A stretch of 64,000 nt of DNA from assembly GCA_030432695.1 (NCBI GenBank), contig JAUILN010000016.1:113178-177177 (forward strand), written 5' to 3'. Numbering within the stretch: the stretch's first letter is position 1; each line of letters begins with the position of its first letter. The position numbers were made by a program, and so were the translations under genes. Shown here piece after piece: positions 1 to 64,000 of the stretch. The notes beneath the pieces are model-generated. The model saw only the letters and a program-made list of their open reading frames with translations, searched no databases and was not told where the DNA came from. This stretch comes from a bacterium (GTDB taxonomy: Bacteria > Planctomycetota > UBA1135 > UBA2386).

Positions 1-2
1 TC

Positions 3-1415
3 GCGCTCGCCTGGGTCGCGTGGCCGCGCGCGGAGGACTCACAGCGGAGCCCAGTGGTTCCCGCCAGCGGTCCGGACGCTCGATTCGCTGCCGGAACATC
101 CGATCCGAAACACGACGTCGGCCTGCGCACCGCGACCGGCGAACCCGCGATCCCCGAGCGCGGCGTGGTGGTCGCCGAACTCGCCACGGACTTCGTCCGC
201 GAGGGTCGCCTGGTCGGGGTAGTACCGGCGGCCCCGATCGATGCGCCGCTGGAGATCCGTTTCGACGGCCGGGTGGACGGAGTGCGCCGCGAGCACGAGG
301 CGAGGATCCCGGTGCAGCCCGACGGGCGGTTCCGGTTGGTGCTGCCGCCGTGGGCGAACGACTGCGAGCGCTTCGACCTACGGATCGACTTCCATGGACT
401 GTGGTATTCCGACCTGACGAAGCGCTTCGAGGGGGAGCTGCAGCGCGACGCCTCGGAGTTGCTGCTGGAGGTGCAGCCGATCGGGATCGTCACGGGGCGG
501 GTGGTGGACGGTGACGGCGAGCCGGTGGTGGCGGCGCGGATCGTGGCCATGGATCCCCGTGAGGCGGAGGATCCTGGCGAGATGACGACGCTATTCGGAC
601 AGACCAACAGCGGATCGGAAGGCGCCTTCCTCCTCAAGGTGCGATGCGAAGGCCCGACCATCCTCCTGGCGCTCCCGATGCAGGAAGCGTCGCTCAGTGG
701 CCTCCGCCTCCAGATGATGCGACCGGTGAACGAACAGGAGCTCGTCGCCGACGCGCCGGTGACGGACTGCAATGCGCATCGGGACGACCTGCTGCCGGCG
801 TATCGCGAGGCCGAGATCGTGTTCGGCAGGCAGACCGATTTGGCCCCGATCGCGCTCGACGTGCCGAGCCCGATCACCGGCCGCGTGGTCGATCCGAAGG
901 GTGACGGGATCCCCGGCCTCGGCGTCTGGTGGCTTCCCCAGGACGCACGGCGCTATGCCTACGTCGCCGGCCGCAACCTCGCTCTCTGGGACGACGACCG
1001 CGCGGGGTGGGCCTGGAGGGGGCTGTGCGGAGACGACGGGCGCTTCGGACTATGGGCCAATCCCGGCCGGCCGGGAGTCTGCCGGCCCTCGAAGATCGAC
1101 GGCGGCAACCTCCCCTGGCTCACTCCGGTCCCGGCCATCGCCCCGACCCATGTCGAGCTGCGACTCGAGCGAAGGGTGACCATCCGCCTGCTGCGCGACG
1201 GCGCACCCGTCGCGGACGTCCGACTCAAGCCTCACCGAACGGGAGGATTCGAGCCGATCCCGCTCGTCACGGACGAGTCCGGAGAACTGCAGCTGTGGCT
1301 CCCGACGGAGGGCGAAGCCCGGCTCCTTCTGTCCCGCGGCCCCGGCGACAAGCTCTGGATCGACGCCCGCGAAGCCGACGACGACGGCCTCCTCGTCATC
1401 GACCTCGACGACTGA
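3..1415 (+). CDS. Membrane-anchored carboxypeptidase-regulatory-like (transthyretin-fold) repeat protein, 5' end outside the window
   Basis: Frame is open from nt 3 (ALAWVAWP, end of a TM segment). Repeated GRVVDxxGxP(V/I) motifs. Ends ADDDGLLVIDLDD*. Confidence 0.75.
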   Translation, partial: ALAWVAWPRAEDSQRSPVVPASGPDARFAAGTSDPKHDVGLRTATGEPAIPERGVVVAELATDFVREGRLVGVVPAAPIDAPLEIRFDGRVDGVRREHEARIPVQPDGRFRLVLPPWANDCERFDLRIDFHGLWYSDLTKRFEGELQRDASELLLEVQPIGIVTGRVVDGDGEPVVAARIVAMDPREAEDPGEMTTLFGQTNSGSEGAFLLKVRCEGPTILLALPMQEASLSGLRLQMMRPVNEQELVADAPVTDCNAHRDDLLPAYREAEIVFGRQTDLAPIALDVPSPITGRVVDPKGDGIPGLGVWWLPQDARRYAYVAGRNLALWDDDRAGWAWRGLCGDDGRFGLWANPGRPGVCRPSKIDGGNLPWLTPVPAIAPTHVELRLERRVTIRLLRDGAPVADVRLKPHRTGGFEPIPLVTDESGELQLWLPTEGEARLLLSRGPGDKLWIDAREADDDGLLVIDLDD

Positions 1416-1908
1416 CCGCCTACCCAACCCGCCGCGGAGCACTCCGCCCCGCCGCCTTGCTCGCCTCCAGCAACTCCTTCAACTCCGCGACCACCTCCGG
1501 CCGCTCCGACCACAGATTCGTCGTCTCCCCCGGATCGACCTCCAGATCGTAGAGCTGCCCCGGCGCATCCGGATCGGTCTCCGGCAACGCATAGGGCAGC
1601 AGCCGCCCCCGGTCATTGTGATTCCGGCTTGACGTCCTCGTCGAGTGGCGGACCCATCGGCTCCTACTGGCTCACGCGTCGGCCCGGGCCCTCCTGGTCT
1701 ACGACGCGTAGCTCGAGCAGCGCGGCGTCGCGATGGAGGACGTGCTGACGAAGATCGTGGTCGTGAGTCGTGGATCGTGGGGCCAGCTGCGCTTCGGCTC
1801 GCGCGACCGAGCGGTCGACGGATGGTTCGCGAAGAGGCTGACGTGGCTCGTGATACGCCAGTCTCGCTGGGGATGGCGCGCGAGGTCCTAGAAAGCGCGG
1901 CGCACGAC
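1370..1908. repeat. Copy A of a duplicated block: LLVIDLDD* gene end + convergent sulfatase 3' tail + ~290-bp decayed ORF module
   Basis: Near-identical to 29715-30253. The part to ~1623 also matches 44960-45220, the 3' end of the intact sulfatase. Confidence 0.9.
1420..1616 (-). pseudogene. Orphan 3' tail (~65 codons) of the sulfatase gene
   Basis: Minus strand reads DRGRLLPYALPETDPDAPGQLYDLEVDPGETTNLWSERPEVVAELKELLEASKAAGRSAPRR, nearly identical to the C-terminus of 45018-46571. Confidence 0.9.
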
Positions 1909-1984
1909 AGCCTGCAGCTTGGGACGCCCGACTATGCCGCAGTCTGCTTGATCGCGGTGGCGGAAGGTGCGACCGGCAGCGCCC

Positions 1985-2539
1985 TTTCTTGAGGAATGCC
2001 TCCACGTCTCCCGGAGACATCGCGCTCTATGCGAACGCAACCATCTCCTCAACGTCCGGGTTCATGAAGCGCCCGGTCATACCGCACAGCGCATCGAGGG
2101 GGGCAACCCCTCCGGCGCCCTCATCCGACTCGTAGTAGCGCCGCTCGACTTCGGCGATGCCGAACGACGTGAGCCACTGCTTCCGGCTGTTGCCCGATAC
2201 CGCATCAGTTGGCCGTCGACCTCGATGGTCGGGGCTACAACGTCGGCGACCTCTACGACCACCACGAGAGCCTCGAGTGCTGCGGCCGCACTCGAGGCCC
2301 GGAGGTCCGATGACTGCTTCCGAAACGACTCTGGCGCCAGGCCGTCTTCTGCCGCGGAATCGACCATCTCGTCGAGTCATTGACGGAAATTGACCATCAA
2401 CTCGTCAAAGCGTTCAATGCGGAGGGCTGTGGAGAGCGGTGAGTTGCCGCACGCAAGCGCTGTGTCTGTTGTCACTTACCTGGTATGAGCGACTCCGCAG
2501 CCCAATCCCACTCTTCTGCCAGAAGAGAGATATGCACCC
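1985..2539 (-). mobile_element. ISKra4-family (UPF0236-type) IS remnant: left end plus frameshifted transposase N-terminus
   Basis: Minus strand KQWLTSFGIAEVERRYY...GVAPLDALCG, with a frameshift and an internal TAG. Terminal GGGTGCATATC at 2539 resembles ends of this family. Confidence 0.55.
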
Positions 2540-2689
2540 GTCACGCTTTCGGGAATTCAAATTCAAGGACCACTCATCCCCCAGGTCAGGGGAACCAAGA
2601 GTTCGCCGTCCGTCGCAACGGGGCGCCCGAAACTGCGCTGATGAAATGGCAGGCGCCATGATCGTGCTGCCTGCCGGGAAGGACGCGAC

Positions 2690-3271
2690 GTGACGAATCC
2701 AACGGACCAATTCCGAATCACCCTGTGGCTCCTGGCCTGCTCGCTGTTCTCGACGGGCTGCGACGAGATCGAGGCAACGGTGATCTTCCGGGGCGACGGC
2801 TTCGTTGCCGCCGTGCCGGCGGACTGGGAGCGGGCGGAGCCCGGTCCGATGCCGGGTCTCGGGCCTCTGATGCAGTTCGACTGCACGGCGTACTTTCGCG
2901 AGCCGTTCCGGTCCCAGGACGACATCTACACGGAGAGCTTCGCGTTCGGGACGATTCGCGGGCTAATCGTAGAGCAAATGAATCCGACTGATTTCGGTGA
3001 CTATGTGCACGCGGCCGCCGAGAGTTCTCGGGCACTGCTGACTTCGATGGGGGATGTCTCGGTCGACGGCCCGACGTGGGAAGACGGGTTCGGCTGGCCG
3101 GTTGCCCGTATCGACGTGCGGACGTTCGACGCCGACCGGAGTCAGAGCATGCGGATGCTCTACATCCTGCGGGAGGGAAGCGTGCTGTTCGCCGCCTACC
3201 ACGCCCAGCCCGATGAAGCCGATCGTCACTTCCCGCGTTGCAATCGTGTACTCGCAGACCTTCTGGACTGA
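2690..3271 (+). CDS. Hypothetical lipoprotein
   Basis: 193-aa ORF with coding-like composition and hydrophobic stretch followed by lipobox-like STG-C. Confidence 0.65.
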   Translation: MTNPTDQFRITLWLLACSLFSTGCDEIEATVIFRGDGFVAAVPADWERAEPGPMPGLGPLMQFDCTAYFREPFRSQDDIYTESFAFGTIRGLIVEQMNPTDFGDYVHAAAESSRALLTSMGDVSVDGPTWEDGFGWPVARIDVRTFDADRSQSMRMLYILREGSVLFAAYHAQPDEADRHFPRCNRVLADLLD

Positions 3272-3305
3272 ACCAGGCCGACCACCAACCAAGAGTCACC
3301 CGACC

Positions 3306-3788
3306 ATGCGATTCCTGTTTGCCCTGTTGCTGATCGCCGCCGCGCTGTGCGGCGGCTACTACGTTGCCTGGGAACGAGACACTGGCCCCGCGCGCAAGGT
3401 GGCGCGACTGATAGAGGAGACCGGCCCGCATTGCCTGGTCTGTGAGCGCACGGCAGCCGGCAGTGTGACCTACAGCATGGCTGCCGATCGACTCGGTCCG
3501 AACTCGCCGCAGGCACTGCGCGATCTCGACGCCCTGACGGCGAGTGACGAGCACTTCTGTCACCTTCATGCGCCCCCTGAGGAGCTCCAAGTGTTCATCA
3601 CTGCGAAGATCGATCGCTATTTCGTGCTCCTGACCAGCGCCGCGCTGTGCTTCGGAGTGATCGCGATCGGCTTCTGGGGTGCCATGGCACTCATGGCGGG
3701 AAAGGCCGCCGGGCTGGGAGCGGTGCCATTCGGCTTGCTGGTGGGCTGGTTCGCGACGTTCGTGTCGGACGGCGTGAACATGATGTGA
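3306..3788 (+). CDS. Hypothetical membrane protein
   Basis: MRFLFALLLIAAALC start, CxxC, two C-terminal hydrophobic helices. Confidence 0.65.
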   Translation: MRFLFALLLIAAALCGGYYVAWERDTGPARKVARLIEETGPHCLVCERTAAGSVTYSMAADRLGPNSPQALRDLDALTASDEHFCHLHAPPEELQVFITAKIDRYFVLLTSAALCFGVIAIGFWGAMALMAGKAAGLGAVPFGLLVGWFATFVSDGVNMM

Positions 3789-3849
3789 GCCCTTCACGAC
3801 GCACCGTACCACGGGACGCCTTCGTACTCCGCACACCCCACACCATCGC

Positions 3850-4923
3850 ATGGGACTCTACGACCGTGACTACATGCGCGCGGATCAGCCGCGGCTCCGC
3901 CCGCTCCCGGCTCCGCGAACGGCAAGTCCGTCGCGGACCTCGCACGGGACGGCCGGAAGCGATCACCTGGAGCCGTCGGACGCGATCCTGGGCGCCCTGC
4001 TTGCGCTGCAGGGTCTCGCGTTCGTGCTCCCGATCGCTCACTTCGCGCCGTTCGCGAGACGCCTGACGTGGTTGGAGGAGTTCGGAGTCACCGGCTTCGA
4101 AGTCTCCGCGCGACATCTGCTGTTGGTTGCGCCGGGACTCCTGCTGGTCGCTGGCCTGGTCGGCGCGATCGGTCGTGGTCGGGTCGCAGCGCTGCTGCTG
4201 ATCGGGATTGCGGCCGTGGGGTTGAATCTGGTCGTGGGGGCGACCGGGGACCCGTTGGCGATCGCGGATGGACTCTCGCTGGGTCACCTCGTTCCTGCCG
4301 GTACGGCGTCCGTGCTCTTGGCCGCTACGATGTCGAGCGCGCTGATCGCAACGGTGGCCGACAGGAACCTCGTTCTACGCGCTCCATTTCTGCTGCTCAC
4401 CGCAGCCGGGAGCGCGCTCTACGTCGCCTCACCGTTCTGGAACCCGCTGGACATGATCGACGCGTTCGAGCACGTGCGCGCGTTGGCTATGGATGTCCGC
4501 CTGACGCCAGACCACACGCTGGCGGTCGGCGGCGAGGGCACCGGACCGCGGTTCCTGCTGGACCGTTCCTGGTTCAGTTACCTGCAGTGGCTGGGTCGGG
4601 CGGGGGTCGTGTTCCTGGCGGGCTTCTGGTTCTTGGTGCAAGCCTGCGTGGCGGTGTGGGCCATTCTGCGGCTGTCCGCGCGCACGCGATTGGAAGCTGA
4701 CATGCCTCCGGTCGGCGTCGTGGTTGCAGCGTTTGTCATATTCAACCTCATGAGCCTGGTCTGCTTCGGTCTCTGGGCGTTCGCCGCCCCATTCGGCGGG
4801 GGTGAGGACGCGTTCTGGGCCGTGGCTTCGCGGATCGGCGTGATAGCGGGCGCACTGGCGGTGCTCCTGCTGCCGTCGGTCGGTGTCGGTCGGTTGCTGG
4901 TCCCCGCACGCCCGCTGAAGTGA
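3850..4923 (+). CDS. Polytopic membrane protein with N-terminal MGLYDRDYMR motif
   Basis: 357 aa with about 8-9 hydrophobic segments. The N-terminal decapeptide is typical of planctomycete rhomboid-type proteins, but no GxSG catalytic motif is seen. Confidence 0.7.
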   Translation: MGLYDRDYMRADQPRLRPLPAPRTASPSRTSHGTAGSDHLEPSDAILGALLALQGLAFVLPIAHFAPFARRLTWLEEFGVTGFEVSARHLLLVAPGLLLVAGLVGAIGRGRVAALLLIGIAAVGLNLVVGATGDPLAIADGLSLGHLVPAGTASVLLAATMSSALIATVADRNLVLRAPFLLLTAAGSALYVASPFWNPLDMIDAFEHVRALAMDVRLTPDHTLAVGGEGTGPRFLLDRSWFSYLQWLGRAGVVFLAGFWFLVQACVAVWAILRLSARTRLEADMPPVGVVVAAFVIFNLMSLVCFGLWAFAAPFGGGEDAFWAVASRIGVIAGALAVLLLPSVGVGRLLVPARPLK

Positions 4924-5084
4924 CTCACGGCGAGTGACGCCAGTGGCGTAGGATCCGCGGCTCCATTTTCCCGACCGTTGTTGCCGCGGGAGGTGCCGGC
5001 TCGATTCCTGGTAGGGTCGCGCGGCGGCCCCGGCATCCATATAGGTACTCCACGCGGAGTCCCAACGTCGTTCCTTGACAAGGA

Positions 5085-5187
5085 GCTATTGACCTTCACC
5101 TCGATCAAGCCGAGAGGGTCGCTGCACGGGTCGGTCTCGGCGGGCGTGGAGCGTAGCCGCCGTCGCCAGGAGTACAGGGTCGCTGCG
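5085..5187 (-). pseudogene. IS66-family TnpA (orfA)-like fragment cut by the ISCR-like end
   Basis: Minus strand AATLYSWRRRLR...LIEVKV matches the IS66 TnpA HTH pattern. Confidence 0.45.
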
Positions 5188-5468
5188 GCGCGTAGGAAAC
5201 ATGACGGGGGTTCTGGAGCCCAGCCACTTCAACCCGATCCACCCCGAACCCCACAGGCTCCCCCACCAGCGCGTCGCTCGGCCCCCTCTTCTGGCCTCAT
5301 CGCGGAACTTCGCCTGCACCCAGACGCGCCACAACCCGCGCCGACAGACCGGTGCTCCGCAGCGACCCCGCACCCGCACCGCTCAGCGCACTCAGATCAC
5401 TCCGCCCACAGGCCCGGAGCCTCCAGCGGCGGGCGTGCCGTTGACAGCGGCGGCAAGCTTGCTGGCAG
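5188..5468 (-). mobile_element. ISCR/IS91-like oriIS end, copy 1, with the last codons of the transposase
   Basis: GCGCGTAGGAAACATGACGGGGGTTCTGGAGCC terminus (minus: ...TTTCCTACGCGC), ~200 nt downstream of ...APGLWAE*. Homologous to 43002-43270. Confidence 0.85.
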
Positions 5469-5562
5469 AGGATCCCCGGCACGCAGAACGAGAACTCGCC
5501 CTGCGTGCCCGGCGCGAGCAATTCCTCGCCGAGCAGGCCACGTCCGCGACGGAGGAAGATCG

Positions 5563-5817
5563 ATGAACACCGAACCTGCCGACGACGCACTGCTCGTCTC
5601 GGTGCACGCGGAACTGCGGCGGATCGCGCAGGCCCAGATGGGTCGGGAACGCGACGACCACACGCTGCAGGCGACCGCGTTGGTGCACGAGGCATGGCTC
5701 GCGTTGCAGGGGCGTCTCGACGAGGCCTGGTCGGAGCCGCGTCGGTTCCACCTCGCCGCCGCCGAGTTGTATCGAGCGCTGCCCCGGATCGGGGACTATC
5801 CGGCCACGGAGGTCTGA
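5563..5817 (+). pseudogene. Truncated ECF sigma factor (kinase-associated HTLQATALVHEAWL type)
   Basis: Region 2 is present. After RRFHLAAAE it joins an unrelated tail with no region 4. Preceded by an orphan C-terminal fragment (5469-5566) with ATGA overlap. Confidence 0.8.
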
Positions 5818-5922
5818 AGAACGTCGGATTCTCGCGGGATTCCAGGCACCTCCACGGGCAGCGCTTCGCGGGAGGTGGCGAATGCGGGCGAGAGGCCCGC
5901 CAGGCACTCACGGAATCCCAAG

Positions 5923-6630
5923 ATGAACACAGTCTCCCGCTTCGCTCTCCCCGCCGCCGCCCTGCTGAGCCTCGCCGCGCCCGCATTCGCCCAGGATCTC
6001 GATGCCGAGATCGTCCGCAATCCGAACGACACCGTGACCTACACCGTCGACCTCGACGGCCCGCCACGGGGGATGTCGTTCCTGCTGACCAGCACGTATC
6101 CGACCTTCCCGTTCGTCCGGACGCCGTTCGGTCCGCTGTTCCTGGATCCCGCTGCGGCGATCGTGGTCGGCCAGACGCCGATCGATCCGCTCGGCCACGG
6201 TCGGTTGCAGTTCACCTTCCCGTTCCCGTTGGTGACCGGGACCCGCTTCTACTTCCAGTCGTTCAACATCGACGCGGCGAACCATTTGGCGCTGTCAGGC
6301 ACCTACGTGAGCTGCCTCACGCAGGACTTCGCGTTCAGCAGCAACCCGCTGCCGCCGAACTTCGGCCTGGTGGTCAAGGGCTACGCCGACAGCGACGACA
6401 TCAGCGCGCGCTACCGCCTGATCGGACAGCCGGGCACCCGCTACCGGATCACGGTCACCGATGCGCAGGGTAACCAGGTCGCGCAGCGCGAGGTGCAGGT
6501 GCCGGCGACCGGCAACGTGACGCACCTCGAGTTCGACCGCGCCGCGGGTCTGCAGCGGGGTCACCGCTGGCGGCTCGACGAGGTCTCGCGCGGCGGCGTG
6601 ACCGAGCGCGCCTCGGGATCGTTCGACTGA
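5923..6630 (+). CDS. Secreted hypothetical protein
   Basis: Signal peptide MNTVSRFALPAAALLSLAAPAFA-Q, beta-rich mature part, GC3-biased codons. Confidence 0.8.
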   Translation: MNTVSRFALPAAALLSLAAPAFAQDLDAEIVRNPNDTVTYTVDLDGPPRGMSFLLTSTYPTFPFVRTPFGPLFLDPAAAIVVGQTPIDPLGHGRLQFTFPFPLVTGTRFYFQSFNIDAANHLALSGTYVSCLTQDFAFSSNPLPPNFGLVVKGYADSDDISARYRLIGQPGTRYRITVTDAQGNQVAQREVQVPATGNVTHLEFDRAAGLQRGHRWRLDEVSRGGVTERASGSFD

Positions 6631-9600
6631 GCCGAGGCGAGACGTCGCTCTTCGAGCGCGTAGCCCGGACCCGCGTCCCAGACGTGCAGGTCGCCGGCAC
6701 CGGTGACCGCGGCGAGTCGGCGCCCGCTCGGTGACCACACGGCCTTCACCACGGCGTGGTCGAGGCGAAACGTCCCGGCGAGTTGACCGAGCACCGGGTC
6801 CCAGACCTTGATGGTCCGGTCCATGCTGCACGAGACCAGGCGTTGGCCACCGGCCTGCCAGTGCAGGCCGCCCACCTCCTGGTCGTGTCCGGCGAGTTCG
6901 AGCGGTTCCGCCTCGTCTGGCGACCACACCAGGATCCGGCCGTCCCGCTCGCTGACGGCGACCCGGCCGCTCGAGGCGTCGAGCGCGAAACTCTCCCGCC
7001 CGAATCGCGAGGTCGGCCCCGGGGCGGGCCAGCGGTGGAACTCGGTGCCGTCGTCGCCGCGGTGCAGCGAGATCCGATCGTGCCAGCGGACGGCGAGCGT
7101 CGATCCGTGCGCGTCCCAGGCAGTCGATCGGCAGGTGCCTTCGCCGCGGAACCAGAGCGTCGGTTCCGGCTCCTCCAGCCGCCACATCCACACCTCGCCG
7201 GCGAAGGTGAAGGCGACCCGGGCGGAGTCGTGGCTCCAGGTGGGAAACTGGTCGGCCAGGCGAAGGGCCGTGCTGGTTCTCCGGTCGCTGTCGTCGGTCT
7301 GGGACCAGATCGAAGCCCGTTGGTCGGAGTCGGATCCGGCGAACCACCGACCGTCGGGAGACCCCGAGAATCGGCCTGGTCCGAGGGCGGTCGACGTGGC
7401 GGTGCACTCTCCATCCGACACCCGCCAGGTCTGACGCAGCTCCTTGTGGACCAGCAGGAGATGGTCCTCGTCCCGCCAGTGCAGATCGGTGGAGTGCGGG
7501 GCCGTGAAACGGTAGGCGGGCCCCAACTGGGCTCGTGCCACCGGTCGATCGAGCGCGCGGATGTGGAGCGCGCGATTCCTGCCGCCGGAGAGGGCGAACC
7601 TGCCGTCGGCCGAGAACTCCGCCGCGTCGGCGTTACCGTCGTGGCGATCGACGATCCGGATCGCATGTCCTGCGGCTGCGCTCCAGATCCTCACCGTCCG
7701 GTCGTTCGAACTGCTCAGCAACTCGCGGTCGTCGGGCGACCAGCTCAACGCGGTCACCCAGTGCTGGTGGCTCTGCAGGTGCTGGCGCCGACGCCAGGTC
7801 TCCACGTCGAGGACCTGGATCGAGCCGTCGCCGTGACCGGTCGCCAGCGAACGCCCGTCGTGCGAGAACCGCAGCGCCTGGGTGACGGTGTCGGGGCTCG
7901 GGAGGTCGGCGTGCACCGACCAGTCGGCGGCGTCGAGCACCAGCACGTTGCCGCTGCGCTTGCTCAATGCCAGGAATCGACCGTCCGGCGAGAAGTCGAT
8001 CTGCATCGCGTCGCCGTGGATCGTGTGTTCGTCGGGAGATCGGTGGACGACTTCGCCGCTGCGCCAGTCGAAGACCAAGAGGCCCTTCAGGAAGGTCAGG
8101 ACGGCCAGGTGATCACCGTCGGGATGGAAGGCGATGTTGGACCCCCAGTCCGGGAGTTCGATCCGCGCCAGCACCTCGAGATCCTGCAGCCGCCAGACCG
8201 TCACGCCGCCCGACCCTGCGGCGGCGGCCAGCTTGCCGTCGCGACTCGGCACGACGGCGCGGTTCTTCGAGCCCGGAGCCTCGGGAAGCTCACGGTGCTG
8301 GAAGGTCTCGAGATCCAGTTCCCGGCAGAAGCCGTCGCCGCACACCAACACGTTCTGCGTCTCGGGAACCGCGGCGATGTGCATGATGAAACTGCGCATG
8401 CCGAGCACGTGTTCGGGGGAGTCCGCCAGACCGTGCATCGCGAACCATTCCCAGCCGCGGTGGTCGGTGGCGCCCGGTTCGGGGATCCAGTGCTCGAGTT
8501 GCCGCGCCATCGCGGCGATGCCGGTCTCGTCGTCGGCCAGGCTGGTCGCAGCCATTTGGGCGAAGTACAGGTTGCGGCGGGCCGCTTCGGCGGCGTCGTC
8601 GGCGCGGCCTCGTAGATCGCGCTCCGTCGCGGCGCGCAGGGCATTGTCGCGGGCGATCTGCAGCGCGGCGGCGAGGGCCGAGCCGAGTGCCACGAGCACG
8701 GTGAGTGCGACGGCGACCAGCGTGCGGTTGCGTCGCGAGAAGCGGCGGATGCGGGTCCAGCGGCTCGGGGGTCTCGCGATGATCGGTTCGTCGGCGAGGT
8801 AGCGACGAAGGTCGTCGGCCAGTGCCCGGGCGGTGAGGTAGCGGCGGTTGCGGTCCTTCTCGAGCGCGACCTGGCAGATGATCTCGAGGTCGCCGCGCAG
8901 GGCGCGGTCGTGAGTGCCGAGGCGGGCGGGATCCTCGTCGAGGATCGTCCGGATCGACTCGGTCAGCGAGCGGCCGGACAGCTCGAGCGGGAGGTGTCCG
9001 GTCAGCAGCTGGTAGAGCAGGACTCCGAGCGCGTAGACGTCGGCTCGGGCATCGAGATCGTTCGCGCCACGGAGCTGCTCCGGGCTCATGTAGGGCACCG
9101 TGCCGACGAAGTGGCCGGTGCGAGTCAGCGCGGCCTCGGTGTCCCCGTCGATCTGCGCGTCGCGCGCGATGCCGAAGTCCAGGATCTTCGGTTGGGCGTG
9201 GTGGCTGGAGTCGGTGACGACGAGGACGTTGCCCGGCTTCAGATCGCGGTGGATCACGCCGCGGTCGTGCGCGTGCTGGACCGCTTCGCAGAGGTCGATG
9301 CAGAGGTGGATCCGGGCGTGCAGCGAGGCGTTGGTCTCCCGGGCCCAGACCAGTGGATCGCGGCCGTCGACCAGCTCCATCGCGAACCAGGGCATCGATC
9401 CGACATCGGTCTCGACGAGGCCGGTCTCGTGGATCTGGGCGATGCCCGGATGCTGCAAGCGTGCCAGCAGTTCAGCCTCCCGCTCGAGGCGACCGGCCCG
9501 CTGCAGGTCGGGGTCGATGCCGTGCAGCAGCTTGAGTGCCACCGGGCGGTCGAGCCGTTCCTGGATCGCCCGGTAGACGATGCCCATCCCTCCCGAGCCG

Positions 9601-9863
9601 AGCACCGACTCGATCCGGTAGCCGGGTACCCGGAGCCGCCGCTCGTCGATCGTGATCCGGTCGGAGGATGGAGCGTCGTGAGAGGGCAGCGCGGACTCGC
9701 TGTCGCACCCGAGGAGGTCCAGGAGCTCGCGGTGCAGGTCCGCGTCGTCGGCGCATTGCCGTGCGGCGAACTCCGCGCGCTCGGCGGTCGGCAGATCGAG
9801 CCCCTCGAGGAGCAGTGCCTCGAGCCGGCTGCGTCGTTCCTTCTCCTCGCGCGGTGCGGACAT
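6561..9863 (-). CDS. Serine/threonine protein kinase with TM helix and WD40 repeats
   Basis: LGSGGMGIVY, VALK, HRDLKPGN, DFG, GTVPYMSPE; TM; WD40 motifs (HQHWVTALSWSPD...TVRIW, GHDQEV...TIKVWD). Confidence 0.95.
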   Translation of the reverse strand: MSAPREEKERRSRLEALLLEGLDLPTAERAEFAARQCADDADLHRELLDLLGCDSESALPSHDAPSSDRITIDERRLRVPGYRIESVLGSGGMGIVYRAIQERLDRPVALKLLHGIDPDLQRAGRLEREAELLARLQHPGIAQIHETGLVETDVGSMPWFAMELVDGRDPLVWARETNASLHARIHLCIDLCEAVQHAHDRGVIHRDLKPGNVLVVTDSSHHAQPKILDFGIARDAQIDGDTEAALTRTGHFVGTVPYMSPEQLRGANDLDARADVYALGVLLYQLLTGHLPLELSGRSLTESIRTILDEDPARLGTHDRALRGDLEIICQVALEKDRNRRYLTARALADDLRRYLADEPIIARPPSRWTRIRRFSRRNRTLVAVALTVLVALGSALAAALQIARDNALRAATERDLRGRADDAAEAARRNLYFAQMAATSLADDETGIAAMARQLEHWIPEPGATDHRGWEWFAMHGLADSPEHVLGMRSFIMHIAAVPETQNVLVCGDGFCRELDLETFQHRELPEAPGSKNRAVVPSRDGKLAAAAGSGGVTVWRLQDLEVLARIELPDWGSNIAFHPDGDHLAVLTFLKGLLVFDWRSGEVVHRSPDEHTIHGDAMQIDFSPDGRFLALSKRSGNVLVLDAADWSVHADLPSPDTVTQALRFSHDGRSLATGHGDGSIQVLDVETWRRRQHLQSHQHWVTALSWSPDDRELLSSSNDRTVRIWSAAAGHAIRIVDRHDGNADAAEFSADGRFALSGGRNRALHIRALDRPVARAQLGPAYRFTAPHSTDLHWRDEDHLLLVHKELRQTWRVSDGECTATSTALGPGRFSGSPDGRWFAGSDSDQRASIWSQTDDSDRRTSTALRLADQFPTWSHDSARVAFTFAGEVWMWRLEEPEPTLWFRGEGTCRSTAWDAHGSTLAVRWHDRISLHRGDDGTEFHRWPAPGPTSRFGRESFALDASSGRVAVSERDGRILVWSPDEAEPLELAGHDQEVGGLHWQAGGQRLVSCSMDRTIKVWDPVLGQLAGTFRLDHAVVKAVWSPSGRRLAAVTGAGDLHVWDAGPGYALEERRLASAQSNDPEARSVTPPRETSSSRQR

Positions 9864-9886
9864 CGGAGGCGCTATGATCGGGGGCA

Positions 9887-10471
9887 GTGGACGATCTGTC
9901 GTGGAGTCTTCTCGAGTCTGGAGCCGGCACGGGCCGGGACGATGCCGAGGATCTGCTTCCACGGCTCTATGCTGAACTCCGCGAACAGGCCCGGCGGCTG
10001 CTCGGACGCGAGCGCTCCGGTCACACCCTGCAGGCGACCGCCCTGGTCCACGAAGCGTGGTTGCGCCTCGCCGAGGCCGCCGATTTCCGCCCCGATGGCG
10101 AGGACGAGCGCCGCCGCCGGTTCATCGCCTACGCGACGACCGCGATGCGGCGGATCCTGGTCGACCACGCGAGGGGGCGGGCTGCGGACCGGAGGGGCGG
10201 CGATTGGCGCCGGGTGACGATCGACGGCGACCAGCTCGGCCTGTCCAGCGGCGGCCACGACGTCGTCGAGCTGCACGACGCTCTCGAGGTGTTGGCCGCC
10301 GACCGGCCACGGATGGCGCGGATGGCAGAGCTACGGCTGTTCGGAGGGCTGAGCACCGTGGAGGCCGGAACCGTCCTGGGGCTGAAGGCCAGTGCCGCGA
10401 AGGACGAGTGGAAGCTGACCCGCGCGTTCCTGGCGCGGGAGCTGCGCGACCTGCACGCGGGCGACGCGTAG
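9887..10471 (+). CDS. ECF sigma factor, kinase-associated type (TIGR02999-like)
   Basis: LYAELR, GHTLQATALVHEAWLRL, AMRRILVDHAR, ELRLFGGLS. Confidence 0.93.
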   Translation: MDDLSWSLLESGAGTGRDDAEDLLPRLYAELREQARRLLGRERSGHTLQATALVHEAWLRLAEAADFRPDGEDERRRRFIAYATTAMRRILVDHARGRAADRRGGDWRRVTIDGDQLGLSSGGHDVVELHDALEVLAADRPRMARMAELRLFGGLSTVEAGTVLGLKASAAKDEWKLTRAFLARELRDLHAGDA

Positions 10472-10579
10472 GCCCCGAAGCGGCCTCGCCCGGCGCGGTC
10501 GCGCGCGGTGGCGAGCCGCTCGAACGATTGCCACGAATCTCCCGGCCTCCTGACGGGTCCCGTGCGCCAAGGCGGGTGC

Positions 10580-12892
10580 ATGTCGAATCCCCTACGAGTC
10601 GTCTTCCTCGCCGCGGGCCTGGCCCTGGCTCCCTCGCCGGTTTCCCAGGACCGCATCCAGGATCGGACGCAGCATCCGGATCCGTTCGAGGCGGGCCGGC
10701 ACACGGCGTCCGTCGGGCGCAGTGCGCCACCATGGCTCGCGGCGGTCGACCGCGCGCGCGAGGGCGTGCAGCGCGATGAAGACCAGGTCCGTGGCTTCGG
10801 TCGCGACTACTCCGCCCGCTTCGCGACCACGGGAACGGAGTTCCTCGCGGCGTTCGGTGAGCGGGCACCGCGCGCCATCTCGATGGAGCTGCGCCTCGCG
10901 TCGGTGGGCCGGGGCGCGCAGCGGCTGCCGGTCCGTGCCCCGCACGCCGAGCCGACCGTGGTCGAGTCCGCCGGCGAGGCTCCCCACGTCGAGTTCGTCC
11001 ACGAGGGTGGGATCCGCGAGCGCTACCACTGCCGGAACGAGGGGATGGAGTTCAGCGTCCTGCTCGAACGCCCGGTCGGAGGAACTGGCGATCTGCACGT
11101 CCGCATGGACCTCGACACGGAGCTGGTGGTGCCGGAGGGTCGGCACGAGGCGGGGATCCGGTTGGGTGCGGGGGCCCTCGGAGCCATCACGGTCGGCGGC
11201 GTCGTCGGGATCGACGCGGACGGGCGGCGATGCGAGGGATGGATCGAATCGGGGAACGGAAGGCTGGACCTGGTGCTCCCCGCGCCCTTCGTGGGCTCGG
11301 CGCGTTGGCCGCTGCTCGTCGATCCCCTGGTGGGTGTCGAGTTCGCGCTCGGGACCGGTCCCGCCACCTCCGATCCGGACCTGGCCTACGACCCCGCGAC
11401 GGATACCTACCTGCTGGTCTACACGCGAACCCGGTCGGCCAGCTCCCAGGAGCTGTTCCTGCAGCGGCTCCACGGCGATGGGTCTCCCAACCGTGGGCCA
11501 ACCTTGGTCACGAGGGCGCGGACGGTGCGCGGCAAGGTGGCGTTCATCGCTCGTCACGGGACCTTCGTCATCGGTGCGTTGGCGGATCACTCGGGCGGAC
11601 CAACGGGCGAGCTCTTGGCGGCGGTCTTCGATCCGCGGGGAGGAGGACTCAGCTACCGCTACCCCGTCTCGGGCCAGGCCGACCTCGGGGCCGGTTTCGA
11701 CGTCGCGGGGATCCTGGGTACCGAGGAGGACGATGCGCTGTTCGTCTACTACTCGGCTACTGCGGGCGCGGTGCGGGCGTTCCAGTTCCAGGGGGTGACC
11801 CAGTCGCCGACCCCCTTCGACTTCACGACGATCCACACGACCCCGACCGCGCCCGGATCGCTGGCCATCACCCGCCAGGTCCAGCCGCGCAGCCTCTACG
11901 CAATCGCCTGGACCGGAGAGGACGCCGCGGGTCACCACGTGATGGCGACGGTCTGCGACACCGAGCTGACCTCCCACTCGCAGGTGCTCCGCCTCGACGG
12001 CGGCGGTCACCAACTCCACGACGTCGCGATCGCCGCCTCCGACGACGGCTTCCTGCTGGTGCATGCGCGCCGCGAAGCCCCCGGAGTGGCCGGTGACTCG
12101 GACATCTACGCGCACCACCTGTCGCTGTGGGCCGGAGCACTGTCGTCGCGCTTCGGCAGCTTCCCGATCGAGAACGACGCCGGCGACGACGAATCGGACC
12201 CGGCGGTGGCCTGGCTCGGGGAAGGGCACTACGTCGTCGCCTGGCGCGACGTGCTGGTGCCCGGCTACGACGTCGCCGAGATCGCCACGCTGAACGTCCT
12301 CGATGACGAGCCACGGCGTTGTGGTCGGGAGCACAGCGCCCTGGTCTCGACCCTCGCCTCGTCGCGGAATCCGAGCTTCGCTTCGAATCGTGCGACCGGC
12401 GGGAGTACGCCGCGCGCCCTGCTGCTCTGGGACTCCGAGGACGTCGTGTCCGGGGATCGTTCCAATTACGGAGTGTTCGTCGAGCGCATGGGCGCCGGCG
12501 GGCCCGTGAACGATCTCGGCGGCGGTTGCGGCCTGTCGGGCGTGGCCGGCACCAACGGACCATTCGCATTCGGCAACCGCGACTTCGCCTTCACCCTGAC
12601 GGGTGCGAATGGCGGGACGCTGACGGTGGCGGCCTGCCGGATCGGCTACGGGATCTCGCCGAGCTTCTTCCATTGCGGTCCCGGTTGCGCGTTGCTCGAC
12701 GGAGTCACCTCCCTCTACGCGAACGTCGATGCGAGCGGGAACGCCGAGGTCCCGATTCCTGTGACCTGCAACGGGGCGTTGTTCGGAGTCGCGGTGAACG
12801 CCCAGTTCGCGATCCTCACGCCGAACGCGAATCCGTGCGGCATCGCGCCGGTCTCGCTCTCGAACACCTTGCAGGCGTTCATCGGCGATTGA
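10580..12892 (+). CDS. Large secreted protein, paralogue 1 of 3 (conserved N-domain, P-x-(V/L)A...(Y/F)(L/V)VVW repeats, C-terminal GxGC...Q...SN domain)
   Basis: Signal peptide; shares E-R-Y...E-x-S...GxGDL...DAxGR...PLxxDP with 37364 and 39556. Confidence 0.85.
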   Translation: MSNPLRVVFLAAGLALAPSPVSQDRIQDRTQHPDPFEAGRHTASVGRSAPPWLAAVDRAREGVQRDEDQVRGFGRDYSARFATTGTEFLAAFGERAPRAISMELRLASVGRGAQRLPVRAPHAEPTVVESAGEAPHVEFVHEGGIRERYHCRNEGMEFSVLLERPVGGTGDLHVRMDLDTELVVPEGRHEAGIRLGAGALGAITVGGVVGIDADGRRCEGWIESGNGRLDLVLPAPFVGSARWPLLVDPLVGVEFALGTGPATSDPDLAYDPATDTYLLVYTRTRSASSQELFLQRLHGDGSPNRGPTLVTRARTVRGKVAFIARHGTFVIGALADHSGGPTGELLAAVFDPRGGGLSYRYPVSGQADLGAGFDVAGILGTEEDDALFVYYSATAGAVRAFQFQGVTQSPTPFDFTTIHTTPTAPGSLAITRQVQPRSLYAIAWTGEDAAGHHVMATVCDTELTSHSQVLRLDGGGHQLHDVAIAASDDGFLLVHARREAPGVAGDSDIYAHHLSLWAGALSSRFGSFPIENDAGDDESDPAVAWLGEGHYVVAWRDVLVPGYDVAEIATLNVLDDEPRRCGREHSALVSTLASSRNPSFASNRATGGSTPRALLLWDSEDVVSGDRSNYGVFVERMGAGGPVNDLGGGCGLSGVAGTNGPFAFGNRDFAFTLTGANGGTLTVAACRIGYGISPSFFHCGPGCALLDGVTSLYANVDASGNAEVPIPVTCNGALFGVAVNAQFAILTPNANPCGIAPVSLSNTLQAFIGD

Positions 12893-12894
12893 TC

Positions 12895-13521
12895 CGGGCG
12901 CCGATCGCGGCGATCGGCGAGAAGGCGTCCAGGCCGAGGCTGATCGGCTCGCCGGAGTCACGGCCCAGGTTGTTTCAGTCGGCCGGTTTCTTGATGCCGT
13001 CCTGCGGCCGCGCGTAGGCCAGCAGCAGGCCGGGGTAGCGGAGCGCCGCTCCCATGCCGTCGGTCAGGTCGGTCGGCAGGTTGGTCGGGTCGATCGCCGT
13101 GTCCTCGCTCATCAGGCGGAACTCATCGGTGACGTCGTTGGTCTTGCCGTCGACCGGGGCCGAGACCATCTCGTAGGAGATGTCGCGCTGGCCGTCGGGC
13201 AACAGCAGGTTGTTCGGCGTCGAGTTCGGCATGACGTGGTAGCCCCCGATGATCTCCACCGGGTGGCACATCGTGCACAGCCAGTTGTCGGTCACCGCGC
13301 CGCCGCGGTGCATGCCAGTCGCATTGTCGCCGAACACGTTGTGGCAACCGCCACAGGCCTGCATGTTCGGGGACTCGCTCCAGTTGCCACCGTCCGGGAT
13401 GTCCTCGTCGTCGGCGTTGTGGCACTGCACGCAGTACTCGACCGCGTAGCGACGACCGTGGAAGACCAGCGCGTCGTGACACTCGTTGCAGGTCGCGGTC
13501 GACACGATGTCACGGGTCGCG
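12895..13521 (-). pseudogene. Fragment of an OmcA/MtrC-like multiheme c-type cytochrome
   Basis: RDIVSTATCNECH, CVQCH, CGGCH, CTMCH (4 CxxCH). 5' end cut at oriIS copy 2; in-frame TGA at 12975-12977. Confidence 0.8.
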
Positions 13522-13665
13522 GCGCGTAGGAAACATGACGGGGGTTCTGGAGCCGAGCCACTCCAACCCGATCCACCCCGAACCCCACTGGCTCCCCCAC
13601 CAGCCCCTCGCTCGGCCCCCTCTTCTGGCCTCATCGCGGAACTCCGCCTGAACCTAGACGCGCCG
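13522..13665 (-). mobile_element. ISCR/IS91-like oriIS end, copy 2 (~144 nt)
   Basis: Same GCGCGTAGGAAACATGACGGGGGTTCTGGAGCC terminus as 5188. Confidence 0.85.
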
Positions 13666-13682
13666 AGCGGCCGTCGATCCGC

Positions 13683-14105
13683 GTGAACTACGCCGCGATC
13701 CCCCGCGAGCTGTCCGAGAGCGAGTTCTTCGGCCACGCCACGGGCTCGTTCACCGGCGCGCTGCGCCAGCGCGGTTCCGACATCGCGCTGCTGGCCGAGC
13801 AGTTCCTCCGCGACGCGGTTCGTCGCATCGGCCACCGACCTCCCCGGATCACCAAAGCCGTGGCGCGCCAACTCGAGTCCTACCCCTGGCCCGGCAACGT
13901 GCGCGAGCCCCAGCACGTCCTCGAGCGCGCCGCGCTGATGTCGCCGAGCCGTGTGCTCGAGCTCGAGATCGACAACCTCCGCGCGGCGCTCGAGCAGGCC
14001 TGTGGCAAGGTCTACGGCGCGGGCGGCGCCGCCGAACTCCTCGGCATGAAGCCGACCACCCTGGCCTCGCGCCTCGAGGCGCTGAAGATCAAGCCGTTGC
14101 GCTGA
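13683..14105 (+). pseudogene. Sigma-54 enhancer-binding protein remnant (FhlA-like C-terminus), internally deleted
   Basis: VNYAAIP...ESEFFGH..GSFTGA joins directly to LRQRGSDI...WPGNVRE...[17 protein letters not shown]; both Walker motifs are missing. Confidence 0.85.
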
Positions 14106-14245
14106 CGGCTACAGCCGGTTCCAGGCACTCGGTGTCGCAGATACGCTGGAACAGGTTCGAGGGAGTTTGCCGCCCGACGGAGCTCGTGCGCTTATGGCAC
14201 GAGGCTGCAATGTGCCTTGGAGAGCAGAAACGGGATCGAGACGCC

Positions 14246-15826
14246 ATGGAACGCCCACCGTACGACGGGAGTGCACCGGCTCCCCGCGTCGTGAACATCG
14301 AGACCACCAAGTACTGCAATCTCCGCTGCAGGATGTGCATCCAGTTCCTCAGCGGCTCGACGGTCAAAGGGCCGCACATGGCGTTCGATCACTTCGAGGA
14401 GATCGCCGACCAGGTGTTCCCGTTCGTCGATGTCTGGCAGCCCAGCGTTGCGGGCGAGCCGATCCTGACGCCCCGGTTCGGAGACATGCTCGACCTCGGC
14501 CATGCCTGGGGGCTGGGTCTCGACATGACAACCAATGGCACGCTCCAGCAGGGGGCGGCGATGGACCGGGTCGTTCGAGATCTACGACAGGTCCAATTCT
14601 CTTTCGATGCGCCGACCAAGGCGTCCTTCGAACAGATTCGGGTGGGAGCGACCTTCGAGAAGGTCGTGGCGAACATCCTCGCGCTGCAGTCACTGTGCGA
14701 GCAGCAGCGGTCGGAAGATCGGCCCATGGTGGAGCTGAGTGTCACCTTGATGCAGAGCAATGTTTGCGAGCTGCCGGATCTGGTGGACTTCGCTGCGGAG
14801 ACCCTGCGAGTCGACGCCGTGCAGGTCATGCACGTGTTTCCGGCCAATGAGGACGTTCGGAGGGAATCCCTCGTGAGTTGCCCTGAGCTTGCCGCGAGCA
14901 AGATCCGGGAGGCGGAGCGACGGGCCGTCCGACACGGCCTGGGGTTCGTCGTGTATCCACTCGCTCCGGCCTTGGTGGCGACGGTCCGAGGGAGCGGGGA
15001 GCGGGCACGGCTCACCGCGGATGCCGGGGACCACTTCGACGGTCTCGGCGAGATACGGCACGACTCCCGGAGGCAAGCACGGCTCCCGCGACGGACTCCG
15101 AAAGCGGAGGCGCGCCGTGCCGACCGGGCGGCGTCCTCGTCTCTACCGCGGCGATCGCGTGGATCCGGTCGGACCGACTTGCCCCGGTCCATTCCCTACT
15201 GTCCGCAGCTGTGGCGCCGGGCCTACGTGCATCTGGACAACTCCGTCCTGCCATGCTGCATGCCGGGTGCTCCGACACTCGGCTACTTGCACGACCAGCC
15301 GTTCGAGGAGTTGTGGAACAACCGCGCGTACCGGGCGATGCGTCAGCGGCTTCTCGGAGGTGATCCGGTGCCGGTCTGCCGCGGTTGCCAGTGGCTGCAG
15401 ACGACCGAGGACCCAGGGATCATCGCCGAGGTCCTCGCGGACATGGCGCAGACCACGGACTGGATACCGCTTCCGGACTGTCTGCTTGCCGGGTCGTCCG
15501 GGGCGTTGCCAACTCGCACGGATGCGGCACCGACTCTGGCCTGGGATCCCATTGCGGAGGCCATGGCGTACCGGATCGAGTTCTCGTTGGATCGGTTCTA
15601 CAACCTGGATCATTCGGCGCCGGGCTTGAGTCCGGACGGCCCGTTCCGCTACGAAGTTCCAGAAGACCTCTGGAGGATGGCGCCCGCGCATCGCGGCGTT
15701 TTCTGGCGCGTCATGGCTCGGCTGCCGGGCTCGGAGGACCGCGTCGTGAAGCAGGGGCTCCTGCCTCCCGAGGTTGCCATGGATGGCGTCGCTTCTGCGG
15801 GGACCAGTGTCGGGCACGAGGCCTAG
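14246..15826 (+). CDS. Radical SAM/SPASM-domain protein
   Basis: CNLRCRMC, GEP, TTNG; SPASM-like CPQLW...VLPCC...G...WN...CRGC. Start codon uncertain. Confidence 0.88.
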   Translation: MERPPYDGSAPAPRVVNIETTKYCNLRCRMCIQFLSGSTVKGPHMAFDHFEEIADQVFPFVDVWQPSVAGEPILTPRFGDMLDLGHAWGLGLDMTTNGTLQQGAAMDRVVRDLRQVQFSFDAPTKASFEQIRVGATFEKVVANILALQSLCEQQRSEDRPMVELSVTLMQSNVCELPDLVDFAAETLRVDAVQVMHVFPANEDVRRESLVSCPELAASKIREAERRAVRHGLGFVVYPLAPALVATVRGSGERARLTADAGDHFDGLGEIRHDSRRQARLPRRTPKAEARRADRAASSSLPRRSRGSGRTDLPRSIPYCPQLWRRAYVHLDNSVLPCCMPGAPTLGYLHDQPFEELWNNRAYRAMRQRLLGGDPVPVCRGCQWLQTTEDPGIIAEVLADMAQTTDWIPLPDCLLAGSSGALPTRTDAAPTLAWDPIAEAMAYRIEFSLDRFYNLDHSAPGLSPDGPFRYEVPEDLWRMAPAHRGVFWRVMARLPGSEDRVVKQGLLPPEVAMDGVASAGTSVGHEA

Positions 15827-17040
15827 TGGTCTGTCGCACAAGTTCGCGCCAAAAGTTTGGCCGGTTTGGAGGCCTAGTTCGTACCACGTAGCATGGCGAA
15901 CACGGGACGGCCGATGGCGGCTCTGACGTTGACCGACGAGGAGCGCGAAACTCTCCAGGGGTTCGTACGGCGCCGCAAGACGCATGCTGCGCTGAGCCAG
16001 CGAGCGAAGATCGTGCTTCGATGTGCGGACGGCATGGCCAACGTCGATGTAGCAGAGGCACTCGGGGTCACCAACCACACGGTTGGCAGGTGGCGCAAGC
16101 GCTTCATCGAACGACGCCTCGAGGGCCTACTCGACGAACCTCGAGTAGGACGCCCTCGCACAGTCGAAGACGAGGATGTCGTTCGAACGATCGACGCCAC
16201 TCTGCATGACGACCCGGACGGAAGAACCCACTGGTCTACACGCTCGCTGAGTGACCACCTCGGCCTGTCGAAGGATGCAGTCGCGAGGATCTGGAGAGCG
16301 TTCGGGCTCCGGCCGCATCGATCAGAGTCGTTCTCTCTGTCGAAGGACCCTCAGTTCGTCGAGAAGGTCCGTGACATCGTGGGGCTCTACATGTGCCCTC
16401 CGACCAACGCGGTCGTGCTCTGTGTCGACGAGAAGTCGCAGATGCAGGCGCTAAACCGCACTCAGCGCATGCTTCCGTTGACGCCGGGTGAAGTCGAGCG
16501 ACGCACGTGCACCTATGAACGCAACGGCACGACCACACTCTTCGCCGCGCTCGAAGTCGCTACAGGGAAGGTGATCGGCGACACGTTTCGCAGGCACAGA
16601 TCCAAGGAGTTCTGCGCCTTCCTGAACCAAGTTGATCGAGACGTTCCCGAAGAACTCGACGTCCATCTCGTGCTGGACAACCTCGCGACGCACAAGACCG
16701 AACAAGTTCACAACTGGCTGGTCCATCACCCGCGCTTCCACCTCCACTTCACTCCGACCTACTCGTCTTGGCTCAACCTCGTGGAGCGCTTCTTCTCAAT
16801 CGTCGAACGGCGCGTGACCCAGCGGGGAGTCCATCGATCGGTGGCTGAACTAGAACGCGACATTCGCGAGTGCCTGGAAGCGCACAACAAGGACCCGAAG
16901 CCTTTCGTGTGGACCAAGACAGCCGACGAGATCCTCGAGAATCTCAAGCGATACTGTGAGCGAGCTTCAGCGGTCCGCGCCGAGAAGGACCGCCGCCGAA
17001 AGAAGGAAAACTCATGACGCGAACTCTTGCGACAGACCAC
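15826..17040 (+). mobile_element. IS630-family insertion sequence, apparently intact
   Basis: Terminal inverted repeats GTGGTCTGTCGCACAAGTTCGCG / CGCGAACTCTTGCGACAGACCAC; TA at 15824-15825 and 17041-17042. Confidence 0.95.
15893..17017 (+). CDS. IS630-family DDE transposase
   Basis: N-terminal HTH (RAKIVL...VGRWRKRF), [24 protein letters not shown]. Confidence 0.97.
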
Positions 17041-17182
17041 TAGGAACTCTGCAGATCAGCGGGTGCGCAGGCCGATCGCCAGGCCGAAGAGCTGCTCGAC
17101 GCCGCCGCTGGAGTTGCCACGGATGCCGTAGATCCGGGCCACGCCGTTCTTGCCGGGCAGCGTGTGCGTCGCGCCAACCACC

Positions 17183-17469
17183 GCATCGCTGGGCGGTGGC
17201 AGCGGGTAGAACACGACGCGGTCGGCGCCGGACGACACCGTGAAGACCCCATCCACGAACAGGGCGTGGAAGTGCGGGTTGAGCGGCAGCGCCGAGTCGA
17301 AGCGCTGCACCGACACCACTGCGGCTGGCCGAGCATCCTCGATGCCCTGCCTGCGTGCCTGACGGCGCTGCAGGGCGAAGCACGAGCGCACGAAGATCCG
17401 GCAAAGGTCGCCGAGGAGATCCGGGTCACGGGCCACTGGAAAGCGCAGCTCGAAGGGCAGGCTCAGGAG
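17183..17469 (-). pseudogene. Internal fragment of the ISCR-like transposase (HUH region)
   Basis: LSLPFELRFPVARDPDLL...QRFDSALPLNPHFHALFVDGVF, closely matching 44120-44410. Confidence 0.9.
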
Positions 17470-17497
17470 TTGTTGGAGTCCGCTCGCCGACGCGTCC

Positions 17498-17821
17498 TCA
17501 CCCGTCGTTGCAGACCACCTCGTACTCCCATGGGCCGTAGACCGTTCCATCGGGCGAGATCTCGTGGAATGACAACCGGAACAGCGAGCCGCACGGCGCA
17601 TCCACGATCCACCACCACTGGGCGCCCTCGGGAATCCCGCCTACCAACACGGCTTCCCACTCCCCGTCTGCGTTCAGTGCCTCGATGAGGGCGACGACGA
17701 CGTGTCCGGTGTTGTTCGTGACCGGGCCGATCACGGTACCCGGTGGGATTTGGATCTGGGCCGCGGCGCTTCCGCAGAGCACCGCGACGAACAGGATCGC
17801 GGAGAGGATCTTGCTTCTCAT
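17498..17821 (-). CDS. Small secreted hypothetical protein (107 aa)
   Basis: GGAG RBS, signal peptide ...GSAAA-Q, two Cys in the mature part. Confidence 0.75.
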   Translation of the reverse strand: MRSKILSAILFVAVLCGSAAAQIQIPPGTVIGPVTNNTGHVVVALIEALNADGEWEAVLVGGIPEGAQWWWIVDAPCGSLFRLSFHEISPDGTVYGPWEYEVVCNDG

Positions 17822-17993
17822 GTTCGTTCTCCAGTTATTGGGTCCAGACGCGGCGGAACGGACCATCGTTGGCGTCCGGCCGCCCGTGAACCTGGGTGCG
17901 AACGGGAAGGAGATCGAACACGGAATCTCGACGAGATCGCGGTCTCGCTGCCGACGGCGCCTACCACGGACGTGACCGCCCCCACCGTTCGCC

Positions 17994-18212
17994 TCAGACG
18001 ATCTCTGGCATCGCCATCCACAGCTTCGCGATGCCATGCAGCCGGGCGATCAGGCCGGACATGACGCCGACGATCATCAACGAGCGACACAGGGTCCTCG
18101 ACTCTTCGTCGACGAGGGGGCGGAACAGGGTCGCGAGAGGCCGCGGCCACAGGCGCGCGAACACGCCGAGAACGACCAACCAGGTGCCGGTCGCGGCGAT
18201 GAGGTAGTGACC
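17994..18212 (-). pseudogene. 5'-truncated membrane protein fragment abutting oriIS copy 3
   Basis: Hydrophobic frame LIAATGTWLVVLGVFARLWP... starts exactly at the element end. Confidence 0.45.
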
Positions 18213-18757
18213 GCGCGTAGGAAACATGACGGGGGTTCTGGAGCCCAGCCACGGCAACCCGATCCACCCCGAATCCGTTCAAATCCCCCACCAGCACCCC
18301 GCTCGGCCCCCTCTGCTGGCCCTTCGCCCGACCCTCAACGCCCCGCAGCCCGCGCCGACAGACCGGTGGCCCGAAGCGACCCCACACCGGCCCCGCTCAG
18401 TGCACTCTGATCACTCCGCCCACAGGTCCGGCGCCCCCGGCAGCGGACGCGCCGGTGAGTGCGGCGGCAACTCGGCCGGATGCCCCAGGTGCGACAGCAC
18501 CCGCGTGATCGTCCGTGGATCGGTGATGAACGTGAGCAGGCGCCGGCGAGTCTCGCAGTGCGGACAGAACATTACGTCCACCCCAAAGCTCCTAAGCGTC
18601 AACTCCGCCCACGTCCAGCGACGCCGCCATTGCGGCTTACGCCGCCGCTTCTCGCCCACCGCCCGGCATAGCCGCCGCTGCCTCGACCGGAACGCGGGAC
18701 GCTCCCCTCGTCCTCGCGCGGTACCGGCACCACCCGCTCGCGGTTCGACGCCGCGGG
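18213..18757 (-). mobile_element. ISCR/IS91-like oriIS end, copy 3, with uninterrupted transposase C-terminus
   Basis: WTWAELTLRSFGVDVMFCPHCETRRRLLTFITDP...APDLWAE* (stop at 18411), 198 nt from the terminus. Confidence 0.9.
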
Positions 18758-19440
18758 CTCCTCGCGGCGGGGTCGAGCCCGATCTACCAGTTCGCCCACG
18801 CGTTCCGTGATGGCGAGGTGGGAAGGCGGCACGCGCTGATGGACGAGGTGGAGTCGTTCGTGCGGGACTTGCTGCCGGCAGCGGGCGACGTGCCGTTCGC
18901 TCGGAAGACCTACCGGAAGGTGTTCCTGGATGCGGCGGAGGTCGACCCGTTCGCGACGTCGGTCGCGGAGATCTGTGCGGTGTGCGAGCGACTCGGTGTG
19001 GCGGTGCCGGCGGGCTTCGAGGAAGGATCTCTCGACGATGCCCTGGACCTCCTGCTCGTGTGGCACGTCGAGCCGCAGCTGGGCGGAGGCGTGCCGCTGT
19101 TCGTATATGACTACCCCGCATCGCAGGCGGCACTGGCGCAGGTGCACGAGGGCCCGGATAGCCACCGCACGGCGCAGCGCTTCGAGTTCTACGTGGAGGG
19201 CGTGGAACTGGCCAACGGCTACCACGAGCTGTTGGATGCGGCGGAGCAGCGGACGCGGTTCGAACAGGCGAACCGGACGCGGGTCGCGGACGGGCGCGCC
19301 GAGCTGCCGATGGACGCGGAACTACTCGAGGCGCTGGCGGCAGGGATGCCGGCTTGCGCGGGCGTTGCCCTGGGGTTCGACCGGCTGATGATGCTGGCGA
19401 CGGGCGCGACGGAAATCGGGGACGTGCGGTTCGGCTGGGC
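18758..19440 (+). pseudogene. epmA: EF-P lysine aminoacylase EpmA/GenX fragment
   Basis: LLAAGSSPIYQFAHAFRDGEVGRRH|ALMDEV...YDYPASQAALA...RFEFYVEGVELANGYHEL...GVALGFDRL. N-terminus and the NPEFTMLEWY segment are missing. Confidence 0.88.
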
Positions 19441-19686
19441 GCTCGAGGGCGGCGCACGACTGCCGCACGACCTCGAGCAGAGCCCTCGGCCAGCGCCACT
19501 GCACACCGTCGCCGGTCGACAGCTCGCCGACGGACGACAGCTGTCGGAGCGAGGGCAGCCTGGGCGCCGACGCCCCCCGGTGACCGCGGCGGTCAAGACG
19601 TTGGCGCGCCCGGTCAAGAGGGCGCCGAAGCCCCCAGCTAGGTTTCTCGCATCGCAACGACACCCGAGAAACGAGGAGCCCGAAGC

Positions 19687-20946
19687 ATGCAAGAGCCACG
19701 AGAAGGCAACCCGCCCCGCGACCTCACCCTGATCCTCGGTGCGACCGGCAAGACCGGCCGCCGCGTCGCCGCACGCCTGCAGGCGCTCGGCGTCCCGGTG
19801 CGCGGCGTATCGCGCTCGTCCGACCTCCCCTTCGACTGGAACGATGACACGACCTGGGCCGCCGCCCTGGATGGCGTGCGCCACGTCTACGTCAGCTACT
19901 CCCCGGACCTGGCGGCGCCCGGCGTGCAGCCGATCATCGCGTCGTTCGCCCACATGGCGAGGGACGTCGGCGTCGAGCGTCTGGTGCTGCTGTCGGGCCG
20001 CGGAGAGGAAGGGGCGCAACGGTGTGAAGACACCGTGCTCGACATCGGCCCGCGCTGGACCGTCGTGCGGGCCAGCTGGTTCAACCAGAACTTCAGCGAG
20101 GGGCACTTCCTACCGGGCATCCAGCAGGGAACCCTGGCGCTGCCCGCAGGCGACGTGCGCGAGCCCTTCATCGACGTCGACGACATCGCCGACGTCGCGG
20201 TGGCCGCGCTGACCAGCGACGGGCACGAAGGCCAGATCTACGAAGTGACCGGGCCGCGCCTGCTGACGTTCGCCGAGGCGGTCGCGGAGATCGGGGCGGC
20301 GACCGGCAGGCCGATCGAATACCGCCGGATCCCCACGCAGGACTACGTCGCCGCCGCAACTGCAGAGGGCGCGCCGGGGGAGATCGCGGACCTGCTCCGG
20401 TTCCTGTTCGACACCGTGCTGGACGGACGCAACGAGTCGGTGGAAGACGGTGTGCAGCGCGCTCTCGGCCGGCCGCCGCGCGACTTCCGGGACTACGCGC
20501 AGCAGCTGGCCGCGACCGGTGTCTGGGACCAACCGCGGTCACCGGAGGCGGTCGTACGACGCCTGATCGACGAGGCGTTCAACCAGGGTCGGACCGAAGT
20601 GATCCCGGAGCTCGTGCACGCGGACTACGTCTACCGCAGCCCCGGCGAGCAGGTCGACGGCGCCACCGGCCTGCAGGCGTTGGTCACGGGCTACCGGACC
20701 GCCTTCCCGGACCTGCACGTGCGCATCGACGAGTTGGTCGCGACCGACGACACGACCGTGACCTCGCTCACTCTGACCGGCACGCACCGAGGTGATCTGC
20801 TCGGCATCGCGCCGACCGGCAAGCCGGTCGAAGTCCACGCAATGGTGCGCTCGCGGTTCCGCGACGGCCGCATCGCCGATGAGTGGGAACTGCTCGACAT
20901 GCAGTCGCTCCTCGAACAACTCGGGGTCATGGAGTTGTCATCATGA
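19687..20946 (+). CDS. NmrA-like NAD(P)-binding protein fused to a C-terminal SnoaL-like ester cyclase
   Basis: GATGKTG Rossmann motif, FIDVDDIA; C-terminal YRTAFPDL...GTHRG...PTGK...FRDGRIADEW. Confidence 0.88.
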   Translation: MQEPREGNPPRDLTLILGATGKTGRRVAARLQALGVPVRGVSRSSDLPFDWNDDTTWAAALDGVRHVYVSYSPDLAAPGVQPIIASFAHMARDVGVERLVLLSGRGEEGAQRCEDTVLDIGPRWTVVRASWFNQNFSEGHFLPGIQQGTLALPAGDVREPFIDVDDIADVAVAALTSDGHEGQIYEVTGPRLLTFAEAVAEIGAATGRPIEYRRIPTQDYVAAATAEGAPGEIADLLRFLFDTVLDGRNESVEDGVQRALGRPPRDFRDYAQQLAATGVWDQPRSPEAVVRRLIDEAFNQGRTEVIPELVHADYVYRSPGEQVDGATGLQALVTGYRTAFPDLHVRIDELVATDDTTVTSLTLTGTHRGDLLGIAPTGKPVEVHAMVRSRFRDGRIADEWELLDMQSLLEQLGVMELSS

Positions 20947-21130
20947 GCGGGCTGTCCCTGGCCGCTGCCATCGGATCGGTACTGGTCGCCGGCATCTTCT
21001 TCACGTTCTAGACGTTCGTGATGCGCGCACTCGGCAGGCCCTGGTGCGCTGGCCCCACTGGAACCACGTGCGGAAGCTCGTCTCCCTGGCCGCAGGCGTC
21101 GTGTTCCTGCTCGCCCTGGATCGCGCGTAG
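20943..21130 (+). pseudogene. DUF1772/anthrone oxygenase-family pseudogene
   Basis: GSVLVAGIFFTF*TFVMRAL...WNHVR; TAG at 21009, internal deletion and frameshift. Confidence 0.75.
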
Positions 21131-21207
21131 CCGACGCGCCTGGATTCAGAGGGCGGCGTGGAAGGGAGCACCCCTGCGGGACGGGCCTCCGGCTACCATG
21201 CGCGACC

Positions 21208-22230
21208 ATGGGGGTCGTCACCGCCATCTTCGCGCGCCGCATCGCGCAGGCCGCCGGGTCCGAGATCGACGCCCACGCCATGCTGCGCTCGATCGGCCTC
21301 GACCCGGACGCCGGCATGGACGTCGGCGACATGGTCGCAGCCGATGCGTACTACGACTTCCTCGAGCGCATCGCCGCGCAGATGCGACACGGCCACGAAC
21401 TTCCGCTGAAGGTCGGGCCATTGATGCGACTCAACGACTACGGCGCGCTGGGCCTCGCGTGGAAGTCTGCGCCCACCACCCGCGACTCGCTCGAACGCGT
21501 GGCCCGCTACTGCCGCGTTTGGACCGACAACATGACCTATGAGCTGCGCGACGAGGTCGGCGGCAGCCTGTTCGTCCTGAACCGCTCGGGCGAGCGGCGC
21601 CTCGGCATGCGGCTGTCCAACGAGGCGACCGTGGCGAGCGCCACTTCGCTGATCCGGCAGACGTCGACGCCGCGCTTCCGTGCCCGCGCCGTCTACTTCC
21701 GGCACCAGGCGCCCCCCAGCACGTCGGCGCACGAAGCCTACTTCGGTGGTCCGGTGCACTACGGCGCCGAACTCGATGCCCTCTCGATCGCGGAAGAAGC
21801 GCTCGATCGCCCCAACCAGCTGGCCGACGACGGCATCTCGGACTACCTGGTCGGCCAACTGGAGCGCGAGGTCGAGCGACTTCGGTCGGATGAGGACCCG
21901 ATCGTGGAGCTGGTGCGCAAGACCGTCTCCGACGCGTTGTCCGACGGCCTGCCCCGCATGGCGACCGTGGCGAGCCGGCTCGCGATCAGCAACCGCACCC
22001 TCGGTCGGCGCCTCGCCGACAAGGGGCTGACGTTCAAGGCCCTGGTCGAGTCGACGCGACGGACGTTGGCCCACAACCTGCTGCGCCAGAGCCGCTACTC
22101 GCTCTCGGAGGTCGCGTTCCTGACCGGCTTCTCGGAGCAGAGCGCGTTCACCCGCGCCTTCAAGAGGTGGTCGGGCGAGACACCGAAGCGATACCGCGAC
22201 CGCACGCGCACGCCGCCAACACCCACCTGA
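21208..22230 (+). CDS. AraC-family transcriptional regulator
   Basis: YGALGLAWKSA N-domain; C-terminal SLSEVAFLTGFSEQSAFTRAFKRWSG. Confidence 0.95.
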   Translation: MGVVTAIFARRIAQAAGSEIDAHAMLRSIGLDPDAGMDVGDMVAADAYYDFLERIAAQMRHGHELPLKVGPLMRLNDYGALGLAWKSAPTTRDSLERVARYCRVWTDNMTYELRDEVGGSLFVLNRSGERRLGMRLSNEATVASATSLIRQTSTPRFRARAVYFRHQAPPSTSAHEAYFGGPVHYGAELDALSIAEEALDRPNQLADDGISDYLVGQLEREVERLRSDEDPIVELVRKTVSDALSDGLPRMATVASRLAISNRTLGRRLADKGLTFKALVESTRRTLAHNLLRQSRYSLSEVAFLTGFSEQSAFTRAFKRWSGETPKRYRDRTRTPPTPT

Positions 22231-22375
22231 CTCGTCCACTCCACCGCTGTCCATGCACGTGCATCCGGTTGGCCACGGGCGGCGCGGGATGATCTCCCCT
22301 GCAGCAGGGCGGCTGGAGAAAGCCCCTGATGCGGCGCGAGCAGCGAAGCCCGGGAGCGCCCCGGAACATCGGCTG

Positions 22376-23296
22376 TCAATCGGCACGAACCATCTCGGTC
22401 ACGCCCGGTAGCTCCGCCTGCAGGTACTCGGCCAGCGCACGGACGACCGGCAGGGCCCCCCGGCTCGTCGGTGTAAGGAGGCTGATCCGTGCGTCGGCTG
22501 CGAGCCACTCCGGCAGCACGGAGACGAGATCGCCCGCGACCAGCTCCGGGCGGCAGACGTAGCCCGGGAGCGCCACGATTCCCAGCCCGGCGGCGGCGGC
22601 CTTCTTGAGGGTCGACATGTCGTCACTGCACAGCTTCGGCCGGAAGTGCACGGTGTGGCGCGCACCCTTCGGCCCGAGGAGGGCCCACTCCCCCAACTCC
22701 GGGCGCCAGCCGGCCTTCAGGCCCACGTGGCTTCCCAGCTCTTCCGGGGTCGTGGGGCGACCCGCGCGCTCGAGGTAGGCCGGACTGGCGAACAGGAACC
22801 AGGGTGCTCGCGCGACCGCGCGCTGGACGAGGCTCGAATCCGGCAACGGCCCGACATGCCCACGGAGGGCGAGGTCGATCCCGGCTTCGACGAGGTTCAC
22901 CGGCCGGTTGGTGACGTTCTGGATCACCTCGACCCCGGGGTTCGCGAGCAGGAAGCGACTGACGAGGTCTCCCAGTGCGTACTGAGCCATACCGACCGAG
23001 CACGAGATGCGCACCCGCCCCACGAGGGAGTCGGCCTGGCACCGGACTTCCGCCTCCGCAGCCTCCACCTCGTCGAGCGCGGCGCGGGCCCGACGGTAGA
23101 ACGCCTGCCCGAGGTCGGTGACCACGAACTGCCGCGACGTGCGGTGGATGAGGCGAACGCCCAATCGGTCTTCGAGCTGCTGCACGTGTCGACTGAGCAG
23201 CGACTTCGGCAGGTCGAGAGCCCGTCCGGCCGCCGCGAAGCCGCCCTTCTCCACGACGTGCGCGAAGTAGTAGTAGTCGTTGAGGTCGAACTGCAT
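22376..23296 (-). CDS. LysR-family transcriptional regulator
   Basis: DLNDYYYFAHVVEKGGFAAAGRAL...LEDRLGVRLIHRTSR; substrate-binding domain. Confidence 0.95.
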   Translation of the reverse strand: MQFDLNDYYYFAHVVEKGGFAAAGRALDLPKSLLSRHVQQLEDRLGVRLIHRTSRQFVVTDLGQAFYRRARAALDEVEAAEAEVRCQADSLVGRVRISCSVGMAQYALGDLVSRFLLANPGVEVIQNVTNRPVNLVEAGIDLALRGHVGPLPDSSLVQRAVARAPWFLFASPAYLERAGRPTTPEELGSHVGLKAGWRPELGEWALLGPKGARHTVHFRPKLCSDDMSTLKKAAAAGLGIVALPGYVCRPELVAGDLVSVLPEWLAADARISLLTPTSRGALPVVRALAEYLQAELPGVTEMVRAD

Positions 23297-23572
23297 CGGG
23301 CCCCGGTCGTTCCATCCAGAGAACGCTGGGTCCCGATTGTCCGACTTCTCAGGCCGCGTGTCGCGCCTAGGAGGCAGGGTCACGGGACACGTTCCGATCC
23401 AGTGCGTGACCTCGTGCTCAGGTCGAAGCCGCGAAACGCAGCCGAATCTGTGGATTCGGCGAGGCTTCGGGGCGAGATCCTGGGCGCGAGGGCGCGTGCT
23501 GGGCGGAATGGTCTGCCGTGACCCTGTCTCCTAGTGTCCTGGTAGGCCGAGATCCGAACCGGGAAGCCAGAC

Positions 23573-24271
23573 ATGACCATCAAGAGCACCGCCATCCACC
23601 AGAGCAACCGTCCGGAGAACCACGGGTCCAGAGCCCACCCGACCTTCCACGACGCCCGAGCCGAGTTCGAGCGGGCCTGGAACCGGCCGGGGCACACCCG
23701 GATCGAGCCAGCAGCCGTCGACCTGAACCAGCTCCTGACCCGGTCCGACTCGATCGAGGACGGTCTCCGACTCACCGGACGGATGCTCTGGGACGCGGAG
23801 GTCGCGAAGGCCTGGGACCCCGGCACCTACATTCCCTCCGTCGTGCTCGAGGGCGAGTCGTGGGGGCGTGAGACGCTCTCCGATGGCAAGCCGTGGTTCG
23901 TCCGATCGAGCCGACAGGTGGCCTGGAAGGCGGGCACCGATCCCGGCGTGGTCCTCGAGGAGGTCTACCTCGATCCCGCAGGCCGCTCCGTGCTGTTCCT
24001 CGGCCGTTCGGAGCTGCTCGGGCCCGACGGTGCTCCCGTGCAGGCCGGCGCGCATCAACCGCTGTTCCACGTCGAGCACGCGGTCACCGGCACGGAGGAG
24101 GAGCCTTTGAACCGCTGGCGGATCGTGCACCTGACCGACACCGAAGATCCGGCGCTCATCGAACGACAGGTGGAACAGGGTTCCGCGGACTGGCTACTCG
24201 GCTTCCTCTCCAAGTTCATCGAACTCGAGCTCGATCGGAACCCTCGTGCCACTCCCAGGGCGCGAGACTGA
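23573..24271 (+). CDS. Hypothetical protein, divergent from LysR
   Basis: 232-aa ORF with GC3-biased codons. Confidence 0.7.
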   Translation: MTIKSTAIHQSNRPENHGSRAHPTFHDARAEFERAWNRPGHTRIEPAAVDLNQLLTRSDSIEDGLRLTGRMLWDAEVAKAWDPGTYIPSVVLEGESWGRETLSDGKPWFVRSSRQVAWKAGTDPGVVLEEVYLDPAGRSVLFLGRSELLGPDGAPVQAGAHQPLFHVEHAVTGTEEEPLNRWRIVHLTDTEDPALIERQVEQGSADWLLGFLSKFIELELDRNPRATPRARD

Positions 24272-24584
24272 TGTAGGCCCGATCACCGAGCAGTTCGTCG
24301 AAACCCTCGGGCAGGCGTGAGCTTGGGGACGGCGACTTCATGGTGTTGCACCAGCAGCCAGGAGCCCGAGCCGCAACGAGGGCCGGAGATTCTCCTGCGC
24401 GGGGGCTCGGGATCGGCAGGGGGCTCGGGGCGCCCTGCGCGTTCGTCGCCGCGCGGCGTGGTCCCGATCAGCGTGGCGCGCGTGGCTCGTCTAGCGTGGC
24501 GAACGACAGTCGGCCGCGCCGCCACGCCGTGCACGCGCTGCGCCTCAGGTACGGGTCCACATGGACCTGTGACTTTGCCACCGC

Positions 24585-25388
24585 CTAATCCAGCCCCTTG
24601 CCCAGCTCCGCCAGCAGCGCCTTCTTGCGCTTCTTCTCCAACTTGGGATCAGCCACCTGAATGAACTCGATGGCCGAGAACCCGTCGCCGCGCTTGCGAT
24701 TCTGCGGAGGCTCCATCGCCTCGATCAACAGCGCCTCCATGGTGTCGATCAGGATATCCAGGCCCATGGTCTTGCCGGTGTTGGTGTCCAGCGTGCCGTC
24801 CTCTTTGACCGTCAGCACACCGAACCACGAGAAGCGGTCCCACCGCCCGTTGTGACGATCCTTGGTGTGCGCCCGCAAGCGCTCGCCGATACCTTTCTGC
24901 GCTTTCGACCGTCCGACGTAGACCACCTCGCGGCGGTCGTGCAGCAGGTAAACGCCTTGCTGATTCGCGATCTCCACCGGCGTGCTACCCACTTGTTGCT
25001 GCCCCAGCAGCTTCGGATTCGTCAGCGTCCAATCCACGAACTCGCGGCGCCAGTACATACCGAACGCGTTGATCAGCCCGGCGTCCGGCTCGTCGGCATC
25101 CGCGGGCAAAGTCGTCGGCGTAGTCGTGGTGGTCTTCGCAGGCTGCGTCGCGCCTGCAACCTGACGTAGACGGTAGCGACCATTGCCGACGCGCTCGAAC
25201 GGGGACTTGTCGCCGTCCTCCTTGATCGATGTGGATAGTGCAGCAGCCACCGACGCCGGAGGAGTCGCGCCAATCTTCTTCTTCAGCCCTTGCTGAAAGA
25301 TCATCTCGGCAATCTCCGTGTAGTGCACCGGATCGACCTGCCCGGTCAACACCTGCAGGATCGCCTCCTTCCACTGCATGTCGCCCAT
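24585..25388 (-). CDS. HARE-HTH (HB1/ASXL/restriction endonuclease HTH) fused to a GIY-YIG-like nuclease domain
   Basis: WKEAILQVL...HYTEIAE...GATPPASV...FERVG.GRY; GVYLLH...VVYVGR...ERLRAH...E...N. Confidence 0.8.
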   Translation of the reverse strand: MGDMQWKEAILQVLTGQVDPVHYTEIAEMIFQQGLKKKIGATPPASVAAALSTSIKEDGDKSPFERVGNGRYRLRQVAGATQPAKTTTTTPTTLPADADEPDAGLINAFGMYWRREFVDWTLTNPKLLGQQQVGSTPVEIANQQGVYLLHDRREVVYVGRSKAQKGIGERLRAHTKDRHNGRWDRFSWFGVLTVKEDGTLDTNTGKTMGLDILIDTMEALLIEAMEPPQNRKRGDGFSAIEFIQVADPKLEKKRKKALLAELGKGLD

Positions 25389-25990
25389 GGCGATCTCTTA
25401 TAGCAGACCGCGACGCGAGCGCCCGCAAGAAAATGGCGGGTCGACTGACTGATAGCGACCGCCCCGCCCGCAGGCAGCCGGGGTCCGCCCCCGACAGGTA
25501 TCCAATGGGGTAATCCCATGCCGCGGCGTCGCTCCTCGTCGTACTCAGCTTACAGCGAGCTGTACCGCACGTCCTCGCGAGCGAGCAGCAGGTGCGCCTG
25601 CTCGGTCGTCTCGCCCTACCACTTGGACTGGGCCACGAACTCGTCCAAGTTCGCCTGCGCGGTCTTGGGCACGCCGCCGACCACATCACGCTTGCGCGTG
25701 GGGCCGTCGGGGGCTGCTCGGTAGGCAGCACACGACGTCGTCGCAGAGGCGCTGCTGCTCGAGAAGTCTCGCAAAGACCGAACGGGGCGGCTCACGTCGG
25801 AGGACTACTCGAACGGCTGGCAGCCGGTTCCTCGCGTACTGCGTCGATCGGCGGAAGGATGGTCGGACCGGCGAGACAACGATTCCACCGTTCGTTGCCG
25901 ACGCGGCGCGGCTGGACCGCGCTGTCATCGAGAGGCGGTAGGCGACCCGATCCCTCCCCGCAACTCGCCGCGCGACATAGCATCCTCCTC

Positions 25991-26326
25991 ATGGCTACCG
26001 ACGGGGATCCCCAGCACACCATCATCGACCGGCCGCATGAGTTCCGTATCGGCACCCTCCACTATCACGTCGGCCTCGACGGGCAAGAGTCCCACCTGGA
26101 CCTGCACCTCCATCGAGGAGACGAGGTGCGGCGCTTGCGCTTCTACTCACCCCAGGACATCGAAATCGAGAAGGGCTTTCCACTGCCGACTGGCGGAATG
26201 GTGATCCTCGATGTCACAGGTCGCCAGATGGAAGGCCTGCGCGTCCGGGTCGCGGACTTCGAAGCCAGCTGGGGCTCCATCACCTACTGGGCGAGGGAGG
26301 TCGTGGACCTGGACGCTGCGCCCTGA
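25991..26326 (+). CDS. Hypothetical protein, possibly immunity-like
   Basis: 111-aa ORF; TAGCAT -10-like hexamer 7 nt upstream of the ATG. Confidence 0.7.
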   Translation: MATDGDPQHTIIDRPHEFRIGTLHYHVGLDGQESHLDLHLHRGDEVRRLRFYSPQDIEIEKGFPLPTGGMVILDVTGRQMEGLRVRVADFEASWGSITYWAREVVDLDAAP

Positions 26327-26492
26327 CCGAGGATTGCATCGAGGAGCGAGTCCGTCATTCGCCGGAGCCCACGGCGCAGCCGCGTCACTCCGGGGCTCGG
26401 CCCGGTCGCCGCCTGGCGCGGGGTCGTCGGGAGACACCTCCGATCCTGCCCCTCGCGTCCATCCCCAGTGACGCACGCGACCCACGGCATCA

Positions 26493-27176
26493 TCAGCACT
26501 CCACGCGACCGCCGGCCAGCTCCCGAGCCAGTTCCGGCACCCTCGCCATCGCGTGACCGCGCGACGCCGCGTGTCGTCCGTCGCCGAACTCCTGGTACTC
26601 CACCTCGACCGAGTGCATCCGGTCTCCCACGCCGAGGTACTTCGAGGCGGTCCTGATGTGCGGGAGCAGGTGGCCGTGGGCCTCGTTCGGGCCACCAGGG
26701 GCGAATCCGAATTCGCCGACCGAGGAGAGCACGACGAGGGTCTTGTCCTCGAGGATCGGCTCGAGCGGGTGGTCGCCGCGCGCGAGGTCGAACGTGAACG
26801 TGCGGCCGATGCGGATGACCTGGTCGAACCAGGCCTTGAGGCTGGCCGGCATGCCGTAGTTGTACATCGGGGTGGCCACCACCAGCACGTCGGCGGCTTC
26901 GAGCTCGTCGATGAGCCGGTCGGACAAGGCGAGAATGGCCCGCTGCTCGCGAGTCCGGGTTTCGGCGAAGGCGGCCGCGATCCACTCCTCGCTGACGGCC
27001 GGTGGCGGATCGAGACCGACGTCGCGACACAACACGACGTCGCCGGGACGCTCGGCATGCCACGCGGAGACGAAGGTGTCGGCGAGCGCCCGCGTGATCG
27101 AGCGGCGCGCCCGAGCGCTCGCATCGATCCGCAGGATCGTCTTGGCAGAACGGTCGATCGTGATTGTGTCCGTCAT
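26493..27176 (-). CDS. azoR: FMN-dependent NADH-azoreductase
   Basis: ILRIDASAR..RSITR, TPMYNYGMPASLKAWFDQV...G.TF. Confidence 0.9.
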   Translation of the reverse strand: MTDTITIDRSAKTILRIDASARARRSITRALADTFVSAWHAERPGDVVLCRDVGLDPPPAVSEEWIAAAFAETRTREQRAILALSDRLIDELEAADVLVVATPMYNYGMPASLKAWFDQVIRIGRTFTFDLARGDHPLEPILEDKTLVVLSSVGEFGFAPGGPNEAHGHLLPHIRTASKYLGVGDRMHSVEVEYQEFGDGRHAASRGHAMARVPELARELAGGRVEC

Positions 27177-27223
27177 GATTCTCCTCTTCCTCTTCGGGTT
27201 GCGTTGCCGAGATCCGGTCGGCG

Positions 27224-27688
27224 TCAGAGCCCGAACTCCGACAGCCCGGGATGGCCGACCGGGCGCGGCCCCAGCGGCCACGAGAACAGCCGCTCCGACG
27301 CGTCGATCGGCACGTCGTTGATGCTCGCGTGCCGCGCCCGCATCAGACCGTCGCAGTCGAACTCCCAGTTCTCGTTGCCGTGCGCGCGGTACCACTGCCC
27401 CACGCCGTCGTGCCACTCGTAGACGAAGCGCACGGCGATGCGGTCGTAAGTGAAGGCCCAGACCTCCTTGATCAGGCGATACTGGTGCTCCTTGGCCCAC
27501 TTGCGGGTCAGGAACGACTCGATCTCGCGGCGGCCGGTGAGGAACTCCGACCGGTTGCGCCAGCGGCTGTCCTCGGTGTGCGCGAGCGCCACCTTGGCGG
27601 GATTCCGGCTGTTCCAGGCATCCTCGGCCATGCGGGCCTTATCGATGGCGGTGTCTCGGGAGAACGGGGGCAATGGCGGTTTGCGCAT
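27224..27688 (-). CDS. DUF1348 / NTF2-like protein
   Basis: PPLPPF...AEDAWNSR...WRNRSEF...RIAVRF.YEWHD...GNENWEF...HASIND. Confidence 0.92.
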
Positions 27689-27760
27689 CTGGACCTCTTG
27701 TTCGTGTGCGCAGCTCTTGTTCGTGTGCGTAGTCCGACCCGCTCGAGCGGGTCGGTGGGA

Positions 27761-28543
27761 TCACGCCATCTCGTGGACCGACTGCTCTGCCTCCTCCGCC
27801 GACGCCGCCATCTGCTCGACCGCCTGCCTGGTGTCCCAGACCGAGGACGCGATCATGCGGTAGTTGGTGCAGGCCGCCGCAAAGCCGTCGTAGCCAGGAA
27901 CCTTGGCCGCAGCGGTGGCATCCGCGACCACCGCGACGTCAAAGCCGTATTCGACGAGCTCCCGCAAATGGGACTCGGTGCAGAGGTTGGCGGACATGCC
28001 GGCGAGGAGCACCCGGGATATACCCCGCTTGCGCAACTGCAGGACCAGGTCGTTGGACTCGGGGCCATAGACCTTGTGGGGGCTGGTCACGACGGTCTCG
28101 CCGTCCTGGATGTAGGGCTTGAAGCAGTCCACCCAGTCGGCACCCGAGCCTTCGAAGCCCTCGACCGACAGCTGGTCCTTCCGATCGAACATCTGGATCG
28201 AGTGCATGACCCGCTCCAGCGCCCCCTCCATGTGCCAGCGGTGATCGTGCGGGTAGTAGTAGTGCGGGGAGACGAACACCGGCACGCCGGTCTCCTTCGC
28301 GCTCCGGAACAACTGCTCGAGGTTCTCGACCGTGCGGTTCTCCCGAACGCTCTCGCCAACGACGCCCCACGCGACCCCGCCCTCGGACAGGAAGTCGTTC
28401 TGGGGATCGATGACGACGAGAGCGGTCTCGCCCGGGACGATCGCGAAGCCGAGGTCCGGCAGGCCACTGCCATCGTCGGCGTTGGGGGCGAACCGCTTCG
28501 CGGTGTTCGGGTTGCGGTCTTGGTTCTCGCGTTCCGTGCTCAT
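27761..28543 (-). CDS. Cysteine hydrolase (isochorismatase family)
   Basis: TALVVIDPQNDF, SPHKVYGP, LAGMSANLC; GGAG RBS. Confidence 0.92.
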   Translation of the reverse strand: MSTERENQDRNPNTAKRFAPNADDGSGLPDLGFAIVPGETALVVIDPQNDFLSEGGVAWGVVGESVRENRTVENLEQLFRSAKETGVPVFVSPHYYYPHDHRWHMEGALERVMHSIQMFDRKDQLSVEGFEGSGADWVDCFKPYIQDGETVVTSPHKVYGPESNDLVLQLRKRGISRVLLAGMSANLCTESHLRELVEYGFDVAVVADATAAAKVPGYDGFAAACTNYRMIASSVWDTRQAVEQMAASAEEAEQSVHEMA

Positions 28544-29214
28544 CGTTCTCTCCGGGATCAGGTGGGGCATGGTGCCCCGGACTTGGCGTGGCCCGACGTG
28601 GGCCGTGGGCGGGTGCCAGGTCACATCCCGTGCCCTCGGACGGACGGTTGGAGAGTGGAAGGGCGTAAGCCACTTCTCATAAGTTGGTTGGAGAGATCGA
28701 TGGCCGCCGAACGGAATGCAGCCAGCGCGACGAGATCTCGTGATCCCCGAGATCTCGTGCCCCGAGATCACGAAATGTCGGGGCGCCCTTCCGCCAGGAT
28801 TGACGACTCGGCGCGACCGGATGCGTACCGAGATCGGTTGACGATCACGACGAAGCGCGGAGCCCCGATCGCAAGTCGCGGTTCTGGCTCGGCGGCCTGA
28901 ATCCGAGATCGCGCAGCATGTCACCGACCCCGCTCTGGCCGCCTGCGGCCCGCTGAGTGGAGCTTCCCGGCGCCGGACGGACTTGCAAGACACCGTCTCG
29001 ACGACAAAGCCGTCAGGGCCGGTGGGCCATCAGGCCCGCAGCGAGCAACCTTGCCAGAGCCGCGCCCTCCCGGTCGAGATCGAGGCCGAGAGCTGTACAC
29101 CACGCCTCTCCATCACGCCTTCGAGCTCGGTATTCGCCAGCGATACCCACGGCCTTCGATCTCGAGGACGTGGCACAGTTCGAGGGCTCGCCGGGCTGCC
29201 ACGCGCGTCAGCGA

Positions 29215-29386
29215 GCGGCGCACATGGTCCGCCACGCGCGCCAGGTCCGCGTCGCTCGGCGGCGGCATTGGGTGGAACACGGCGCGGCCGGCGCCGAAAG
29301 ACACCGTGAAGACTCCATCCACGAACAGGGCGTGGAAGTGGGAGTTGAGCCGCAGCGCCGAGTCGAAGCGTTGCACCGACACCACT
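29215..29386 (-). pseudogene. Internal fragment of the ISCR-like transposase (HUH region)
   Basis: VVSVQRFDSALRLNSHFHALFVDGVF...PPPSDADLAR. Confidence 0.88.
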
Positions 29387-29759
29387 CACGCTTCGGCCGA
29401 CGCCCGGACGACCCGGGGTGTGTTTCCTGCACGCCCTGACCGACCAGCAGCGCCTCCCATGGCTCCATGCGGTGCCGACAATGGTTCCCAGCGACCTCGA
29501 GTTCCGCCTCGAACGTGCGGTGACGGTCCGAGTCCTGCGCCAAGACCAACCCCCCAGGAACCTCGCGGTTCGGTTCCGAGGCAATGCTCGCGACGAGTCG
29601 CTTTCTCTCGTCACCGACGATGCCGGCGGACTCCGGCTGTGGCTTCCCTTGCAAGGCGGGACCTTGGTGAAGATCGAGCGCCCCGAGCGAGCGACATTGG
29701 AGCTCGACGTGCGCACGGCCGACGAAGACGGCCTCCTCGTCATCGATCTCGACGACTGA
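29387..29759 (+). pseudogene. 3' fragment of a paralogue of the 3-1415 carboxypeptidase-regulatory-like gene
   Basis: PGRPGVC...LPWL...FRLER.VT...LVTD..G.L.LWLP...ADEDGLLVIDLDD*; begins at the transposase-fragment junction. Confidence 0.8.
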
Positions 29760-30253
29760 CCCACTCCCCCATCCCGCCGCGGCGCACTCCGCCCCGCCGC
29801 CTTGCTCGCCTCCAGCAACCCCTTCAACTCCACCACCTCCTCCGGCCGCTTCGACCACAGATTCGTCGTCTCCCCCGGATCGACCTTCAGATCGTAGAGC
29901 TGCCCCGGCGCGTCCGGATCGGTCTCCGGCAACGCATAGGGCAACAGCCGCCCCCGGTCATAGCGATTCCGGCTTGACGGCCTCGTCGAGTGCCGGGCCT
30001 ATCGGCTCCTACTGGCTTACGCGTCGGCCCGGGCCCTCCTGGTCTACGACGCGTAGCTCGAGCAGCGTGGCGTCGCGATGGAGGACGTGCTGACGAAGAT
30101 CGTGGTCGTGAGTCGTGGATCGCGGGGCGAGCTGCGCTTCGGCTCGCGAGACCGAGCGGTCGACGGATGGTCCACGAAGAGGCTGACGTGGCTCGTGTCA
30201 CGCCAGTCTCGCTGGGGATGGCGCGCGAGGTCCCGAAGAGCGTAGCGCACGAC
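29715..30253. repeat. Copy B of the duplicated block (gene end + sulfatase tail + module)
   Basis: Near-identical to 1370-1908, including the same breakpoint and the same in-frame TAG in the module. Confidence 0.9.
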
Positions 30254-30261
30254 ACGACTGA

Positions 30262-30510
30262 ATCTTCGACCTCTACCAGCACAACAAGCTCAACAACCTG
30301 CAGAGTGAGATGGAGCTGCGCCGGGATGCCCAGGGCACGGTCGACGCGGACCGGCTGGAACGCGCGATCGGTGAGCTGGCCCTGGCGGTCAAGACCGTCC
30401 AGCGTCTCGCGGTCGAGAAGGGACTGTGCACCGCGCAGGAATTCCAGGACCGCATGCGCACGATCGACGCCGAGGACGGCCGGACCGACGGGCAGAGTCC
30501 GGTGCCGTGA
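30262..30510 (+). pseudogene. 5'-damaged small hypothetical gene
   Basis: D*IFDLYQH...ERAIGELALAVK...IDAEDGRTDG; begins right after repeat copy B. Confidence 0.5.
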
Positions 30511-30524
30511 TGGTGCTGGTGGGC

Positions 30525-31574
30525 TCAGCTGCCGATCAACACGTAGCCGACCGGCGAGCTGACGAAGCCGAGCGCATTGGCCGGCGGATCGAGGAAGTAG
30601 CCCTGCAGGAACGCCATGCCGCCCACTGCCCCGGGGACGGCCGGCATCGTGACGTTCAACAACGCGTCGCCCTGTGCCGACAGCGGAATCGCGGCGGAGA
30701 CCAGCCCGGGCAGGTGCGTGTATTGACGGCAGCCTGGCATGCCGAATCCGCTCAGGTCCTGGGTGGCCGTCGCCACGCGCGTGTCGGCGATCAGCAGCGC
30801 GACACCGTTCGCGGGACCGTTGCCGAGTGCGATCCCGAAGTTGGCACCGAGCGCGGCACTGCCGGTCAGATCGAGGGTCGGCACGCCGGCCGAGCCGACA
30901 CAGCCGTGACCGTTCACGGCGAGCACCGGGACGTCGAAGCAGATCTTCATCTTCGGAGCGCCCTGCCCCACGACGCCGGTGGCCGGTGCCCCGCCGCCGA
31001 AGCCCGCCACGTGGACATGGTCCAACGTCGGATCGCTGAGGAAGCCGGGCTGAGGCGAACCGGTCAGGGCGCCGCCGTGGACGTCGATCTCGACGATGAG
31101 ATCGCGGTTGCTGGTCGGATCGAACGGGAACGACTCACGCCAGCCGAGATGGTTCCACCGGCCGGCCGTCACGCGCCAGTCCCAGGCCACACCGCTCATG
31201 ACTCCGGCACCGAAGCCGGGATGGTTGCGGTGGAACACGGGATCCAGCGGGGTTCCGGCGGGCAGTGAGCCCAGGCCGATGCCGACCCGGCTCAGGCTCC
31301 GCGTGCCGGTCCCCGCGGGCGCGAATCCGATCTCTCGGATGCGCACGACCCGCCGGGGGAACAGCGCGTTGGGGATCCGCACCAGCAGATGCTGGTTGGC
31401 GGTCTGCAGGTCGTTCGGATCGGTTCCTCCGAACGGGACGACCGAGGCGGGCCCGGTCGTCGGGTCGTTGTCCGGGACGTAGATGCAGTCCTGCGCCGCG
31501 ATCGGCAGCGTCGACAGCAGGGAGACGATGGCGGCTGCGAGAACGCGGAGCAGCAGATGGGGTCGGAGAGTCAT
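30525..31574 (-). CDS. Secreted protein with C-terminal GxGC...Q...S domain
   Basis: Signal peptide ...LPIAA-Q; C-terminus GHGC...PGC...LQGYFLDP.ANALGFVSS. Confidence 0.82.
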   Translation of the reverse strand: MTLRPHLLLRVLAAAIVSLLSTLPIAAQDCIYVPDNDPTTGPASVVPFGGTDPNDLQTANQHLLVRIPNALFPRRVVRIREIGFAPAGTGTRSLSRVGIGLGSLPAGTPLDPVFHRNHPGFGAGVMSGVAWDWRVTAGRWNHLGWRESFPFDPTSNRDLIVEIDVHGGALTGSPQPGFLSDPTLDHVHVAGFGGGAPATGVVGQGAPKMKICFDVPVLAVNGHGCVGSAGVPTLDLTGSAALGANFGIALGNGPANGVALLIADTRVATATQDLSGFGMPGCRQYTHLPGLVSAAIPLSAQGDALLNVTMPAVPGAVGGMAFLQGYFLDPPANALGFVSSPVGYVLIGS

Positions 31575-31842
31575 GACTCGTAGGAAGTGGGGATCCGATG
31601 CGATGGCCTCCGACATGCGGCGGCGCGCGGCGGGACCCTGCACGATTCGGTGGATTCCTGGCGATCACACCGCGCCGTGCCGGCCCCGGCGCTGCGTACG
31701 GAACCCGGACCGGTGTGTGCGCATGGCGGCCCCTCAGAACGCCGATCGGTGACGGCACGGCCATCGCCCTTCGGTGTGCGTCGCCGTCGCGCCAAGCGAT
31801 GACTCTTTGCAACTCCCACCCACGAAACAGAAAGAGACACCG

Positions 31843-32030
31843 ATGCACTTCGCCACCAAGACCCTGTTCCTCGCCGTCGCCCTCACCGCGGGCGTCACCG
31901 CCCAGACCCAACTGGTCCGCGGCGACGTCGACAGCGTCAGCGGCTCGAACCGCTTCCAGCTCGACTGCACGCGGATCCCCTTGACCAGCTCGACGGTCAA
32001 CCTGGAGCAGCTCCACGACCAGAGCCGTCA
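31843..32030 (+). pseudogene. Secreted protein truncated by oriIS copy 4
   Basis: MHFATKTLFLAVALTAGVTA-Q... runs into GCGCGTAGGA at 32031. Confidence 0.8.
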
Positions 32031-32983
32031 GCGCGTAGGAGCGATAACGGGGGTTCTGGAACCCAGCCACTTCGACCCGATCCACCCCGAACCCCACAGG
32101 CTCCCCCACCAGCGCCTCGCTCGGCCCCTCTTCTGGCCTCATCGCGAAACCTCGCCCGAACCTGGACGCGCCGCAACCCGCGCAGTCGGACCGGTGCTCC
32201 ACGGCGACCCCGCATCCGCACCGCTCAGCGCACTCAGATCACTCCACCCACAGGCCCGGAGCTTGCGGCGGCGGGCGTGCCGTTGACAGCGGCGGCGACG
32301 TTACTGGCACCCCCAGGTGCGACAGCACTCGCGTCATCGTCCGCGGATCGGTGATGAACCCGCGAAGCGGGTCGCTGCATCCGATGCTCATCAGCCTCCG
32401 CAGGAGGCTGCAGCAATACTGTCTGCGGCCAGGTCAGCAGGCGACGGCGGGTCTCGCACGCGCCCGCCCGTGCATGCTCGGGCGGGTCCCCGCTGAGGAC
32501 AGATCAAGATGTCCACACCGAAGCTCCTCCGCATCAGCTCCGCCCACGTCCAGTGGCGCCGCCAGTGCGGCTTCCTCTCCCGCTTCTCCCCCGCCTCCCG
32601 GCATGGCCGCCCTTGCCTCGACCGGAACGCAGGACGCTCACCCTCGTCCTCGGGAGGCACCGGCACCACCCGCTCGCGGTACGACGCCGCGGGGGCGAAC
32701 GCTCCGTGGTAGGTCACCAGATTGCTATGCGGCCGCGGCACCAGTGCTGCCAGCCGCTCGATGAGAACCAGCGGCTCGAATACCACCAGCTTCGTGCCGT
32801 CCTTCCACGGCCGCTCGAGCCGGTACACCACCTTCCCGTCACGCGTCCACGCCAGCCGCGACTCGTCCAGCGCGGGGCGCAGCACATACCGACACAGCCG
32901 CTCCAACGCGTCCTCCCGCCCTTCCGCCACACGCGTCGCGGCGTGCAGTGAGAACCCGCGGTAGCGCGCCTGCAGCGTAGGAC
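32031..32983 (-). mobile_element. ISCR/IS91-like copy 4: oriIS end + C-terminal half of the transposase with two hairpin insertions
   Basis: GFSLHA...ERLCRYVLRP...WKDGT...YHGAFAP; closely matches 43002-43870. Confidence 0.9.
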
Positions 32984-33050
32984 TGACCTTCCCCCATTTC
33001 ATTAGACAGCGGGGATCAGGCGGCAGTCACCGCCATCAGATTGTGCGTCT
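32984..33050 (-). mobile_element. IS3-family right-end remnant
   Basis: Minus strand ...ACTGCCGCCTGA-TCCCCGCTGTCTAATGAAATGGGGGAAGGTCA: an ...AA* ORF end followed by an IS3-like terminal repeat ending CA. Confidence 0.5.
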
Positions 33051-33866
33051 GCCCCCGCAGTGCGGGCACGTTAGCATGTCGAGAAGAAAGACCCTCTTCA
33101 CCATCTCCGCCCAGGAGTATCTCCGCCGATGCGGTCGCGGTGGTACGGGAGCGGGATCGGTCGAGGTCGTCGCGTGCGGGCAGGTTGGGGCGGCGCCAGG
33201 GAGGTTCGCGTCCTCGTCGGGCGGTGGCTCGGGAACGACCCGATCTCGGAAGGAGGCTGCAGGAGCGAAGATCCCGTGGTAGGTGGTGAGGTGGACGCGG
33301 GGTCGCGGTACCAGGGCGGCGAGGCGTTCGATCAGGGTGATGGGGGCGAGGACCACATGCGTCGATCCGTCCTTCCAGCGTCTCTTGAGCTTGTAGAGCA
33401 CTTTCTTGCCGTCGGCGCTCATTGACAGGCGTTCGTGGACGACGAGCGGCCGCGCCGCGTAGCGGCAGAGCTGCTCCAGGCGTCCGCGGGCGTAGCCAGC
33501 GATGCAGACCCCGGCGTGGAGAGAGAAGCCCTCGGCGTCGGCGCAGAGCTTGCCGCGACGGAACTCTCCGCCGCCGTCGAGCGAACCACGACCGAGCCGA
33601 GGGACGGGCGAGCCGGCGTTCGGCCCGAGCGCGATGCGACCCTGGACGGCGGCGGCGCCGAGGATCTGGAGTACGGACGGCTCGAGCGTCGTCGGGTCGT
33701 CGGCGGGGGTATCGTCCTCAGGGAGCTTGCCGTGCTTGCGGAGGTAGCGGAGGACGCGCTGACGGATCGCGCGGGCGAGCCTGTCGATGTCGTCGTCGGT
33801 GATCTGCGGGGCGGGATGGAAGGTGGCGCGGTCACCGACTGCCGAGCTGCAGGTGAACACCCCGTC
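33051..33866 (-). pseudogene. Second, divergent ISCR/IS91-like transposase, truncated at both ends
   Basis: DGVF...GFSLHAG...EQLCRYAARP...WKDGSTH...YHGIFAP...WAEMVKRVF...CPHCGG. Confidence 0.88.
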
Positions 33867-34008
33867 CGGCCAGGATTCTCGGCCGAGCGAAAGACCGCGC
33901 GGCGCACAGCATGCCGCGGGCCGCGCGCAGCGCACGTCGATCGTCGCGAAGCGGATCGCTCGGTCGATGCGACGTCACCCTGCTCGCGATGAGTCGGGCG
34001 CCGCGCGC

Positions 34009-34608
34009 TCAGGTCTCGTCCGCGAGCTCATCGGCGAGTCGCGCGAGGCCACGCGACACCGCAGCGCGCACCGCCGACTCGCTGACCTTCATCCGCGCGG
34101 CGATGTCCGGGTAGTCCAGCCCGAGCACCCGCGAGTAGGCCACCGCCTCGGCCTGCTGGCCCGGCAGGCGCTGGATCGCCGCCTCGATCCGCTCCACCTC
34201 TTCCCGCGCCGACGCCGCGCGCGACGGCGTGAGGATCGACGCGTAGCTTCTCAGCAGAGACCCCGGATTCGACCCGAGTCCCCGTTCGCGGGCCGCGTCT
34301 CGCTTGGCCTGGCGATGGAAGCGACCCCGATCGACCAGCTTGCGCGTCGCCAACAGGTACAGCCAGTTGCGGAACTCGCGCTCACCGCGGTACTCGATGT
34401 CGTGGATGTCCTGCAGCGCCTCGCGGCAGACCGACTGCACCAGGTCGTGGATCGATTCGCGCTCGGTCAGCAGGCTCCCCGCGCGCAATCGGACGAACGC
34501 CTCCAGCGGCGGCAGGTGCTCTGCCAGGAGCTCGCCCACCGCACGTTCGTCGCCGTCGCGCGCGCGGACGACCGTCTCGCGCAAGCTGTCGTCGTTCACG
34601 AATGCCAT
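34009..34608 (-). CDS. ECF sigma factor, kinase-associated planctomycete type (TIGR02984-like)
   Basis: LEAFVRLR...ESIHDLVQSV...FRNWL...TPSRAASAREE...HTH. Confidence 0.9.
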   Translation of the reverse strand: MAFVNDDSLRETVVRARDGDERAVGELLAEHLPPLEAFVRLRAGSLLTERESIHDLVQSVCREALQDIHDIEYRGEREFRNWLYLLATRKLVDRGRFHRQAKRDAARERGLGSNPGSLLRSYASILTPSRAASAREEVERIEAAIQRLPGQQAEAVAYSRVLGLDYPDIAARMKVSESAVRAAVSRGLARLADELADET

Positions 34609-34685
34609 TCTCGCGAAAGAGCGGACCGCCCGCCCGTCGAGCCCGCGGAAACTGTTCTTCTGATGAATCTCGCGAACCACCCGTC

Positions 34686-37118
34686 TCAGCCGCCGAAGCG
34701 CTTGCGTTCGGCGATCAGCGCCGCCTTCTCGCCGTCGTCCTCGATCACGCCCCTCTCGATCAGATCCAGCAGGAACTCGATCAGGACACCGCCCAGATGA
34801 CCGAGCCTGGCGTGCGCGGGGTCGGCGGCCCGGCCGCGGCGCGCCAGCGCGAGCCCGCGGCGCAGCGGCGCGCCCGCCTCTTCGTAGCGTTCGAGACGGT
34901 GCAGGTAGCCGCCCAGCAGCGCGACGTTCTCGACTGCGGCCTCGAGGAAGCGCATGTTGTCCGGATTGCCGGCCAGCAGCGCGTCGTAGCCGACGCGGGC
35001 TGCTTCGAATCGTTCGACCGCCCTTCCCAGTTGCTTCAGCTGAGCCGCGAACTTGCCCGAGAGGACGAGCACCTCGACCCGATTCGCGCGGTAGCCCTCC
35101 AACTCGCGCTCGGCCGGAGGCACCGCGTCGAGCACCAGAAGGGCCTTGGTGAGGAGTTCCTGTCCACCGATGACGTCACGGGCCTCGGCGGCCGCGATCG
35201 CGCGCGACTCGATGAGATTCGCCTGCTGCAGCAGATCCCCCGCACTCCCCCGCTGCGACACCAGCTCCCCGGCCAGCGCCATGGCGCGATCGAGGTGCGC
35301 CACGGACGCGACTCCCTGCTCCGACGCAGCCTGCCCCCGGTCGATGTCATAGGCGAGGCCGTGAGCCTCGACCAGGTCGTGCAGGCGATCGCCATCGGTG
35401 CCGTGATCGCTGAGCAGCGCCAGCGCCGCGTCGATCTCGCCTGCCGCGACATCCAACTGCCCGCGCACGGCAAACATGTGCGCGAGCCGCATCCGCGCGA
35501 CCCCGCTCTTCCAACCGAATCGCGGATCGTCGGGCCACTGTTCGGCCATTGCCGCCAACTCGTCGAGGCTGCCGCGCAACAGCGGCTCGACCTCGGCGGC
35601 GGCACCGCGCAGGCCCATCGCCTCGCTGCCGAGCGCGAGGTCGGTGATCGCCAGCCGGTAGCGCAGCTCGTGATCGTCGGCTCGCAGCGCGGCCAGGCGC
35701 TGGTAGAAACGCCGGGCGTCGCGGTAGAGCTCGAACATCAGCTCCGACGCGTTGGGCCGCCCGCGCAACCTGGATTCCGCGTTGCGAAAGAGCAGCTCGT
35801 CGACCGCGTCGACGGCAGCACCGTACATCGTCGTGGCCTCGGCGGCGTTGCGTTCGGCCCGAAGCATGGCGAGCACGATGCCGGTCGCGCCGACCACCGT
35901 CGTGATCGCGATCGCCGTGCCGACCGCGACGGCGACGCGGTGGCGGCGCACCGCCTTGCGCAGGCGATACGAACGCGATGGCGGCGCCGCCTCGACCTGA
36001 CCGCCGGCGAGGTGACGACGCAGGTCGTCGGCGAAGTCGCGCACCGACGGGTAGCGACGCTGCGGCTCCTTGGCGAGCGCGCATAGCGTGATCCAGTCGA
36101 GCTCGCCCCGCAGGCAGCGGCGCAGGGCGAGCGTATCGGCGCCGCGGGTCTCGGCCCGCAGTCCGGAGCCGGGATCCAGACTGACGCGCGAGCTCGGCGT
36201 CGGCGGCTCGGACTCGCGCAGGATCCGCTGCACGGTTGCCCAGGCGCCGCCGCGCAGGTGTCGGCTGTCGATCGGTAGCGCCCCAGTGATCAGCTCGTAG
36301 AACACGGCCCCCAGGGAGTAGACGTCGCTGCGGGCATCGACTGCCGCGGCAGAATCCGTCGCCTGCTCGGGGCTCATGTATTCGGGCGTGCCGACCACAT
36401 GGCCATCGAGGGTGTACGCGGTCCGCTCGAAGTCGGCGGCGCCGAGCAACTTCGCGAGTCCGAAGTCGATGACCTTGACCAGGGGTTCACCGTCCACCTC
36501 GGTGACGAGAATGTTCGACGGCTTGAGGTCACGGTGGATCACGCCCTTGAGGTGGGCGTGCTCGACCGCCGCCAGCACGTCGAGGAACAGCTCGGCGCGG
36601 GCCCTGACGTCGAGCTGCCGGCTGTCGCACCAAGCCGTGATCGGCTGCCCCTCGACGTACTCCATCGCGAAGAACGACCGGCCGTCCGGCGTCGCCCCGG
36701 CATCGAAGATCTGGGCGATGTGCGGGTGCTGCATCCGCGCCAGGGTCTCGTGCTCCAGTCGGAAGCGGGCGAGGATCTCATCGGTGTCCATGCCGCGCTT
36801 GACCAACTTGAGCGCCACGTGCCGCCTGACCAGGCCGGTCTGTTCGCACAGGTAGACGCTGCCCATGCCGCCGCTGCCGAGCTTGTGCTGGACCTCGTAC
36901 TGCCCGAACGACTCGAGCCCACCGTTGCGGTCGTCGTCGCGATCACCGTCGCGACTGCCGAGCAGGCCGAGGCCGCGCAGACGGTCCAGGCGGTCCTGCA
37001 CCTGATCGCGCAGCTCAGCGTGCTCCGCGCAGACCCGGGACACCGGATCGGCCTCGCCGCGGTCGAGGGCATCGACGCAGCGGGCCACCAGATCCTGGAC
37101 TTCGTCGCACTGGCTCAT
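34686..37118 (-). CDS. Serine/threonine protein kinase with TM helix and TPR-like C-terminus
   Basis: LGSGGMGSVY, HRDLKPSN, DFGLAK, GTPEYMSPE; TM; helical repeats. Confidence 0.95.
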   Translation of the reverse strand: MSQCDEVQDLVARCVDALDRGEADPVSRVCAEHAELRDQVQDRLDRLRGLGLLGSRDGDRDDDRNGGLESFGQYEVQHKLGSGGMGSVYLCEQTGLVRRHVALKLVKRGMDTDEILARFRLEHETLARMQHPHIAQIFDAGATPDGRSFFAMEYVEGQPITAWCDSRQLDVRARAELFLDVLAAVEHAHLKGVIHRDLKPSNILVTEVDGEPLVKVIDFGLAKLLGAADFERTAYTLDGHVVGTPEYMSPEQATDSAAAVDARSDVYSLGAVFYELITGALPIDSRHLRGGAWATVQRILRESEPPTPSSRVSLDPGSGLRAETRGADTLALRRCLRGELDWITLCALAKEPQRRYPSVRDFADDLRRHLAGGQVEAAPPSRSYRLRKAVRRHRVAVAVGTAIAITTVVGATGIVLAMLRAERNAAEATTMYGAAVDAVDELLFRNAESRLRGRPNASELMFELYRDARRFYQRLAALRADDHELRYRLAITDLALGSEAMGLRGAAAEVEPLLRGSLDELAAMAEQWPDDPRFGWKSGVARMRLAHMFAVRGQLDVAAGEIDAALALLSDHGTDGDRLHDLVEAHGLAYDIDRGQAASEQGVASVAHLDRAMALAGELVSQRGSAGDLLQQANLIESRAIAAAEARDVIGGQELLTKALLVLDAVPPAERELEGYRANRVEVLVLSGKFAAQLKQLGRAVERFEAARVGYDALLAGNPDNMRFLEAAVENVALLGGYLHRLERYEEAGAPLRRGLALARRGRAADPAHARLGHLGGVLIEFLLDLIERGVIEDDGEKAALIAERKRFGG

Positions 37119-37363
37119 GGATCGCCCGCCCCAACCTACCGCGCGGCCCCGGCTCGGGGTCGGGTACCGGTCGGCGTTCCGATCAGAGCGGCGGATCGGG
37201 CCCACGCGCCCGCAAAAAGTGGAGATTTCCGGCGCGGCCCACCTGAAGCGCGGGTCGCCGAGAAATGCGCAGACTCCGCGGGCACGCGCCGCCACGCGTC
37301 CGCTCTTCGTAGCGCGATCTCCGGCCCGCGCCGCGGCCGGCCCCAGTTTCCCCCGAGGTCCTG

Positions 37364-39547
37364 ATGCACTGCCTGTCCGCCGCCGCCTTGCTCTCCGCAA
37401 CCCTCTCCGCACAGGTGCCCGAGGCGCCCTCGCCCGCACCGCTCACCGATCGCCCCGAGGGTCGACTCTCCGCGGCATCGATCGACCTCAGCGCGCAGGT
37501 CACAGAGGCGGCGATCGGCCACTTCGACGGCGTCTGGTGGGGGTCGGGAGCGGACTACTCGGCGCGCTTCGCGGCCGACGGCCTGACCTTCAGTCCGAAC
37601 TTCGCCATGCCGCGCGGCGGCGCCGTGCGATTCGAGTTCGAGTCGGCGCGGCGCCTCGGGGGTGACGCCTGGACGGCGGATCCGGTCGAGCCGCGGGGCG
37701 ACGCCCTGGCCAGCATCGTCGACTACCCGCGGGGCGCCGTGCTCGAGCGTTACGAGCTGCGCGGCCACGACCTCGAGCAGAGCTTCGTGTTCGACCGCTT
37801 GCCGCCGGGCTGCGGCGACCTGGTTGTCACTCTGCACACCGAGACCACGCTGACCTGCTCGACCGAAGGCCGCGCCGACGCGGGGTTCGCGTACGACGCC
37901 CCGGGCTGCGGCTCGATCACCGTCGGCCGCGTCGTCGGCATCGACGCAAACGGTCGGCGCTCCGACGGCTGGATCCGGGTCGCGCCCGGGCAGCTCGAGC
38001 TCGGCCTGCCGCAGCGATTCGTCGACACGGCCGCGCTCCCACTGACGGTCGACCCAGTGATCGGCAGCACGTTCCTGGTCACGGCCGGGCAGAACCGCGC
38101 GCCCGACGTCGCGTACGACCTGACCAACGACATCTACCTGGTGGCCTGGGTGGCGACGGGTTCGCAGTCTTTCGCCAAGGCACGACGCGTCGGCTCGGAC
38201 GGGCAGCCGATCGGCGGCGTGCTGCTGCTCGGCCCCTGCAATGACTATTCACCCGTGCGGGTGGCGAACATCAACGACCGCGATTCGTTCGTTGCCGTGT
38301 ACAACGACAACGGCGTCCTGAAGGCGCGGCGCGTCCTGCCGAACGGCGTGACGAGCGTGACGCCGATCACGATCGCGAACGTCGCTTCCAACGCCGCGTT
38401 CGACGTCGGCGGCGACATCACGACCAGCGATAACGACGTAGTCGTCGTCTGGGCAGATACCAGCGGCCACATCCGCGCCGCGCAGATCGAGGACTCGCCG
38501 AGCCGAGGCTTCCACGTGTTCGGCGAGACGGTGATCTGCAGCGGCAACTGCAGCGGACCGGCCATCGCCGAGAGTGGCGGGAGCGCCGGCCGGTACCTGG
38601 TCGTGTGGAACCAGGCCCTCAGCAACAGCGACCGGGTGATCCGCGGCGTCGTGATGGACCGCAATCTGGCCGTGCTCGACTCACTGGTCCAGGTCACGCT
38701 CAGTGGCGGCGCGAGTGACTTCAATCCGGACGTCGATGGCGACGGCCTGCAATGGGTCGTCTCGTACCTCCGCCTTCTCAGCGGCGAGTACGACGTCATG
38801 TGCCGCTCGGTGCAGTTCCATCCAGCGAACCCCGCGGGCACCTTCATCGGCCCCGAGATGGTCATCGAGGCGGATCCGCGAGACCGAGAAGAGTCCCCGG
38901 CCGTCGCCTGGCTCGGCGGTTCCGCACTGGTCTCCTATGTCGACAACAACTCATCTCAGGGCGACGTCTACGGCAAGACCGTCGATCCGTTCGACTGCAC
39001 GATCTGCGAGACTCAGTTCACGCTGGAGGAGGGCCCCGAGAGAACCTACTACGTGAGTTGCGCGAGCACCCACAGCGGGGGCGCCGACGACGACCGTGCC
39101 CTGATCGTCTGGGAGAGCAAGGGCGCGAACAACGCCGGCGAGATCCGCGCGCGACGCTTCCTCGCGTCGGACGGCATCGCCACCGACCTCGGCGGCGGCT
39201 GCGGCAGCGGCGGCACGAACTACGCGACCTGCGCGCGGACCGGTCAGTCCGGGTTCCGATTCCAAGTGCGGGAGGGCCGCAGCGCGACCAGCCTGCTGTT
39301 CGTCGGACCCGAGCGCATCGACGCCGGCTGCGGTCCCTGCCGGCTGGTGCCCGACCCGGCGAGCAGCGCGGTGGTGCTGGTCTCGACCAGCGCGGCCGGT
39401 CGCGCGGAGGTCGCCGTGCCGATCCCCAACAGCACGCACGTGCGCGGCATCAAGCTCTACAGCCAGTGGCTCCTGCTCTCGTCCGCCGGAGCCTGCACGC
39501 GCCTGCCCGGCGACTTCTCCAACGCACTCGAGATCACCATCCAGTGA
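37364..39547 (+). CDS. Large secreted protein, paralogue 2 of 3
   Basis: Signal peptide ...TLSA-Q; same three-part architecture as 10580. Confidence 0.87.
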   Translation: MHCLSAAALLSATLSAQVPEAPSPAPLTDRPEGRLSAASIDLSAQVTEAAIGHFDGVWWGSGADYSARFAADGLTFSPNFAMPRGGAVRFEFESARRLGGDAWTADPVEPRGDALASIVDYPRGAVLERYELRGHDLEQSFVFDRLPPGCGDLVVTLHTETTLTCSTEGRADAGFAYDAPGCGSITVGRVVGIDANGRRSDGWIRVAPGQLELGLPQRFVDTAALPLTVDPVIGSTFLVTAGQNRAPDVAYDLTNDIYLVAWVATGSQSFAKARRVGSDGQPIGGVLLLGPCNDYSPVRVANINDRDSFVAVYNDNGVLKARRVLPNGVTSVTPITIANVASNAAFDVGGDITTSDNDVVVVWADTSGHIRAAQIEDSPSRGFHVFGETVICSGNCSGPAIAESGGSAGRYLVVWNQALSNSDRVIRGVVMDRNLAVLDSLVQVTLSGGASDFNPDVDGDGLQWVVSYLRLLSGEYDVMCRSVQFHPANPAGTFIGPEMVIEADPRDREESPAVAWLGGSALVSYVDNNSSQGDVYGKTVDPFDCTICETQFTLEEGPERTYYVSCASTHSGGADDDRALIVWESKGANNAGEIRARRFLASDGIATDLGGGCGSGGTNYATCARTGQSGFRFQVREGRSATSLLFVGPERIDAGCGPCRLVPDPASSAVVLVSTSAAGRAEVAVPIPNSTHVRGIKLYSQWLLLSSAGACTRLPGDFSNALEITIQ

Positions 39548-39555
39548 GGCACGTC

Positions 39556-41757
39556 ATGCTCAGATCTTCTCTCCTCGTCGCGGGCCTGGCGCTGAGTGCG
39601 CTCGGTGCGCAGTCACCCGACGTTTCTGCCGAGGAGTTCGGCAGCACCGCGATCGGCTCCGGCTACGGGCTGTGGCGAGAGGCCGGAACCCTGTGTGGCG
39701 GGGGTCCGAGCTACCGCGCCGAGTTCCGGGGCGACGGGATGTCGTTCATCCCGGCGTTGCCCGACGCACCGCGGACCTTCTCGCTACGCCTGACGCTCGA
39801 GGACCTCCGACGCGGCGCCGTGGCCGTGCAGTTGCTGGATGCCGGGCCGACCCGACACGACAGCAGCGTGGTCTACGCACGCGGACCCGGCGTGACCGAG
39901 CGGTACGACCTCGGCGCGGATGGGGTCGAGCAGAGCTTCGTCCTCGAATCCCCGCCGCTCGGGCAGGGAGACCTCGTCGTGCGTCTGCGCGTGCACACCG
40001 AGCTGAGGCCGGAGCGTCTTGGCGACGTTTCCGCCGGCATGCGATGGCTGTCCCCGGACTGGGGTGGCGTCGAGATCGGTCGCGCCATAGCACACGACGC
40101 GAACGGCCGAAGTTTCGCGATGGCGATGCGCTGCGACGGCAGCCACCTCGAGCTGACGCTGCCGGCGGCCAGCGCCGACGCCGCGCGCTACCCGCTGCTA
40201 CTCGATCCGCCGATCGGCACCTCGGGGTCGCTGTCGGGAGCCAGCGGCGACATCAACCCGGACATCGCCTACGACGCGCGGACGAATAGCTACCTCGCAG
40301 TCTGGAATCGACGCCTGTCGCTGACACGGTCCGAAGTCCGCGCTCAGCTGCTCGCCGCGGACGGCAGACTGCTCGGCTCGCTGATCCCCGTCGAGACGGG
40401 AGCCGTCGTCGCGAGGAACCCGGTGGTCGCAAACGTCGCCGCCAGCGACCGCTTCATGGTGGTCTGGCAGCAGGCGGCGGGCCCGTTCGGGCCGTGGAAC
40501 GTGTACGGCCGTGCGGTCGAAACGAGCGGAGCGCAAAGCGCGCGGATCCAGATCACCGGCGCAGCATCGAGCGACATCGATCCGGATCTCGGCGGCAGCT
40601 CGAACCCGGCCAGCAGGACCATCCCGCTGGTTTGGCATCGGGTCGGCGAAGGCATTCGTGGCGTGCACATCCTCGTGCCATCGATCGGCAACCCGCAGCA
40701 AGGCCCCAGCGCGGTCGTGATCGGAAACGGCGATGTCCATCGCCCGCGGATCAGCCAGAGCGGCGGCTCTCCCGGCGTCTATGCGGTCGCGTGGGAGAAC
40801 GCCCCCACATCGGGCGCGACTCGCGTAGAGGTCGCGATGGTCACCAACGCCGCCGCTCGACTCGCAGGACCGACGATCGTCTCCAATACCGGCTTCACGT
40901 CCGAGCGCCCCGCCGTGGACGGGGACGGCACGGACTTCATGATCGTCTACGAGCGGACCGTGTCGTCGAGCGATCGCGACGTGTACTGCCGGATGCTGCG
41001 CTACGACGGCAGGTCCCTGACGGTCCGGACCTCCGCACGCCGCATCGGCGCATCGCTCGGCGATCAGATGACCCCCGACGTGGGTTGGCTCGGGCCGAAG
41101 TATCTGGTCGCCTGGGCGGACAACGCCAACCGCGGCGGCTTCCTCGACCACGACCTGCACCTGCTGTCGTTGTCGCCGGACTGCGAGGTCTGCGGCCAGG
41201 AGTATGTCGTGCGGCGGCTGAGCACCGCCTACGACCACGACCCGGCGATCGCGACGCAGCGGAGCACGGGCAGCTCGGGTACCGAAGCCATGGTCACATT
41301 CTCGGCCATCGACAGCGGTCTCGTGCGGACTTCGGTGCGCACCCAGCGCTTCGACGCGTTCGGTACTGGCGGCAGCTCCAGCGCGGTGGGGTCAGGGTGC
41401 GGCAACGGTGGCACCATGCACTTCGACGGACCGCTGGCATTCGGCAACGTGGACCTGCGCGTCGAGCTGCGCGGGGCCGATCTCGGCGCCACCGCGGCGG
41501 CCCTGTTCCTCGGCCTCGGTGGTCGCTCCTTTCCCTGCGGCAGCTGCGTGATTGTCGATCCCGCGATCGCGTTGCCAGTGGCCGTCAACAACGGTACCGC
41601 GAACAGCCCGCTGCCGCTGTCGTGCTCGCTGCTCCGGTCCGGTCCCGGCATCTCGGCGGACCTGCAATGGCTGACTCTCGGCGGCACGGGCAGCGACTGT
41701 CCCATCGCGGCCTCGCTCGCGACCTCGAATCGCATCCGCATCATGCCCGGCTTCTAA
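39556..41757 (+). CDS. Large secreted protein, paralogue 3 of 3
   Basis: Signal peptide ...ALGA-Q; starts 8 nt after paralogue 2; same architecture. Confidence 0.87.
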   Translation: MLRSSLLVAGLALSALGAQSPDVSAEEFGSTAIGSGYGLWREAGTLCGGGPSYRAEFRGDGMSFIPALPDAPRTFSLRLTLEDLRRGAVAVQLLDAGPTRHDSSVVYARGPGVTERYDLGADGVEQSFVLESPPLGQGDLVVRLRVHTELRPERLGDVSAGMRWLSPDWGGVEIGRAIAHDANGRSFAMAMRCDGSHLELTLPAASADAARYPLLLDPPIGTSGSLSGASGDINPDIAYDARTNSYLAVWNRRLSLTRSEVRAQLLAADGRLLGSLIPVETGAVVARNPVVANVAASDRFMVVWQQAAGPFGPWNVYGRAVETSGAQSARIQITGAASSDIDPDLGGSSNPASRTIPLVWHRVGEGIRGVHILVPSIGNPQQGPSAVVIGNGDVHRPRISQSGGSPGVYAVAWENAPTSGATRVEVAMVTNAAARLAGPTIVSNTGFTSERPAVDGDGTDFMIVYERTVSSSDRDVYCRMLRYDGRSLTVRTSARRIGASLGDQMTPDVGWLGPKYLVAWADNANRGGFLDHDLHLLSLSPDCEVCGQEYVVRRLSTAYDHDPAIATQRSTGSSGTEAMVTFSAIDSGLVRTSVRTQRFDAFGTGGSSSAVGSGCGNGGTMHFDGPLAFGNVDLRVELRGADLGATAAALFLGLGGRSFPCGSCVIVDPAIALPVAVNNGTANSPLPLSCSLLRSGPGISADLQWLTLGGTGSDCPIAASLATSNRIRIMPGF

Positions 41758-41959
41758 TGGCGTCGATCACGCCAGTGCAGGAGTCGCGAGATTCGTCAGA
41801 GCCCGGCCCGGGAGGTACGACTTGACACTCGGAATCCGTTCGAAGCAGTTCGTAGCCATCCTCTTCCCGGCACCAAGCCTCGACTCCGCGCACGACCGCA
41901 CCGGGCTTCTGCCTCGGCTGCTGACATCGAGTCGTTGCTCTGGTCGAGGCCGGAAATAC

Positions 41960-42835
41960 GTGCCAAGAACCTGGTCAGCCGCGACCGACGGTCGAGTTCG
42001 TCTGCTCCTCACGCTCCCGCTCACTCTGCTCGCATGCAGCGCGCCACCTACGCCTGCGCCGATCGATGCGGCGACGGTCTACGAGGAGTACTACGTCCCC
42101 GCGCTGTTCGGCTCGTGGGCCGTGCGGGTCGCCGACGCCGCGGGCATCGCTCCGGACGACGCGGTGCTCGACGTCGCGTGCGGAACCGGGGTGGTGGCGC
42201 GAGAAGCCGCTCGACGAGTCGGGCCCGGCGGCACCGTGACTGGCCTCGACATCGACCCGTCGATGCTGGCGGTCGCGCGGGGCATCGACCCCGCGATCCG
42301 CTGGGAGCTCGGTGATGCCCAGGCGCTGCCGTTCCCTGACGCCTCGTTCGACGTCGTCACCTGCCAGTTCGGTCTGATGTTCTTCCCCGACCGGATCCTG
42401 TCGATCCGCGAGATGCTCCGGGTCGTCCGGCCTGGCGGTCGCATCGTCGTCGCCGTGTGGAGCCCGCTGGACACCAGTCCGGGCTATGCGACTCTGGTCC
42501 GGCTGCTCGCCCGGCACCTGGGCGAGGACAGTGCGGAGAGTCTGCGCGCGCCGTTCGACCTGGGCGACGCCGACGAACTCACGCAGCTGTTCGCGCGCGC
42601 TGGCGCGCCGTCCGCGGCGATCTCGACGCGGGCCGGGAGCGCACGTTTTCCGTCGATCCGCTCGTGGGTCGAGACCGAAGTCCGTGGCTGGGTCGGGCTC
42701 AGCCAGGAGTTCGACGAAGCCCGGCTCGAAGCCCTGGTCGGGGCCGCCGAACAGGAGCTGGCGAGCTGGGTGACCGCGAGTGGCGACGTGCAGATCCCGA
42801 TCGAGGCGCACCTGGTCGCCGTCACCAAGCGGTAG
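41960..42835 (+). CDS. Class I SAM-dependent methyltransferase (UbiE-like), possibly with a lipoprotein-like leader
   Basis: VLDVACGTG, GDAQALPFPDASFDVVTCQFGLMFF, VRPGG. Start codon uncertain. Confidence 0.88.
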   Translation: MPRTWSAATDGRVRLLLTLPLTLLACSAPPTPAPIDAATVYEEYYVPALFGSWAVRVADAAGIAPDDAVLDVACGTGVVAREAARRVGPGGTVTGLDIDPSMLAVARGIDPAIRWELGDAQALPFPDASFDVVTCQFGLMFFPDRILSIREMLRVVRPGGRIVVAVWSPLDTSPGYATLVRLLARHLGEDSAESLRAPFDLGDADELTQLFARAGAPSAAISTRAGSARFPSIRSWVETEVRGWVGLSQEFDEARLEALVGAAEQELASWVTASGDVQIPIEAHLVAVTKR

Positions 42836-43001
42836 ATCCGAGCGACGATTCTGGGCACCGTTCGCCGGCCGCTCCTCTCTCGCCCGGCCGAGAGCCCGCC
42901 CAAGCCGATCTGCTCCGTCGAGAGCTCGAGGCCGGTGAGATACTCGCGCAGCACGGGATCGAATTCGAACGTGCGGCCTTCGGTATGCACTTCGACGAGT
43001 A

Positions 43002-44920
43002 GCGCGTAGGAAAAACAAAGGGGGACTCTGGAGCCCAGCCCCGGCAAGCAGCCCCTCCCGATCACCCACCACCGCGTCGTTCGGCCCCGCCTGCCGGCTC
43101 CATCGCGAACTTCTGCCCGACCCTCAACACCCCGCACCCCGCGCCGACAGACCGGTAGCCCGCAGCGACCCCTCACCGGCCCCGCTCAGTGCGCTCTGAT
43201 CACTCCGCCCACAGGCCCGGAGCCTCCGGCGGCGGACGCGCCGCTGACAGCGGCGGCAGCTCGGCCGGCAGCCCCAGGTGCGACAGCACTCGCGTGATCG
43301 TCCGCGGATCGGTGATAAAGGTCAGCAGGCGACGGCGGGTCTCGCACGCGCCCGCCCGTGCATGCTCGGGCGGGTCCCCGCTGTGGACAGATCAAGACGT
43401 CCACCCCAAAGCTCCTCCGCATCAGCTCCGCCCACGTCCAGCGGCGTCGCAAGTGCGGCTTCGTCTCCCGCTTCTCGCCCACCGCCCGGCAGGACCGCCT
43501 TTGCCTCGACCGGAACGCCGGCCGCTCACCATCGTCCGCGGACGGCACCGGCACCACCCGCTCGCGGTGCGACGCCGCGGGCGCGAACGCTCCGTGATAC
43601 GTCACCAGATTGCGATGCGGCCACGGCACCAACGCTGCCAGCCGCTCGATCAGGACCAGCGGCTCGAAGACCACCAGCTTCGTGCCATCCTTCCACGGCC
43701 GCTTGAACCGATACACCACCTTCCCGTCACGCGTCCATGTCAGCCGCGACTCGTCCAGCGCGGGCCGCAGCACATACCGACACAGCCGCTCCAACGCGTC
43801 CTCCCGGCCTTCCGCCACACGCGTCGCGGCGTGCAGTGAGAACCCGCGGTAGCGCGCCTGCAGCGTAGGACGCCCGAACTTGCCGGAGTCTCGGCGATCT
43901 TCCTGGGCGAGACGCGCCGCCTCATCCCCCACCCGGCGCACCGCGCAGCCGGCGCACTCGCCGAAGGCTATCCCGCCCTGCACAGCCGCCTGCTGGCAGG
44001 CATCCAACGCCGTCGGCTCGTGGTCCAGCAGCGGTCCCTGGCCCCACTCCACTGTCAGGCCACGCTCACGCAGCAGCGCCAGGGTGCGGCGGAAGATCCG
44101 GGTCGCCGCCCGCGCCAGGTCCGCGTCGCTCGGCGGTGGCAGCGGATGGAACACGGCGCGGCGGGCGCCGGACGGCACCGTGAACACACCATCCACGAAC
44201 AGTGCGTGGAAGTGCGGGTTCAGCCGCAGCGCCGAGTCGAAGCGCTGCACCGACACCACTGCGGCTGGTCGCGCGTCCTCGATGCAGTGCCTGCGCGCCT
44301 GGCGGCGCCGCAGGGCAAAGCACGAGCGCACGAAGATCCGGCGCAGTTCGCAGAGGAGGTCCGGATCGCGGGCAACAGGGAAGCGCAACTCGAAGGGCAG
44401 GCTCAGGACGAACTGGCGCACGGGCACGTCCGGGAACACCCGGTCCACCAGCCAGGCGGCGGTGTCGGCCATGCGCCGGCCGCCGCAGGAGGGGCAGAAG
44501 CCGCGGCGCTTGCACGAGAGGGCGACCAGCTCGTCGCGCCTGCAGCCGGGGCAGTAGACCCTCGCGAACCCTGCCGCGAGCTGACCGCAACGCAGGTAGT
44601 CCTCGAGCTCCCGGCGCACGAAGCCGGGCACCTGCGGCGGAGAAGGATCGCCACAGTCATCCAGGCGCCCGAAGAAGGTGGCCAGGTGACGCTGGAGCAC
44701 CTGATACAGAACTCCCCCCTCCGGTCGCCGGCGCTTGCGATGGGGACTCCAGGACGTTGTCACGCCCTGCTGTGCCCCGCGGTGAGCTGGCGGTCACGGG
44801 CGGCGTCGCTTTCCCGATCGAATCACCAGGTCGCGGGGACAGTGCCGCGACGGTCCCTGCCGGCCCAACCGAGAACCCCTGGCCGGTCAGTGATCGACCG
44901 CGCGAGTGAGAAACCCCGGA
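43002..44920 (-). mobile_element. Near-complete ISCR/IS91-like rolling-circle element (copy 5)
   Basis: oriIS-like terminus at 43002, transposase, and an upstream boundary near 44920 where homology to repeat copy B starts. No terminal inverted repeats or target duplication. Confidence 0.88.
43200..44763 (-). pseudogene. ISCR-type HUH transposase (single catalytic Tyr), frameshifted near the C-terminus by a 34-nt insertion
   Basis: Zn-binding CG...CPGC...SCKRRGFCPSC, HUH NPHFH, LCRYVLRP. Removing 43347-43380 restores CPQCETRRRLL...GLWAE* as in copy 3. Confidence 0.9.
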
Positions 44921-45220
44921 CTCGAGCGCCGCGAGCGAGCGAGCGAGGTTGGGAATCGACGTGCGCACGGCCGACGAAGACGGCCTGCTCGTCATCGACC
45001 TCGACGACTGACCGCACTCACCCGTCCCGCCGCGGCGCGCTCCGCCCGCTCGCCTTGCTCGCCTCCAACAGCGCCTTCAGCTCCGCGACCACCTCCGGCC
45101 GCTCCGACCACAGGTTCGTCGTCTCCCCCGGATCGACCTCCAGGTCGTAGAGCTGCCCCGGCGCGTCCGGATCGGTCTCGGGCAACGCATAGGGCAACAG
45201 CCGCCCGCGGTCATAGCGAT
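44921..45220. repeat. Copy C (putative source) of the LLVIDLDD*/sulfatase-tail junction
   Basis: GACGTGCGCACGGCCGACGAAGACGGCCTGCTCGTCATCGACCTCGACGACTGA followed by the intact sulfatase 3' end. Confidence 0.88.
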
Positions 45221-46571
45221 TGCCCCCCGACCCCTGGTGGTCGAGCAGCTTCCACCGCCCGCGCCGGATCGACAAGTCGAGCGAGATCGTCTGCTGCAGC
45301 AGGTAGGGCCGCACCGGTGCGTCGCGCTGCGCACCGAGCCAGACCTCCGACATGTCGAACGAGTCCTCGGCCGCAGTGTCCGGCACCGCCTGGCCGGTGA
45401 GCGCCGCCAGCGTCGCGTAGACGTCGGTCAGGCTGGTGAGCTCGCCGCAGTCCCGCCCTGCCGGCACGTGCCCCGGCCAGCGCACCAGCATCGGCGTGCG
45501 GGGGCCGCCCTCCCAGGCGTCGCGCTTCATGCCGCGCCAGGGCCGCGCGCCGTCGTGGTCGTGGTCGCGGCGCATCGCGAGCACCGTCGGGACCTCGGGC
45601 CCGTTGTCGGAGCAGAAGATCACCAAGGTGTCGTCGGCCACGCCGAGTTCGTCGAGGGTGCCGAGCAGCTCGCCCACCACCCAGTCCATCTCGCGGAGGA
45701 AGTCGCCGTGCGGGCCGGCGTCGGTCGCACCCTGGAAGCCGCGTGCCGCGAGCGACGGCAGATGGACCGCCTGCATCGAGTGGAACAGGAAGAACGGCTG
45801 GTCGGGATGCTCGGCGACGTGCCGCTTCAGGAACGCCCGGCTGCGATCGAGAAACTCCAGGTCCACCGTCTCCAGGTCGTAGTCGGGAGCGATCAACCCC
45901 GGCCGGCAGTCGTTCGAGTAGGGATGCTGCGGGATCGGCACCCGGTCGCCGCGCCGCTCCTCCAGCGAGGGCGGCACCGGCACGCGGTTGTCGACGATCC
46001 AGGCGTAGAGCCAGTCGGTGGTCGGACAGCAGGCAGTGCCGAAGAACGAGTCGAAGCCGCGGTGCACCGGCGCGTCGGCGATCGGCTTGGAGAAGTCCAC
46101 CCGGCGGATGCCCTCGATACCCGAGTCGGCGACCCGCTCCCCGGCGGCGTCGCGGAAGCTCAGCCCGACGTGCCACTTGCCGACCATCGCGGTGCGGTAG
46201 CCGGCGCCACGCAGCAGGCTGCCGAGCGTCGGCCGCTCGGCCTCGATCAGGTTCGGGCCACCGATGCCGACGAACACGCTGCGGAAGCCGGTTCGGAACG
46301 CCATCCGCCCGGTGAGCAGCGAGTAGCGGGTCGGCGTGCAGACCGTGCTCGGCGAGTGCGCGTCGGTGAAACGCAGGCCCTGGGTGGCGAGCCGGTCGAG
46401 GTGCGGCGTCTCGACCTTCGCCTCGGCGTTGTAGCAGGAGAGATCGCCGTAGCCGAGGTCGTCGGCGAGGATCAGCAGCACGTGCGGGCGGGCGGTAGAC
46501 TGCGCAGCCAGCGCCCCGCCGACTGCCAGCGCAGCCGCCAAGATGGCAGCAGCAGGACGAGAGGATCGCAT
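45018..46571 (-). CDS. Secreted arylsulfatase (formylglycine-dependent)
   Basis: ILADDLGYGD, CTPTRYSLLTGR (CxPxR), GKWHVG, SDNG, WEGGPR; signal peptide. Confidence 0.95.
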   Translation of the reverse strand: MRSSRPAAAILAAALAVGGALAAQSTARPHVLLILADDLGYGDLSCYNAEAKVETPHLDRLATQGLRFTDAHSPSTVCTPTRYSLLTGRMAFRTGFRSVFVGIGGPNLIEAERPTLGSLLRGAGYRTAMVGKWHVGLSFRDAAGERVADSGIEGIRRVDFSKPIADAPVHRGFDSFFGTACCPTTDWLYAWIVDNRVPVPPSLEERRGDRVPIPQHPYSNDCRPGLIAPDYDLETVDLEFLDRSRAFLKRHVAEHPDQPFFLFHSMQAVHLPSLAARGFQGATDAGPHGDFLREMDWVVGELLGTLDELGVADDTLVIFCSDNGPEVPTVLAMRRDHDHDGARPWRGMKRDAWEGGPRTPMLVRWPGHVPAGRDCGELTSLTDVYATLAALTGQAVPDTAAEDSFDMSEVWLGAQRDAPVRPYLLQQTISLDLSIRRGRWKLLDHQGSGGNRYDRGRLLPYALPETDPDAPGQLYDLEVDPGETTNLWSERPEVVAELKALLEASKASGRSAPRRDG

Positions 46572-46655
46572 GCCGGCCAGTGTGCAGGATCCGCGCGGCG
46601 CGCGCAGCGCGTAGACTTCCAGCTTCGCATCTCCACACCGCATCGGAGTCCAAGC

Positions 46656-47936
46656 ATGCTCAGCACCACCTGCGCCGCGCTGCTCGCGCTGGCCGCCCCA
46701 CAGGATCCGGCTCCCGCGCCCGCACCGGACGCGCAGTTCGCCGCTCCCATCCGCCTCACTGCGAACGGCGCCCCGCTCGCCGACCGGATCATCTACCCCT
46801 CGCCGCGCCTCCTCGACATCGATCTCGACGGCACGCTCGAGCTGGTGGTCGGCGACCTGCCCGGCCGCGTCCACGTCGCCGAGCGGGATGGCGAGGGCGG
46901 CTTCGCCTGGACCGCGCTGAAGAACTTCGCGACCGAGGGTCGGCCGCTGAAGTTCCACAACTGGTGATGCATCGGCATGGGTTCACAGTTGGTGGACCAC
47001 GACGGTGACGGCCGGCTCGACTTCTTCACGGCCACCTACGACGGCTCGCCCCACATCGCCTATGGCGTGGAGGGAGGCTTCGCGGAGCCCCAGCACCTGC
47101 TCGACAAGAAGGGGCAGCGCATCCGGTTGGAGATGTACTGGGACACTCCCAACAGCCAGTGGGTCAACGTGGGCGGCGACAACCGCCACTGCATCTCCGC
47201 CGTGCTGTTCGACTGGGACGGCGACGGCGACCACGACCTGCTGATGGGCGACAAGAACCACGGCAACCTGTTCCTGCAACTCAACGAGGGCCAGCCGGGC
47301 AAGGACGCGTTCACCGGCGAGAGCGAGGAGGTGCTCGCCGGCGGCGCATCGTTCGCGCTCGAACGCGGGATGACCGCGCCGCGGCTGGTCGACTGGGACG
47401 GTGACGGTCTGGTCGATCTGGTGGCGGGCAGCTTCGGCCAACCCTACGAGGCCACGCCCCCTGGCGGCGTCTACCTGTACCGCAACGTCGGCGCAGCCGG
47501 CGCACCGCGCTTCGCCGCCGCGACCACGTTGATCGCGCCGACCGAGATCGCGGCTCCCGAGGCGGACCGCCCCAACGTCGGCCTGTACGCCGACCCGGTC
47601 GACTACGACGGCGACGGCGACCTCGACCTGTTGGTCGGCGGTTACGCGATCGTCCCCGCGGTGCCGCGCGTGCTCACCGCCGAGGAACGGACCGAACTCC
47701 GCGAGCTGCAGGAGCGGCTCACCGTGGTCTCGCGCGAGATGTCGGCGGTGCTCACCAAGGCCCAGGAGGGCGAGTTCGACAGCGACGAAGCGCGCCGCGC
47801 CGCCCTGCAGGCAGCGGCCCAGGGTGAGGCCTACCAGACCAAGAGCAAGCAGAGCCTGGAGATCCGCAAGCGGATCCTCGAGCTCGAGCCGAAGCCCAAG
47901 CGAGAAGCCGGGATCTGGGTGTACCTCCAGGAGTGA
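46656..47936 (+). CDS. Secreted FG-GAP/VCBS-repeat protein, candidate selenoprotein (UGA at codon 104)
   Basis: GGAG RBS, signal peptide, DxDxDG repeats on both sides of a single in-frame TGA (46965-46967), SECIS-like hairpin downstream. Confidence 0.8.
46980..46998 (+). promoter_or_regulatory. Putative bacterial SECIS element
   Basis: Stem GGTTCAC/GTGGACC (one G-U pair), 5-nt loop AGTTG with G at position 2, 19 nt between the UGA and the loop. Confidence 0.65.
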
Positions 47937-48013
47937 GTCGGCTCGCGGGCGGGGGAAAGGACCACCGCCCGCGGGAGTTGCCCTCCCTTCCGACCCACCG
48001 GCACCGAGCGCCC

Positions 48014-49144
48014 ATGACCTCACCCACCCAGACCCACGACGCCGTCCGCGACTACTACGGCCGGGAACTCGCCGGCACCAAAGACCTGAAGACCGACGCC
48101 TGCTGCACGGTCGACTCGGTGCCCGCCCACCTGAGGCCCATCCTGGCGCGGATCCATCCCGAGGTCAGCGGCCGCTACTACGGCTGCGGGCTGGTGGCGC
48201 CCGAGCTGCTGGACGGCTGCGCGGTCCTCGACCTCGGCTGCGGCACCGGCCAGGACTGCTTCGTGCTGTCGGCGCTGGTCGGTGAACAGGGCTCGGTGAC
48301 CGGCGTCGACATGACGCCCGCGCAGCTCGAGTTCGCGCGCCGCTGGGTCGACCACCACCGCGAGGCGCACGGCCACGCGCGGAGCAACGTGCGCTTCCTC
48401 GACGGCTACATCGAGAAGCTCGACGAGCTCGACCTCGCCGACGGCTCGTTCGACGTGGTGGTCAGCAACTGCGTGATCAACCTGTCGCCCGACAAGCCCG
48501 CGGTGCTGCGCGAGGCCTTCCGCCTGCTGAAGCCCGGCGGCGAGCTGTACTTCTCCGACGTCTACGCCGACCGACGCGTGCCGTACGACCTCACCCAGGA
48601 CCGGGAGCTGTACGGCGAGTGCCTGAGCGGCGCGCTCTACTGGAACGACTTCCTGTCACTGGCTCGCGAAGCCGGCTTCGCCGAACCGCGGTTGGTGACC
48701 GACCGCGTGCTCGGCATCGACAACCCGCGGGTGAAGGCCCGGCTCGGCGCGCTGCAGTTCTTCTCGGCGACCTACCGGCTGTTCAAGCACCCCGAGATGG
48801 AGACCTCCGCCGAGGACTACGGCCAGGCGGTGGTCTACCGCGGCACGATCCCGCACGCCGAGCAGCGCTTCGCGCTGGATGCGAAGCACGTGTTCGAGGC
48901 CGGGCGGGCGAGCAAGGTCTCGGGCAACACCTGGCGGATCCTGCAGGACTCGCGCTTCGCACCGCACTTCGAGTTCGTCGGCAGCTTCGCGCGCCACTTC
49001 GGACCGTTCGGCGGCTGCGGGGCGAAGCCGCCGTTCGCGAGCTGGACCGCATCGCCGGCGACCCACCTGGGCGCCGAGGCCGGCGCGAACCAGGCCCCCG
49101 CCGCGGCTCCCGCCCCAGCGAAGGCCGGCGGCTGCTGCTCGTGA
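48014..49144 (+). CDS. arsM: Arsenite methyltransferase-like (ArsM/AS3MT) SAM methyltransferase
   Basis: DYYG..L....DLKTDACC, YYGCG, VLDLGCGTG.D, SNCVINL, GECLSGALYW, C-terminal GGCC. Confidence 0.8.
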   Translation: MTSPTQTHDAVRDYYGRELAGTKDLKTDACCTVDSVPAHLRPILARIHPEVSGRYYGCGLVAPELLDGCAVLDLGCGTGQDCFVLSALVGEQGSVTGVDMTPAQLEFARRWVDHHREAHGHARSNVRFLDGYIEKLDELDLADGSFDVVVSNCVINLSPDKPAVLREAFRLLKPGGELYFSDVYADRRVPYDLTQDRELYGECLSGALYWNDFLSLAREAGFAEPRLVTDRVLGIDNPRVKARLGALQFFSATYRLFKHPEMETSAEDYGQAVVYRGTIPHAEQRFALDAKHVFEAGRASKVSGNTWRILQDSRFAPHFEFVGSFARHFGPFGGCGAKPPFASWTASPATHLGAEAGANQAPAAAPAPAKAGGCCS

Positions 49145-49211
49145 CCGACGGGCGCGTGAGAAAATCGCGACCGCGCGTCGCACGCCGGACGCCTCACGCA
49201 TACCCCGGTCG

Positions 49212-52200
49212 ATGAACGCCTCCCGAGACCTCGATTCCCGCTTCTCCGAGTTCGTCGCCACCGGTGATTCCAAGCCGCTCGGCGACGTCTTCGACGCCAC
49301 TGCCGACGACCTCTACCGGCTGGCGCTGCACCTCTGTGGCGCGCCGGCCACCGCCGAGGACCTGGTCCAGGCGACCTGGCTGAAGGCGATCCAGGGCGCC
49401 GACACCTTCGCGCCCGGCAGCCCGGTGAAGCCCTGGCTCACCGGCATCCTGCACAACGAGGCGCGGATGCACTTCCGCCGCGAGAAGGTGCGGAGCCGGC
49501 CGTTGGAGCGCACCGAGCCGGCCGCCGACCCCAGCGTCGAAGCCGAACGCAGGGAACTCATCGAGGCCCTCGACGCGGGCATCGCCGACCTGCCCGAGCC
49601 CTACGGCCCGGTGGTCCGCCTCCACCTCCGTCACGGCCTGAACGCCAACGCCATCGGCGAGGCGCTCGGGCGGCCGGCGGGCACGGTGCGCACCCAGCTC
49701 GTCCGTGGCCTCGACCGACTGCGCGCGATCCTGCCGGCGAGCCTGGCGGGCGTCGCCGCGGCGCTGGCACTCCCGACCCGCGGGATGGCCGCGGTGCGGA
49801 CCTCGGTGCTCGATTCGGCGGCCGCTGCGAAGGCCGTGGGTGCCAGCAGCACCGGCCTGGCAGGCGCCACCACCCTGTGGCGCGCGCTCGCGGCGCTCGC
49901 CGCGCTGGTGGCGGTCACCACCGGCGTGCTGCTGTGGGAACCGTGGAACGGCGCGGCTCCGGCGCAGGCTCCGACCGACCCACGCGTCGCCGCGGTGCAC
50001 CTCGGCGACGCCGAAGCACCCTCCACGACCGACGCGACGCTTCCCGAAGTGCGCCGCGAAGTCCCCACCGAGGTCTCGGCGCCCGCACCGGCCGCCGATC
50101 CGAGCCAGGCGACACTGCGACTCTCGGGCCGCGTGGCGAGCGCGACCGGCACCCCGATCCCCGACGCCGAGGTCTTCGCGTTCCGTCACCGCGCCTCGGT
50201 CCTGCTCGACGGTTCCTTCGAGCACGAACCGCTGGCGAGCGCTCGCAGCGACGCGGACGGTCGCTTCACCCTCGACACCGACCGCGGCAGCTTCGAGCTG
50301 TTCGCGCGCGCCGCGGGCTGGGCCCAACTCACCGCGGTCCGCGGCACCGGCGACGCGGCGCTCGACGAGTACGACAGCGCCCGCATCGTGATGGCGCCGG
50401 CGATCACCATTCATGGCCAGGTCGTGGCACCCGACGGCCAGGCGATTCCCGCACAGCAGGTCGAGCTGTCGAGCAGCTACGGCACCAGCGCGAGCCTGCG
50501 CCAGGATCATCCGAGCGTGCTGCTCAGCGGCGCCGGCCGGTTCCAGGCGAAGACCGACGACACCGGCGCGTTCGAGTTCGTCGGACCAGAGGGAGCCCGG
50601 CTCTGGACCAGCGTCGAACACCCCGACTACCTCGGCTACGGCGAGAGTCATGAGCTGTCGTCGACGGAGCTGCTGCGGATCACCCTCGAGCGAGGCGACG
50701 AGATCCACGGCCGCGCCTTCCTCGCCAACGGCCGGCCCGCGGGTGGCGCCGAGGTCCGCCTGGACTCGGCGACCTACCGCAAGACCGTCGCCGACGCGCA
50801 GGGCCGCTTCTCGATCCGCGGAGTCGATCTCGGTGACGACCCGGAGCGCGGCTACCTGTCGGTGAAGCATCCCGAGGCGGCGGCGTTCTGCCTCAGCCCG
50901 ATCCCGGCGCGGCACCACGACCTGACCCTTCGCCTGCAGGCGCCGCGCACGCTCGCCGGACGGGTGGTCGACGAGGACGACCGACCGGTCGCAGGCGCGG
51001 TGCTGCGGGTCGTCGGCCAGCACCTGGTCACCCCCAACGCGATGCACATGGAGCCGACCACCTGGGAGTGGGCGCAGGGTATCGAGAAGACCGAGACCGA
51101 CGCCGAGGGCCGGTTCGCGTTCCAGCGCCTGAACGAGGGGCGCTACACGTTGCAGGCGGCACTCGAGAACCTGTCGGAGGGCGTGATCGAGACGCAGGTC
51201 GCCGCCGGGCAGACCGACGTCGTGGTCCGGATCACCGCCGCCGCGATCCGTAAGGCGGTGCTGACCGGCACCATCACCAGCGCCGCCGACGGGACGCCGC
51301 TCGCCGACGCCGACGTCGCGGTCTATCCGGCCGGCGGCGGGATGCGGCGCGAGGTCCGGACCGACGCCGAAGGCCGCTTCGAGCTGAGCGGCTTCGAGCC
51401 GGGCGACTACTCGGTCAACACTACGGCAGAAGGCTTCGCGAAGCGCAGTCAGGTCGCCTCCCTGGCGCTCGGTGACAACCCGCTGGAGATCGCGCTGGTC
51501 CGCGCGGTCGACGTCACGGTCCGGGTGCTGCGCGCCGACGGCAAGCCGTGGCCGAGCGGTCATGCCGGCCTGGACGACGCCCGGGGACGCAGCGTGTTCT
51601 TCCAGGTCGGCGCGATGGGCATGAACCGCCTCGAACTCGAGGAGGGCGGCACCGTGCGCTTCGACGACGCACCCGCCGAGCTGGTCACGCTGCGCGTCGC
51701 GCCGACCAACGACGACGAGTTCCGCCTGCCGCTCGACCTGACGCACGTGCAGGACGGCGAGGTCATCGCGGTGCGCGGCGGCGCGGTCGTCCCCGCGGTG
51801 CGCGTGTCGATCGGCGTCGGCGTCGCGACCGGCGAGGTGGGCGAGCTGGATCCCACGACCATCGAAGGCAAGCGGCGCATGCTGCAACAGCTCCAGGAGG
51901 GCCTCCTCACCTCGCCCGCGACGGAGATCACCGTCACGCTGCTCGACCTCCAGGGCCGCGAGCTGAGCCGCGGCACCGCCACCCCGGTGGACTGGAACGA
52001 CGTCGCCGACCCCGAGCAGTGGCAGCGCGAACGCGCGATGGGCTTCCGACCGTTCCGCTCCGAGAGCCGTTGGCGCGGTGGCTCGATGTCCGCGAGCGCG
52101 ATGCCGACCCCCCTGCCGGGCTTCGACCTGCGCGGGCGCGCCGAGCCGATGCTTCTGCGGGTCGAGGCGGAGGGCTTCGAGACGGTGGAGCAGCGGATCG

Positions 52201-52271
52201 ACGGCACGACGCTGGCGCCGTTCGACGAGCCGTCGCGGATCCGGCCGCGGTTCGTGCTGCTGCGAGAGTGA
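49212..52271 (+). CDS. ECF sigma factor fused to a TM helix and carboxypeptidase-regulatory-like repeats
   Basis: AEDLVQATWL, PWLTGIL.N, LGRPAGTVRTQLVRG; TM; repeated GRVVDxxG/TDAxGRF. Confidence 0.9.
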   Translation: MNASRDLDSRFSEFVATGDSKPLGDVFDATADDLYRLALHLCGAPATAEDLVQATWLKAIQGADTFAPGSPVKPWLTGILHNEARMHFRREKVRSRPLERTEPAADPSVEAERRELIEALDAGIADLPEPYGPVVRLHLRHGLNANAIGEALGRPAGTVRTQLVRGLDRLRAILPASLAGVAAALALPTRGMAAVRTSVLDSAAAAKAVGASSTGLAGATTLWRALAALAALVAVTTGVLLWEPWNGAAPAQAPTDPRVAAVHLGDAEAPSTTDATLPEVRREVPTEVSAPAPAADPSQATLRLSGRVASATGTPIPDAEVFAFRHRASVLLDGSFEHEPLASARSDADGRFTLDTDRGSFELFARAAGWAQLTAVRGTGDAALDEYDSARIVMAPAITIHGQVVAPDGQAIPAQQVELSSSYGTSASLRQDHPSVLLSGAGRFQAKTDDTGAFEFVGPEGARLWTSVEHPDYLGYGESHELSSTELLRITLERGDEIHGRAFLANGRPAGGAEVRLDSATYRKTVADAQGRFSIRGVDLGDDPERGYLSVKHPEAAAFCLSPIPARHHDLTLRLQAPRTLAGRVVDEDDRPVAGAVLRVVGQHLVTPNAMHMEPTTWEWAQGIEKTETDAEGRFAFQRLNEGRYTLQAALENLSEGVIETQVAAGQTDVVVRITAAAIRKAVLTGTITSAADGTPLADADVAVYPAGGGMRREVRTDAEGRFELSGFEPGDYSVNTTAEGFAKRSQVASLALGDNPLEIALVRAVDVTVRVLRADGKPWPSGHAGLDDARGRSVFFQVGAMGMNRLELEEGGTVRFDDAPAELVTLRVAPTNDDEFRLPLDLTHVQDGEVIAVRGGAVVPAVRVSIGVGVATGEVGELDPTTIEGKRRMLQQLQEGLLTSPATEITVTLLDLQGRELSRGTATPVDWNDVADPEQWQRERAMGFRPFRSESRWRGGSMSASAMPTPLPGFDLRGRAEPMLLRVEAEGFETVEQRIDGTTLAPFDEPSRIRPRFVLLRE

Positions 52272-52400
52272 ATCCCGCCGAGCATCGGGTCGAGCGAGGA
52301 GCCGCACCTCGAAGTCGAGGGCGCGGCGTCTCGCCAGCACCAGCGGCTCTGCGCCGCCCTGATCGCGGAGTCGGCGCGGCCGAGCAGTCACCCAGCGGGC

Positions 52401-53804
52401 TCAGCCGCCGACCACGACCTGCAGCCCACCGCCGATCTCCACGCCGAGCGGCTGCGCGGAGTCGACCGCCACCACCTGCGCGGTGAGCCGACCACCCACC
52501 AACGAGGGATCGGCCGGAACTTCGAGCCAACCCGCCCACGAGCCGATCGCGTTCGCGGTGCCCGCGAGGCTCCCACCCGACGCGCCGACGCCGACGTGGA
52601 TCGAGCAGGCCGCGCCCGGAACGGTGACGGGCGCATGGTGACCGACCGTCAGCACCACGTGCAGCGGCTGCGCTGCGGCAGCTCCGGTGACGACCATCGA
52701 CCACAGGTGACCGGTCCGCGGCCAGCTGGCGTGCAGCCCGATTGCCGAGCAGCTGTTCCCCACCTCGCTCGACGAGCCCGCCGCGGTGCCACCGCCCGTC
52801 GGATCGAGCCGGACCGGCACCGTGGCGCCGCCGCTGCGCCTCGCACGACCGCAGAGCTGTCCGACCTCGTTGATGCCCGAGACCGCGAGCACGCTCCATC
52901 CGCTGCTACCGCCCAACAACGAGTCGACCGTCACCAGCGCCGCGCCGCCGAACGAGATCACCCCGACCGGATCGCTCTGGGTGCTTGCCTGCCGGATCGC
53001 CACCACCGTCCCGCGTGAGTCCACTCCGGTGACGGTGCCGAAACGCGAGATGCTGCCGAGGTTGTCCAGGCGTCCTGTCGACGGGTCGAAGCGGAACGCG
53101 TAGCTCGGCGAACCCGAGGCATCCGACATCTCCCCGGCGATCCAGCCATTGCCGCTGACCGCCGTGGCACGACCGATCGGCGCGCTCGCGGGCAGGGGCA
53201 CGAACTGCAGCGCGCCCGTCGGGTCGGTGTAGAACGCCCGGTTGGCGCCGAGTGTGCCGACCACCCAACCGCTCGCCGTCCACGCCAACACGTTGCCCGA
53301 AGTGCCGGGCTGCACCGACCGCATCGTCCCACCGGCCGCGACGACCATCGCCTCTGGCGTGAACGCCGACCCGTCGGCCTGGCCGCCGACGTTGCCGAAG
53401 TCGTCGATGCAGAATGCCTCGCTGCGCCCACCGGCGCGGAGCACGCCGAGGTCCTGCATACCGCTCCCCGGCGTGAACACGCAGGCCCGCCCCGGCTGCT
53501 CGATCGGCGCGTTCCACGAACTGCCGACGATCTGGCCGGCCTCGTTGATCGCCCGCGCCGAGGCCTGGGCCGCACCCGGCAGCACGCCGGGGTCCGACCA
53601 GGAACCGGTGGCGGCGTCATGGACGAAGGCGTGGGTCTGGTTCGCGGTCCGGTACCAGCCGACGACCTGGCCGCGGTCGTTGAGGTCCTGGGGTCGTCCG
53701 TCCGGGATGCCGAGGTCGACGACGGTGAAGCCGGACTGCGCCGGAACGGCCGCCGCGAAGACGAGGCCGACCGCGAGACTGCGGAAGGTGAGGGAGCTGC
53801 GCAT
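52401..53804 (-). CDS. Secreted HAF-repeat protein with C-terminal domain
   Basis: Signal peptide ...AVPA-Q; LNDRGQVVG...HAF, ARAINEAGQIVG, MQDLGVL. Confidence 0.85.
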   Translation of the reverse strand: MRSSLTFRSLAVGLVFAAAVPAQSGFTVVDLGIPDGRPQDLNDRGQVVGWYRTANQTHAFVHDAATGSWSDPGVLPGAAQASARAINEAGQIVGSSWNAPIEQPGRACVFTPGSGMQDLGVLRAGGRSEAFCIDDFGNVGGQADGSAFTPEAMVVAAGGTMRSVQPGTSGNVLAWTASGWVVGTLGANRAFYTDPTGALQFVPLPASAPIGRATAVSGNGWIAGEMSDASGSPSYAFRFDPSTGRLDNLGSISRFGTVTGVDSRGTVVAIRQASTQSDPVGVISFGGAALVTVDSLLGGSSGWSVLAVSGINEVGQLCGRARRSGGATVPVRLDPTGGGTAAGSSSEVGNSCSAIGLHASWPRTGHLWSMVVTGAAAAQPLHVVLTVGHHAPVTVPGAACSIHVGVGASGGSLAGTANAIGSWAGWLEVPADPSLVGGRLTAQVVAVDSAQPLGVEIGGGLQVVVGG

Positions 53805-53911
53805 GCCGATCCGGAGTCAACCTGCATGCCGACACGAGTCGGAGCCCCGTCCGTCCAGGATCCACACGCCGATCGAGTCGGCGGTGCGGATCGCGGACGC
53901 GACCCGGCTGG

Positions 53912-55801
53912 TCAGCGCGCGAACACCTCGACCTCGCAGAGGCGGCTGAAGGCCGGGAACGTCAACCCGTGGCAACCGCGGGTTTCGATCTGCACGAAGC
54001 GGACCTTCCGCGGCTCGAAGCGATGGGCGACGAAGGACTGCTCGCCGCGCGACTGTGGCGTGGTGGTGCCGACGTCGAGGTAGCTCGCGCCATCGGCCGA
54101 GACCCGCAGCGTGTAGAGCTCGTGACTCCCGCCGACCGCGGTCTCGTGGACCACGATCCGGCTCACGCCGCGCGGCTCGCCGAGGTCGATGGTGATCCGC
54201 AGCGGCTCGGGGTTGGTGGGAAAGCCGAGGAAGTGGTCGAAGCGGTCGGTGACGCCATTGGTCAAGCGCCAGGGCCCGAACACAGGCTGGCTCCCGCCCG
54301 TCGACGCGAGCACGCCGGCGCCGAGCGCCAGATTCTCGCCGACTGCATCGGCCGCGGCGCGCACATCGGGGGCGAGCGGGATGCCGGTCAACGAGGTCTC
54401 GAGCAACGTCTCGAGTCGCGGGCGGAGCTCCAGCCAACGTCGCTCGAAGTCGGCGAAGCCCGGTTCCGCATCACCGCTCCAGGCCCTCGCGTTCACCGCC
54501 GCGAGCCGCGGCACGCACAGCGCCAGCAGATTGTCCTCGCGCCCTTCCCACCACGGCATGCAGAAGCCCAGGATCCCCTCGGCGGAGCCGGTCACGTGCG
54601 GCTTCACGAAGGTCGGCATCCCGTCGTTCACCTGGCCGAAGCGCCGCGGATCCCAGCCGTAGCAGCGTTCGAGCGCCACCGCAGTGAACATCGTCCGCGG
54701 GTAGTGGTCGACGACGTACAGCGGATCCCAGGCCGCGTTCACCACCTGGTAGCCGGCGTCGAGCATCTGTTGGGCCGGGAACAGCACCGTCTCCCAGTTC
54801 ACGTGCAGCACGTCGGTGTCGACCTTGTGCTCGCCTGCGCCGAGCGACGGACCTTCCCAGACCACCATCCGCCGCCCGGTCGACCTCACGAAGCGATTCA
54901 GCCGGTTGAGGAAGTCGCGCTGTGCATCCTCGGGCACGCCATAGGCCTCGTCACCACCGACGTGCACGTAGGGCGTCGCCCGGAACACCTCGAGCATCTC
55001 GGCCAGCAGGCGCTCCACGCCGCGGGTCGCCTCGGGCTTCGTCGCCAGATCGGTCGTCGACTCGCCGAACACCTCCGGATACTCGCGTCGCAGGATCGTC
55101 GAGTGCCCCGGCACGTCGAGCTCGGGGATGATCGTGACGCCTCGCGCCTGGGCGTAGGCCTCGAGCGCCACGAAGTCGTCGCGCGTCCAGCCGGCCCGCG
55201 CGCTCCGCAGCTTCGGGAAGGCCTGCGACGGCCAGGAGAACAGCTGGTCGTCGGTGAGGTGGAGCTGCAGGTAGCGGACCTTCAGCAGCCACAGCGCGTC
55301 GACCACCTTGCGCAGGGTCTCCAGACGGTGCGGGTTGCGGCCCATGTCGACCATGAAGCAGCGGAAATCGAACCCGGGCGCGTCGTCGATCGCCACCTGC
55401 GGCCACAGCGCCGCGCCGTCGTCGATCTTCACCAGTTGCAGCAAGCTCGCGGCGGCGCGCGCGACGCCTGCTCCGCTCGCGGCGATCCGGAGCTGCTCGC
55501 CGACCACGTCGATCCTGTAACCCTCGGCGCGGTCGTCCGACTCCTCACCGCGCGGCGCGGCGAACACCAGCGACGCAGCTTCCGGCGCGACCATCGCCGC
55601 GTCGGCGACTCCGAGCCGACGCAGGGCCTCGACCAAGGCCTCGACCGTGGCCCGACTCGCCGGGTCGGTGCAGGCGACCCCCGCGCCGGCCACGGTCTCC
55701 GACCCGATGCTCATCGAACGTGGCTGCGGGACGACCTGGGCGACGAGTGGGAACCAGGGTGCGAACGACGTCAGCGCCAACAGGAAGAGGGCTCGGGACA
55801 T
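53912..55801 (-). CDS. GH20 beta-N-acetylhexosaminidase with C-terminal discoidin (F5/8-C)-like domain
   Basis: MVDMGRN, LHLTDDQ, IIPELDVPGH, HVGGDE; own signal peptide and TATGGT 6 nt upstream. Confidence 0.92.
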   Translation of the reverse strand: MSRALFLLALTSFAPWFPLVAQVVPQPRSMSIGSETVAGAGVACTDPASRATVEALVEALRRLGVADAAMVAPEAASLVFAAPRGEESDDRAEGYRIDVVGEQLRIAASGAGVARAAASLLQLVKIDDGAALWPQVAIDDAPGFDFRCFMVDMGRNPHRLETLRKVVDALWLLKVRYLQLHLTDDQLFSWPSQAFPKLRSARAGWTRDDFVALEAYAQARGVTIIPELDVPGHSTILRREYPEVFGESTTDLATKPEATRGVERLLAEMLEVFRATPYVHVGGDEAYGVPEDAQRDFLNRLNRFVRSTGRRMVVWEGPSLGAGEHKVDTDVLHVNWETVLFPAQQMLDAGYQVVNAAWDPLYVVDHYPRTMFTAVALERCYGWDPRRFGQVNDGMPTFVKPHVTGSAEGILGFCMPWWEGREDNLLALCVPRLAAVNARAWSGDAEPGFADFERRWLELRPRLETLLETSLTGIPLAPDVRAAADAVGENLALGAGVLASTGGSQPVFGPWRLTNGVTDRFDHFLGFPTNPEPLRITIDLGEPRGVSRIVVHETAVGGSHELYTLRVSADGASYLDVGTTTPQSRGEQSFVAHRFEPRKVRFVQIETRGCHGLTFPAFSRLCEVEVFAR

Positions 55802-55813
55802 CCCCGGACCATA

Positions 55814-57303
55814 GCGAGCCCCGCCCGGTTCAGCGCAGAAGGTGCCGCTCGAGTCGACGGCCGGCCGGATGCCCTGCTGCTCGGGGAGCCCGAGGTCGAG
55901 GTGCAGGCGCAACCCGCGCGGGAACCCGACTGCCTCCCAGTCGATGCGGAGATCCACGTCGATCGGCGGCAGCACGGCGACCCGCGCGTCACGCCGCAGG
56001 CCGGCCAGCCGCGCGAGCCGCCGCTCGGGCACGTTCACCACCAGGTCACAGCCGTCGTCCGTGGTCGCGACGACGAACCGCGGGCCGAGCACCGACGGAC
56101 CAGGGTGAGGCGCACCGCCGACCGTGGCGCCGTGGACCACGAGGTACTCCCCGAGGTCGTTGCCCTGTTCGTCGACCACCTGCACCTGCAGGAACCGTGC
56201 TCCTACGTCGAGCGACAGCGCGTCGAGGCCAGGGTGCTGCGCCGGTCCGCCGGAGGGCACTTCGACGCCGTCCAGACGCGCCAGCACTTCGCCGGTGAAG
56301 CTGCTGGCCACCTGCAGGTCGTAGGTCCCTGGCTGCACGCCAAAGGCCTCGAAGCGGCCGTCGGCGGACACCGGGATCGAGCCGAGCACGATCCGACCCG
56401 CTACGAGCCCGTCGACCGTCAACGTCCCGTAGGGCAGGTCGAGCGGTCCATCGATCCGGCCCTGCAGCCGACCGGGCGGCAGCGCACCGACGACCACTCC
56501 CTCCGCGCCCGACCGGAACCGGGTCTTCCGACCCACCAGCCGGCCCTGGTCGGCAGGCGACACCTGTAGCTCGTCGCAGACGGTCCACAGCGCCACGTCG
56601 AACCTGCCGCGCTCGTCGGCGTGCAGCGAGCGGCACCACACAAGGTACTCGTCTCCCTGCGCGTCGCGGCTCCCGGTCGGTTCGAGAAGTGCCAGCGAGG
56701 CGTTGGCGACCGGCCGGCCCTCGGGGTCGAGCACCTCGCCCGCCACCACGCGCGGCGCGGGAGCGAGCGCGACGCTGCCCAACTCGAGCGAGCCGTCGGC
56801 CGCCGGCACCAGCGGTCGCGACACCCAGGCCCCGAACTCGCGGTCCGCGGTGGCGATCAGGAAGCGACCGACTCCCTGCAGCAGCTCCGCCGGCAAGCGC
56901 ATCTCGAAGTTCCCGTCCGGCGCGACCTCGAGGCGGTATTGCCCGAGCTGCGGCCCGGAGTCGTCGCGCTCGCGCTGCAGCCACGCGAAGTCACGGATCG
57001 CCAGACCTGCCAGGTCCTCGTCGGCGCGGCGTCGGATCACGCGTGCCGCCGCCGCGCCCGGTTGGCCAGGATGCCCAGCAACCACGGCAGCACCGGCTCG
57101 CCCGGAGCGAACCCCTCGCGGTCCTCGATCGCCGCGAGGAAGGTGTTCTGCACCAGGTCGTCGGCCTCCTCGGCGGTGCCCACGAGGTGCCGCGCCACCC
57201 GCCGCAGCTCGACCGCCGTGGCGTCGAAGACGTCGGCGAGGTCGGCGGGCCGGCCGGTCGCGCGGAAGCGGACGAAGGCGTGGTCGTGGGATTCGAGGGT
57301 CAT
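55814..57303 (-). pseudogene. Internally deleted ECF-sigma/carboxypeptidase-regulatory fusion gene
   Basis: 57303-57037 encodes sigma region 2 (ADDLVQNTFLAAI...PWLLGILAN) then stops; the downstream frame holds GEVLDPEGRPV repeats and has no stop before GH20. Confidence 0.75.
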
Positions 57304-57452
57304 CGTGCCGGGTCTGCGCCCGGGAAGTGCCGAGCGAGACGGCGAGTCGAAGAAAGCCGGACCGGGCGCCGGTCCTGTATCGCGGCGGCGCGCCGGAGCA
57401 TATTCCCGCGAGTTCCGGTGACACCCCGTCGGTCCCGGGCCCAGCCACCTGC

Positions 57453-60400
57453 GTGAACCGATCCCCCGAAGACCTGCAGTTCGAACGCTTCCGCCGGCTC
57501 GGCGACGTCGCCGCCCTGGCGGCGGTGTTCGATGCGACGAGTCCCGAGCTCGCCCGGGTCGCGCGCCACCTGTGCCGCGACTCCGCGTCGGCCGAGGACG
57601 CGGTGCAGTCGACCTTCCTCGCCGCGATCGACCAGCACGACGACTGGGACGAGTCGCAGCCCTTGCTGCCCTGGCTGCTCGGCGTGCTGACCAACCGGGT
57701 CCGGGAGCAGCGGCGTCGCGACGGCCGCAGACTCGACGCCGAGCGGGTCCCGCTGCCGGCCGCCGCCGAGGATCCCGTTGCCGCCGCGGGTCGCAGCGAG
57801 GTGAGCACCGCGGTGCGGACCGCGCTGGGCGACGTCGAACCACCCTACCGCGACGTCCTCGAGCGCCGCTTGCTCGGTCTGCAGAGCAGCGAGGAGATCG
57901 CCCGCGAACTGGGGATCGCCGCCGGAACGGTGCGCATGCGCCTGCACCGTGGACTCGACCGGCTGCGGCGACGCCTGCCCGCGGGCCTCGCGCCGAGCAC
58001 CGGGCTGATGCTGCCGCTCGGCCTGTCCGGGGAGGCGATGGCGCGCGTGCGGGACGCGGTCCTCACCACCGCGACGTCGAGGACGGTCGCGACCGCCGGG
58101 GCGGGATCGGCGTCGGCGCTCCCGGGGGTGGCACTCCTCGGATGGCTCGCCATGCACAAGACCTGGCTGTTCGCGGTCGCCGCGAGCCTCGTCGTGGTCA
58201 CGGCCCTGCTCCTGCCGCTGCCGTGGTCCTCCGCCGACGCGCCCACCGCGCACGAGGCACCGTCGGCCGCCGTGGTCGCACGGACCGCACCGGGACAGGA
58301 GAGCACCGCGGAACACGGATCGCGCGCCCCGGACCTCGACCGTCGCGAGGTCGACACTCCACCCGACGTCGACGAGATCCCCGGAAGCCTCGCGCTGACC
58401 GTCCGCGGTGACGGCACACCGATCGCCGATCTCCGCATCGAGATCGTTCCCGTCGAGGCGATGCCGTACGGCGACGCGCTGGCCGCGGGTGAGACCGACG
58501 CGGCGGGCGGGTTCGTCGCCGAGTTGGCGGCGGGCACCTTCGCGGTCCGCATCCCCGCGCTCGACGAACCGCACGTCACGACCGTCGAAGTCACCGCCGG
58601 TGAACGACTCGCCGCGGATCTCGAGCTGCCGGTCCGCACCCGCGCGGACGTCACGGTGGTCGACCCCGAGGGCCGGCCGGTGCCGGGCGCGCTGATCACC
58701 GGCCACACCGCGGCGCAGCGCTGGAGCCGGGTCGCACGCGCGCTCGGCCGGACCGATGACGAGGGTCACTGGCGACGCACGTTCGTCGACCGGGTGTCCC
58801 GGATCCGCGCGCTCGCCGCGGGGCACGTCCAATCGGACGTCCAATGGAGCCTCGACGCACCGGTCACCCTCGTCGTCGGCGCCGCCTCCGGCCGACTGGT
58901 CGGCGTCGTCCGCGACGAGACCGGCGCCCCGGTGCCCAACGCCGAGATCGCGCTGGTGACCGCGCGCGAGAAGCACCTCCGTGCCGAACCTCGCTGGATC
59001 CGCGCCGACGACGCCGGACGGTTCCACGACGACCATCTGCCGCCGGGAACCGTCACGCTCGTGTCGTCCCGACTCGTCGAGCAGGACAGGGTCACCTTCC
59101 CCCGCTTCACCCGCCTCGACGTCGAGATCGCGGCCGGCGAGGCGACGCGGGCGGAGCTGCGCTTCGGCGACGGCACCGGCTCGGTCCGCGCAACGGTCCG
59201 GAGCGCGAATGGCGTGCCGGTTCCCGCGGCGCCGATCTCGCTGGTCTACGTCGGCCGCGACCTGCCGTCGGTCGTCGGTGGAACGCCGCAGGCGTACGCG
59301 AACGCCGACTCCAACGGTGAAGCGCGGTTCACCGGCCTGATGCCCGGGGCGTACCGACTGCAGTGCCCGCTCGACGGCCAGCAGGTCACGTGCGACTTCG
59401 CGGTCGTCGCCAACACGACCGTCGAGATCAGCGCCTCGCTCGTGGCGACGAGCCCGCTCACCTGCCGCGTCCTCGATGCAGAACGCCGACCGCTGCCGGG
59501 CATCCTGCTGAGCCTCGCCTCCGCACGCTCCCCCCAGGCGCAGGAGCTTCGCTCCGATACCCACGGCCTGGTCCGGTTCGAAGACGTGCCGCACGGCGAA
59601 CACGGGCTCCGGGTGTTTGCGGCTCGCCAAGCCGACGAACGTCCCCGAGCGGCACTCATGACCCGCTCGGTCTCGATCACCGGACCGTCGAACGAGGAGA
59701 TCGTCGTCGACCTCGACATCCTGGCGAGCGTCTCGGGCCGGGTGACGACCGATGGTCGCGTGCCGTTGGAAGGCATCGAAGCGCGGCTCATGCGGCAAGC
59801 GGACAGCGCCACCTTCCGGGCCCCGGTCGAGTTGGACGCGTTCGACTCGGCACGCTTCACGTTCCCGAGCGTGCCACCCGGCCACTGGGTCCTCGGTCTG
59901 TATGGCGGCGAGGAGAACCTGGCTGCCCGATCCGTCGACGTGCCCGGCCGCACCCCCGTCGACCTCGGCACCCTGGCGCTCGGCACGGGAACCACCGAAC
60001 TCGAGCTGTCGCGCAGCGACGCCGTGCCGGTCGACGACGCCATCGTGCTGGTCCGCTTCGGGACCGCGCCGCTCCGCGAGATCCCGAACCCACCCCAGTC
60101 GAACCGGATCCGACTGGCTGATCGGCCGGCACTCGAAGTGGACGAAGCGCTGGTCTGGGGCTCTTCGGTCGCACCGACCCCGATCGAGCTGCGCATCGTG
60201 CCCGGCGAAACCCTGCGCATCCCGGTGACCCTGGCACCCGCGACTCCCACGACGCTGCGGATGCCGGTGGGCGTCGGCCGCGGCACGCTCACCTGGACCC
60301 GTGACGGCGCACCCTTCGTGATCGAGAGCGTCGCGGGCTTCGTGACGCTGAGCCGCGGACTCCCCGTCGGCCGCTACCAAGCGAGCTTCGAAGAGAAGCA

Positions 60401-60473
60401 CTCCGGCCTGCGCGCGACCGCCGCGTTCGAGGTCGGCGACGCACCGCTCGAGGTCGCCCTCGAAGTGCAGTGA
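57453..60473 (+). CDS. ECF sigma factor fused to a TM helix and carboxypeptidase-regulatory-like repeats
   Basis: AEDAVQSTFL, PWLLGVL.N, LGIAAGTVRMRLHRG; TM; VVDPEGRPV, GVVRDETGAPV. Confidence 0.9.
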   Translation: MNRSPEDLQFERFRRLGDVAALAAVFDATSPELARVARHLCRDSASAEDAVQSTFLAAIDQHDDWDESQPLLPWLLGVLTNRVREQRRRDGRRLDAERVPLPAAAEDPVAAAGRSEVSTAVRTALGDVEPPYRDVLERRLLGLQSSEEIARELGIAAGTVRMRLHRGLDRLRRRLPAGLAPSTGLMLPLGLSGEAMARVRDAVLTTATSRTVATAGAGSASALPGVALLGWLAMHKTWLFAVAASLVVVTALLLPLPWSSADAPTAHEAPSAAVVARTAPGQESTAEHGSRAPDLDRREVDTPPDVDEIPGSLALTVRGDGTPIADLRIEIVPVEAMPYGDALAAGETDAAGGFVAELAAGTFAVRIPALDEPHVTTVEVTAGERLAADLELPVRTRADVTVVDPEGRPVPGALITGHTAAQRWSRVARALGRTDDEGHWRRTFVDRVSRIRALAAGHVQSDVQWSLDAPVTLVVGAASGRLVGVVRDETGAPVPNAEIALVTAREKHLRAEPRWIRADDAGRFHDDHLPPGTVTLVSSRLVEQDRVTFPRFTRLDVEIAAGEATRAELRFGDGTGSVRATVRSANGVPVPAAPISLVYVGRDLPSVVGGTPQAYANADSNGEARFTGLMPGAYRLQCPLDGQQVTCDFAVVANTTVEISASLVATSPLTCRVLDAERRPLPGILLSLASARSPQAQELRSDTHGLVRFEDVPHGEHGLRVFAARQADERPRAALMTRSVSITGPSNEEIVVDLDILASVSGRVTTDGRVPLEGIEARLMRQADSATFRAPVELDAFDSARFTFPSVPPGHWVLGLYGGEENLAARSVDVPGRTPVDLGTLALGTGTTELELSRSDAVPVDDAIVLVRFGTAPLREIPNPPQSNRIRLADRPALEVDEALVWGSSVAPTPIELRIVPGETLRIPVTLAPATPTTLRMPVGVGRGTLTWTRDGAPFVIESVAGFVTLSRGLPVGRYQASFEEKHSGLRATAAFEVGDAPLEVALEVQ

Positions 60474-60483
60474 GCGCCGCCCC

Positions 60484-63048
60484 TCACTCGACCGTCACCA
60501 GCAACTCACCCTGCGCCGCACCCGCCGGCAGATCGAATGGTCCGAACGCCCGCCACGCCTCCTCGACCTCGACCAGCACCTCGAACGCGCCGAGCGGTGC
60601 AGGCTCGAGCTCGCACCAGCCCGCTGCATCGGTGCGCAGCACACCCGCGGGGTAGTAGCCCTCGTGACGGATCCGCAGCTCGCGCCCGGTGAGCGGCGCG
60701 CCCTCGGAATCGACGAGACCGATCCGTGCCCTGCGCAGCACGGTGGGCACCTCGATGCGGTGCTGGCCACCCGGCTCGACGGTCCAGCTCTGGTCGGGCA
60801 CCGGCACGCGGTACCAGCCGGGACCCGGCTGCGCGGGCAACGTGAGGGCGAACGACCAGGTGCCGGGCCGCGCCCAGGTGGTGAAGCGGCCGTCGTCGTC
60901 GAGGCCGACGCGGAGCAGCCTGGCCCCACCGCCGGCCGAGCCGACCAGGAAGCAGTGTACGCCGGCAAGCGGACGGCCGTCGACGGTGACGCGGCCCTCG
61001 ACGCGCGCGGGGAGCCACGGTGCGAGGTCGATCTCCAACGTGGTCTCGCCGCCTTCGGTGAACTCTCGCTGGGTGACGCGCCAGGTGTCGTCCGACGAGT
61101 GGACGGCGCTGGCGACGTAGTCCAGGTGGACGTCGACCGCGTACTCGCCGGGTTCCAGGCTGGTGATCGAGAAGCTCCCGTCCGGATCGATCGCCACGGC
61201 GCGCGCCTCCAGGTCCGCGCCGACCGGCGTGCACGTGACGCGGAGCCCGTCGTCGCCGCACAGCTCCCGGAGGCGCTCGAGCGCGTTCGTCGGTCCCGCG
61301 ATACCGCGGACCGTCGCCCCGCCACGGACCACGACGCCATGCGGCACGGTCGAACGGACGACGCGCACCGGCTCGGAGTGGTCGACGTGCTCCGGCCCTC
61401 GCACGCGCAGCAGCCAATCCCCGGGCGGAGCCTGCAGCGTGGCGACGCCGGTCTCGTCGGTCGACGCTGCCGCGACCGTAACGAGCACGGGGAGCCGCGG
61501 CATTCGGTCGACGTCTTCCACCCTGTAGGCCTTGCCGTCGAACGACTCCGGATCCGGTGCGAGGCGGAGCAACAGCTCGACCCGTGAGCCGGAGACCAGT
61601 GCGCCGGAAGCGAAGCGCACGGCGACCCGCCACGGGACCCGATCGGGCACGACCACCAGCGGGTCGACCGGCGCGCGGCCTTCGACCACCTCGAACCGCG
61701 CCAACGCCGAGGTCGCGAGCGCCGGATCGTTCGGATGGACGAGCAGCGCGATGTGGCCGTCGGCCAGACCGTGCACGACGCACCGGCCGTCGGGATGCCG
61801 ACCGTGGAGCCCACCGCGGCCCGTGCGGCGGAACCGGCCCGTGCCCGACTCGGCGAGCACGGTCAGTGCGTAGTCCTCCACCGACGCCCCCCGCTCGTCG
61901 ACGACCCGCACCGGGCACGAGACGCGCTTCCGCATCCTCAGCTCGACCTCGCGGTCGCCCCAGTCGATCGCCGCGTGCGCCGCATCCGGCAACAGCTCGA
62001 ACTCCCCAGCCGCGTGGTCGGCGCTCACCCGCATCGCGGCCTCGCCACGACCAGGGATCGGGCCGGCGCGCGCCGCCAGGAATCGCCCGTCCGCGCCGCT
62101 GCGCCCGCGGCCGACGAAGCCGCGCCCGACGAACTGCAGGTGCACGCCGGCAATCGGCATCCCCAGCTCGTCGACCACCCGCCCGCGGATCGCCTGCTCG
62201 GGATCCGGTCGCTCGACCACCACGCGCAGCTCGTGGGTGCCGCTACCCGGCCGGAGTTGGACGCTGCGGGGCTCGACCAATGGGCCGGTGTAGGCCGGGC
62301 TGATCCACCACTCGCCCGGGAACGCCGGCGCCGGCAACGCGAAGCGCCCCGCAGCGTCGGTGGTCGCCTCGAGGGTGTGGTCCGCGGTGGGCTGGACGTC
62401 GAACGGACCCGGCTGCGGCCCGGGCGTCATGTCGACGTAGACGAAGCGGAACAGCACCTCCGGCACGGGTGCGCCGTCTTCGTCGACGACCACGCCCTCG
62501 ACGGCGATCGCCTCGCGCAGCACTACCCTCCCGAGGTCGTAGACCTCCTGCGGCAGCGGCCGGCGGATCGACGTGCGGACCGGCACGCGGCCCGTGGCCT
62601 CGAAGCCGACCTGCACATCGCGCTCGCCGTCGACTCCGACGTCGAGAGCGAACAGGCCGTCGTCTCCCGTCCTGGTCTCGATCGGGCCCGAGCCCTCGGC
62701 CACACCCTCGAGCGTTGCGCGGACCGTGACGCCTGCGAGCGGCAGGCCGGCCTCGTCGACGCAGACGCCGTGGAGCCTCATCGCGGCCGGGTCCTCGGCC
62801 TGGGCGACGGCGGATCGTTCCAACCCACGGCGCTCCGGATCGCCGGTCGAATGCGCCTGGCGCTCGGCATCGTCGAGGGCCCCGACGCGGGCGACGGACT
62901 CCTCACCGGCGAGCCCGCCCAGCGCGGGCTCCGCATCCAGGGCGTGCGACCACCCGCCCCAGGCGAGGAGTCCCAGCAAGAGGGCGACGAGCACGGCCAA
63001 CGAGGCCATCGCGGTCGTGCGGTGCGAGCGTCTCGGAGAATCGGCCAT
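60484..63048 (-). CDS. N-terminally anchored carboxypeptidase-regulatory-like repeat protein
   Basis: N-terminal TM; GVCVDEAGLPL, GVVVDEDGAPV, GRVVDELGMPI repeats. Confidence 0.85.
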   Translation of the reverse strand: MADSPRRSHRTTAMASLAVLVALLLGLLAWGGWSHALDAEPALGGLAGEESVARVGALDDAERQAHSTGDPERRGLERSAVAQAEDPAAMRLHGVCVDEAGLPLAGVTVRATLEGVAEGSGPIETRTGDDGLFALDVGVDGERDVQVGFEATGRVPVRTSIRRPLPQEVYDLGRVVLREAIAVEGVVVDEDGAPVPEVLFRFVYVDMTPGPQPGPFDVQPTADHTLEATTDAAGRFALPAPAFPGEWWISPAYTGPLVEPRSVQLRPGSGTHELRVVVERPDPEQAIRGRVVDELGMPIAGVHLQFVGRGFVGRGRSGADGRFLAARAGPIPGRGEAAMRVSADHAAGEFELLPDAAHAAIDWGDREVELRMRKRVSCPVRVVDERGASVEDYALTVLAESGTGRFRRTGRGGLHGRHPDGRCVVHGLADGHIALLVHPNDPALATSALARFEVVEGRAPVDPLVVVPDRVPWRVAVRFASGALVSGSRVELLLRLAPDPESFDGKAYRVEDVDRMPRLPVLVTVAAASTDETGVATLQAPPGDWLLRVRGPEHVDHSEPVRVVRSTVPHGVVVRGGATVRGIAGPTNALERLRELCGDDGLRVTCTPVGADLEARAVAIDPDGSFSITSLEPGEYAVDVHLDYVASAVHSSDDTWRVTQREFTEGGETTLEIDLAPWLPARVEGRVTVDGRPLAGVHCFLVGSAGGGARLLRVGLDDDGRFTTWARPGTWSFALTLPAQPGPGWYRVPVPDQSWTVEPGGQHRIEVPTVLRRARIGLVDSEGAPLTGRELRIRHEGYYPAGVLRTDAAGWCELEPAPLGAFEVLVEVEEAWRAFGPFDLPAGAAQGELLVTVE

Positions 63049-63175
63049 GGGTGCGCCGCCGGACTACGGGCCACCTCGGCCCACGGCCAAGCCGAATCCG
63101 CCCGACATGGCGTTCGGCCGCGCTCCACACTCCACCTCGTTCGTCACGGCCCTCGAGCACGGCTACAATCCCGGC

Positions 63176-63403
63176 GTGCCGGTACCGATCACAGACGCGC
63201 ATCGCAAACGAGCCCTCGAGAAGAAGCTCCTGCAGGCCTGCGAGCTGCACGATCTCGGCGTGCAGGTCATGCGACAGAACCTGCGCCGTCGGCACCCCGA
63301 CGCGAACGACGTCGAGATCGCGGAGATGATCCAGCGCTGGCTCCACGAACGACCCGGCGCCGAGTTCGGTGATGTCGCGGGGAAGATCCGAGTCCGGCCA
63401 TGA
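63176..63403 (+). CDS. menA1: MenA1 (Rv0078B)-like antitoxin
   Basis: KL..A.EL...G..M....L.R..P.A..VEI...I..W...RPGAE.GD.AG pattern recalled from MenA1; ATGA overlap with the toxin; TACAAT 6 nt upstream. Confidence 0.8.
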   Translation: MPVPITDAHRKRALEKKLLQACELHDLGVQVMRQNLRRRHPDANDVEIAEMIQRWLHERPGAEFGDVAGKIRVRP

Positions 63404-63990
63404 CCGAGATCGTCGGGCAACTGCGGCGCGCGGCCCGCGACCTGCGCGACCTCGGTCAGGCTGCGGCCGTCATCGGAGGTCTCGCGGTCTCCGTCCGCAC
63501 CGAGCCCCGCTTCACGAGGGACATCGACTTCGCCGTTGCGGCGTCCGGTGATCAGGAAGCCGAACGAGCAGTCTCGGCGTGGCTCGCTCGCGGGTACCGC
63601 ATCCTGGCCCAGGTCGAGCAGGAGGAGATCGGTCGCTTGGCGACCGTTCGGTTGGCGACACCCGGGGCGGAGGGAACCGTGATCCTGGACCTCCTGTTCG
63701 CCTCGTCCGGCATCGAACCCGAGATCGTGGCAGAAGCCGAAGAACTCGAGGTCCTGCCGTCCATCATGCTGCCCGTGGCCCGCGTCGGACACCTGATCGC
63801 GACCAAGCTCCTTTCGCGGGATGATCGTGTTCGTCCGCAGGATCAGGTCGACTTGCGTCGCCTCTTGGCAGTGGCGGATCAAGCAGAACTCGACCGTGCG
63901 GCGGCTGCCGTGCGCCTGATGACCGACCGCGGGTTCGCACGCGACCGCGACCTGGTCAGGGCACTCGAGGAGTTCTTGCGACCCAGCTGA
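63400..63990 (+). CDS. menT1: MenT1 (Rv0078A)-like nucleotidyltransferase toxin
   Basis: GGLAVSVRTEPRFTRDID, DLLFASSGIEPEI, HLIATKLLSRDD..RPQD..DL, RGF.RDRDL. Confidence 0.88.
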   Translation: MTEIVGQLRRAARDLRDLGQAAAVIGGLAVSVRTEPRFTRDIDFAVAASGDQEAERAVSAWLARGYRILAQVEQEEIGRLATVRLATPGAEGTVILDLLFASSGIEPEIVAEAEELEVLPSIMLPVARVGHLIATKLLSRDDRVRPQDQVDLRRLLAVADQAELDRAAAAVRLMTDRGFARDRDLVRALEEFLRPS

Positions 63991-64000
63991 TCAACTCCTT

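Follow-up and report, generated by a model that had tools for sequence, protein, structure and literature searches.

The analysed stretch, hereafter the window, comprises 64,000 nucleotides of a bacterial genome (GCA_030432695.1 JAUILN010000016.1:113178-177177), and positions are counted from its first letter. It contains three copies of a junction at which the end of a plus-strand gene, translated as ...GLLVIDLDD and a stop, meets tail-to-tail the 3' end of a minus-strand sulfatase gene. BLAST and alignment placed these copies at 1359-1623 (copy A), 29674-29968 (copy B) and 44922-45221 (copy C), with the plus-strand stop codons ending at 1415, 29759 and 45011, respectively. The recurrence of the junction at two extra sites, reported in a preliminary description of this DNA, was thus confirmed with slight adjustment of the coordinates, and a genome-wide BLAST count yielded no fourth copy. 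The remaining matches (73-86% identity over 42-176 nt) all fell within paralogous sulfatase genes. The identity was 92.4% over 551 nt between A and B, 89.5% over 267 nt between A and C, and 89.3% over 300 nt between B and C. Among the three, only copy C retains an intact sulfatase (45018-46958, minus strand, 646 aa; Pfam Sulfatase, E = 4.8e-50), of which the triplicated part is the 3' 204 bp. Copy A has a 3' fragment of about 68 codons (1420-1623, minus strand), with 81% amino acid identity to the C-terminus of the intact protein, and copy B has a fragment (29765-29968, minus strand) with the identical breakpoint.

The plus-strand partners also differ in extent. Copy A follows a full-length gene, X (1-1415, plus strand), which is open over 718 codons from a start 741 bp to the left of the window and whose tail, from approximately 1356-1374, belongs to the triplicated segment. 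X encodes an ECF-sigma-like N-terminus and CarboxypepD_reg-like C-terminal repeats; a search with its C-terminal 100 aa gave only weak homologues, from 4 of the 90 other genomes in the family, and no homologue extended to the tail. At copy B only the last 123 codons and the stop of a paralogue, X', are present (29387-29759, plus strand), and at copy C approximately the last 28 codons and the stop (44922-45011, plus strand).

The three copies do not look like an assembly artefact, since they differ from each other by 7-11%, the read depth is even over B and C, and junctions are bridged by separately assembled contigs. The borders 29386/29387 (record 29238-29733) and 30254/30255 (record 30204-30569) were each bridged, with no differences, in all four sequencing runs from two studies, one of which is possibly the source of the assembly, so that the runs are not fully independent support. 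At the sulfatase border (29968/29969) the support comes from depth only. For the interval 1200-2100, which covers copy A, the fraction of sampled words present was 0.93 in two runs and 0.86 in two more. A scan of metagenome contigs with the 28-nt sequence across the sulfatase border gave no matches. In the synteny search, 20 of 31 genomes matched, including the source genome (G000), which is the sole member of its genus in the set and has no close relative there; the matches in the other genomes were short and 70-100% identical.

Three-way alignment revealed that A and B depart from the sulfatase at the same base, reading GATT followed by CCGGCTTGAC, whereas C continues as GATT followed by GCCCCCCGAC. 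After the breakpoint, A and B share a module of 286 bp (1624-1909 and 29969-30254), in which a TAG at 1709-1711 and 30054-30056, respectively, is in frame in the coding frame chosen by GC3. The common cut, the decayed module (first estimated at about 290 bp) and the shared TAG therefore stood as originally described. Ordering the copies by shared changes, as had been proposed, gave the tree ((A,B),C) when rooted with sulfatase outgroups, with seven derived substitutions shared by A and B versus one each for A with C and B with C. As the three copies are almost equidistant, this order of events rests on few sites. Together, the common breakpoint, the TAG and the seven derived substitutions support a single origin of the composite of X tail, sulfatase 3' fragment and module, which would then have been copied.

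The module is not IS91/ISCR DNA but the final 286 bp of another transposon, one of the DDE type. It comprises approximately the last 85 codons of a reading frame designated ORF3, followed by the exact transposon terminus, ...CACGACA. In both relics (A, 1624-1909; B, 29969-30254; both plus strand) the sequence ends with ...GCGCACGACA, at 1909 and 30254, respectively, and in A the end of the terminal inverted repeat was recognised there. Searches of the genome with tblastx gave only compositional noise and Pfam searches of the module translations gave nothing, but the translated module matched ORF3 C-termini in 10 of 301 genomes of the order, the source genome included; the best matches had 48-49% identity over 87-88 aa (E = 1.3e-18 and 4.2e-15). 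The source transposon is approximately 3.9 kb long, carries genes for an rve DDE transposase and an AAA+ ATPase, and occurs as intact copies in related genomes. The products of the G139 copy are 531 aa (HTH+rve), 244 aa (AAA_22) and 155 aa (ORF3) long. G153 carries two copies, 99.3% identical over 3860 nt; both have TGTCG... inverted repeats and TG...CA ends, and their target duplications are 7 bp long (CTTGATC and CTGCCGC). The near-identity of this pair and the target duplications indicate that intact copies are mobile in related genomes. No families were assigned by Pfam or NCBIfam to ORF3, to the reading frames in the right flank of A (1910-5184) or to the small gene to the right of B.

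The right border of the A-B similarity coincides with the last base of this transposon. Copies A and B and four of the five aligned loci in relatives end with ...C(A/G)CGACA and diverge straight afterwards, the fifth (L013) aligning poorly. At B, the terminus cuts a small gene (30257-30510, plus strand) after approximately codon 5; its intact paralogue lies on contig C11 (318386-318651), with 86% identity over C11 318398-318651. The right flanks of A and B showed no mutual similarity at the nucleotide or protein level. A 7-mer, CGACTGA, found both in the right flank of B and at the X' stop codon was considered a coincidence, since each of the two sequences carries it natively. Of the 38 A-B mismatches, 6 fall within the final 21 nt ahead of the transposon end, a cluster that could reflect two separate insertions, which would favour conversion between the loci, or equally a mutational cluster, and is suggestive at most. 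Apart from the two 286-bp relics, no second full transposon, left end or other fragment was detected in the source genome, nor any source of the corresponding transposase; the left ends have been deleted at both A and B.

The element that adjoins copy C (copy 5, 43002-44834, minus strand; tnpA 43189-44763) is the only full-length IS91/ISCR copy in the genome. Its transposase scored above the Pfam cut-offs for Y2_Tnp (81.4 versus 20.9 bits) and Zn_Tnp_IS91 (58.2 versus 26.3 bits) and below the curated NCBIfam cut-offs for ISCR_clade_Ia (282 versus 925) and IS91 (transpos_IS91; 74.6 versus 125). Judged by this predicted HUH Y2 transposase with an N-terminal zinc-binding domain, copy 5 is a genuine member of the IS91 family. 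The ori-side terminus, (C)GCGTAGGA..., lies at 43002. Five copies begin at (C)GCGTAGGAAACATGACGGGGG with unrelated left flanks, which sets the terminus on the tnpA-downstream side; the border was placed by empty-site paralogues on contigs C11 and C37, and the terminus CGTAGGAA...CAAAGGGG is common to the relative G139. At the two sites with empty-site paralogues, neither GTTC nor CTTG was present beside the ori end, the flanks reading GCTG... and CCGC... on the tnpA strand. According to PMC13181058, IS91-type elements have a target tetranucleotide such as GTTC or CTTG directly beside oriIS; ISCR-like members may follow a different rule.

The other end of copy 5 had been set directly against the flank at 44921. 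It lies between 44834 and 44921, and an extension up to 44921 is possible, but the end is not fixed there. Contig C15 carries the one further ter-proximal fragment, whose match ends at 44834; beyond this point the alignment with G139 is no better than that with the non-homologous X' tail, and the other element copies of G139 stop before the ter end. By eye only, two palindromes could be made out on the ter side, at 44836-44857 and 44860-44885. The spacer at 44835-44921 (87 bp, no strand assigned), unique in the genome and missing from B, may thus belong to the element as its ter region or may be flanking DNA of foreign origin. To the left of B, the junction of the segment with a transposase fragment at 29386 was borne out: fragment 4a (29113-29386, minus strand), covering approximately residues 169-228 of tnpA and truncated on both sides, abuts X' at 29386/29387. 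This fragment and its left flank (28824-29093) are paralogous to contig C7 308638-309963. Element copies are mosaic, as seen for copy 4b, whose identity to copy 5 is 80.7% and then 92.9%. Dead element fragments have been duplicated along with their flanks, and further paralogous patches of 78-91% identity occur on contigs C11 and C37. This background is consistent with recombination. Overall, decayed mobile DNA forms a patchwork across the region.

It had been proposed that one-ended rolling-circle transposition read through terIS and moved the flank made up of the X' tail and sulfatase, the composite then being duplicated again. The second part is consistent with the tree, as a single composite appears to have formed and then been copied; the first is not supported as the copying mechanism. 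In its favour, the element is truly of the IS91 family, B and C lie in the same orientation on its tnpA-upstream (ter) side, and the divergence of the element fragments (88.5-89.3% identity) is similar to that of the flanks (89-92%); one-ended transposition is also documented at 1-14% for IS91 and IS1294 in PMC13181058. Against it, the ter-flank junction is not shared, since B has approximately 287 bp of X' coding sequence (29387-29673) absent from C, and up to 87 bp of C (44835-44921) have no counterpart in B. Neither oriIS nor the ter region nor the 87-bp spacer is present with the B fragment, whose arrangement is not one that a rolling circle from oriIS could produce, because the fragment and its ori-ward flank are together paralogous to the C7 locus. 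No IS91-family DNA lies to the left of A anywhere on contig C28; the closest is found on its right, where an ori-end fragment lies 3.3 kb away. The expectation that the copies always occupy the ter side accordingly holds for B and C and fails for A, an outcome that had been named as refuting the proposal, and three copies are too few for a genome-wide association with the element to be assessed. Finally, the junction between sulfatase and module lies inside the ORF3 of another transposon, with no GTTC or CTTG at the donor-side break, and the similarity of A and B stops at the last base of that transposon. We consider this explanation improbable as a whole; read-through past terIS probably did not produce the A/B composite.

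The left border of the A-B similarity points elsewhere. It begins at colinear, in-frame positions of the paralogues X and X', which align without gaps; their amino acid identity is about 40% up to the shared tail, and their nucleotide identity changes from approximately 60% upstream to more than 90% from about 1356-1374. The reading frame of X and the shared stop codon are preserved across the border. On this sequence evidence the left border of the composite looks like a homologous exchange, with at most about 40-55 nt of good homology available for recombination.

A different possibility is that a transposase supplied in trans by a lost, intact DDE/AAA+ transposon acted on the relic right end and displaced or rearranged the DNA next to it. 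A second end-flank junction would result in either case, whether through transposition that used a cryptic left end or through a deletion or inversion mediated by the right end. The exact stop of A and B at the terminal CA in unrelated flanks, and the mobility of intact copies in relatives, favour such an event. The left border speaks against it: no left-end-like repeat or 7-bp duplication was found there at A or B, the colinear in-frame positions point to homology-driven exchange, and the source genome retains no transposase source. One candidate for a cryptic left end, CGTGCGC, was discarded, as it is present in B and C and not carried by A. We regard this route as rather unlikely. Its more specific form, in which the dead right end, used in trans by a lost intact copy, carried approximately 270 bp of host DNA (X' tail and sulfatase stub) to a second locus, is a long shot; if true, it would represent one-ended, end-bounded mobilisation of host DNA by a Mu/Tn7-like transposon in the same region as an ISCR-like rolling-circle burst.

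Patches of 78-93% identity are numerous in the region and on other contigs, as would be expected if a larger block had simply been duplicated and altered by unrelated rearrangements, the coincidence with the terminus being due to chance. The border, however, matches the last base of the transposon within 0-1 nt, for which, with a border falling at random within a few hundred bases, we would put the chance at well under 1% (an estimate, not a computed value). Plain segmental duplication, taken together with an assembly artefact, against which the divergence and the bridging contigs at the two B junctions checked both argue, is very improbable.

The best reading, to which we give roughly even odds, is that one deletion junction arose and was later copied between two loci by recombination. 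A, B and C would be old paralogous remnants, approximately 7-11% diverged, of one tail-to-tail pair of X' and sulfatase, of which C retained the whole sulfatase. In the A/B lineage, the 3.9-kb transposon with its DDE transposase, ATPase and small ORF3 would have resided to the right of the sulfatase, inserted at locus B in the small gene. A single deletion would then have joined the sulfatase, at codon -68, to the middle of ORF3; its product, consisting of the X' tail, the sulfatase stub and the last 286 bp of the transposon with the terminal base, is what is present at both loci. The composite would subsequently have been copied between B and A, most likely by ectopic homologous recombination or gap repair, with the left border at colinear positions in the X and X' tails and the right border at the end of a transposon copy formerly present at both loci, so that similarity stops exactly at the terminus. 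The former copy at A is assumed from this exact border, and it counts against the recombination model that no second full transposon, left end or fragment is present in the source genome, as it does that X and X' are only about 60% identical in nucleotides to the left of the crossover. Nor does the model account for the position of B and C, each of which is found at the ter side of element DNA with a matching divergence (89%). The nearby IS91/ISCR elements would be contemporaneous decayed debris, and element DNA may have accompanied B and C when they were duplicated.

Compared with known systems, copy 5 resembles IS91, IS1294 and ISCR1 in its transposase architecture, and the IS91/ISCR group in having one conserved tnpA-downstream terminus in five copies and the B and C flanks on the tnpA-upstream side. 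It differs from IS91/ISCR elements in its sub-threshold NCBIfam scores and in the two ori ends without GTTC or CTTG, and the locus differs from one-ended transposition in a ter end bounded only to 44834-44921, its non-conserved ter-flank junction and the position of A beside no element. Heteromeric transposons combining a DDE transposase with an AAA+ ATPase include the Mu, Tn7/Tn5053, Tn552 and IS21 types. The 3.9-kb transposon is similar to these in its rve transposase with N-terminal HTH, AAA_22 ATPase, small third ORF, TG...CA termini, inverted repeats and short target duplication. It differs in the 7-bp length of that duplication and an extra upstream ORF, and in the source genome in persisting only as two 286-bp end relics with an identical breakpoint. 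Its proteins had no Pfam or NCBIfam match to TniB, TniQ, IstB or Mu-specific models, the best NCBIfam hits being IS481 and IS3 transposase models, under cut-off. Ectopic gene conversion or gap repair is matched by a patch of 536-551 nt at two loci, with the recipient frame kept, one border colinear and homologous, and the other where transposon homology ends; the short left homology and the present absence of the presumed full transposon at A are departures from it.

The overall pattern looks like ordinary mobile-element debris, and no new biological mechanism has been demonstrated. The transposon itself, with its rve transposase, AAA+ ATPase, two small ORFs and 7-bp duplications, is apparently unclassified. 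The 10-Mb genome is a graveyard of ISCR-like fragments with one full-length copy only. In this setting, a repeated flank beside an ISCR-like element resembles rolling-circle gene capture, although the decisive border here derives from a different transposon. The locus thus serves as a worked example: for one-ended capture to be claimed, the copies must have the ter-flank junction itself in common.

BLAST of the whole source genome with the three stretches as queries located the junction between a gene tail and a sulfatase 3' end at exactly three loci, all inside the window, which covers positions 113178-177177 of contig C28: copy A (1359-1623), copy B (29674-29968) and copy C (44922-45221). 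Each copy comprised a plus-strand gene end (...GLLVIDLDD*), a short spacer and a minus-strand sulfatase 3' end. The copies were 92.4% (A-B, 551 nt), 89.5% (A-C, 267 nt) and 89.3% (B-C, 300 nt) identical, and the other genomic matches (73-86%, 42-176 nt) lay within paralogous sulfatases. The sulfatase was intact in copy C only (45018-46958, minus strand; Pfam Sulfatase, E = 4.8e-50). In the alignment, A and B had a common breakpoint, GATT|CCGGCTTGAC, where C read GATT|GCCCCCCGAC, followed by a common 286-bp plus-strand module (A 1624-1909, B 29969-30254). The three junctions, the common breakpoint and the common module with its TAG, as given in the preliminary description, were confirmed by genome BLAST and three-way alignment. 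A and B differed at 38 of 536 nt, with six mismatches within the last 21 nt before the transposon terminus described below. Two tight clusters of six mismatches each were found, at 1889-1899 before this terminus and at 1416-1427 after the stop codon of the upstream gene; outside both, the mismatch rate was approximately 5% (26 in 513 nt). The cluster before the terminus could reflect two different original ends, or chance.

The triplication is not an assembly artefact, a concern raised previously: the copies had diverged by 7-11%, and separately assembled contigs from four of four runs in two sequencing studies, one of which may have supplied the assembly (10.03 Mb, 70% GC, 37 contigs, 88% completeness), spanned two junctions of B (29386|29387 and 30254|30255) with zero differences and even depth. 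For positions 1200-2100, a fraction of 0.93 of the sampled words was present in two runs and 0.86 in two more. Among the 252 columns common to all copies (A 1374-1623), 219 were identical, 13 C-unique, 10 A-unique, 7 B-unique, one different in all copies and two gapped. Five outgroups served to polarise the sulfatase part: two loci in relatives that resembled orthologues, plus three paralogues. A and B had seven derived states in common, compared with one each for A+C and B+C; private changes numbered four (C), three (A) and three (B), three states were derived in all copies and seven columns were ambiguous. Together with the common breakpoint and TAG, the derived states of A and B yielded the tree ((A,B),C), so that the copies could be ordered by shared changes, as proposed.

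The module showed plus-strand coding character (GC3) and contained a TAG in frame (1709-1711 in A, 30054-30056 in B). Its translation found matches in 10 of 301 genomes of the order, the source genome included, the best being in G139 (E = 1.3e-18, 48%) and G153 (E = 4.2e-15, 49%, two places). In these relatives, the matched part corresponded to the last ~85 residues of an ORF3 of ~155 aa, which closes a ~3.9-kb element (L015 6443-10290, L016 6435-10290 and L017 about 6360-10188). The two G153 copies were 99.3% identical over 3860 nt, with inverted repeats TGTCG(C/T)GCG..., TG...CA ends and 7-bp target duplications (CTTGATC and CTGCCGC). Inverted fragments of the transposon also lay nearby (L015 3553-3836 and 13602-13891). 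The G139 copy encoded a 243-aa ORF, a 531-aa HTH+rve transposase, a 244-aa AAA_22 ATPase and the Cys-rich ORF3 (155 aa). The transposase matched only IS481 and IS3 among NCBIfam models, both sub-threshold; with no curated family past the cut-off, the element may represent an undescribed transposon family. Both A and B terminated in ...GCGCACGACA, the terminal sequence of this transposon, and diverged from the following base onward. Homology also stopped at this terminus in four of the five aligned loci of relatives, the fifth aligning poorly. At B, the terminus split a small gene after about codon 5, whereas the paralogue on contig C11 was intact; the right junction of B is thus a genuine insertion junction. 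Since the sulfatase|module junction falls inside ORF3, it is a deletion junction, and the structure shows that it arose once. Searches for other traces of the transposon in the source genome matched A and B only (tblastn with five ORF translations), gave zero matches (blastn) or returned only three matches with six mismatches each (end motif).

The tract shared by A and B was bordered by the transposon terminus on the right and by colinear, in-frame positions of two paralogous genes, X and X', on the left. At A, X was full-length: its frame stayed open over 718 codons and encoded both a sigma-70-like N-terminus and CarboxypepD_reg-like repeats. At B, the junction 29386|29387 fused a transposase fragment with 123 codons of X' (29387-29759, plus strand), and C retained only ~28 codons. 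X and X' aligned colinearly and without gaps at ~40% protein and ~60% DNA identity, rising above 90% from roughly A 1356-1374 onward; the B-C similarity began ~30 nt further upstream (29674 / 44922). We infer that the A/B composite was copied from one locus to another, each with a transposon end, through gap repair or ectopic recombination, in which case the similarity would necessarily stop at the terminus. Such recombination would require a former transposon copy at A, none being visible today, and would have had only ~40-55 nt of good homology on the left.

The preliminary description had instead proposed that read-through past terIS of copy 5 (an IS91/ISCR-family element running from 43002 to somewhere between 44834 and 44921) captured the flank, the composite then being duplicated again. 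B and C do share an orientation and a position next to element DNA, on its tnpA-upstream side, with similar divergence of element fragments (88.5-89.3%) and flanks (89-92%). In the IS91 family, one-ended transposition has been well documented and makes up 1-14% of events; it leaves no target duplication, and the tetranucleotide target lies next to oriIS (PMC13181058). Yet B and C lacked the shared ter-flank junction that would be diagnostic, and B held ~287 bp of X' missing from C, so that B is not derivable from the present arrangement of C by read-through. The transposase fragment at B, together with the flank on its ori side (28824-29093), was paralogous to contig C7 (308638-309963, 81-87%) and thus not producible by a rolling circle starting at oriIS. 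Copy A followed X, with no element DNA to its left anywhere on the same contig (blastn, tblastn), contrary to the expected association with the ter side. Read-through was therefore largely unsupported; given the position, divergence and documented one-endedness, an older co-duplication of element and flank is possible for the B-C pair.

No full-length copy besides copy 5 was present in the genome: tblastn returned 27 segments, the rest of which were partial (43-89% identity), and blastn returned 23. All transposase-coding pieces in the window were on the minus strand. Its tnpA ORF (43189-44763, minus strand; Y2_Tnp and Zn_Tnp_IS91 domains) best matched the NCBIfam model ISCR_clade_Ia at 282 bits, below the 925-bit cut-off. 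The last ~60 transposase residues lacked a match in relatives, which makes the complete status of copy 5 uncertain. The tnpA-downstream terminus (C)GCGTAGGAAACATGACGGGGG was common to five copies with unrelated flanks and was placed by empty-site paralogues on contigs C11 and C37. At the other end, the match of the sole other ter-proximal fragment (contig C15) ended at 44834, and past this position an alignment to G139, the best relative at 68% amino-acid identity, was uninformative; up to 87 bp (44835-44921) thus separate element and X' tail in C. Copies 4b and 5 (32102-32983 and 43062-43871) were 80.7% identical over the first 259 nt and 92.9% over the next 553 nt, and the terminal part of 4b was closest to copy 1 (89.6%); this mosaic identity suggests recombination among element copies. 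Directly right of 4b (32031-32999) lay a divergent IS91-family transposase remnant (33039-33974, minus strand; 43-45% identical to copy 5; Y2_Tnp E = 1.6e-14). An IS630-type transposase (15893-17017; DDE_3 + HTH, 374 aa) directly left of fragment 3a (17164-17475) may have truncated it. At 13519-14105, an ori-end fragment of the ISCR-like element (13519-13664, 94.5% identical to 5185-5330) was fused with a truncated sigma-54 activator that retained the AAA lid and some of its ATPase domain.

The surrounding region is a patchwork. The right flank of B (30257-32032) was paralogous to contig C11 (318398-320516, 77-86%) in rearranged order, the segments after the small gene being S3-S2 in the window and S2-S3 on C11. 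The distal flank of A matched contig C37 at 91%; the right flank of A, of lower GC, contained a frameshifted pseudogene (2030-2404, minus strand), contigs C5 and C30 carried paralogues (48-50%) of its C-terminal ~50 amino acids, and 2321-2540 was 81% identical to contig C29 (146327-146547). A ~170-bp repeat (23357-23539) between a LysR-type gene (22379-23530, minus strand) and a divergent ORF (23546-24268) had 25 matching segments on 17 other contigs (80-97% identity) and looks like a MITE or REP-like element. An ancient duplication gave the window two paralogous, divergently transcribed gene pairs (6564-12889 and 34689-39544); each encodes a Ser/Thr kinase and, next to it, a protein of ~750-800 aa without a known family, with 40% identity between the kinases and 28% between their neighbours. 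Apart from one instructive twist, the locus amounts to ordinary debris of decayed mobile elements, and the module is reassigned to the terminus of a different transposon, not of the IS91/ISCR type.

Follow-up and report, generated by a model that had tools for sequence, protein, structure and literature searches.

Five identical ends of one insertion element, all in the same orientation, were located in the window, the 64,000-nt stretch of DNA from an uncultured bacterium that was analysed; they lie among broken genes within 40 kb. The co-oriented pattern is real; gene capture is not proven by it, and its appearance is that of a fossil cluster left by an element of known type. The reading preferred here, with about an even chance of being correct, is that an ISCR-like element of the IS91 family left a polar cluster of fossil copies in a dispensable, patchwork, partly horizontally acquired island. 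Arrays of IS91/ISCR copies in one orientation and mini-fragments of the ori end have been published before, and the window is a further example; what it contributes is an environmental member, distantly related, together with a clear statistic on polarity, and no new mechanism. The movement of many resistance genes is attributed to ISCR elements, yet as of 2018 transposition had been shown experimentally for no ISCR element (PMC6218425). The excess of base-precise ori ends (at least 14) over ter ends (almost none) in this genome and the single direction of the pieces within each cluster are natural-history evidence that such elements act at the ori end and that most of their leftovers are truncated.

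The element and its copies in the window

Copy 5 (43002..44921, minus strand; ori-side end 43002, ter-side end ∼44921) is 1,920 bp long and is the sole full-length element in the genome, residues 1-525 of the transposase being covered at this copy alone. Its right boundary was defined by the start of a repeated module (X-tail, below). The transposase ORF (43186-44763, minus strand, 525 aa) matched the Pfam families Y2_Tnp (PF04986, 1.1e-22) and Zn_Tnp_IS91 (PF14319, 8.1e-16), both above cut-offs, and the two families were present in 30 of the 30 nearest Atlas clusters. Alignment with five full-length relatives gave an HFH motif and invariant Tyr330 and Tyr351; no YxxxY pair was visible around Tyr330, a difference from classical IS91. 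The ISCR branch has a single tyrosine. The best NCBIfam match was ISCR clade Ia, at 282.4 bits far under the cut-off of 925, and the IS91 equivalog gave 74.6 bits against a cut-off of 125; the transposase is a distant relative of both models and a member of neither named clade. Its identity to genes annotated as 'IS91 family transposase' that are carried by resistance plasmids was 38.5% (aa).

Judged by its sequence, the element is an ISCR-like member of the IS91 family of rolling-circle elements, with its HUH transposase on the minus strand. The constant, oriIS-side terminus lies 184 nt past the transposase stop codon and carries TTCCTA on the sense strand, a motif also present downstream of a named ISCR-type gene, 220 nt beyond its stop. 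In IS91 and ISCR1 oriIS is likewise described as downstream of the transposase, within a 232-bp region in ISCR1 (PMC13181058, PMC6218425, PMC5737581; region size from PMC6218425). The assignment made in the sequence-only reading, an ISCR/IS91-like element with a constant TTCCTA-bearing end downstream of the transposase, was supported. ISCR1, ISCR2 and their relatives are resembled in the NCBIfam match, in the single HUH transposase gene with a constant oriIS end ∼200 nt downstream, and in partial, co-oriented copies flanking other genes, as described for ISCR elements in PMC7722449. Unlike them, the element is chromosomal, in an environmental high-GC bacterium with no resistance genes, and survives mostly as old remnants, in addition to its low score (282 against 925 bits), its distance from the plasmid copies and its place outside the named clades.

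The terminus GCGCGTAGGA occurred at five exact sites, 5188, 13522, 18213, 32031 and 43002, all on the plus strand, where 0.18 were expected and at least five were found in 0 of 100 shuffles; all five had been named beforehand, with lengths of about 280, 144, 545, 950 and 1920 nt that agreed with the 280, 144, 546, 953 and 1,920 nt measured by self-blastn and alignment. Copies 1 (5188..5467), 2 (13522..13665, 94.5% identical to copy 1), 3 (18213..18758, with an intact C-terminal frame) and 4 (32031..32983, its last four bases GGAC as in copy 5) are ori-end remnants on the minus strand, and the ter end was reached by none of the four. The ori terminus was identical in all five copies, homology beginning at the same base beside unrelated left flanks with 1-2 nt of ambiguity. 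Two internal transposase pieces lacking both ends were found at approximately 17167..17475 (aa ∼117-219, element positions ∼1120-1407), just after an IS630-family element, and approximately 29194..29386 (aa ∼162-232, element positions ∼1100-1259). A second IS91-family lineage, with 43-45% aa identity to copy 5, was represented by its C-terminal 299 aa at 33036..33935, beginning 52 nt beyond the copy-4 break. These three pieces are also on the minus strand, and the claim that all eight pieces are co-oriented held.

The copies were mutually 75-94.5% identical (5-25% divergence; blastn). A net 34-nt palindromic insertion (43347..43381, minus strand; alignment and blastn gap), common to copies 4 and 5, puts the last ∼45 residues of the copy-5 transposase, a conserved stretch, out of frame relative to the five full-length relatives; in three-frame translations copy 3 kept the reading frame of the consensus tail, whereas copies 4 and 5 had lost it. 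Because the copies have diverged to this extent and the sole full copy is frameshifted, the element family appears to be old and now inactive in this genome. As regards the subterminal palindromes of IS91-family oriIS and terIS, folds at the ori ends in the window were no more stable than those of shuffled sequence (z +0.5 to +0.8), and the ter region contained a perfect 7-bp stem (44833-44854, z −0.31). One subgroup on contig C7 had a terminal hairpin of 8 bp, in which two copies differed by a compensatory change (z −1.97).

Polarity across the genome and its relatives

Mapping of ori ends genome-wide, which had been proposed as a check, placed the pieces in clusters, each on one strand (the window plus four others), and gave at least 14 ori-bearing truncated copies against one ter-proximal piece and one full copy, counts that are not independent since pieces inside a cluster are partly mutual duplicates (95-98% on C7). 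At least nine further ori ends lay outside the window. Orientation was independent of GC skew (four clusters against three). Coverage of the element fell from ∼9 copies at positions 100-500 to ∼3 at 900-1300 and ∼1 beyond 1400, and the 13 truncation points lay at positions 135-1159, with 0 of 13 beyond 1160 of 1920. No end tetranucleotide was common to the truncation points; GGAC, the end of copy 5, was present at 1 of 13.

Among the matches listed in related genomes, 21 of 25 neighbour pairs were on one strand (a hand tally, with 49 rows outside it). In the well-assembled relative G024, 16 C-terminus-anchored truncated places were counted against one N-terminus-anchored, of 27 merged places among the matches listed; such protein-level tallies are biased towards the better conserved C-terminal half.

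The C7 pieces, besides their high mutual identity, have an internal deletion in common. The truncated end at C7:317981 adjoins a 170-nt repeat with more than 60 copies, and that at C7:44912 adjoins a palindromic repeat. Contig C15 has a 6.7-kb segment bounded by an ori piece on one side and a ter-proximal piece on the other, in which an ECF sigma factor, a kinase and ORFs of low GC3 are encoded. An ori piece followed by a collinear, non-overlapping piece from further along the element was seen twice in the window and once on C15. Composites on C15 and C11 were flanked by direct repeats of 185 nt and 113 nt, respectively, which hint at circle integration or duplication, processes outside the fossil-cluster model.

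Flanking genes and junctions

The outer flanks of the five window copies were TGCG, CGCG, GACC, GTCA and AGTA, as had been stated, and the absence of a duplication was likewise borne out: flank comparison gave no target-site duplication at the full copy or the four remnants. A further five flanks read elsewhere in the genome were GCCG, GTCC, AGCA, GGCG and GATC. The GTTC/CTTG-type target tetranucleotide of classical IS91, which resembles the ter cleavage site, was absent from all ten, and three paralogue 'empty sites' held no common motif.

The ori end of copy 1 cuts the last ∼39 codons of a Cupin_6-domain gene paralogue (5074..5187, plus strand); the 107 nt left of the copy were 92% identical to the 3' end of the Cupin_6-domain gene on contig C37. 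This flank had been read as IS66 tnpA, an identity that was lost, with no IS66 match among the 45 ORFs scanned. One of these 45 gave a Pfam match (4924-5814, Sigma70_ECF), through a sigma-factor fragment right of copy 1, and none of the flank stretches themselves matched a Pfam family. The fragment (5557..5781, plus strand; paralogue on C36) begins ∼90 nt beyond the copy-1 break and encodes the first 74 aa of an ECF sigma factor, a gene head and not the operon tail first described. Copy 2 cuts an MtrC/OmcA-like multiheme cytochrome (12904..13521, minus strand) of which the part present corresponds to no more than aa 209-461 of its 759-aa paralogue on C36; here the earlier identification was correct. 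Fused to the copy-2 break, with an overlap of about 3-7 nt at the joint, is a sigma-54 activator fragment (13659..14096, plus strand) with two internal deletions at short microhomologies. Fused directly to the copy-3 break is an epmA fragment lacking ∼67 N-terminal residues (18759..19438, plus strand). Direct entry into a foreign fragment, claimed for copies 1-3, applied to copies 2 and 3, copy 1 being separated from its fragment by the ∼90 nt, which are unassigned. The ori end of copy 4 cuts at ∼aa 117 the last of three genes (30257..32030) homologous to C11:318376-320646 in a different order. No family match was obtained for the flanks of copies 3, 4 and 5. A search for the lost portions of the cut genes gave none, including at the far ends of the supposed units; of the cut genes named beforehand, the cytochrome was confirmed and the IS66 identity was not supported.

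Homologues of the fragments beside the copies were spread over seven contigs, a distribution equally expected from capture at many loci. The nearest intragenomic homologues were 46-82% identical at the protein level and are paralogues, not the recent intact donors that had been sought. The epmA fragment was 46% identical (aa) to the resident EpmA on C34, and segment 19565-22212 was 86% identical to another genus, other segments reaching 65-74%; the island is regarded as patchwork and partly foreign because of these values. No junction of truncated element and foreign DNA occurred twice in the window self-comparison (18 HSPs) or genome-wide (195 HSPs). A module that does recur, by self-comparison, consists of a CarboxypepD_reg-type gene tail (X-tail), ∼205 nt of sulfatase 3' end and 290 nt (29674..30254), with other copies at 1359-1909 (93%) and 44922-45221 (90%, directly after the copy-5 ter end). 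Its position beside ter-side pieces twice is a further hint of circle integration or duplication, outside the fossil-cluster model.

The source assembly is metagenome-assembled (37 contigs, 88% complete) and the runs holding it are metagenomes, so that false junctions from collapsed repeats or mixed strains had to be considered. Unitig-like contigs from four runs, probably two data sets and possibly the source of the assembly itself, bridged 13665/6, 17475/6, 18758/9, 29386/7 and 32030/1, plus the left edge of the 29194 piece. The bridging contigs had even depth (∼65x, ∼16x) and 0 other letters at five junctions; at 18212/3 one side was covered by just 30 letters, and for 13521/2 and 32983/4 (two of eight junctions) no bridge was present among the pieces listed. 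The copies diverge by 5.5-25%, too far for collapse, and an assembly artefact is regarded as very improbable.

Origin of the polar cluster

The sequence-only reading had proposed that repeated one-ended rolling-circle events from ori into neighbouring DNA stacked gene fragments as a polarised array, in the manner of Helitron shuffling. One-ended transposition is established for IS91, IS1294 and IS801 (PMC13181058, PMC3189936), and the co-oriented ori ends, the fragments fused to copies 2 and 3, the scatter of fragment homologues over seven contigs, the collinear piece pairs and the 6.7-kb C15 composite would all fit. A one-ended product as defined for IS91/IS801 is either the whole IS with ter and adjacent DNA, or an ori fragment that ends at a ter-like tetranucleotide in contiguous target; the truncated window copies do not fit this definition, and the GGAC that ends copy 5 stands at just 1 of 13 truncation points. 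Read-through products should hold the whole IS and ter, present in 0 of 4, and mini products should lie inside contiguous target, yet copies 2 and 3 are flanked by different genes on opposite strands. Further against capture are the absence of any chimeric junction found twice, of the cut-gene halves beyond the supposed cargo, of a conserved tetranucleotide at unit ends and targets and of an intact transposase, as well as the low identity (46-82%) of the closest homologues. The captured array was thus not upheld, and capture of this kind is considered unlikely.

Plain decay would instead have full copies inserted independently in a tolerant island and cut by deletions, mobile elements and direct duplications, with polarity due to selection against the promoter-proximal transposase part or to shared ancestry of pieces rather than to rolling-circle mechanics. 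Truncated ends do adjoin other mobile DNA (copy 4 and the second lineage, the C7:317981 and C7:44912 repeats), and an IS630-family element precedes the 17167 piece; local duplication does occur, as on C7; and a retrospective survey of IS801 judged most genomic fragments to be reorganisations (PMC3189936). However, random deletion should strike both sides of the element equally often, against the count of at least 14 ori-bearing copies to 1 ter-proximal piece; duplication boundaries would not coincide with the ori terminus in all five copies of the window, whose left flanks are unrelated; and every cluster has a single orientation that does not follow GC skew. Decay alone is considered rather unlikely.

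The fossil polar cluster is preferred. It rests on the identity of the element, the precise and co-oriented ori ends, the genome-wide loss of the ter side and the microhomology at the copy-2 joint, all of which were observed. Each ori end would have been set down by a separate transposase-precise event, and copies 1-4 would have lost everything beyond 144-953 nt, either because copying that started at ori broke off and its free end was ligated illegitimately to DNA close by, or through later deletions with illegitimate joining. Either route would also have removed neighbouring target DNA, and the halves of the cut genes would be missing because this DNA was lost along with the ter side. The fragments beside the copies are then probably residual island DNA rather than cargo, and the polarity is plausibly due to rolling-circle initiation at ori. 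A precedent for truncation is IS801, for which right-end fragments of 229, 360 and 679 nt are given in 26% of transposition events (PMC3189936). Copies born truncated and copies later deleted look alike, and repeated deletions alone also shorten copies; the co-orientation is not explained by the fossil-cluster model itself. The ori end of this genome, combined with intact transposase homologues of related genomes, provides a test case for whether copies are born truncated or decay.

A further reading takes the ori-anchored, length-graded, co-oriented remnants as single-step products, ori copying aborting at random and the 3' end being joined by microhomology to nearby or switched templates, so that an ISCR-like family builds chimeric pseudogene mosaics across a whole bacterial family. 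Its probability is rated low; if true, single-step truncation would be the equivalent, in bacteria, of LINE insertions truncated at the 5' end and of the shuffling of fragments by Helitrons. Helitrons of eukaryotes use the same HUH rolling-circle logic and are associated with gene fragments, their captures lying between two intact termini and being amplified as chimeric copies. The window differs in having no repeated chimeric unit and in lacking ter in four of five copies.

IS91, IS801 and IS1294 are described as having ori and ter ends that differ from each other and lack inverted repeats, and as capable of one-ended transposition, without duplication of the target and with right-end mini fragments in IS801 (PMC13181058, PMC3189936). 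The window element resembles them in its constant ori end, in the absence of target duplication and in the absence of a terminal inverted repeat joining its two ends among the 25 longest listed of 98 inverted pairs; classical IS91 differs in the flanking tetranucleotide, and the truncated ends here have no common ter-like tetranucleotide. The catabolic cluster around sdpA in Sphingobium herbicidovorans MH (PMC5737581) is likewise a gene mosaic with imperfectly repeated modules and several co-oriented copies of IS91 type that fall into two subtypes; recombination between the terminal regions that the IS91 copies share, together with a circular intermediate, is the explanation given there. Its copies are near-identical and active and an 11-kb circle was seen, whereas the window copies are 75-94.5% identical.

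The element and its ori ends

The 10-mer GCGCGTAGGA was located at five sites in the window, all on the plus strand (5188, 13522, 18213, 32031 and 43002), against an expectation of 0.18; five sites were reached in 0 of 100 shuffles. When the sites were aligned, homology started at GCGCGTAGGA and the sequences to its left were unrelated. Self-comparison of the window placed element sequence at 5188-5467 (copy 1), 13522-13665 (copy 2), 18213-18758 (copy 3), 32031-32983 (copy 4) and 43002-44921 (copy 5), with two internal pieces matching copy 5 positions ∼1100-1407. Copy 5 contains a minus-strand transposase ORF of 525 aa with Zn_Tnp_IS91 and Y2_Tnp domains (43186-44763). A second transposase lineage, lineage B, is represented by a minus-strand ORF of 299 aa at 33036-33935 (43-45% identity). 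The site alignment and self-comparison agreed with the coordinates, lengths, flanks and absence of target duplication given in the sequence-only reading, and its co-orientation of all 8 element pieces was borne out (8/8 on the same strand).

In NCBIfam, the top-ranked model for the copy-5 transposase was ISCR clade Ia, though at 282 bits it stayed far short of the cut-off (925); the IS91 equivalog ranked second (74.6 bits, cut-off 125). The closest plasmid genes, annotated as 'IS91 family transposase', were 38.5% identical. The constant end of the element (ori) lies 184 nt past the transposase stop and reads ...TTTCCTACGCGC on the transposase sense strand; in the one plasmid record compared, TTCCTA lies 220 nt beyond the stop of a named ISCR-type element. 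OriIS is likewise described as downstream of the gene in IS91, ISCR1 and Sphingobium IS91 in the available excerpts of PMC13181058, PMC6218425 and PMC5737581. Among the inverted pairs listed (the 25 longest of 98), none joined the two ends of the element. Together, the profile scores, plasmid-gene identity, downstream constant end and lack of terminal inverted repeats place the element in the IS91 family as a distant, ISCR-like member. The classical IS91-family tetranucleotide beside ori is absent here, with no motif common to 10 flanks or to 3 paralogue 'empty sites'. No convincing subterminal hairpin was found in the window copies, and folding the consensus of 9 ori ends gave nothing informative (-1.48 kcal/mol). 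A second ori-end subtype, at C7:35909 and C7:43817 (locus L019 on another contig of the genome), begins with a terminal hairpin formed by its first 26 nt. The two hairpins differ by a compensatory pair (GCGCAG/CTGCGC versus GCGTAG/CTACGC); the window subtype is without this hairpin.

Earlier papers describe gene mosaics structured by co-oriented IS91/ISCR copies, partial copies alongside cargo genes, and mini fragments of the ori end (PMC5737581, PMC7722449 and PMC3189936, in excerpt). The window shows no new mechanism; it contributes a distant environmental member and an unusually clean polarity signal.

Genome-wide polarity and divergence of the copies

The assembly comprises 10.03 Mb in 37 contigs at 70% GC, with the window on contig 28. 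Copy 5 is its only full-length copy. Other element pieces form two clusters on C7 and one each on C11 and C15, with single pieces on C35 and C37. The genome-wide mapping proposed in the sequence-only reading returned clustered pieces, with strand uniform inside every cluster. An exact or near-exact ori terminus was kept in at least 14 copies, and only copy 5 and one C15 piece extend past element position 1600. Cover along the element drops from ∼9 copies near ori to ∼1 near the opposite end (ter), with truncation points at element positions 135-1159 and none further. No end motif was common to the 13 truncation points. The GGAC end of copy 5 recurs in one of the 13 truncated ends (copy 4, where the flanks are non-contiguous).

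The search for a target tetranucleotide or ter-like ends gave no consensus. Replication-strand bias was rejected as the source of the co-orientation because orientation does not track GC-skew sign, which splits the clusters 4 versus 3.

The genomes searched (41 and 61) included no member of the same genus. Matches were obtained in 22 of the 41, mostly as fragments. Among the matches listed, a hand tally gave 21 of 25 neighbouring pairs on the same strand, and for G024, a relative's genome assembled in six contigs, 16 places with the C-terminus kept and the N-terminus missing versus 1 opposite; the relatives' tally is biased toward the C-terminal half, since that half is better conserved.

Within the genome, the copies are mutually 75-94.5% identical. 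Aligned with five full-length relatives, copy 5 leaves the consensus after ∼residue 470; it is frameshifted by a net 34-nt palindromic insertion (43347-43381). Copy 3 retains the conserved tail (CPxC...LLTFITDP...LGLP...) in frame, and in copies 4 and 5 it can be read in another frame. No intact transposase of the copy-5 lineage was found in the assembly, which is 88% complete. The window cluster is a fossil.

Junctions, gene fragments and the origin of the array

Four public runs contained 94% of sampled words; they are probably two data sets, each deposited twice, and may be the source from which the assembly was made. Five junctions were bridged by run contigs with zero differing letters and even depth, and one further junction with only 30 letters on one side; no bridging pieces for 13521/2 and 32983/4 were among the best 32 of 884. 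Misassembly is unlikely given the bridging contigs and the divergence between copies. Contigs of all four runs also join 28893 back to 14541, with 10 additional letters and at approximately single-copy depth; the join may reflect a paralogous locus, or short GC-rich words that match by chance.

Left of copy 1, 107 nt align at 92% with the 3' end of a C37 gene encoding a Cupin_6 domain; no IS66 match was obtained there for the IS66 tnpA previously assigned to this flank. A Pfam scan of 45 ORFs (E ≤ 0.01) gave a single hit, to an ECF sigma fragment, with none to IS66 and no family matches in the flanks of copies 3-5. The ECF sigma factor is represented by its first 74 codons and begins 90 nt after copy 1. 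Copy 2 cuts into an MtrC/OmcA-type cytochrome, and only aa 209-461 of the protein are present. The stretch running from the sigma fragment through the cytochrome fragment aligns collinearly with a C36 locus (75-87% nucleotide identity) and is therefore a coherent homeologous block, not a random collage. On its right side, copy 2 is fused to a sigma-54 activator fragment with an overlap of a few bases, and that fragment carries two more internal deletions, both at microhomologies. Copy 3 joins epmA near residue 68, and the lineage B stop codon lies 52 nt after the end of copy 4.

The nearest homologues of the remaining fragments are on C35, C34, C29, C11, C37 and C7. Intact recent donors, for which a search had been suggested, were not found: intragenomic homologues of the fragments are 46-82% identical at the protein level, and the best match of the epmA fragment in 60 family genomes is 74% at the nucleotide level. 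The protein identities indicate paralogues or foreign versions. A tblastn search of the window with 9 paralogue proteins recovered known fragments only, and genome-wide blastn returned no continuations of the cut genes. A 2.6 kb segment (19565-22212), covering an NmrA/SnoaL fusion gene and an AraC-family regulator, is 86% DNA-identical to G015:C6:41811-44736 from another genus. Elsewhere in this 20-kb query, segments reach 65-74% in that bacterial family, and the difference points to likely horizontal exchange or acquisition.

The exact boundary and the unrelated left flanks require that the transposase set down each ori end. The sequence-only reading went further and had repeated one-ended events bring the neighbouring DNA to the array, a proposal that fails the tests run on junctions, ends and gene halves. 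Read-through products hold the whole IS and ter, which 0 of copies 1-4 do. Mini products of the IS801 type sit in one contiguous target and terminate with a ter-like tetranucleotide (PMC3189936, in excerpt), whereas the flanks here are different genes on opposite strands and just one of 13 truncated ends has the GGAC of copy 5. Chimeric junction repeats were absent from the window self-comparison and genome-wide, and the missing gene halves did not turn up at the distal side of any supposed unit.

The most parsimonious account has each copy inserted once and joined illegitimately once, in which case the ter side would have been lost with adjoining target DNA. This loss may be linked to rolling-circle initiation at ori, where copying would abort and be resolved through microhomology joining. 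Such a link is supported, with moderate confidence, by the strong surplus of remnants that keep ori and by the length gradient; confidence is only moderate because ordinary deletions, if repeated, might produce much the same gradient. Co-orientation is only partly explained. Local direct duplication certainly occurs, as judged from C7 pieces that are 95-98% alike and have a common internal deletion. A bolder reading, in which single-step abortive events build chimeric mosaics across a bacterial family, is compatible with the evidence but has a low probability.

Composites and other mobile DNA

An 8-kb composite was located at C15:479719-487900 (L016). A 570-nt ori piece sits 2 nt past an mgtE stop codon; beyond it come genes for an ECF sigma factor and a Ser/Thr kinase carrying an FGE-sulfatase domain, then a pair of low-GC3 ORFs and a ter-proximal piece. 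At the far end are 195 nt, then a second mgtE 3' end (185 nt, 97%) and native downstream DNA. The composite looks like the product of Campbell-type integration or homology-facilitated illegitimate recombination. The same layout was found at C11:58663-61980 (L020) with a 113-nt direct repeat (83%), one copy directly outside the ori end and the other ∼96 nt past the point where the next copy is truncated. The flank repeats on C15 and C11 would be the structure expected if a circle had integrated by homologous recombination, a route put forward for the IS91 cluster of Sphingobium (PMC5737581, in excerpt).

A module of a CarboxypepD_reg-type gene tail and a sulfatase 3' end occurs three times in the window (1359-1909, 29674-30254 and 44922-45221), in two cases just past ter-side element sequence. 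The modules at 1359-1909 and 29674-30254 have a common chimeric junction, with the sulfatase ending after ∼205 nt.

A ∼170-nt repeat at 23354-23534 has more than 60 copies (77-97% identity) on most contigs, with contig depth there ∼15x the single-copy level, and is classed from these features as a MITE- or REP-like element. One copy adjoins a truncated element end at C7:317981. Directly after another truncated element end, C7:44913-44950 holds a perfect 12-bp palindrome with similar copies on C35, C22, C5 and C18; this is possibly a REP-like element, or else the terminus of some other mobile element. A tRNA-Ala(GGC) was called by ARAGORN at 37902-37998, inside a long high-GC3 ORF region; it may be a false call, as 97 nt is an odd length for a tRNA. 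A complete IS630-family element with DDE_3 and HTH domains occupies 15823-17020 at ∼2x single-copy depth. Over its left 124 nt it matches the ends of C15 and C5 at 97% identity, so it is probably an IS that was active recently and interrupts the assembly.

Follow-up and report, generated by a model that had tools for sequence, protein, structure and literature searches.

A single reading frame on the forward strand of the window (the whole 64,000-nt stretch of planctomycete DNA that was analyzed) runs from an ATG at 46656 to a stop codon at 47934-47936. Translated with TGA as U, it comprises 426 codons, and its sole interruption is the TGA at codon 104 (46965-46967), which lies in the context NW-U-CIGM and is followed by a TGC codon for Cys105. 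The ORF list made with translation table 11 cuts this frame in two, one ORF ending at 46967 and the other occupying 46977-47936. The first-pass annotation had read the two ORFs as one frame parted by the TGA at 46965, and this is borne out; full-length homologues cover residues 1-426, in alignments that run through the TGA. The leader of the encoded protein, MLSTTCAALLALAAP, is short and was assessed by eye, and the structural model has a pLDDT of 49-55 at residues 1-20. Leaders are clearer in orthologues, e.g. MKLPLLSVLAFTATTVLAQ. The features of the locus are collected below.

Features of the candidate selenoprotein gene (positions within the window; A1 is the alignment of 31 sequences)
Feature	Position	Strand	Remarks
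Whole gene of the proposed selenoprotein	46656-47936	+	426 codons + TGA stop, Sec at codon 104; Pfam FG-GAP_3
GGAG, likely ribosome-binding site	46645-46648	+	7 nt before the ATG; read from the sequence only
Putative Sec-type signal peptide, ~aa 1-14	46656-46697	+	Hydrophobic leader by eye, without a tool-predicted cleavage site
UGA, very probably read as selenocysteine (U104)	46965-46967	+	TGA or Cys at the column in homologues
Cys105, vicinal partner of Sec	46968-46970	+	Invariant in A1
SECIS-like hairpin	46980-46998	+	7-bp stem, 46980-46986 with 46992-46998; loop AGUUG, 46987-46991
Five predicted FG-GAP blades, aa 28-335	46737-47660	+	AF2 model, structural matches
DxDxDG loop 1	46815-46832	+	Asp residues invariant in A1
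DxDxDG loop 2	46995-47012	+	Asp residues invariant in A1
DxDxDG loop 3	47211-47231	+	Asp residues invariant in A1
DxDxDG loop 4	47391-47408	+	Asp residues invariant in A1
DxDxDG loop 5	47601-47621	+	Asp residues invariant in A1
Predicted helical insertion, aa 342-410, three helices	47679-47885	+	DSSP on the model
Predicted last β-strand, aa 415-423, GIWVYLQE region	47898-47924	+	DSSP; W421 invariant

Pfam FG-GAP_3 (PF13517) matches the protein in four stretches (78.3 bits vs a cut-off of 26.9), and PF01839 does not reach its gathering score (19.8 vs 22.1). The AF2 model has a pLDDT of 90.6 and a pTM of 0.86, and both halves of the gene are needed to build it. In structural comparison it superposes best on five-bladed propellers (Z 18.6, rmsd 3.7-3.8 over 270-275 aligned residues), and the top Foldseek matches are integrin-type or FG-GAP chains (E 2e-7 to 1e-5) with TM-scores of only ~0.3. 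Modeling thus predicts a five-bladed FG-GAP β-propeller with five DxDxDG calcium-type loops. The FG-GAP propeller named at first pass is therefore upheld by both PF13517 and the model, but the best match is five-bladed and not of the seven-bladed integrin type. The last β-strand probably closes the propeller, with structural alignments reaching residue 426. In the predicted model, U104-C105 lie in the loop entering the first strand of blade 2, and in sequence they directly precede the 'xG' that Pfam aligns to FG-GAP repeat positions 1-2. Other FG-GAP/VCBS propellers (integrin alpha, CRTAC1 9etn, the Psathyrella lectin 2bwr and UmbA4 9oee) share PF13517 and the DxDxDG loops, but the protein in the window differs from them in its five repeats, its Sec, its helical insertion and its closing C-terminal strand. 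The best geometry is that of the five-bladed glycosidases of GH62, GH43 and GH32/68, where 270-275 of 317-319 target residues align; however, identity is 6-14%, there is no sequence-family match, and the shared fold does not by itself establish function.

At the DNA level, TGA-TGY is kept at the Sec column in all 81 Sec-type homologues (31/31, 10/10, 20/20 and 20/20 in four sets), one of which (L023) is a paralogue in the same genome. Neither a sequencing error nor a decaying gene can explain a TGA that recurs in many families throughout the phylum. The homologue L070 from Novipirellula rosea has Cys-Cys (TGC-TGC) at the column, and the 13 full-length database homologues have C-C in ten cases, the others carrying H-C (P0147), W-S (P0205) or N-R. 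It had been anticipated that homologues would keep TGA or Cys here, and that Trp or Arg at the column, or a TGA unique to this genome, would speak against Sec; TGA and Cys indeed predominate, Arg never occurs and Trp is confined to P0205. Conservation in A1 runs on past the TGA, and the invariant columns comprise Asp, Gly and Pro residues together with U-C, I106, Q111, L195 and W421. U104 and C105 are the sole conserved redox-capable residues. The Cys-forms appear to be rare, a search of 301 sampled genomes of the phylum with the Cys-form P0249 having returned TGA forms only. The sole match spanning the Sec column without a stop in its genome sample (G102) was rejected, being an FG-GAP protein of a generic kind (709 aa) that lacks the motif.

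Twelve nucleotides past the TGA, the stem strands GGTTCAC and GTGGACC enclose the loop AGTTG, exactly as the first-pass annotation described. For this sequence alone, the hairpin has an MFE of -9.7 kcal/mol and a z-score of -1.38 (19/200 shuffles fold equally well), and its 71-nt context has a z-score of -0.51. Among 59 distinct sequences, a 7-bp hairpin with the loop AGUUN has 93.2% of its cells paired. Compensatory changes occur at 3/7 pairs, with both sides altered in 24 cells: pair 25-43 (AU 24, GC 14, GU 6), pair 30-38 (AU 48, GC 7, GU 2) and pair 29-39 (CG 56, UA 3). Slid controls were paired in 28-43% of cells, and 0/500 shuffles reached the observed pairing and covariation, although this control overstates significance, as it allows neither for the codons in which the covarying columns lie nor for the relatedness of the sequences. 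The SECIS-like hairpin therefore stands above chance because it is conserved and covaries in homologues, and not from single-sequence folding, by which it is not significant. The hairpin agrees with the bSECIS model, as quoted in PMC13188914, in its 5-nt loop (G at position 2, then U), its 7-bp stem, its UGA-to-loop distance of 19 nt and its MFE. A search of 46900-47100 for Rfam SECIS families gave no match, only three chance hits (E 1.5-7.3). The codons of the hairpin had been called odd for this gene, whose GC3 is 0.916. This holds for TCA, which occurs nowhere else in the gene (1/14 Ser codons), but GGT (7/45 Gly codons) and TTG (4/46 Leu codons) are minor and not unique. The DNA of the Cys-form L070 is without the hairpin (-2.9 kcal/mol, whereas 61 Sec forms average -8.87; n=1), and it is the only such control because the search with P0249 gave no further Cys-forms.

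Profile searches of the same genome identified SelA (398.5 bits), SelB (308.3 bits, or 329.9 with a C-terminal piece) and SelD (337 bits), each over its curated cut-off. SelD itself has an in-frame TGA, and selA adjoins selD on contig C30. The Sec machinery that the first-pass annotation called for is thus present in these three proteins, but neither Rfam, ARAGORN nor blastn detected tRNA-Sec (selC) in the assembly, which is 88% complete. ARAGORN called 51 tRNAs and no SeC over the whole assembly, no tRNA-Sec emerged from an Rfam search of the surroundings of selA, selD and selB, and blastn-short with the tRNA-Sec genes of five relatives returned nothing. The best match to Rfam RF01852 (47.8 bits) was discarded, ARAGORN calling it a tRNA-Leu, as were the candidates from a loose anticodon/T-loop regular expression, which were only chance matches in coding-like DNA. 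A tRNA-Ile is likewise missing from this assembly. All five near-complete relatives have a tRNA-Sec (72.8-78.8 bits), and SelA is present in 148 of 201 sampled Planctomycetota genomes, including 42/42 of those with the TGA form.

The continuous frame, the TGA column, the conservation of the hairpin and the Sec machinery, together with a leader recognized by eye, support the earlier proposal of a 426-aa exported protein with a U-C pair, and it is very probable that 46656-47936 is one gene for such a selenoprotein, with Sec beside Cys. The UGA would be decoded as Sec, with the hairpin recruiting SelB and Sec-tRNA from within the coding sequence. Should the UGA instead be read as another amino acid (Trp, Cys or Gly via a near-cognate or suppressor tRNA, or by a local code change), the missing tRNA-Sec would be expected, although the assembly is only 88% complete; the W of P0205 would also fit, although it could reflect a gene caller reading TGA as Trp. 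This reading is highly improbable in view of the gene's own TGA stop, shared by 17/31 homologues, the Cys at the column in homologues, the covariation of the SECIS-type hairpin and the presence of SelA in every genome with the TGA form. Slightly less credible still is a true stop, by which the locus would yield two products, a secreted peptide of 103 aa and an FG-GAP protein of 319 aa in the cytoplasm, or else represent a pseudogene or a sequencing error. Public annotation accords with it, in that the best 120 database proteins of one search are all truncated, annotated as split pieces, and 62 of the best 150 representatives begin right after the TGA. However, the same TGA recurs in every Sec-type homologue, conservation crosses it, the Cys-forms are continuous, and the first propeller blade and the signal peptide are encoded upstream of it. 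Sequencing error, pseudogene, two separate genes and an alternative genetic code were accordingly rejected on the TGA recurrence, the covariation, the Cys-forms and the TGA stops.

DsbD_N (PF11412) is found above cut-off as a fused domain in 11/18 scanned homologues, comprising 6/8 long Sec-type fragments and 5 of the other 10 (eight Cys-forms with P0147 and P0205), all five being Cys-forms. Two Cys residues are kept in the DsbD_N of all 11 fused proteins, as Cx4C in nine and as Cx6C in P0224 and P0234. These fusions point to a redox-active vicinal Sec-Cys pair. The protein in the window is without a DsbD_N domain and no DsbD gene lies nearby; its genome encodes one DsbD, a 910-aa protein on contig C21 that combines nDsbD-like repeats with a TM domain and a CxxC. 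Complex prediction for the propeller and the fused DsbD_N of the Cys-forms P0233, P0224, P0234 and P0210 scored 0.07 against a mark of 0.32, and speaks neither way. No conserved neighboring genes were found in 13 wider orthologue loci (101 heterogeneous ORFs; the comparison leaves out L176-L178) or within the 1.5-kb flanks of 30 loci; a sulfatase neighbor occurs in 3/30 other loci. There is no thioredoxin-type Pfam match, and the motif is U-C without a spacer on a propeller, not the UxxC/CxxU of the thioredoxin fold.

We propose that the pair may serve as a redox centre outside the cytoplasm, with a selenenylsulfide as its oxidized state and a selenolate/thiol as its reduced state. With Sec and Cys adjacent in sequence, the selenenylsulfide could close as an eight-membered ring. 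The oxidized pair would then be re-reduced by a DsbD-type relay, for which homologues often bring their own DsbD_N with a Cys pair. We slightly favor the view that the pair forms a DsbD-linked redox centre, and the statement as a whole, that 46656-47936 encodes an exported propeller selenoprotein with such a redox pair, is reasonably probable. The fusions are also a concrete, testable route towards function.

Two other roles are compatible with a genuine selenoprotein. The Sec-Cys pair might bind a soft metal or metalloid such as Hg, Cu, As or Cd in a periplasmic metal-binding or metal-handling propeller. Of the motifs with Sec next to Cys (CU, GxUC) that Table 1 of PMC13188914 lists, most belong to metal or organometal proteins; moreover, the homologue P0147 has His-Cys at the site, His being a typical metal ligand, and an arsenite-methyltransferase-like SAM methyltransferase lies 77 nt downstream in the window. 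That neighbor recurs in 0/30 other loci and 0/13 wider loci, though, no further conserved Cys, His or Met is available to complete a metal site, and the recurrent fusion partner, DsbD_N, is a thiol:disulfide relay domain; a metal-binding role is thus unlikely. We give less credence again to a structural or regulatory pair, in which a strained selenenylsulfide shapes the ligand loop of a lectin- or adhesin-like propeller without turnover. Such a role would suit the closest sequence-type relatives, which bind rather than catalyze (CRTAC1, integrin alpha, the PVL lectin), and a paralogue expansion typical of binding-protein families, one genome having 23 genes with the TGA. Sec, however, is costly and almost always catalytic in known families, and the DsbD_N fusions speak for electron transfer, which makes a purely structural role improbable.

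Several known systems invite comparison. The periplasmic clients of DsbD, namely DsbC, DsbG and CcmG, have a thioredoxin fold with CxxC. The protein in the window would resemble them in being extracytoplasmic, with DsbD_N and its Cys pair fused to 11/18 homologues and one DsbD in its own genome, but it is a predicted propeller with a vicinal U-C, to which electrons would be passed by analogy. Mammalian thioredoxin reductase also has an adjacent redox pair, in its C-terminal Gly-Cys-Sec-Gly, and for both proteins the proposal is that another dithiol recharges the neighboring Sec and Cys. In contrast to that enzyme, the order in the window is U-C and not C-U, the pair sits in an internal propeller loop and not on a flexible C-terminal tail, and the protein is exported, without a flavin or NADPH domain. 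Adjacent Sec and Cys also occur in the CU and GxUC selenoproteins listed in Table 1 of PMC13188914 (MerB-like SaoL, HgcA, SaoC, KCU-star, MbdU and CopZ-like), but the folds and contexts are unrelated, theirs being metal or organometal proteins and the family described here FG-GAP propellers, often fused to DsbD_N in homologues. The bacterial selenoproteins of the FdhF type offer the closest parallel in decoding, with an in-frame UGA, a stem-loop 19 nt downstream within the ORF, Cys homologues and SelA/SelB/SelD; they differ in that the family and fold in the window are outside the 119 families of the same table.

The FG-GAP propeller family is very probably a real selenoprotein family and apparently has not been described so far. 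The 2026 catalogue in Table 1 of PMC13188914 comprises 119 prokaryotic selenoprotein families, and neither the table nor the main text has an FG-GAP, VCBS or propeller entry, which agrees with the first-pass view that FG-GAP proteins do not form an established selenoprotein family. The terms FG-GAP, VCBS, propeller and Planctomyc do not occur in the main text of PMC13188914, PMC12013277, PMC13326102, PMC2398784 or PMC9312934, nor in that of a 2022 bioRxiv selenoproteome preprint, and 'Integrin' is likewise absent from the main text of the five PMC articles. Literature linking a selenoprotein with FG-GAP, VCBS or Planctomycetota, or DsbD with FG-GAP, was searched for and nothing relevant was found. 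NCBIfam release 20 returned 0 families at E <= 0.1. Selenoproteins are uncommon, and almost all of those known from bacteria are either cytoplasmic or redox proteins with a thioredoxin fold. The present family is distinctive in placing Sec, in an unspaced U-C pair, on an exported calcium-loop β-propeller.

The TGA form was detected in 42/201 sampled Planctomycetota genomes, distributed among many families, and a single genome of 5.1 Mb has as many as 23 genes with the TGA. Since the public records found are all truncated, domain statistics, selenoproteome sizes and selenium demand in Planctomycetota are underestimated. Tentatively, and as a plausible rather than a probable generalization, Planctomycetota may hold an unrecognized, lineage-expanded group of exported five-bladed FG-GAP selenoenzymes, whose Sec-Cys selenenylsulfide is recharged via DsbD-type domains. 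If true, this would be an extracytoplasmic redox system of a new type, built on a scaffold other than the thioredoxin fold, and some Planctomycetota would be among the most selenoprotein-rich bacteria known, hidden by truncated annotation. The SECIS of the family constrains codons and even amino-acid pairs, making it a clean example for better selenoprotein gene finders; some changes in the hairpin swap two amino acids jointly (SPQFVD to SLQFAD), with the pairing preserved.

Under translation table 11 the frame at 46656-47936 is split into one ORF ending at 46967 and another spanning 46977-47936. Reading the intervening TGA as selenocysteine (Sec, U) gives a continuous product of 426 residues containing ...KFHNW-U-CIGMGSQLVDHDGDG..., in which U104 is followed by C105; the first-pass annotation's single frame, divided only by TGA, is thus borne out. 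We consider it very probable that this is a real Sec-encoding gene.

Coordinates of the Sec gene, its surroundings in the window, and related genes elsewhere in the same genome (G000; C-numbers are contigs)
Feature	Location	Strand	Detail
Start ATG	46656	+	7 bases 3' of GGAG
In-frame TGA, then TGC	46965-46967	+	from sequence
SECIS-like hairpin	46980-46998	+	stem GGTTCAC/GTGGACC, loop AGTTG; 12 nt 3' of TGA
Terminal stop TGA	47934-47936	+	from sequence
tRNA-Ala(GGC), ARAGORN	37902-37998	+	97 nt
IS91-family transposase	43186-44763	-	Y2_Tnp + Zn_Tnp_IS91
Sulfatase	45018-46571		divergent to Sec gene
Arsenite-methyltransferase-like SAM methyltransferase	48014-49144	+	Methyltransf_31, 130 bits; 77 nt 3' of Sec gene stop
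Long open frame	48879-52271	+	Sigma70_r2, three CarboxypepD_reg
Second family member (L023)	C15:691670-695482, ORF 1420-2685	-	422 aa
SelA	C30:146051-147127		398.5 bits
SelD	C30:147281-148210		337 bits; adjoins selA; own in-frame TGA
SelB	C5		308.3 bits; 329.9 with C-terminal piece
DsbD (L161), one in genome	C21:584000-587600, ORF 102-2834	-	910 aa, membrane domain, CxxC

To find the codon at residue 104 in homologues, tblastn was run with TGA translated as Cys. TGA followed by TGY occupies this column in all 81 Sec-type homologues, summed over four sets: 31 of 31 loci, 10 of 10 close matches in named public genomes (chiefly Planctomycetota MAGs), 20 of 20 paralogues of greater divergence drawn from 15 genomes, and 20 of 20 loci retrieved with a Cys-form query. 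The named-public-genome set comprised 80 loci, of which 32 had no alignment over the column, 37 gave weak, generic FG-GAP alignments in which the column holds another residue, and one, from Novipirellula rosea (L070), was a Cys form with TGC-TGC (NIYCCIGSQARFCDLDGDG). Across 60 relatives from its own family and order, each residue-104-spanning match (E <= 1e-10) carries one in-frame TGA; TGA also fills every column-spanning match among the matches listed for 301 sampled Planctomycetota genomes, and the four stop-free rows of that search begin at residue 141 or later. A second family copy in the same genome, on contig C15, reads VPIT-U-CICFCPQFVDYDADGD. Its closest Cys form, the database protein P0233, has a C-terminal DsbD_N domain; L023 stops before such a domain.

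Searching 1.84 billion representatives with a profile gave 2,074 proteins at E <= 1e-30. In 62 of the best 150 of these, residue 1-2 falls at profile position 109-118, which makes them ORFs called from the Met directly 3' of U-C-I-G. Full-length, single-stretch matches number 13 of the best 150, with C-C at the column in ten and H-C, W-S and N-R in one each (P0147 has His-Cys, P0205 Trp-Ser). The earlier expectation that homologues would keep TGA or Cys here therefore held for the 81 Sec forms, for N. rosea and for ten of these 13 proteins. Cys forms are rare among species-representative genomes.

Judged on the window sequence alone, the hairpin is ordinary: its MFE is -9.7 kcal/mol (z = -1.38), 19 of 200 shuffles fold equally well, and z is -0.51 with 71 nt of context. 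Its 5-nt loop (G second, U third), 7-bp stem, 19-nt distance from the UGA and MFE <= -7.5 fall within the bacterial SECIS limits given in PMC13188914 (Figure 2 legend). Covariation was assessed on a gap-free alignment of 61 homologues covering 66 nt about the TGA, counted on 59 distinct rows, with columns 25-31 scored against 37-43. Two cautions attach to this: the rows share ancestry, and the columns lie in coding sequence. Standard pairs occur in 93.2% of 413 cells, and three of the seven pairs show both-sided changes, in 24 cells, in line with the covarying hairpin that had been predicted. None of 500 shuffles matched the observed covariation score or cell count, and shifting the 3' arm 1-3 columns out of register left only 28-43% pairing. 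Pair 25-43 is AU in 24 rows, GC in 14 and GU in 6; pair 30-38 is AU in 48, GC in 7 and GU in 2; pair 29-39 is CG in 56 and UA in 3. Some changes replace two residues at once, as when AGT-CCA...GTG-GAC (SPQFVD) turns into AGT-CTG...GCA-GAC (SLQFAD), and the synonymous choice of CCA or CCG goes along with GTG or GCG. Folding energies average -8.87 kcal/mol over 61 Sec forms (range -12.8 to -4.9), and the equivalent 19 nt of the one Cys-form DNA folds at -2.9 kcal/mol. Residues 3' of the pair vary in Cys forms (SPVFAD, SPHFFD, TTSPAD), whereas CAG-TT is invariant in Sec forms, a sequence pattern consistent with an RNA constraint. The stem codons had been called odd for a GC3-rich gene (GC3 = 0.916): TCA is indeed found only in the stem, but GGT (7 of 45 Gly codons) and TTG (4 of 46 Leu codons), although minor, are also used outside it.

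Of the Sec machinery that the first-pass annotation sought in this genome, selA, selB and selD are present, and the in-frame TGA in selD implies that SelD is itself a selenoprotein. The gene for tRNA-Sec (selC) was not found in the assembly (88% complete, 37 contigs) by Rfam, ARAGORN or blastn with relatives' genes; it scores 72.8-78.8 bits in all five near-complete relatives. The sole Rfam tRNA-Sec match above cut-off in the genome is a tRNA-Leu. ARAGORN reports 51 tRNAs, with neither SeC nor Ile among them; the window's tRNA-Ala is ~20 nt over the usual length, and other over-long calls are Arg (92 and 102 nt) and Gly (94 and 96 nt). Family matches at E <= 1e-20 occur in 47 of 201 sampled Planctomycetota genomes, 42 of the 47 with a TGA-bearing row. 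SelA is present in 42 of 42 TGA-form genomes versus 148 of 201 across the whole sample, figures given without a probability because related genomes are not independent. The sampled genomes G102, G108 and G121, which are among those lacking SelA, show only stop-free partial or generic family matches.

Pfam assigns FG-GAP_3 to the protein at 78.3 bits; nothing in NCBIfam matches it. An AlphaFold2 model from a 31-row alignment (pLDDT 90.6, pTM 0.86) has strands across residues 28-335, three helices at 342-410 and a final strand at 415-423, and the five DxDxDG loops have invariant Asp residues. The top Foldseek chains are CRTAC1, UmbA4, integrin alpha and a fungal lectin (TM ~0.3), while VIA-align ranks the five-bladed propellers GH62 and GH43 first (Z 18.6, rmsd 3.7-3.8, 270-275 residues aligned at 6-14% identity). 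We read the model as a predicted five-bladed FG-GAP propeller closed by the C-terminal strand. U104-C105 is placed after the final strand of blade 1 and before the opening strand of blade 2, and in two Cys forms Pfam puts the G two residues past the pair at position 2 of the FG-GAP model. In propellers generally, loops between blades lie on the usual ligand-binding face, near the central channel.

Apart from the vicinal pair, no Cys-type residue is conserved. Among 18 homologues scanned, 11 have DsbD_N (PF11412) as a fusion partner: five of ten in one set (25.3-46.9 bits), all Cys forms, with one N-terminal and four C-terminal fusions, and six of eight long fragments beginning directly 3' of the TGA (28.8-38.5 bits). 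The fused regions retain two Cys, as Cx4C in nine and Cx6C in P0224 and P0234. From these fusions and by analogy, the best-supported reading, which we favor at slightly better than even, is that the U-C pair would form a redox centre supplied by a DsbD-type relay. Metal binding by the pair would accord with the H-C at the site in one homologue and with the catalogue's adjacent Sec/Cys motifs, mostly in metal or organometal proteins (PMC13188914, Table 1); it is a live but less probable alternative to the redox reading. The genome's own DsbD is distant from both family genes; its N-terminus has three tandem nDsbD-like modules, with a Cys pair in two and none in the third. P0126, a Sec-type fragment, has a squalene-hopene-cyclase-like C-terminal domain in place of DsbD_N.

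Neighboring genes give no help with function. The methyltransferase occurs at none of 30 other family loci and the sulfatase at three of 30, and no shared partner was found among 101 ORFs around 13 orthologues. The methyltransferase has a Cys-Cys pair near its N-terminus and GGCCS at its end; arsenite methyltransferase is a listed selenoprotein family, and this copy has no in-frame TGA. The transposase lies just past the sulfatase gene. The 3' end of the methyltransferase gene is overlapped by the long open frame, in which Sigma70_r2 comes near the start and the CarboxypepD_reg repeats later; more than one gene is probably merged here. At two of 13 other loci, too, CarboxypepD_reg proteins are found close to the family gene.

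Table 1 of a 2026 review lists 119 selenoprotein families and subfamilies, none of them entered as FG-GAP, VCBS or propeller and none showing a U-C motif on a domain of that type (PMC13188914), matching the first-pass remark that FG-GAP is not an established selenoprotein family. By word count, FG-GAP, VCBS, propeller and Planctomyc are absent from the main texts of PMC13188914, deep-Sep, BSepDB, the GOS paper, a 2022 review and a 2022 bioRxiv preprint, as is 'Integrin' from those of the first five. Literature searches returned nothing relevant on the family, which may still be named in supplementary lists. Of 1,459 database proteins at E <= 1e-10, the top 120 span 48-75% of the query with lengths of 235-354 aa and bear the names 'VCBS repeat-containing', 'FG-GAP repeat domain-containing' or 'hypothetical'; public annotation of these 120 does not read through the TGA. 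The family is large, and it is apparently undescribed and systematically mis-annotated in Planctomycetota. One relative (G032; 5.1 Mb, 96% complete) has, by row count, 23 distinct family genes with an in-frame TGA, which, if all were translated, would make a very large selenoproteome from one family.
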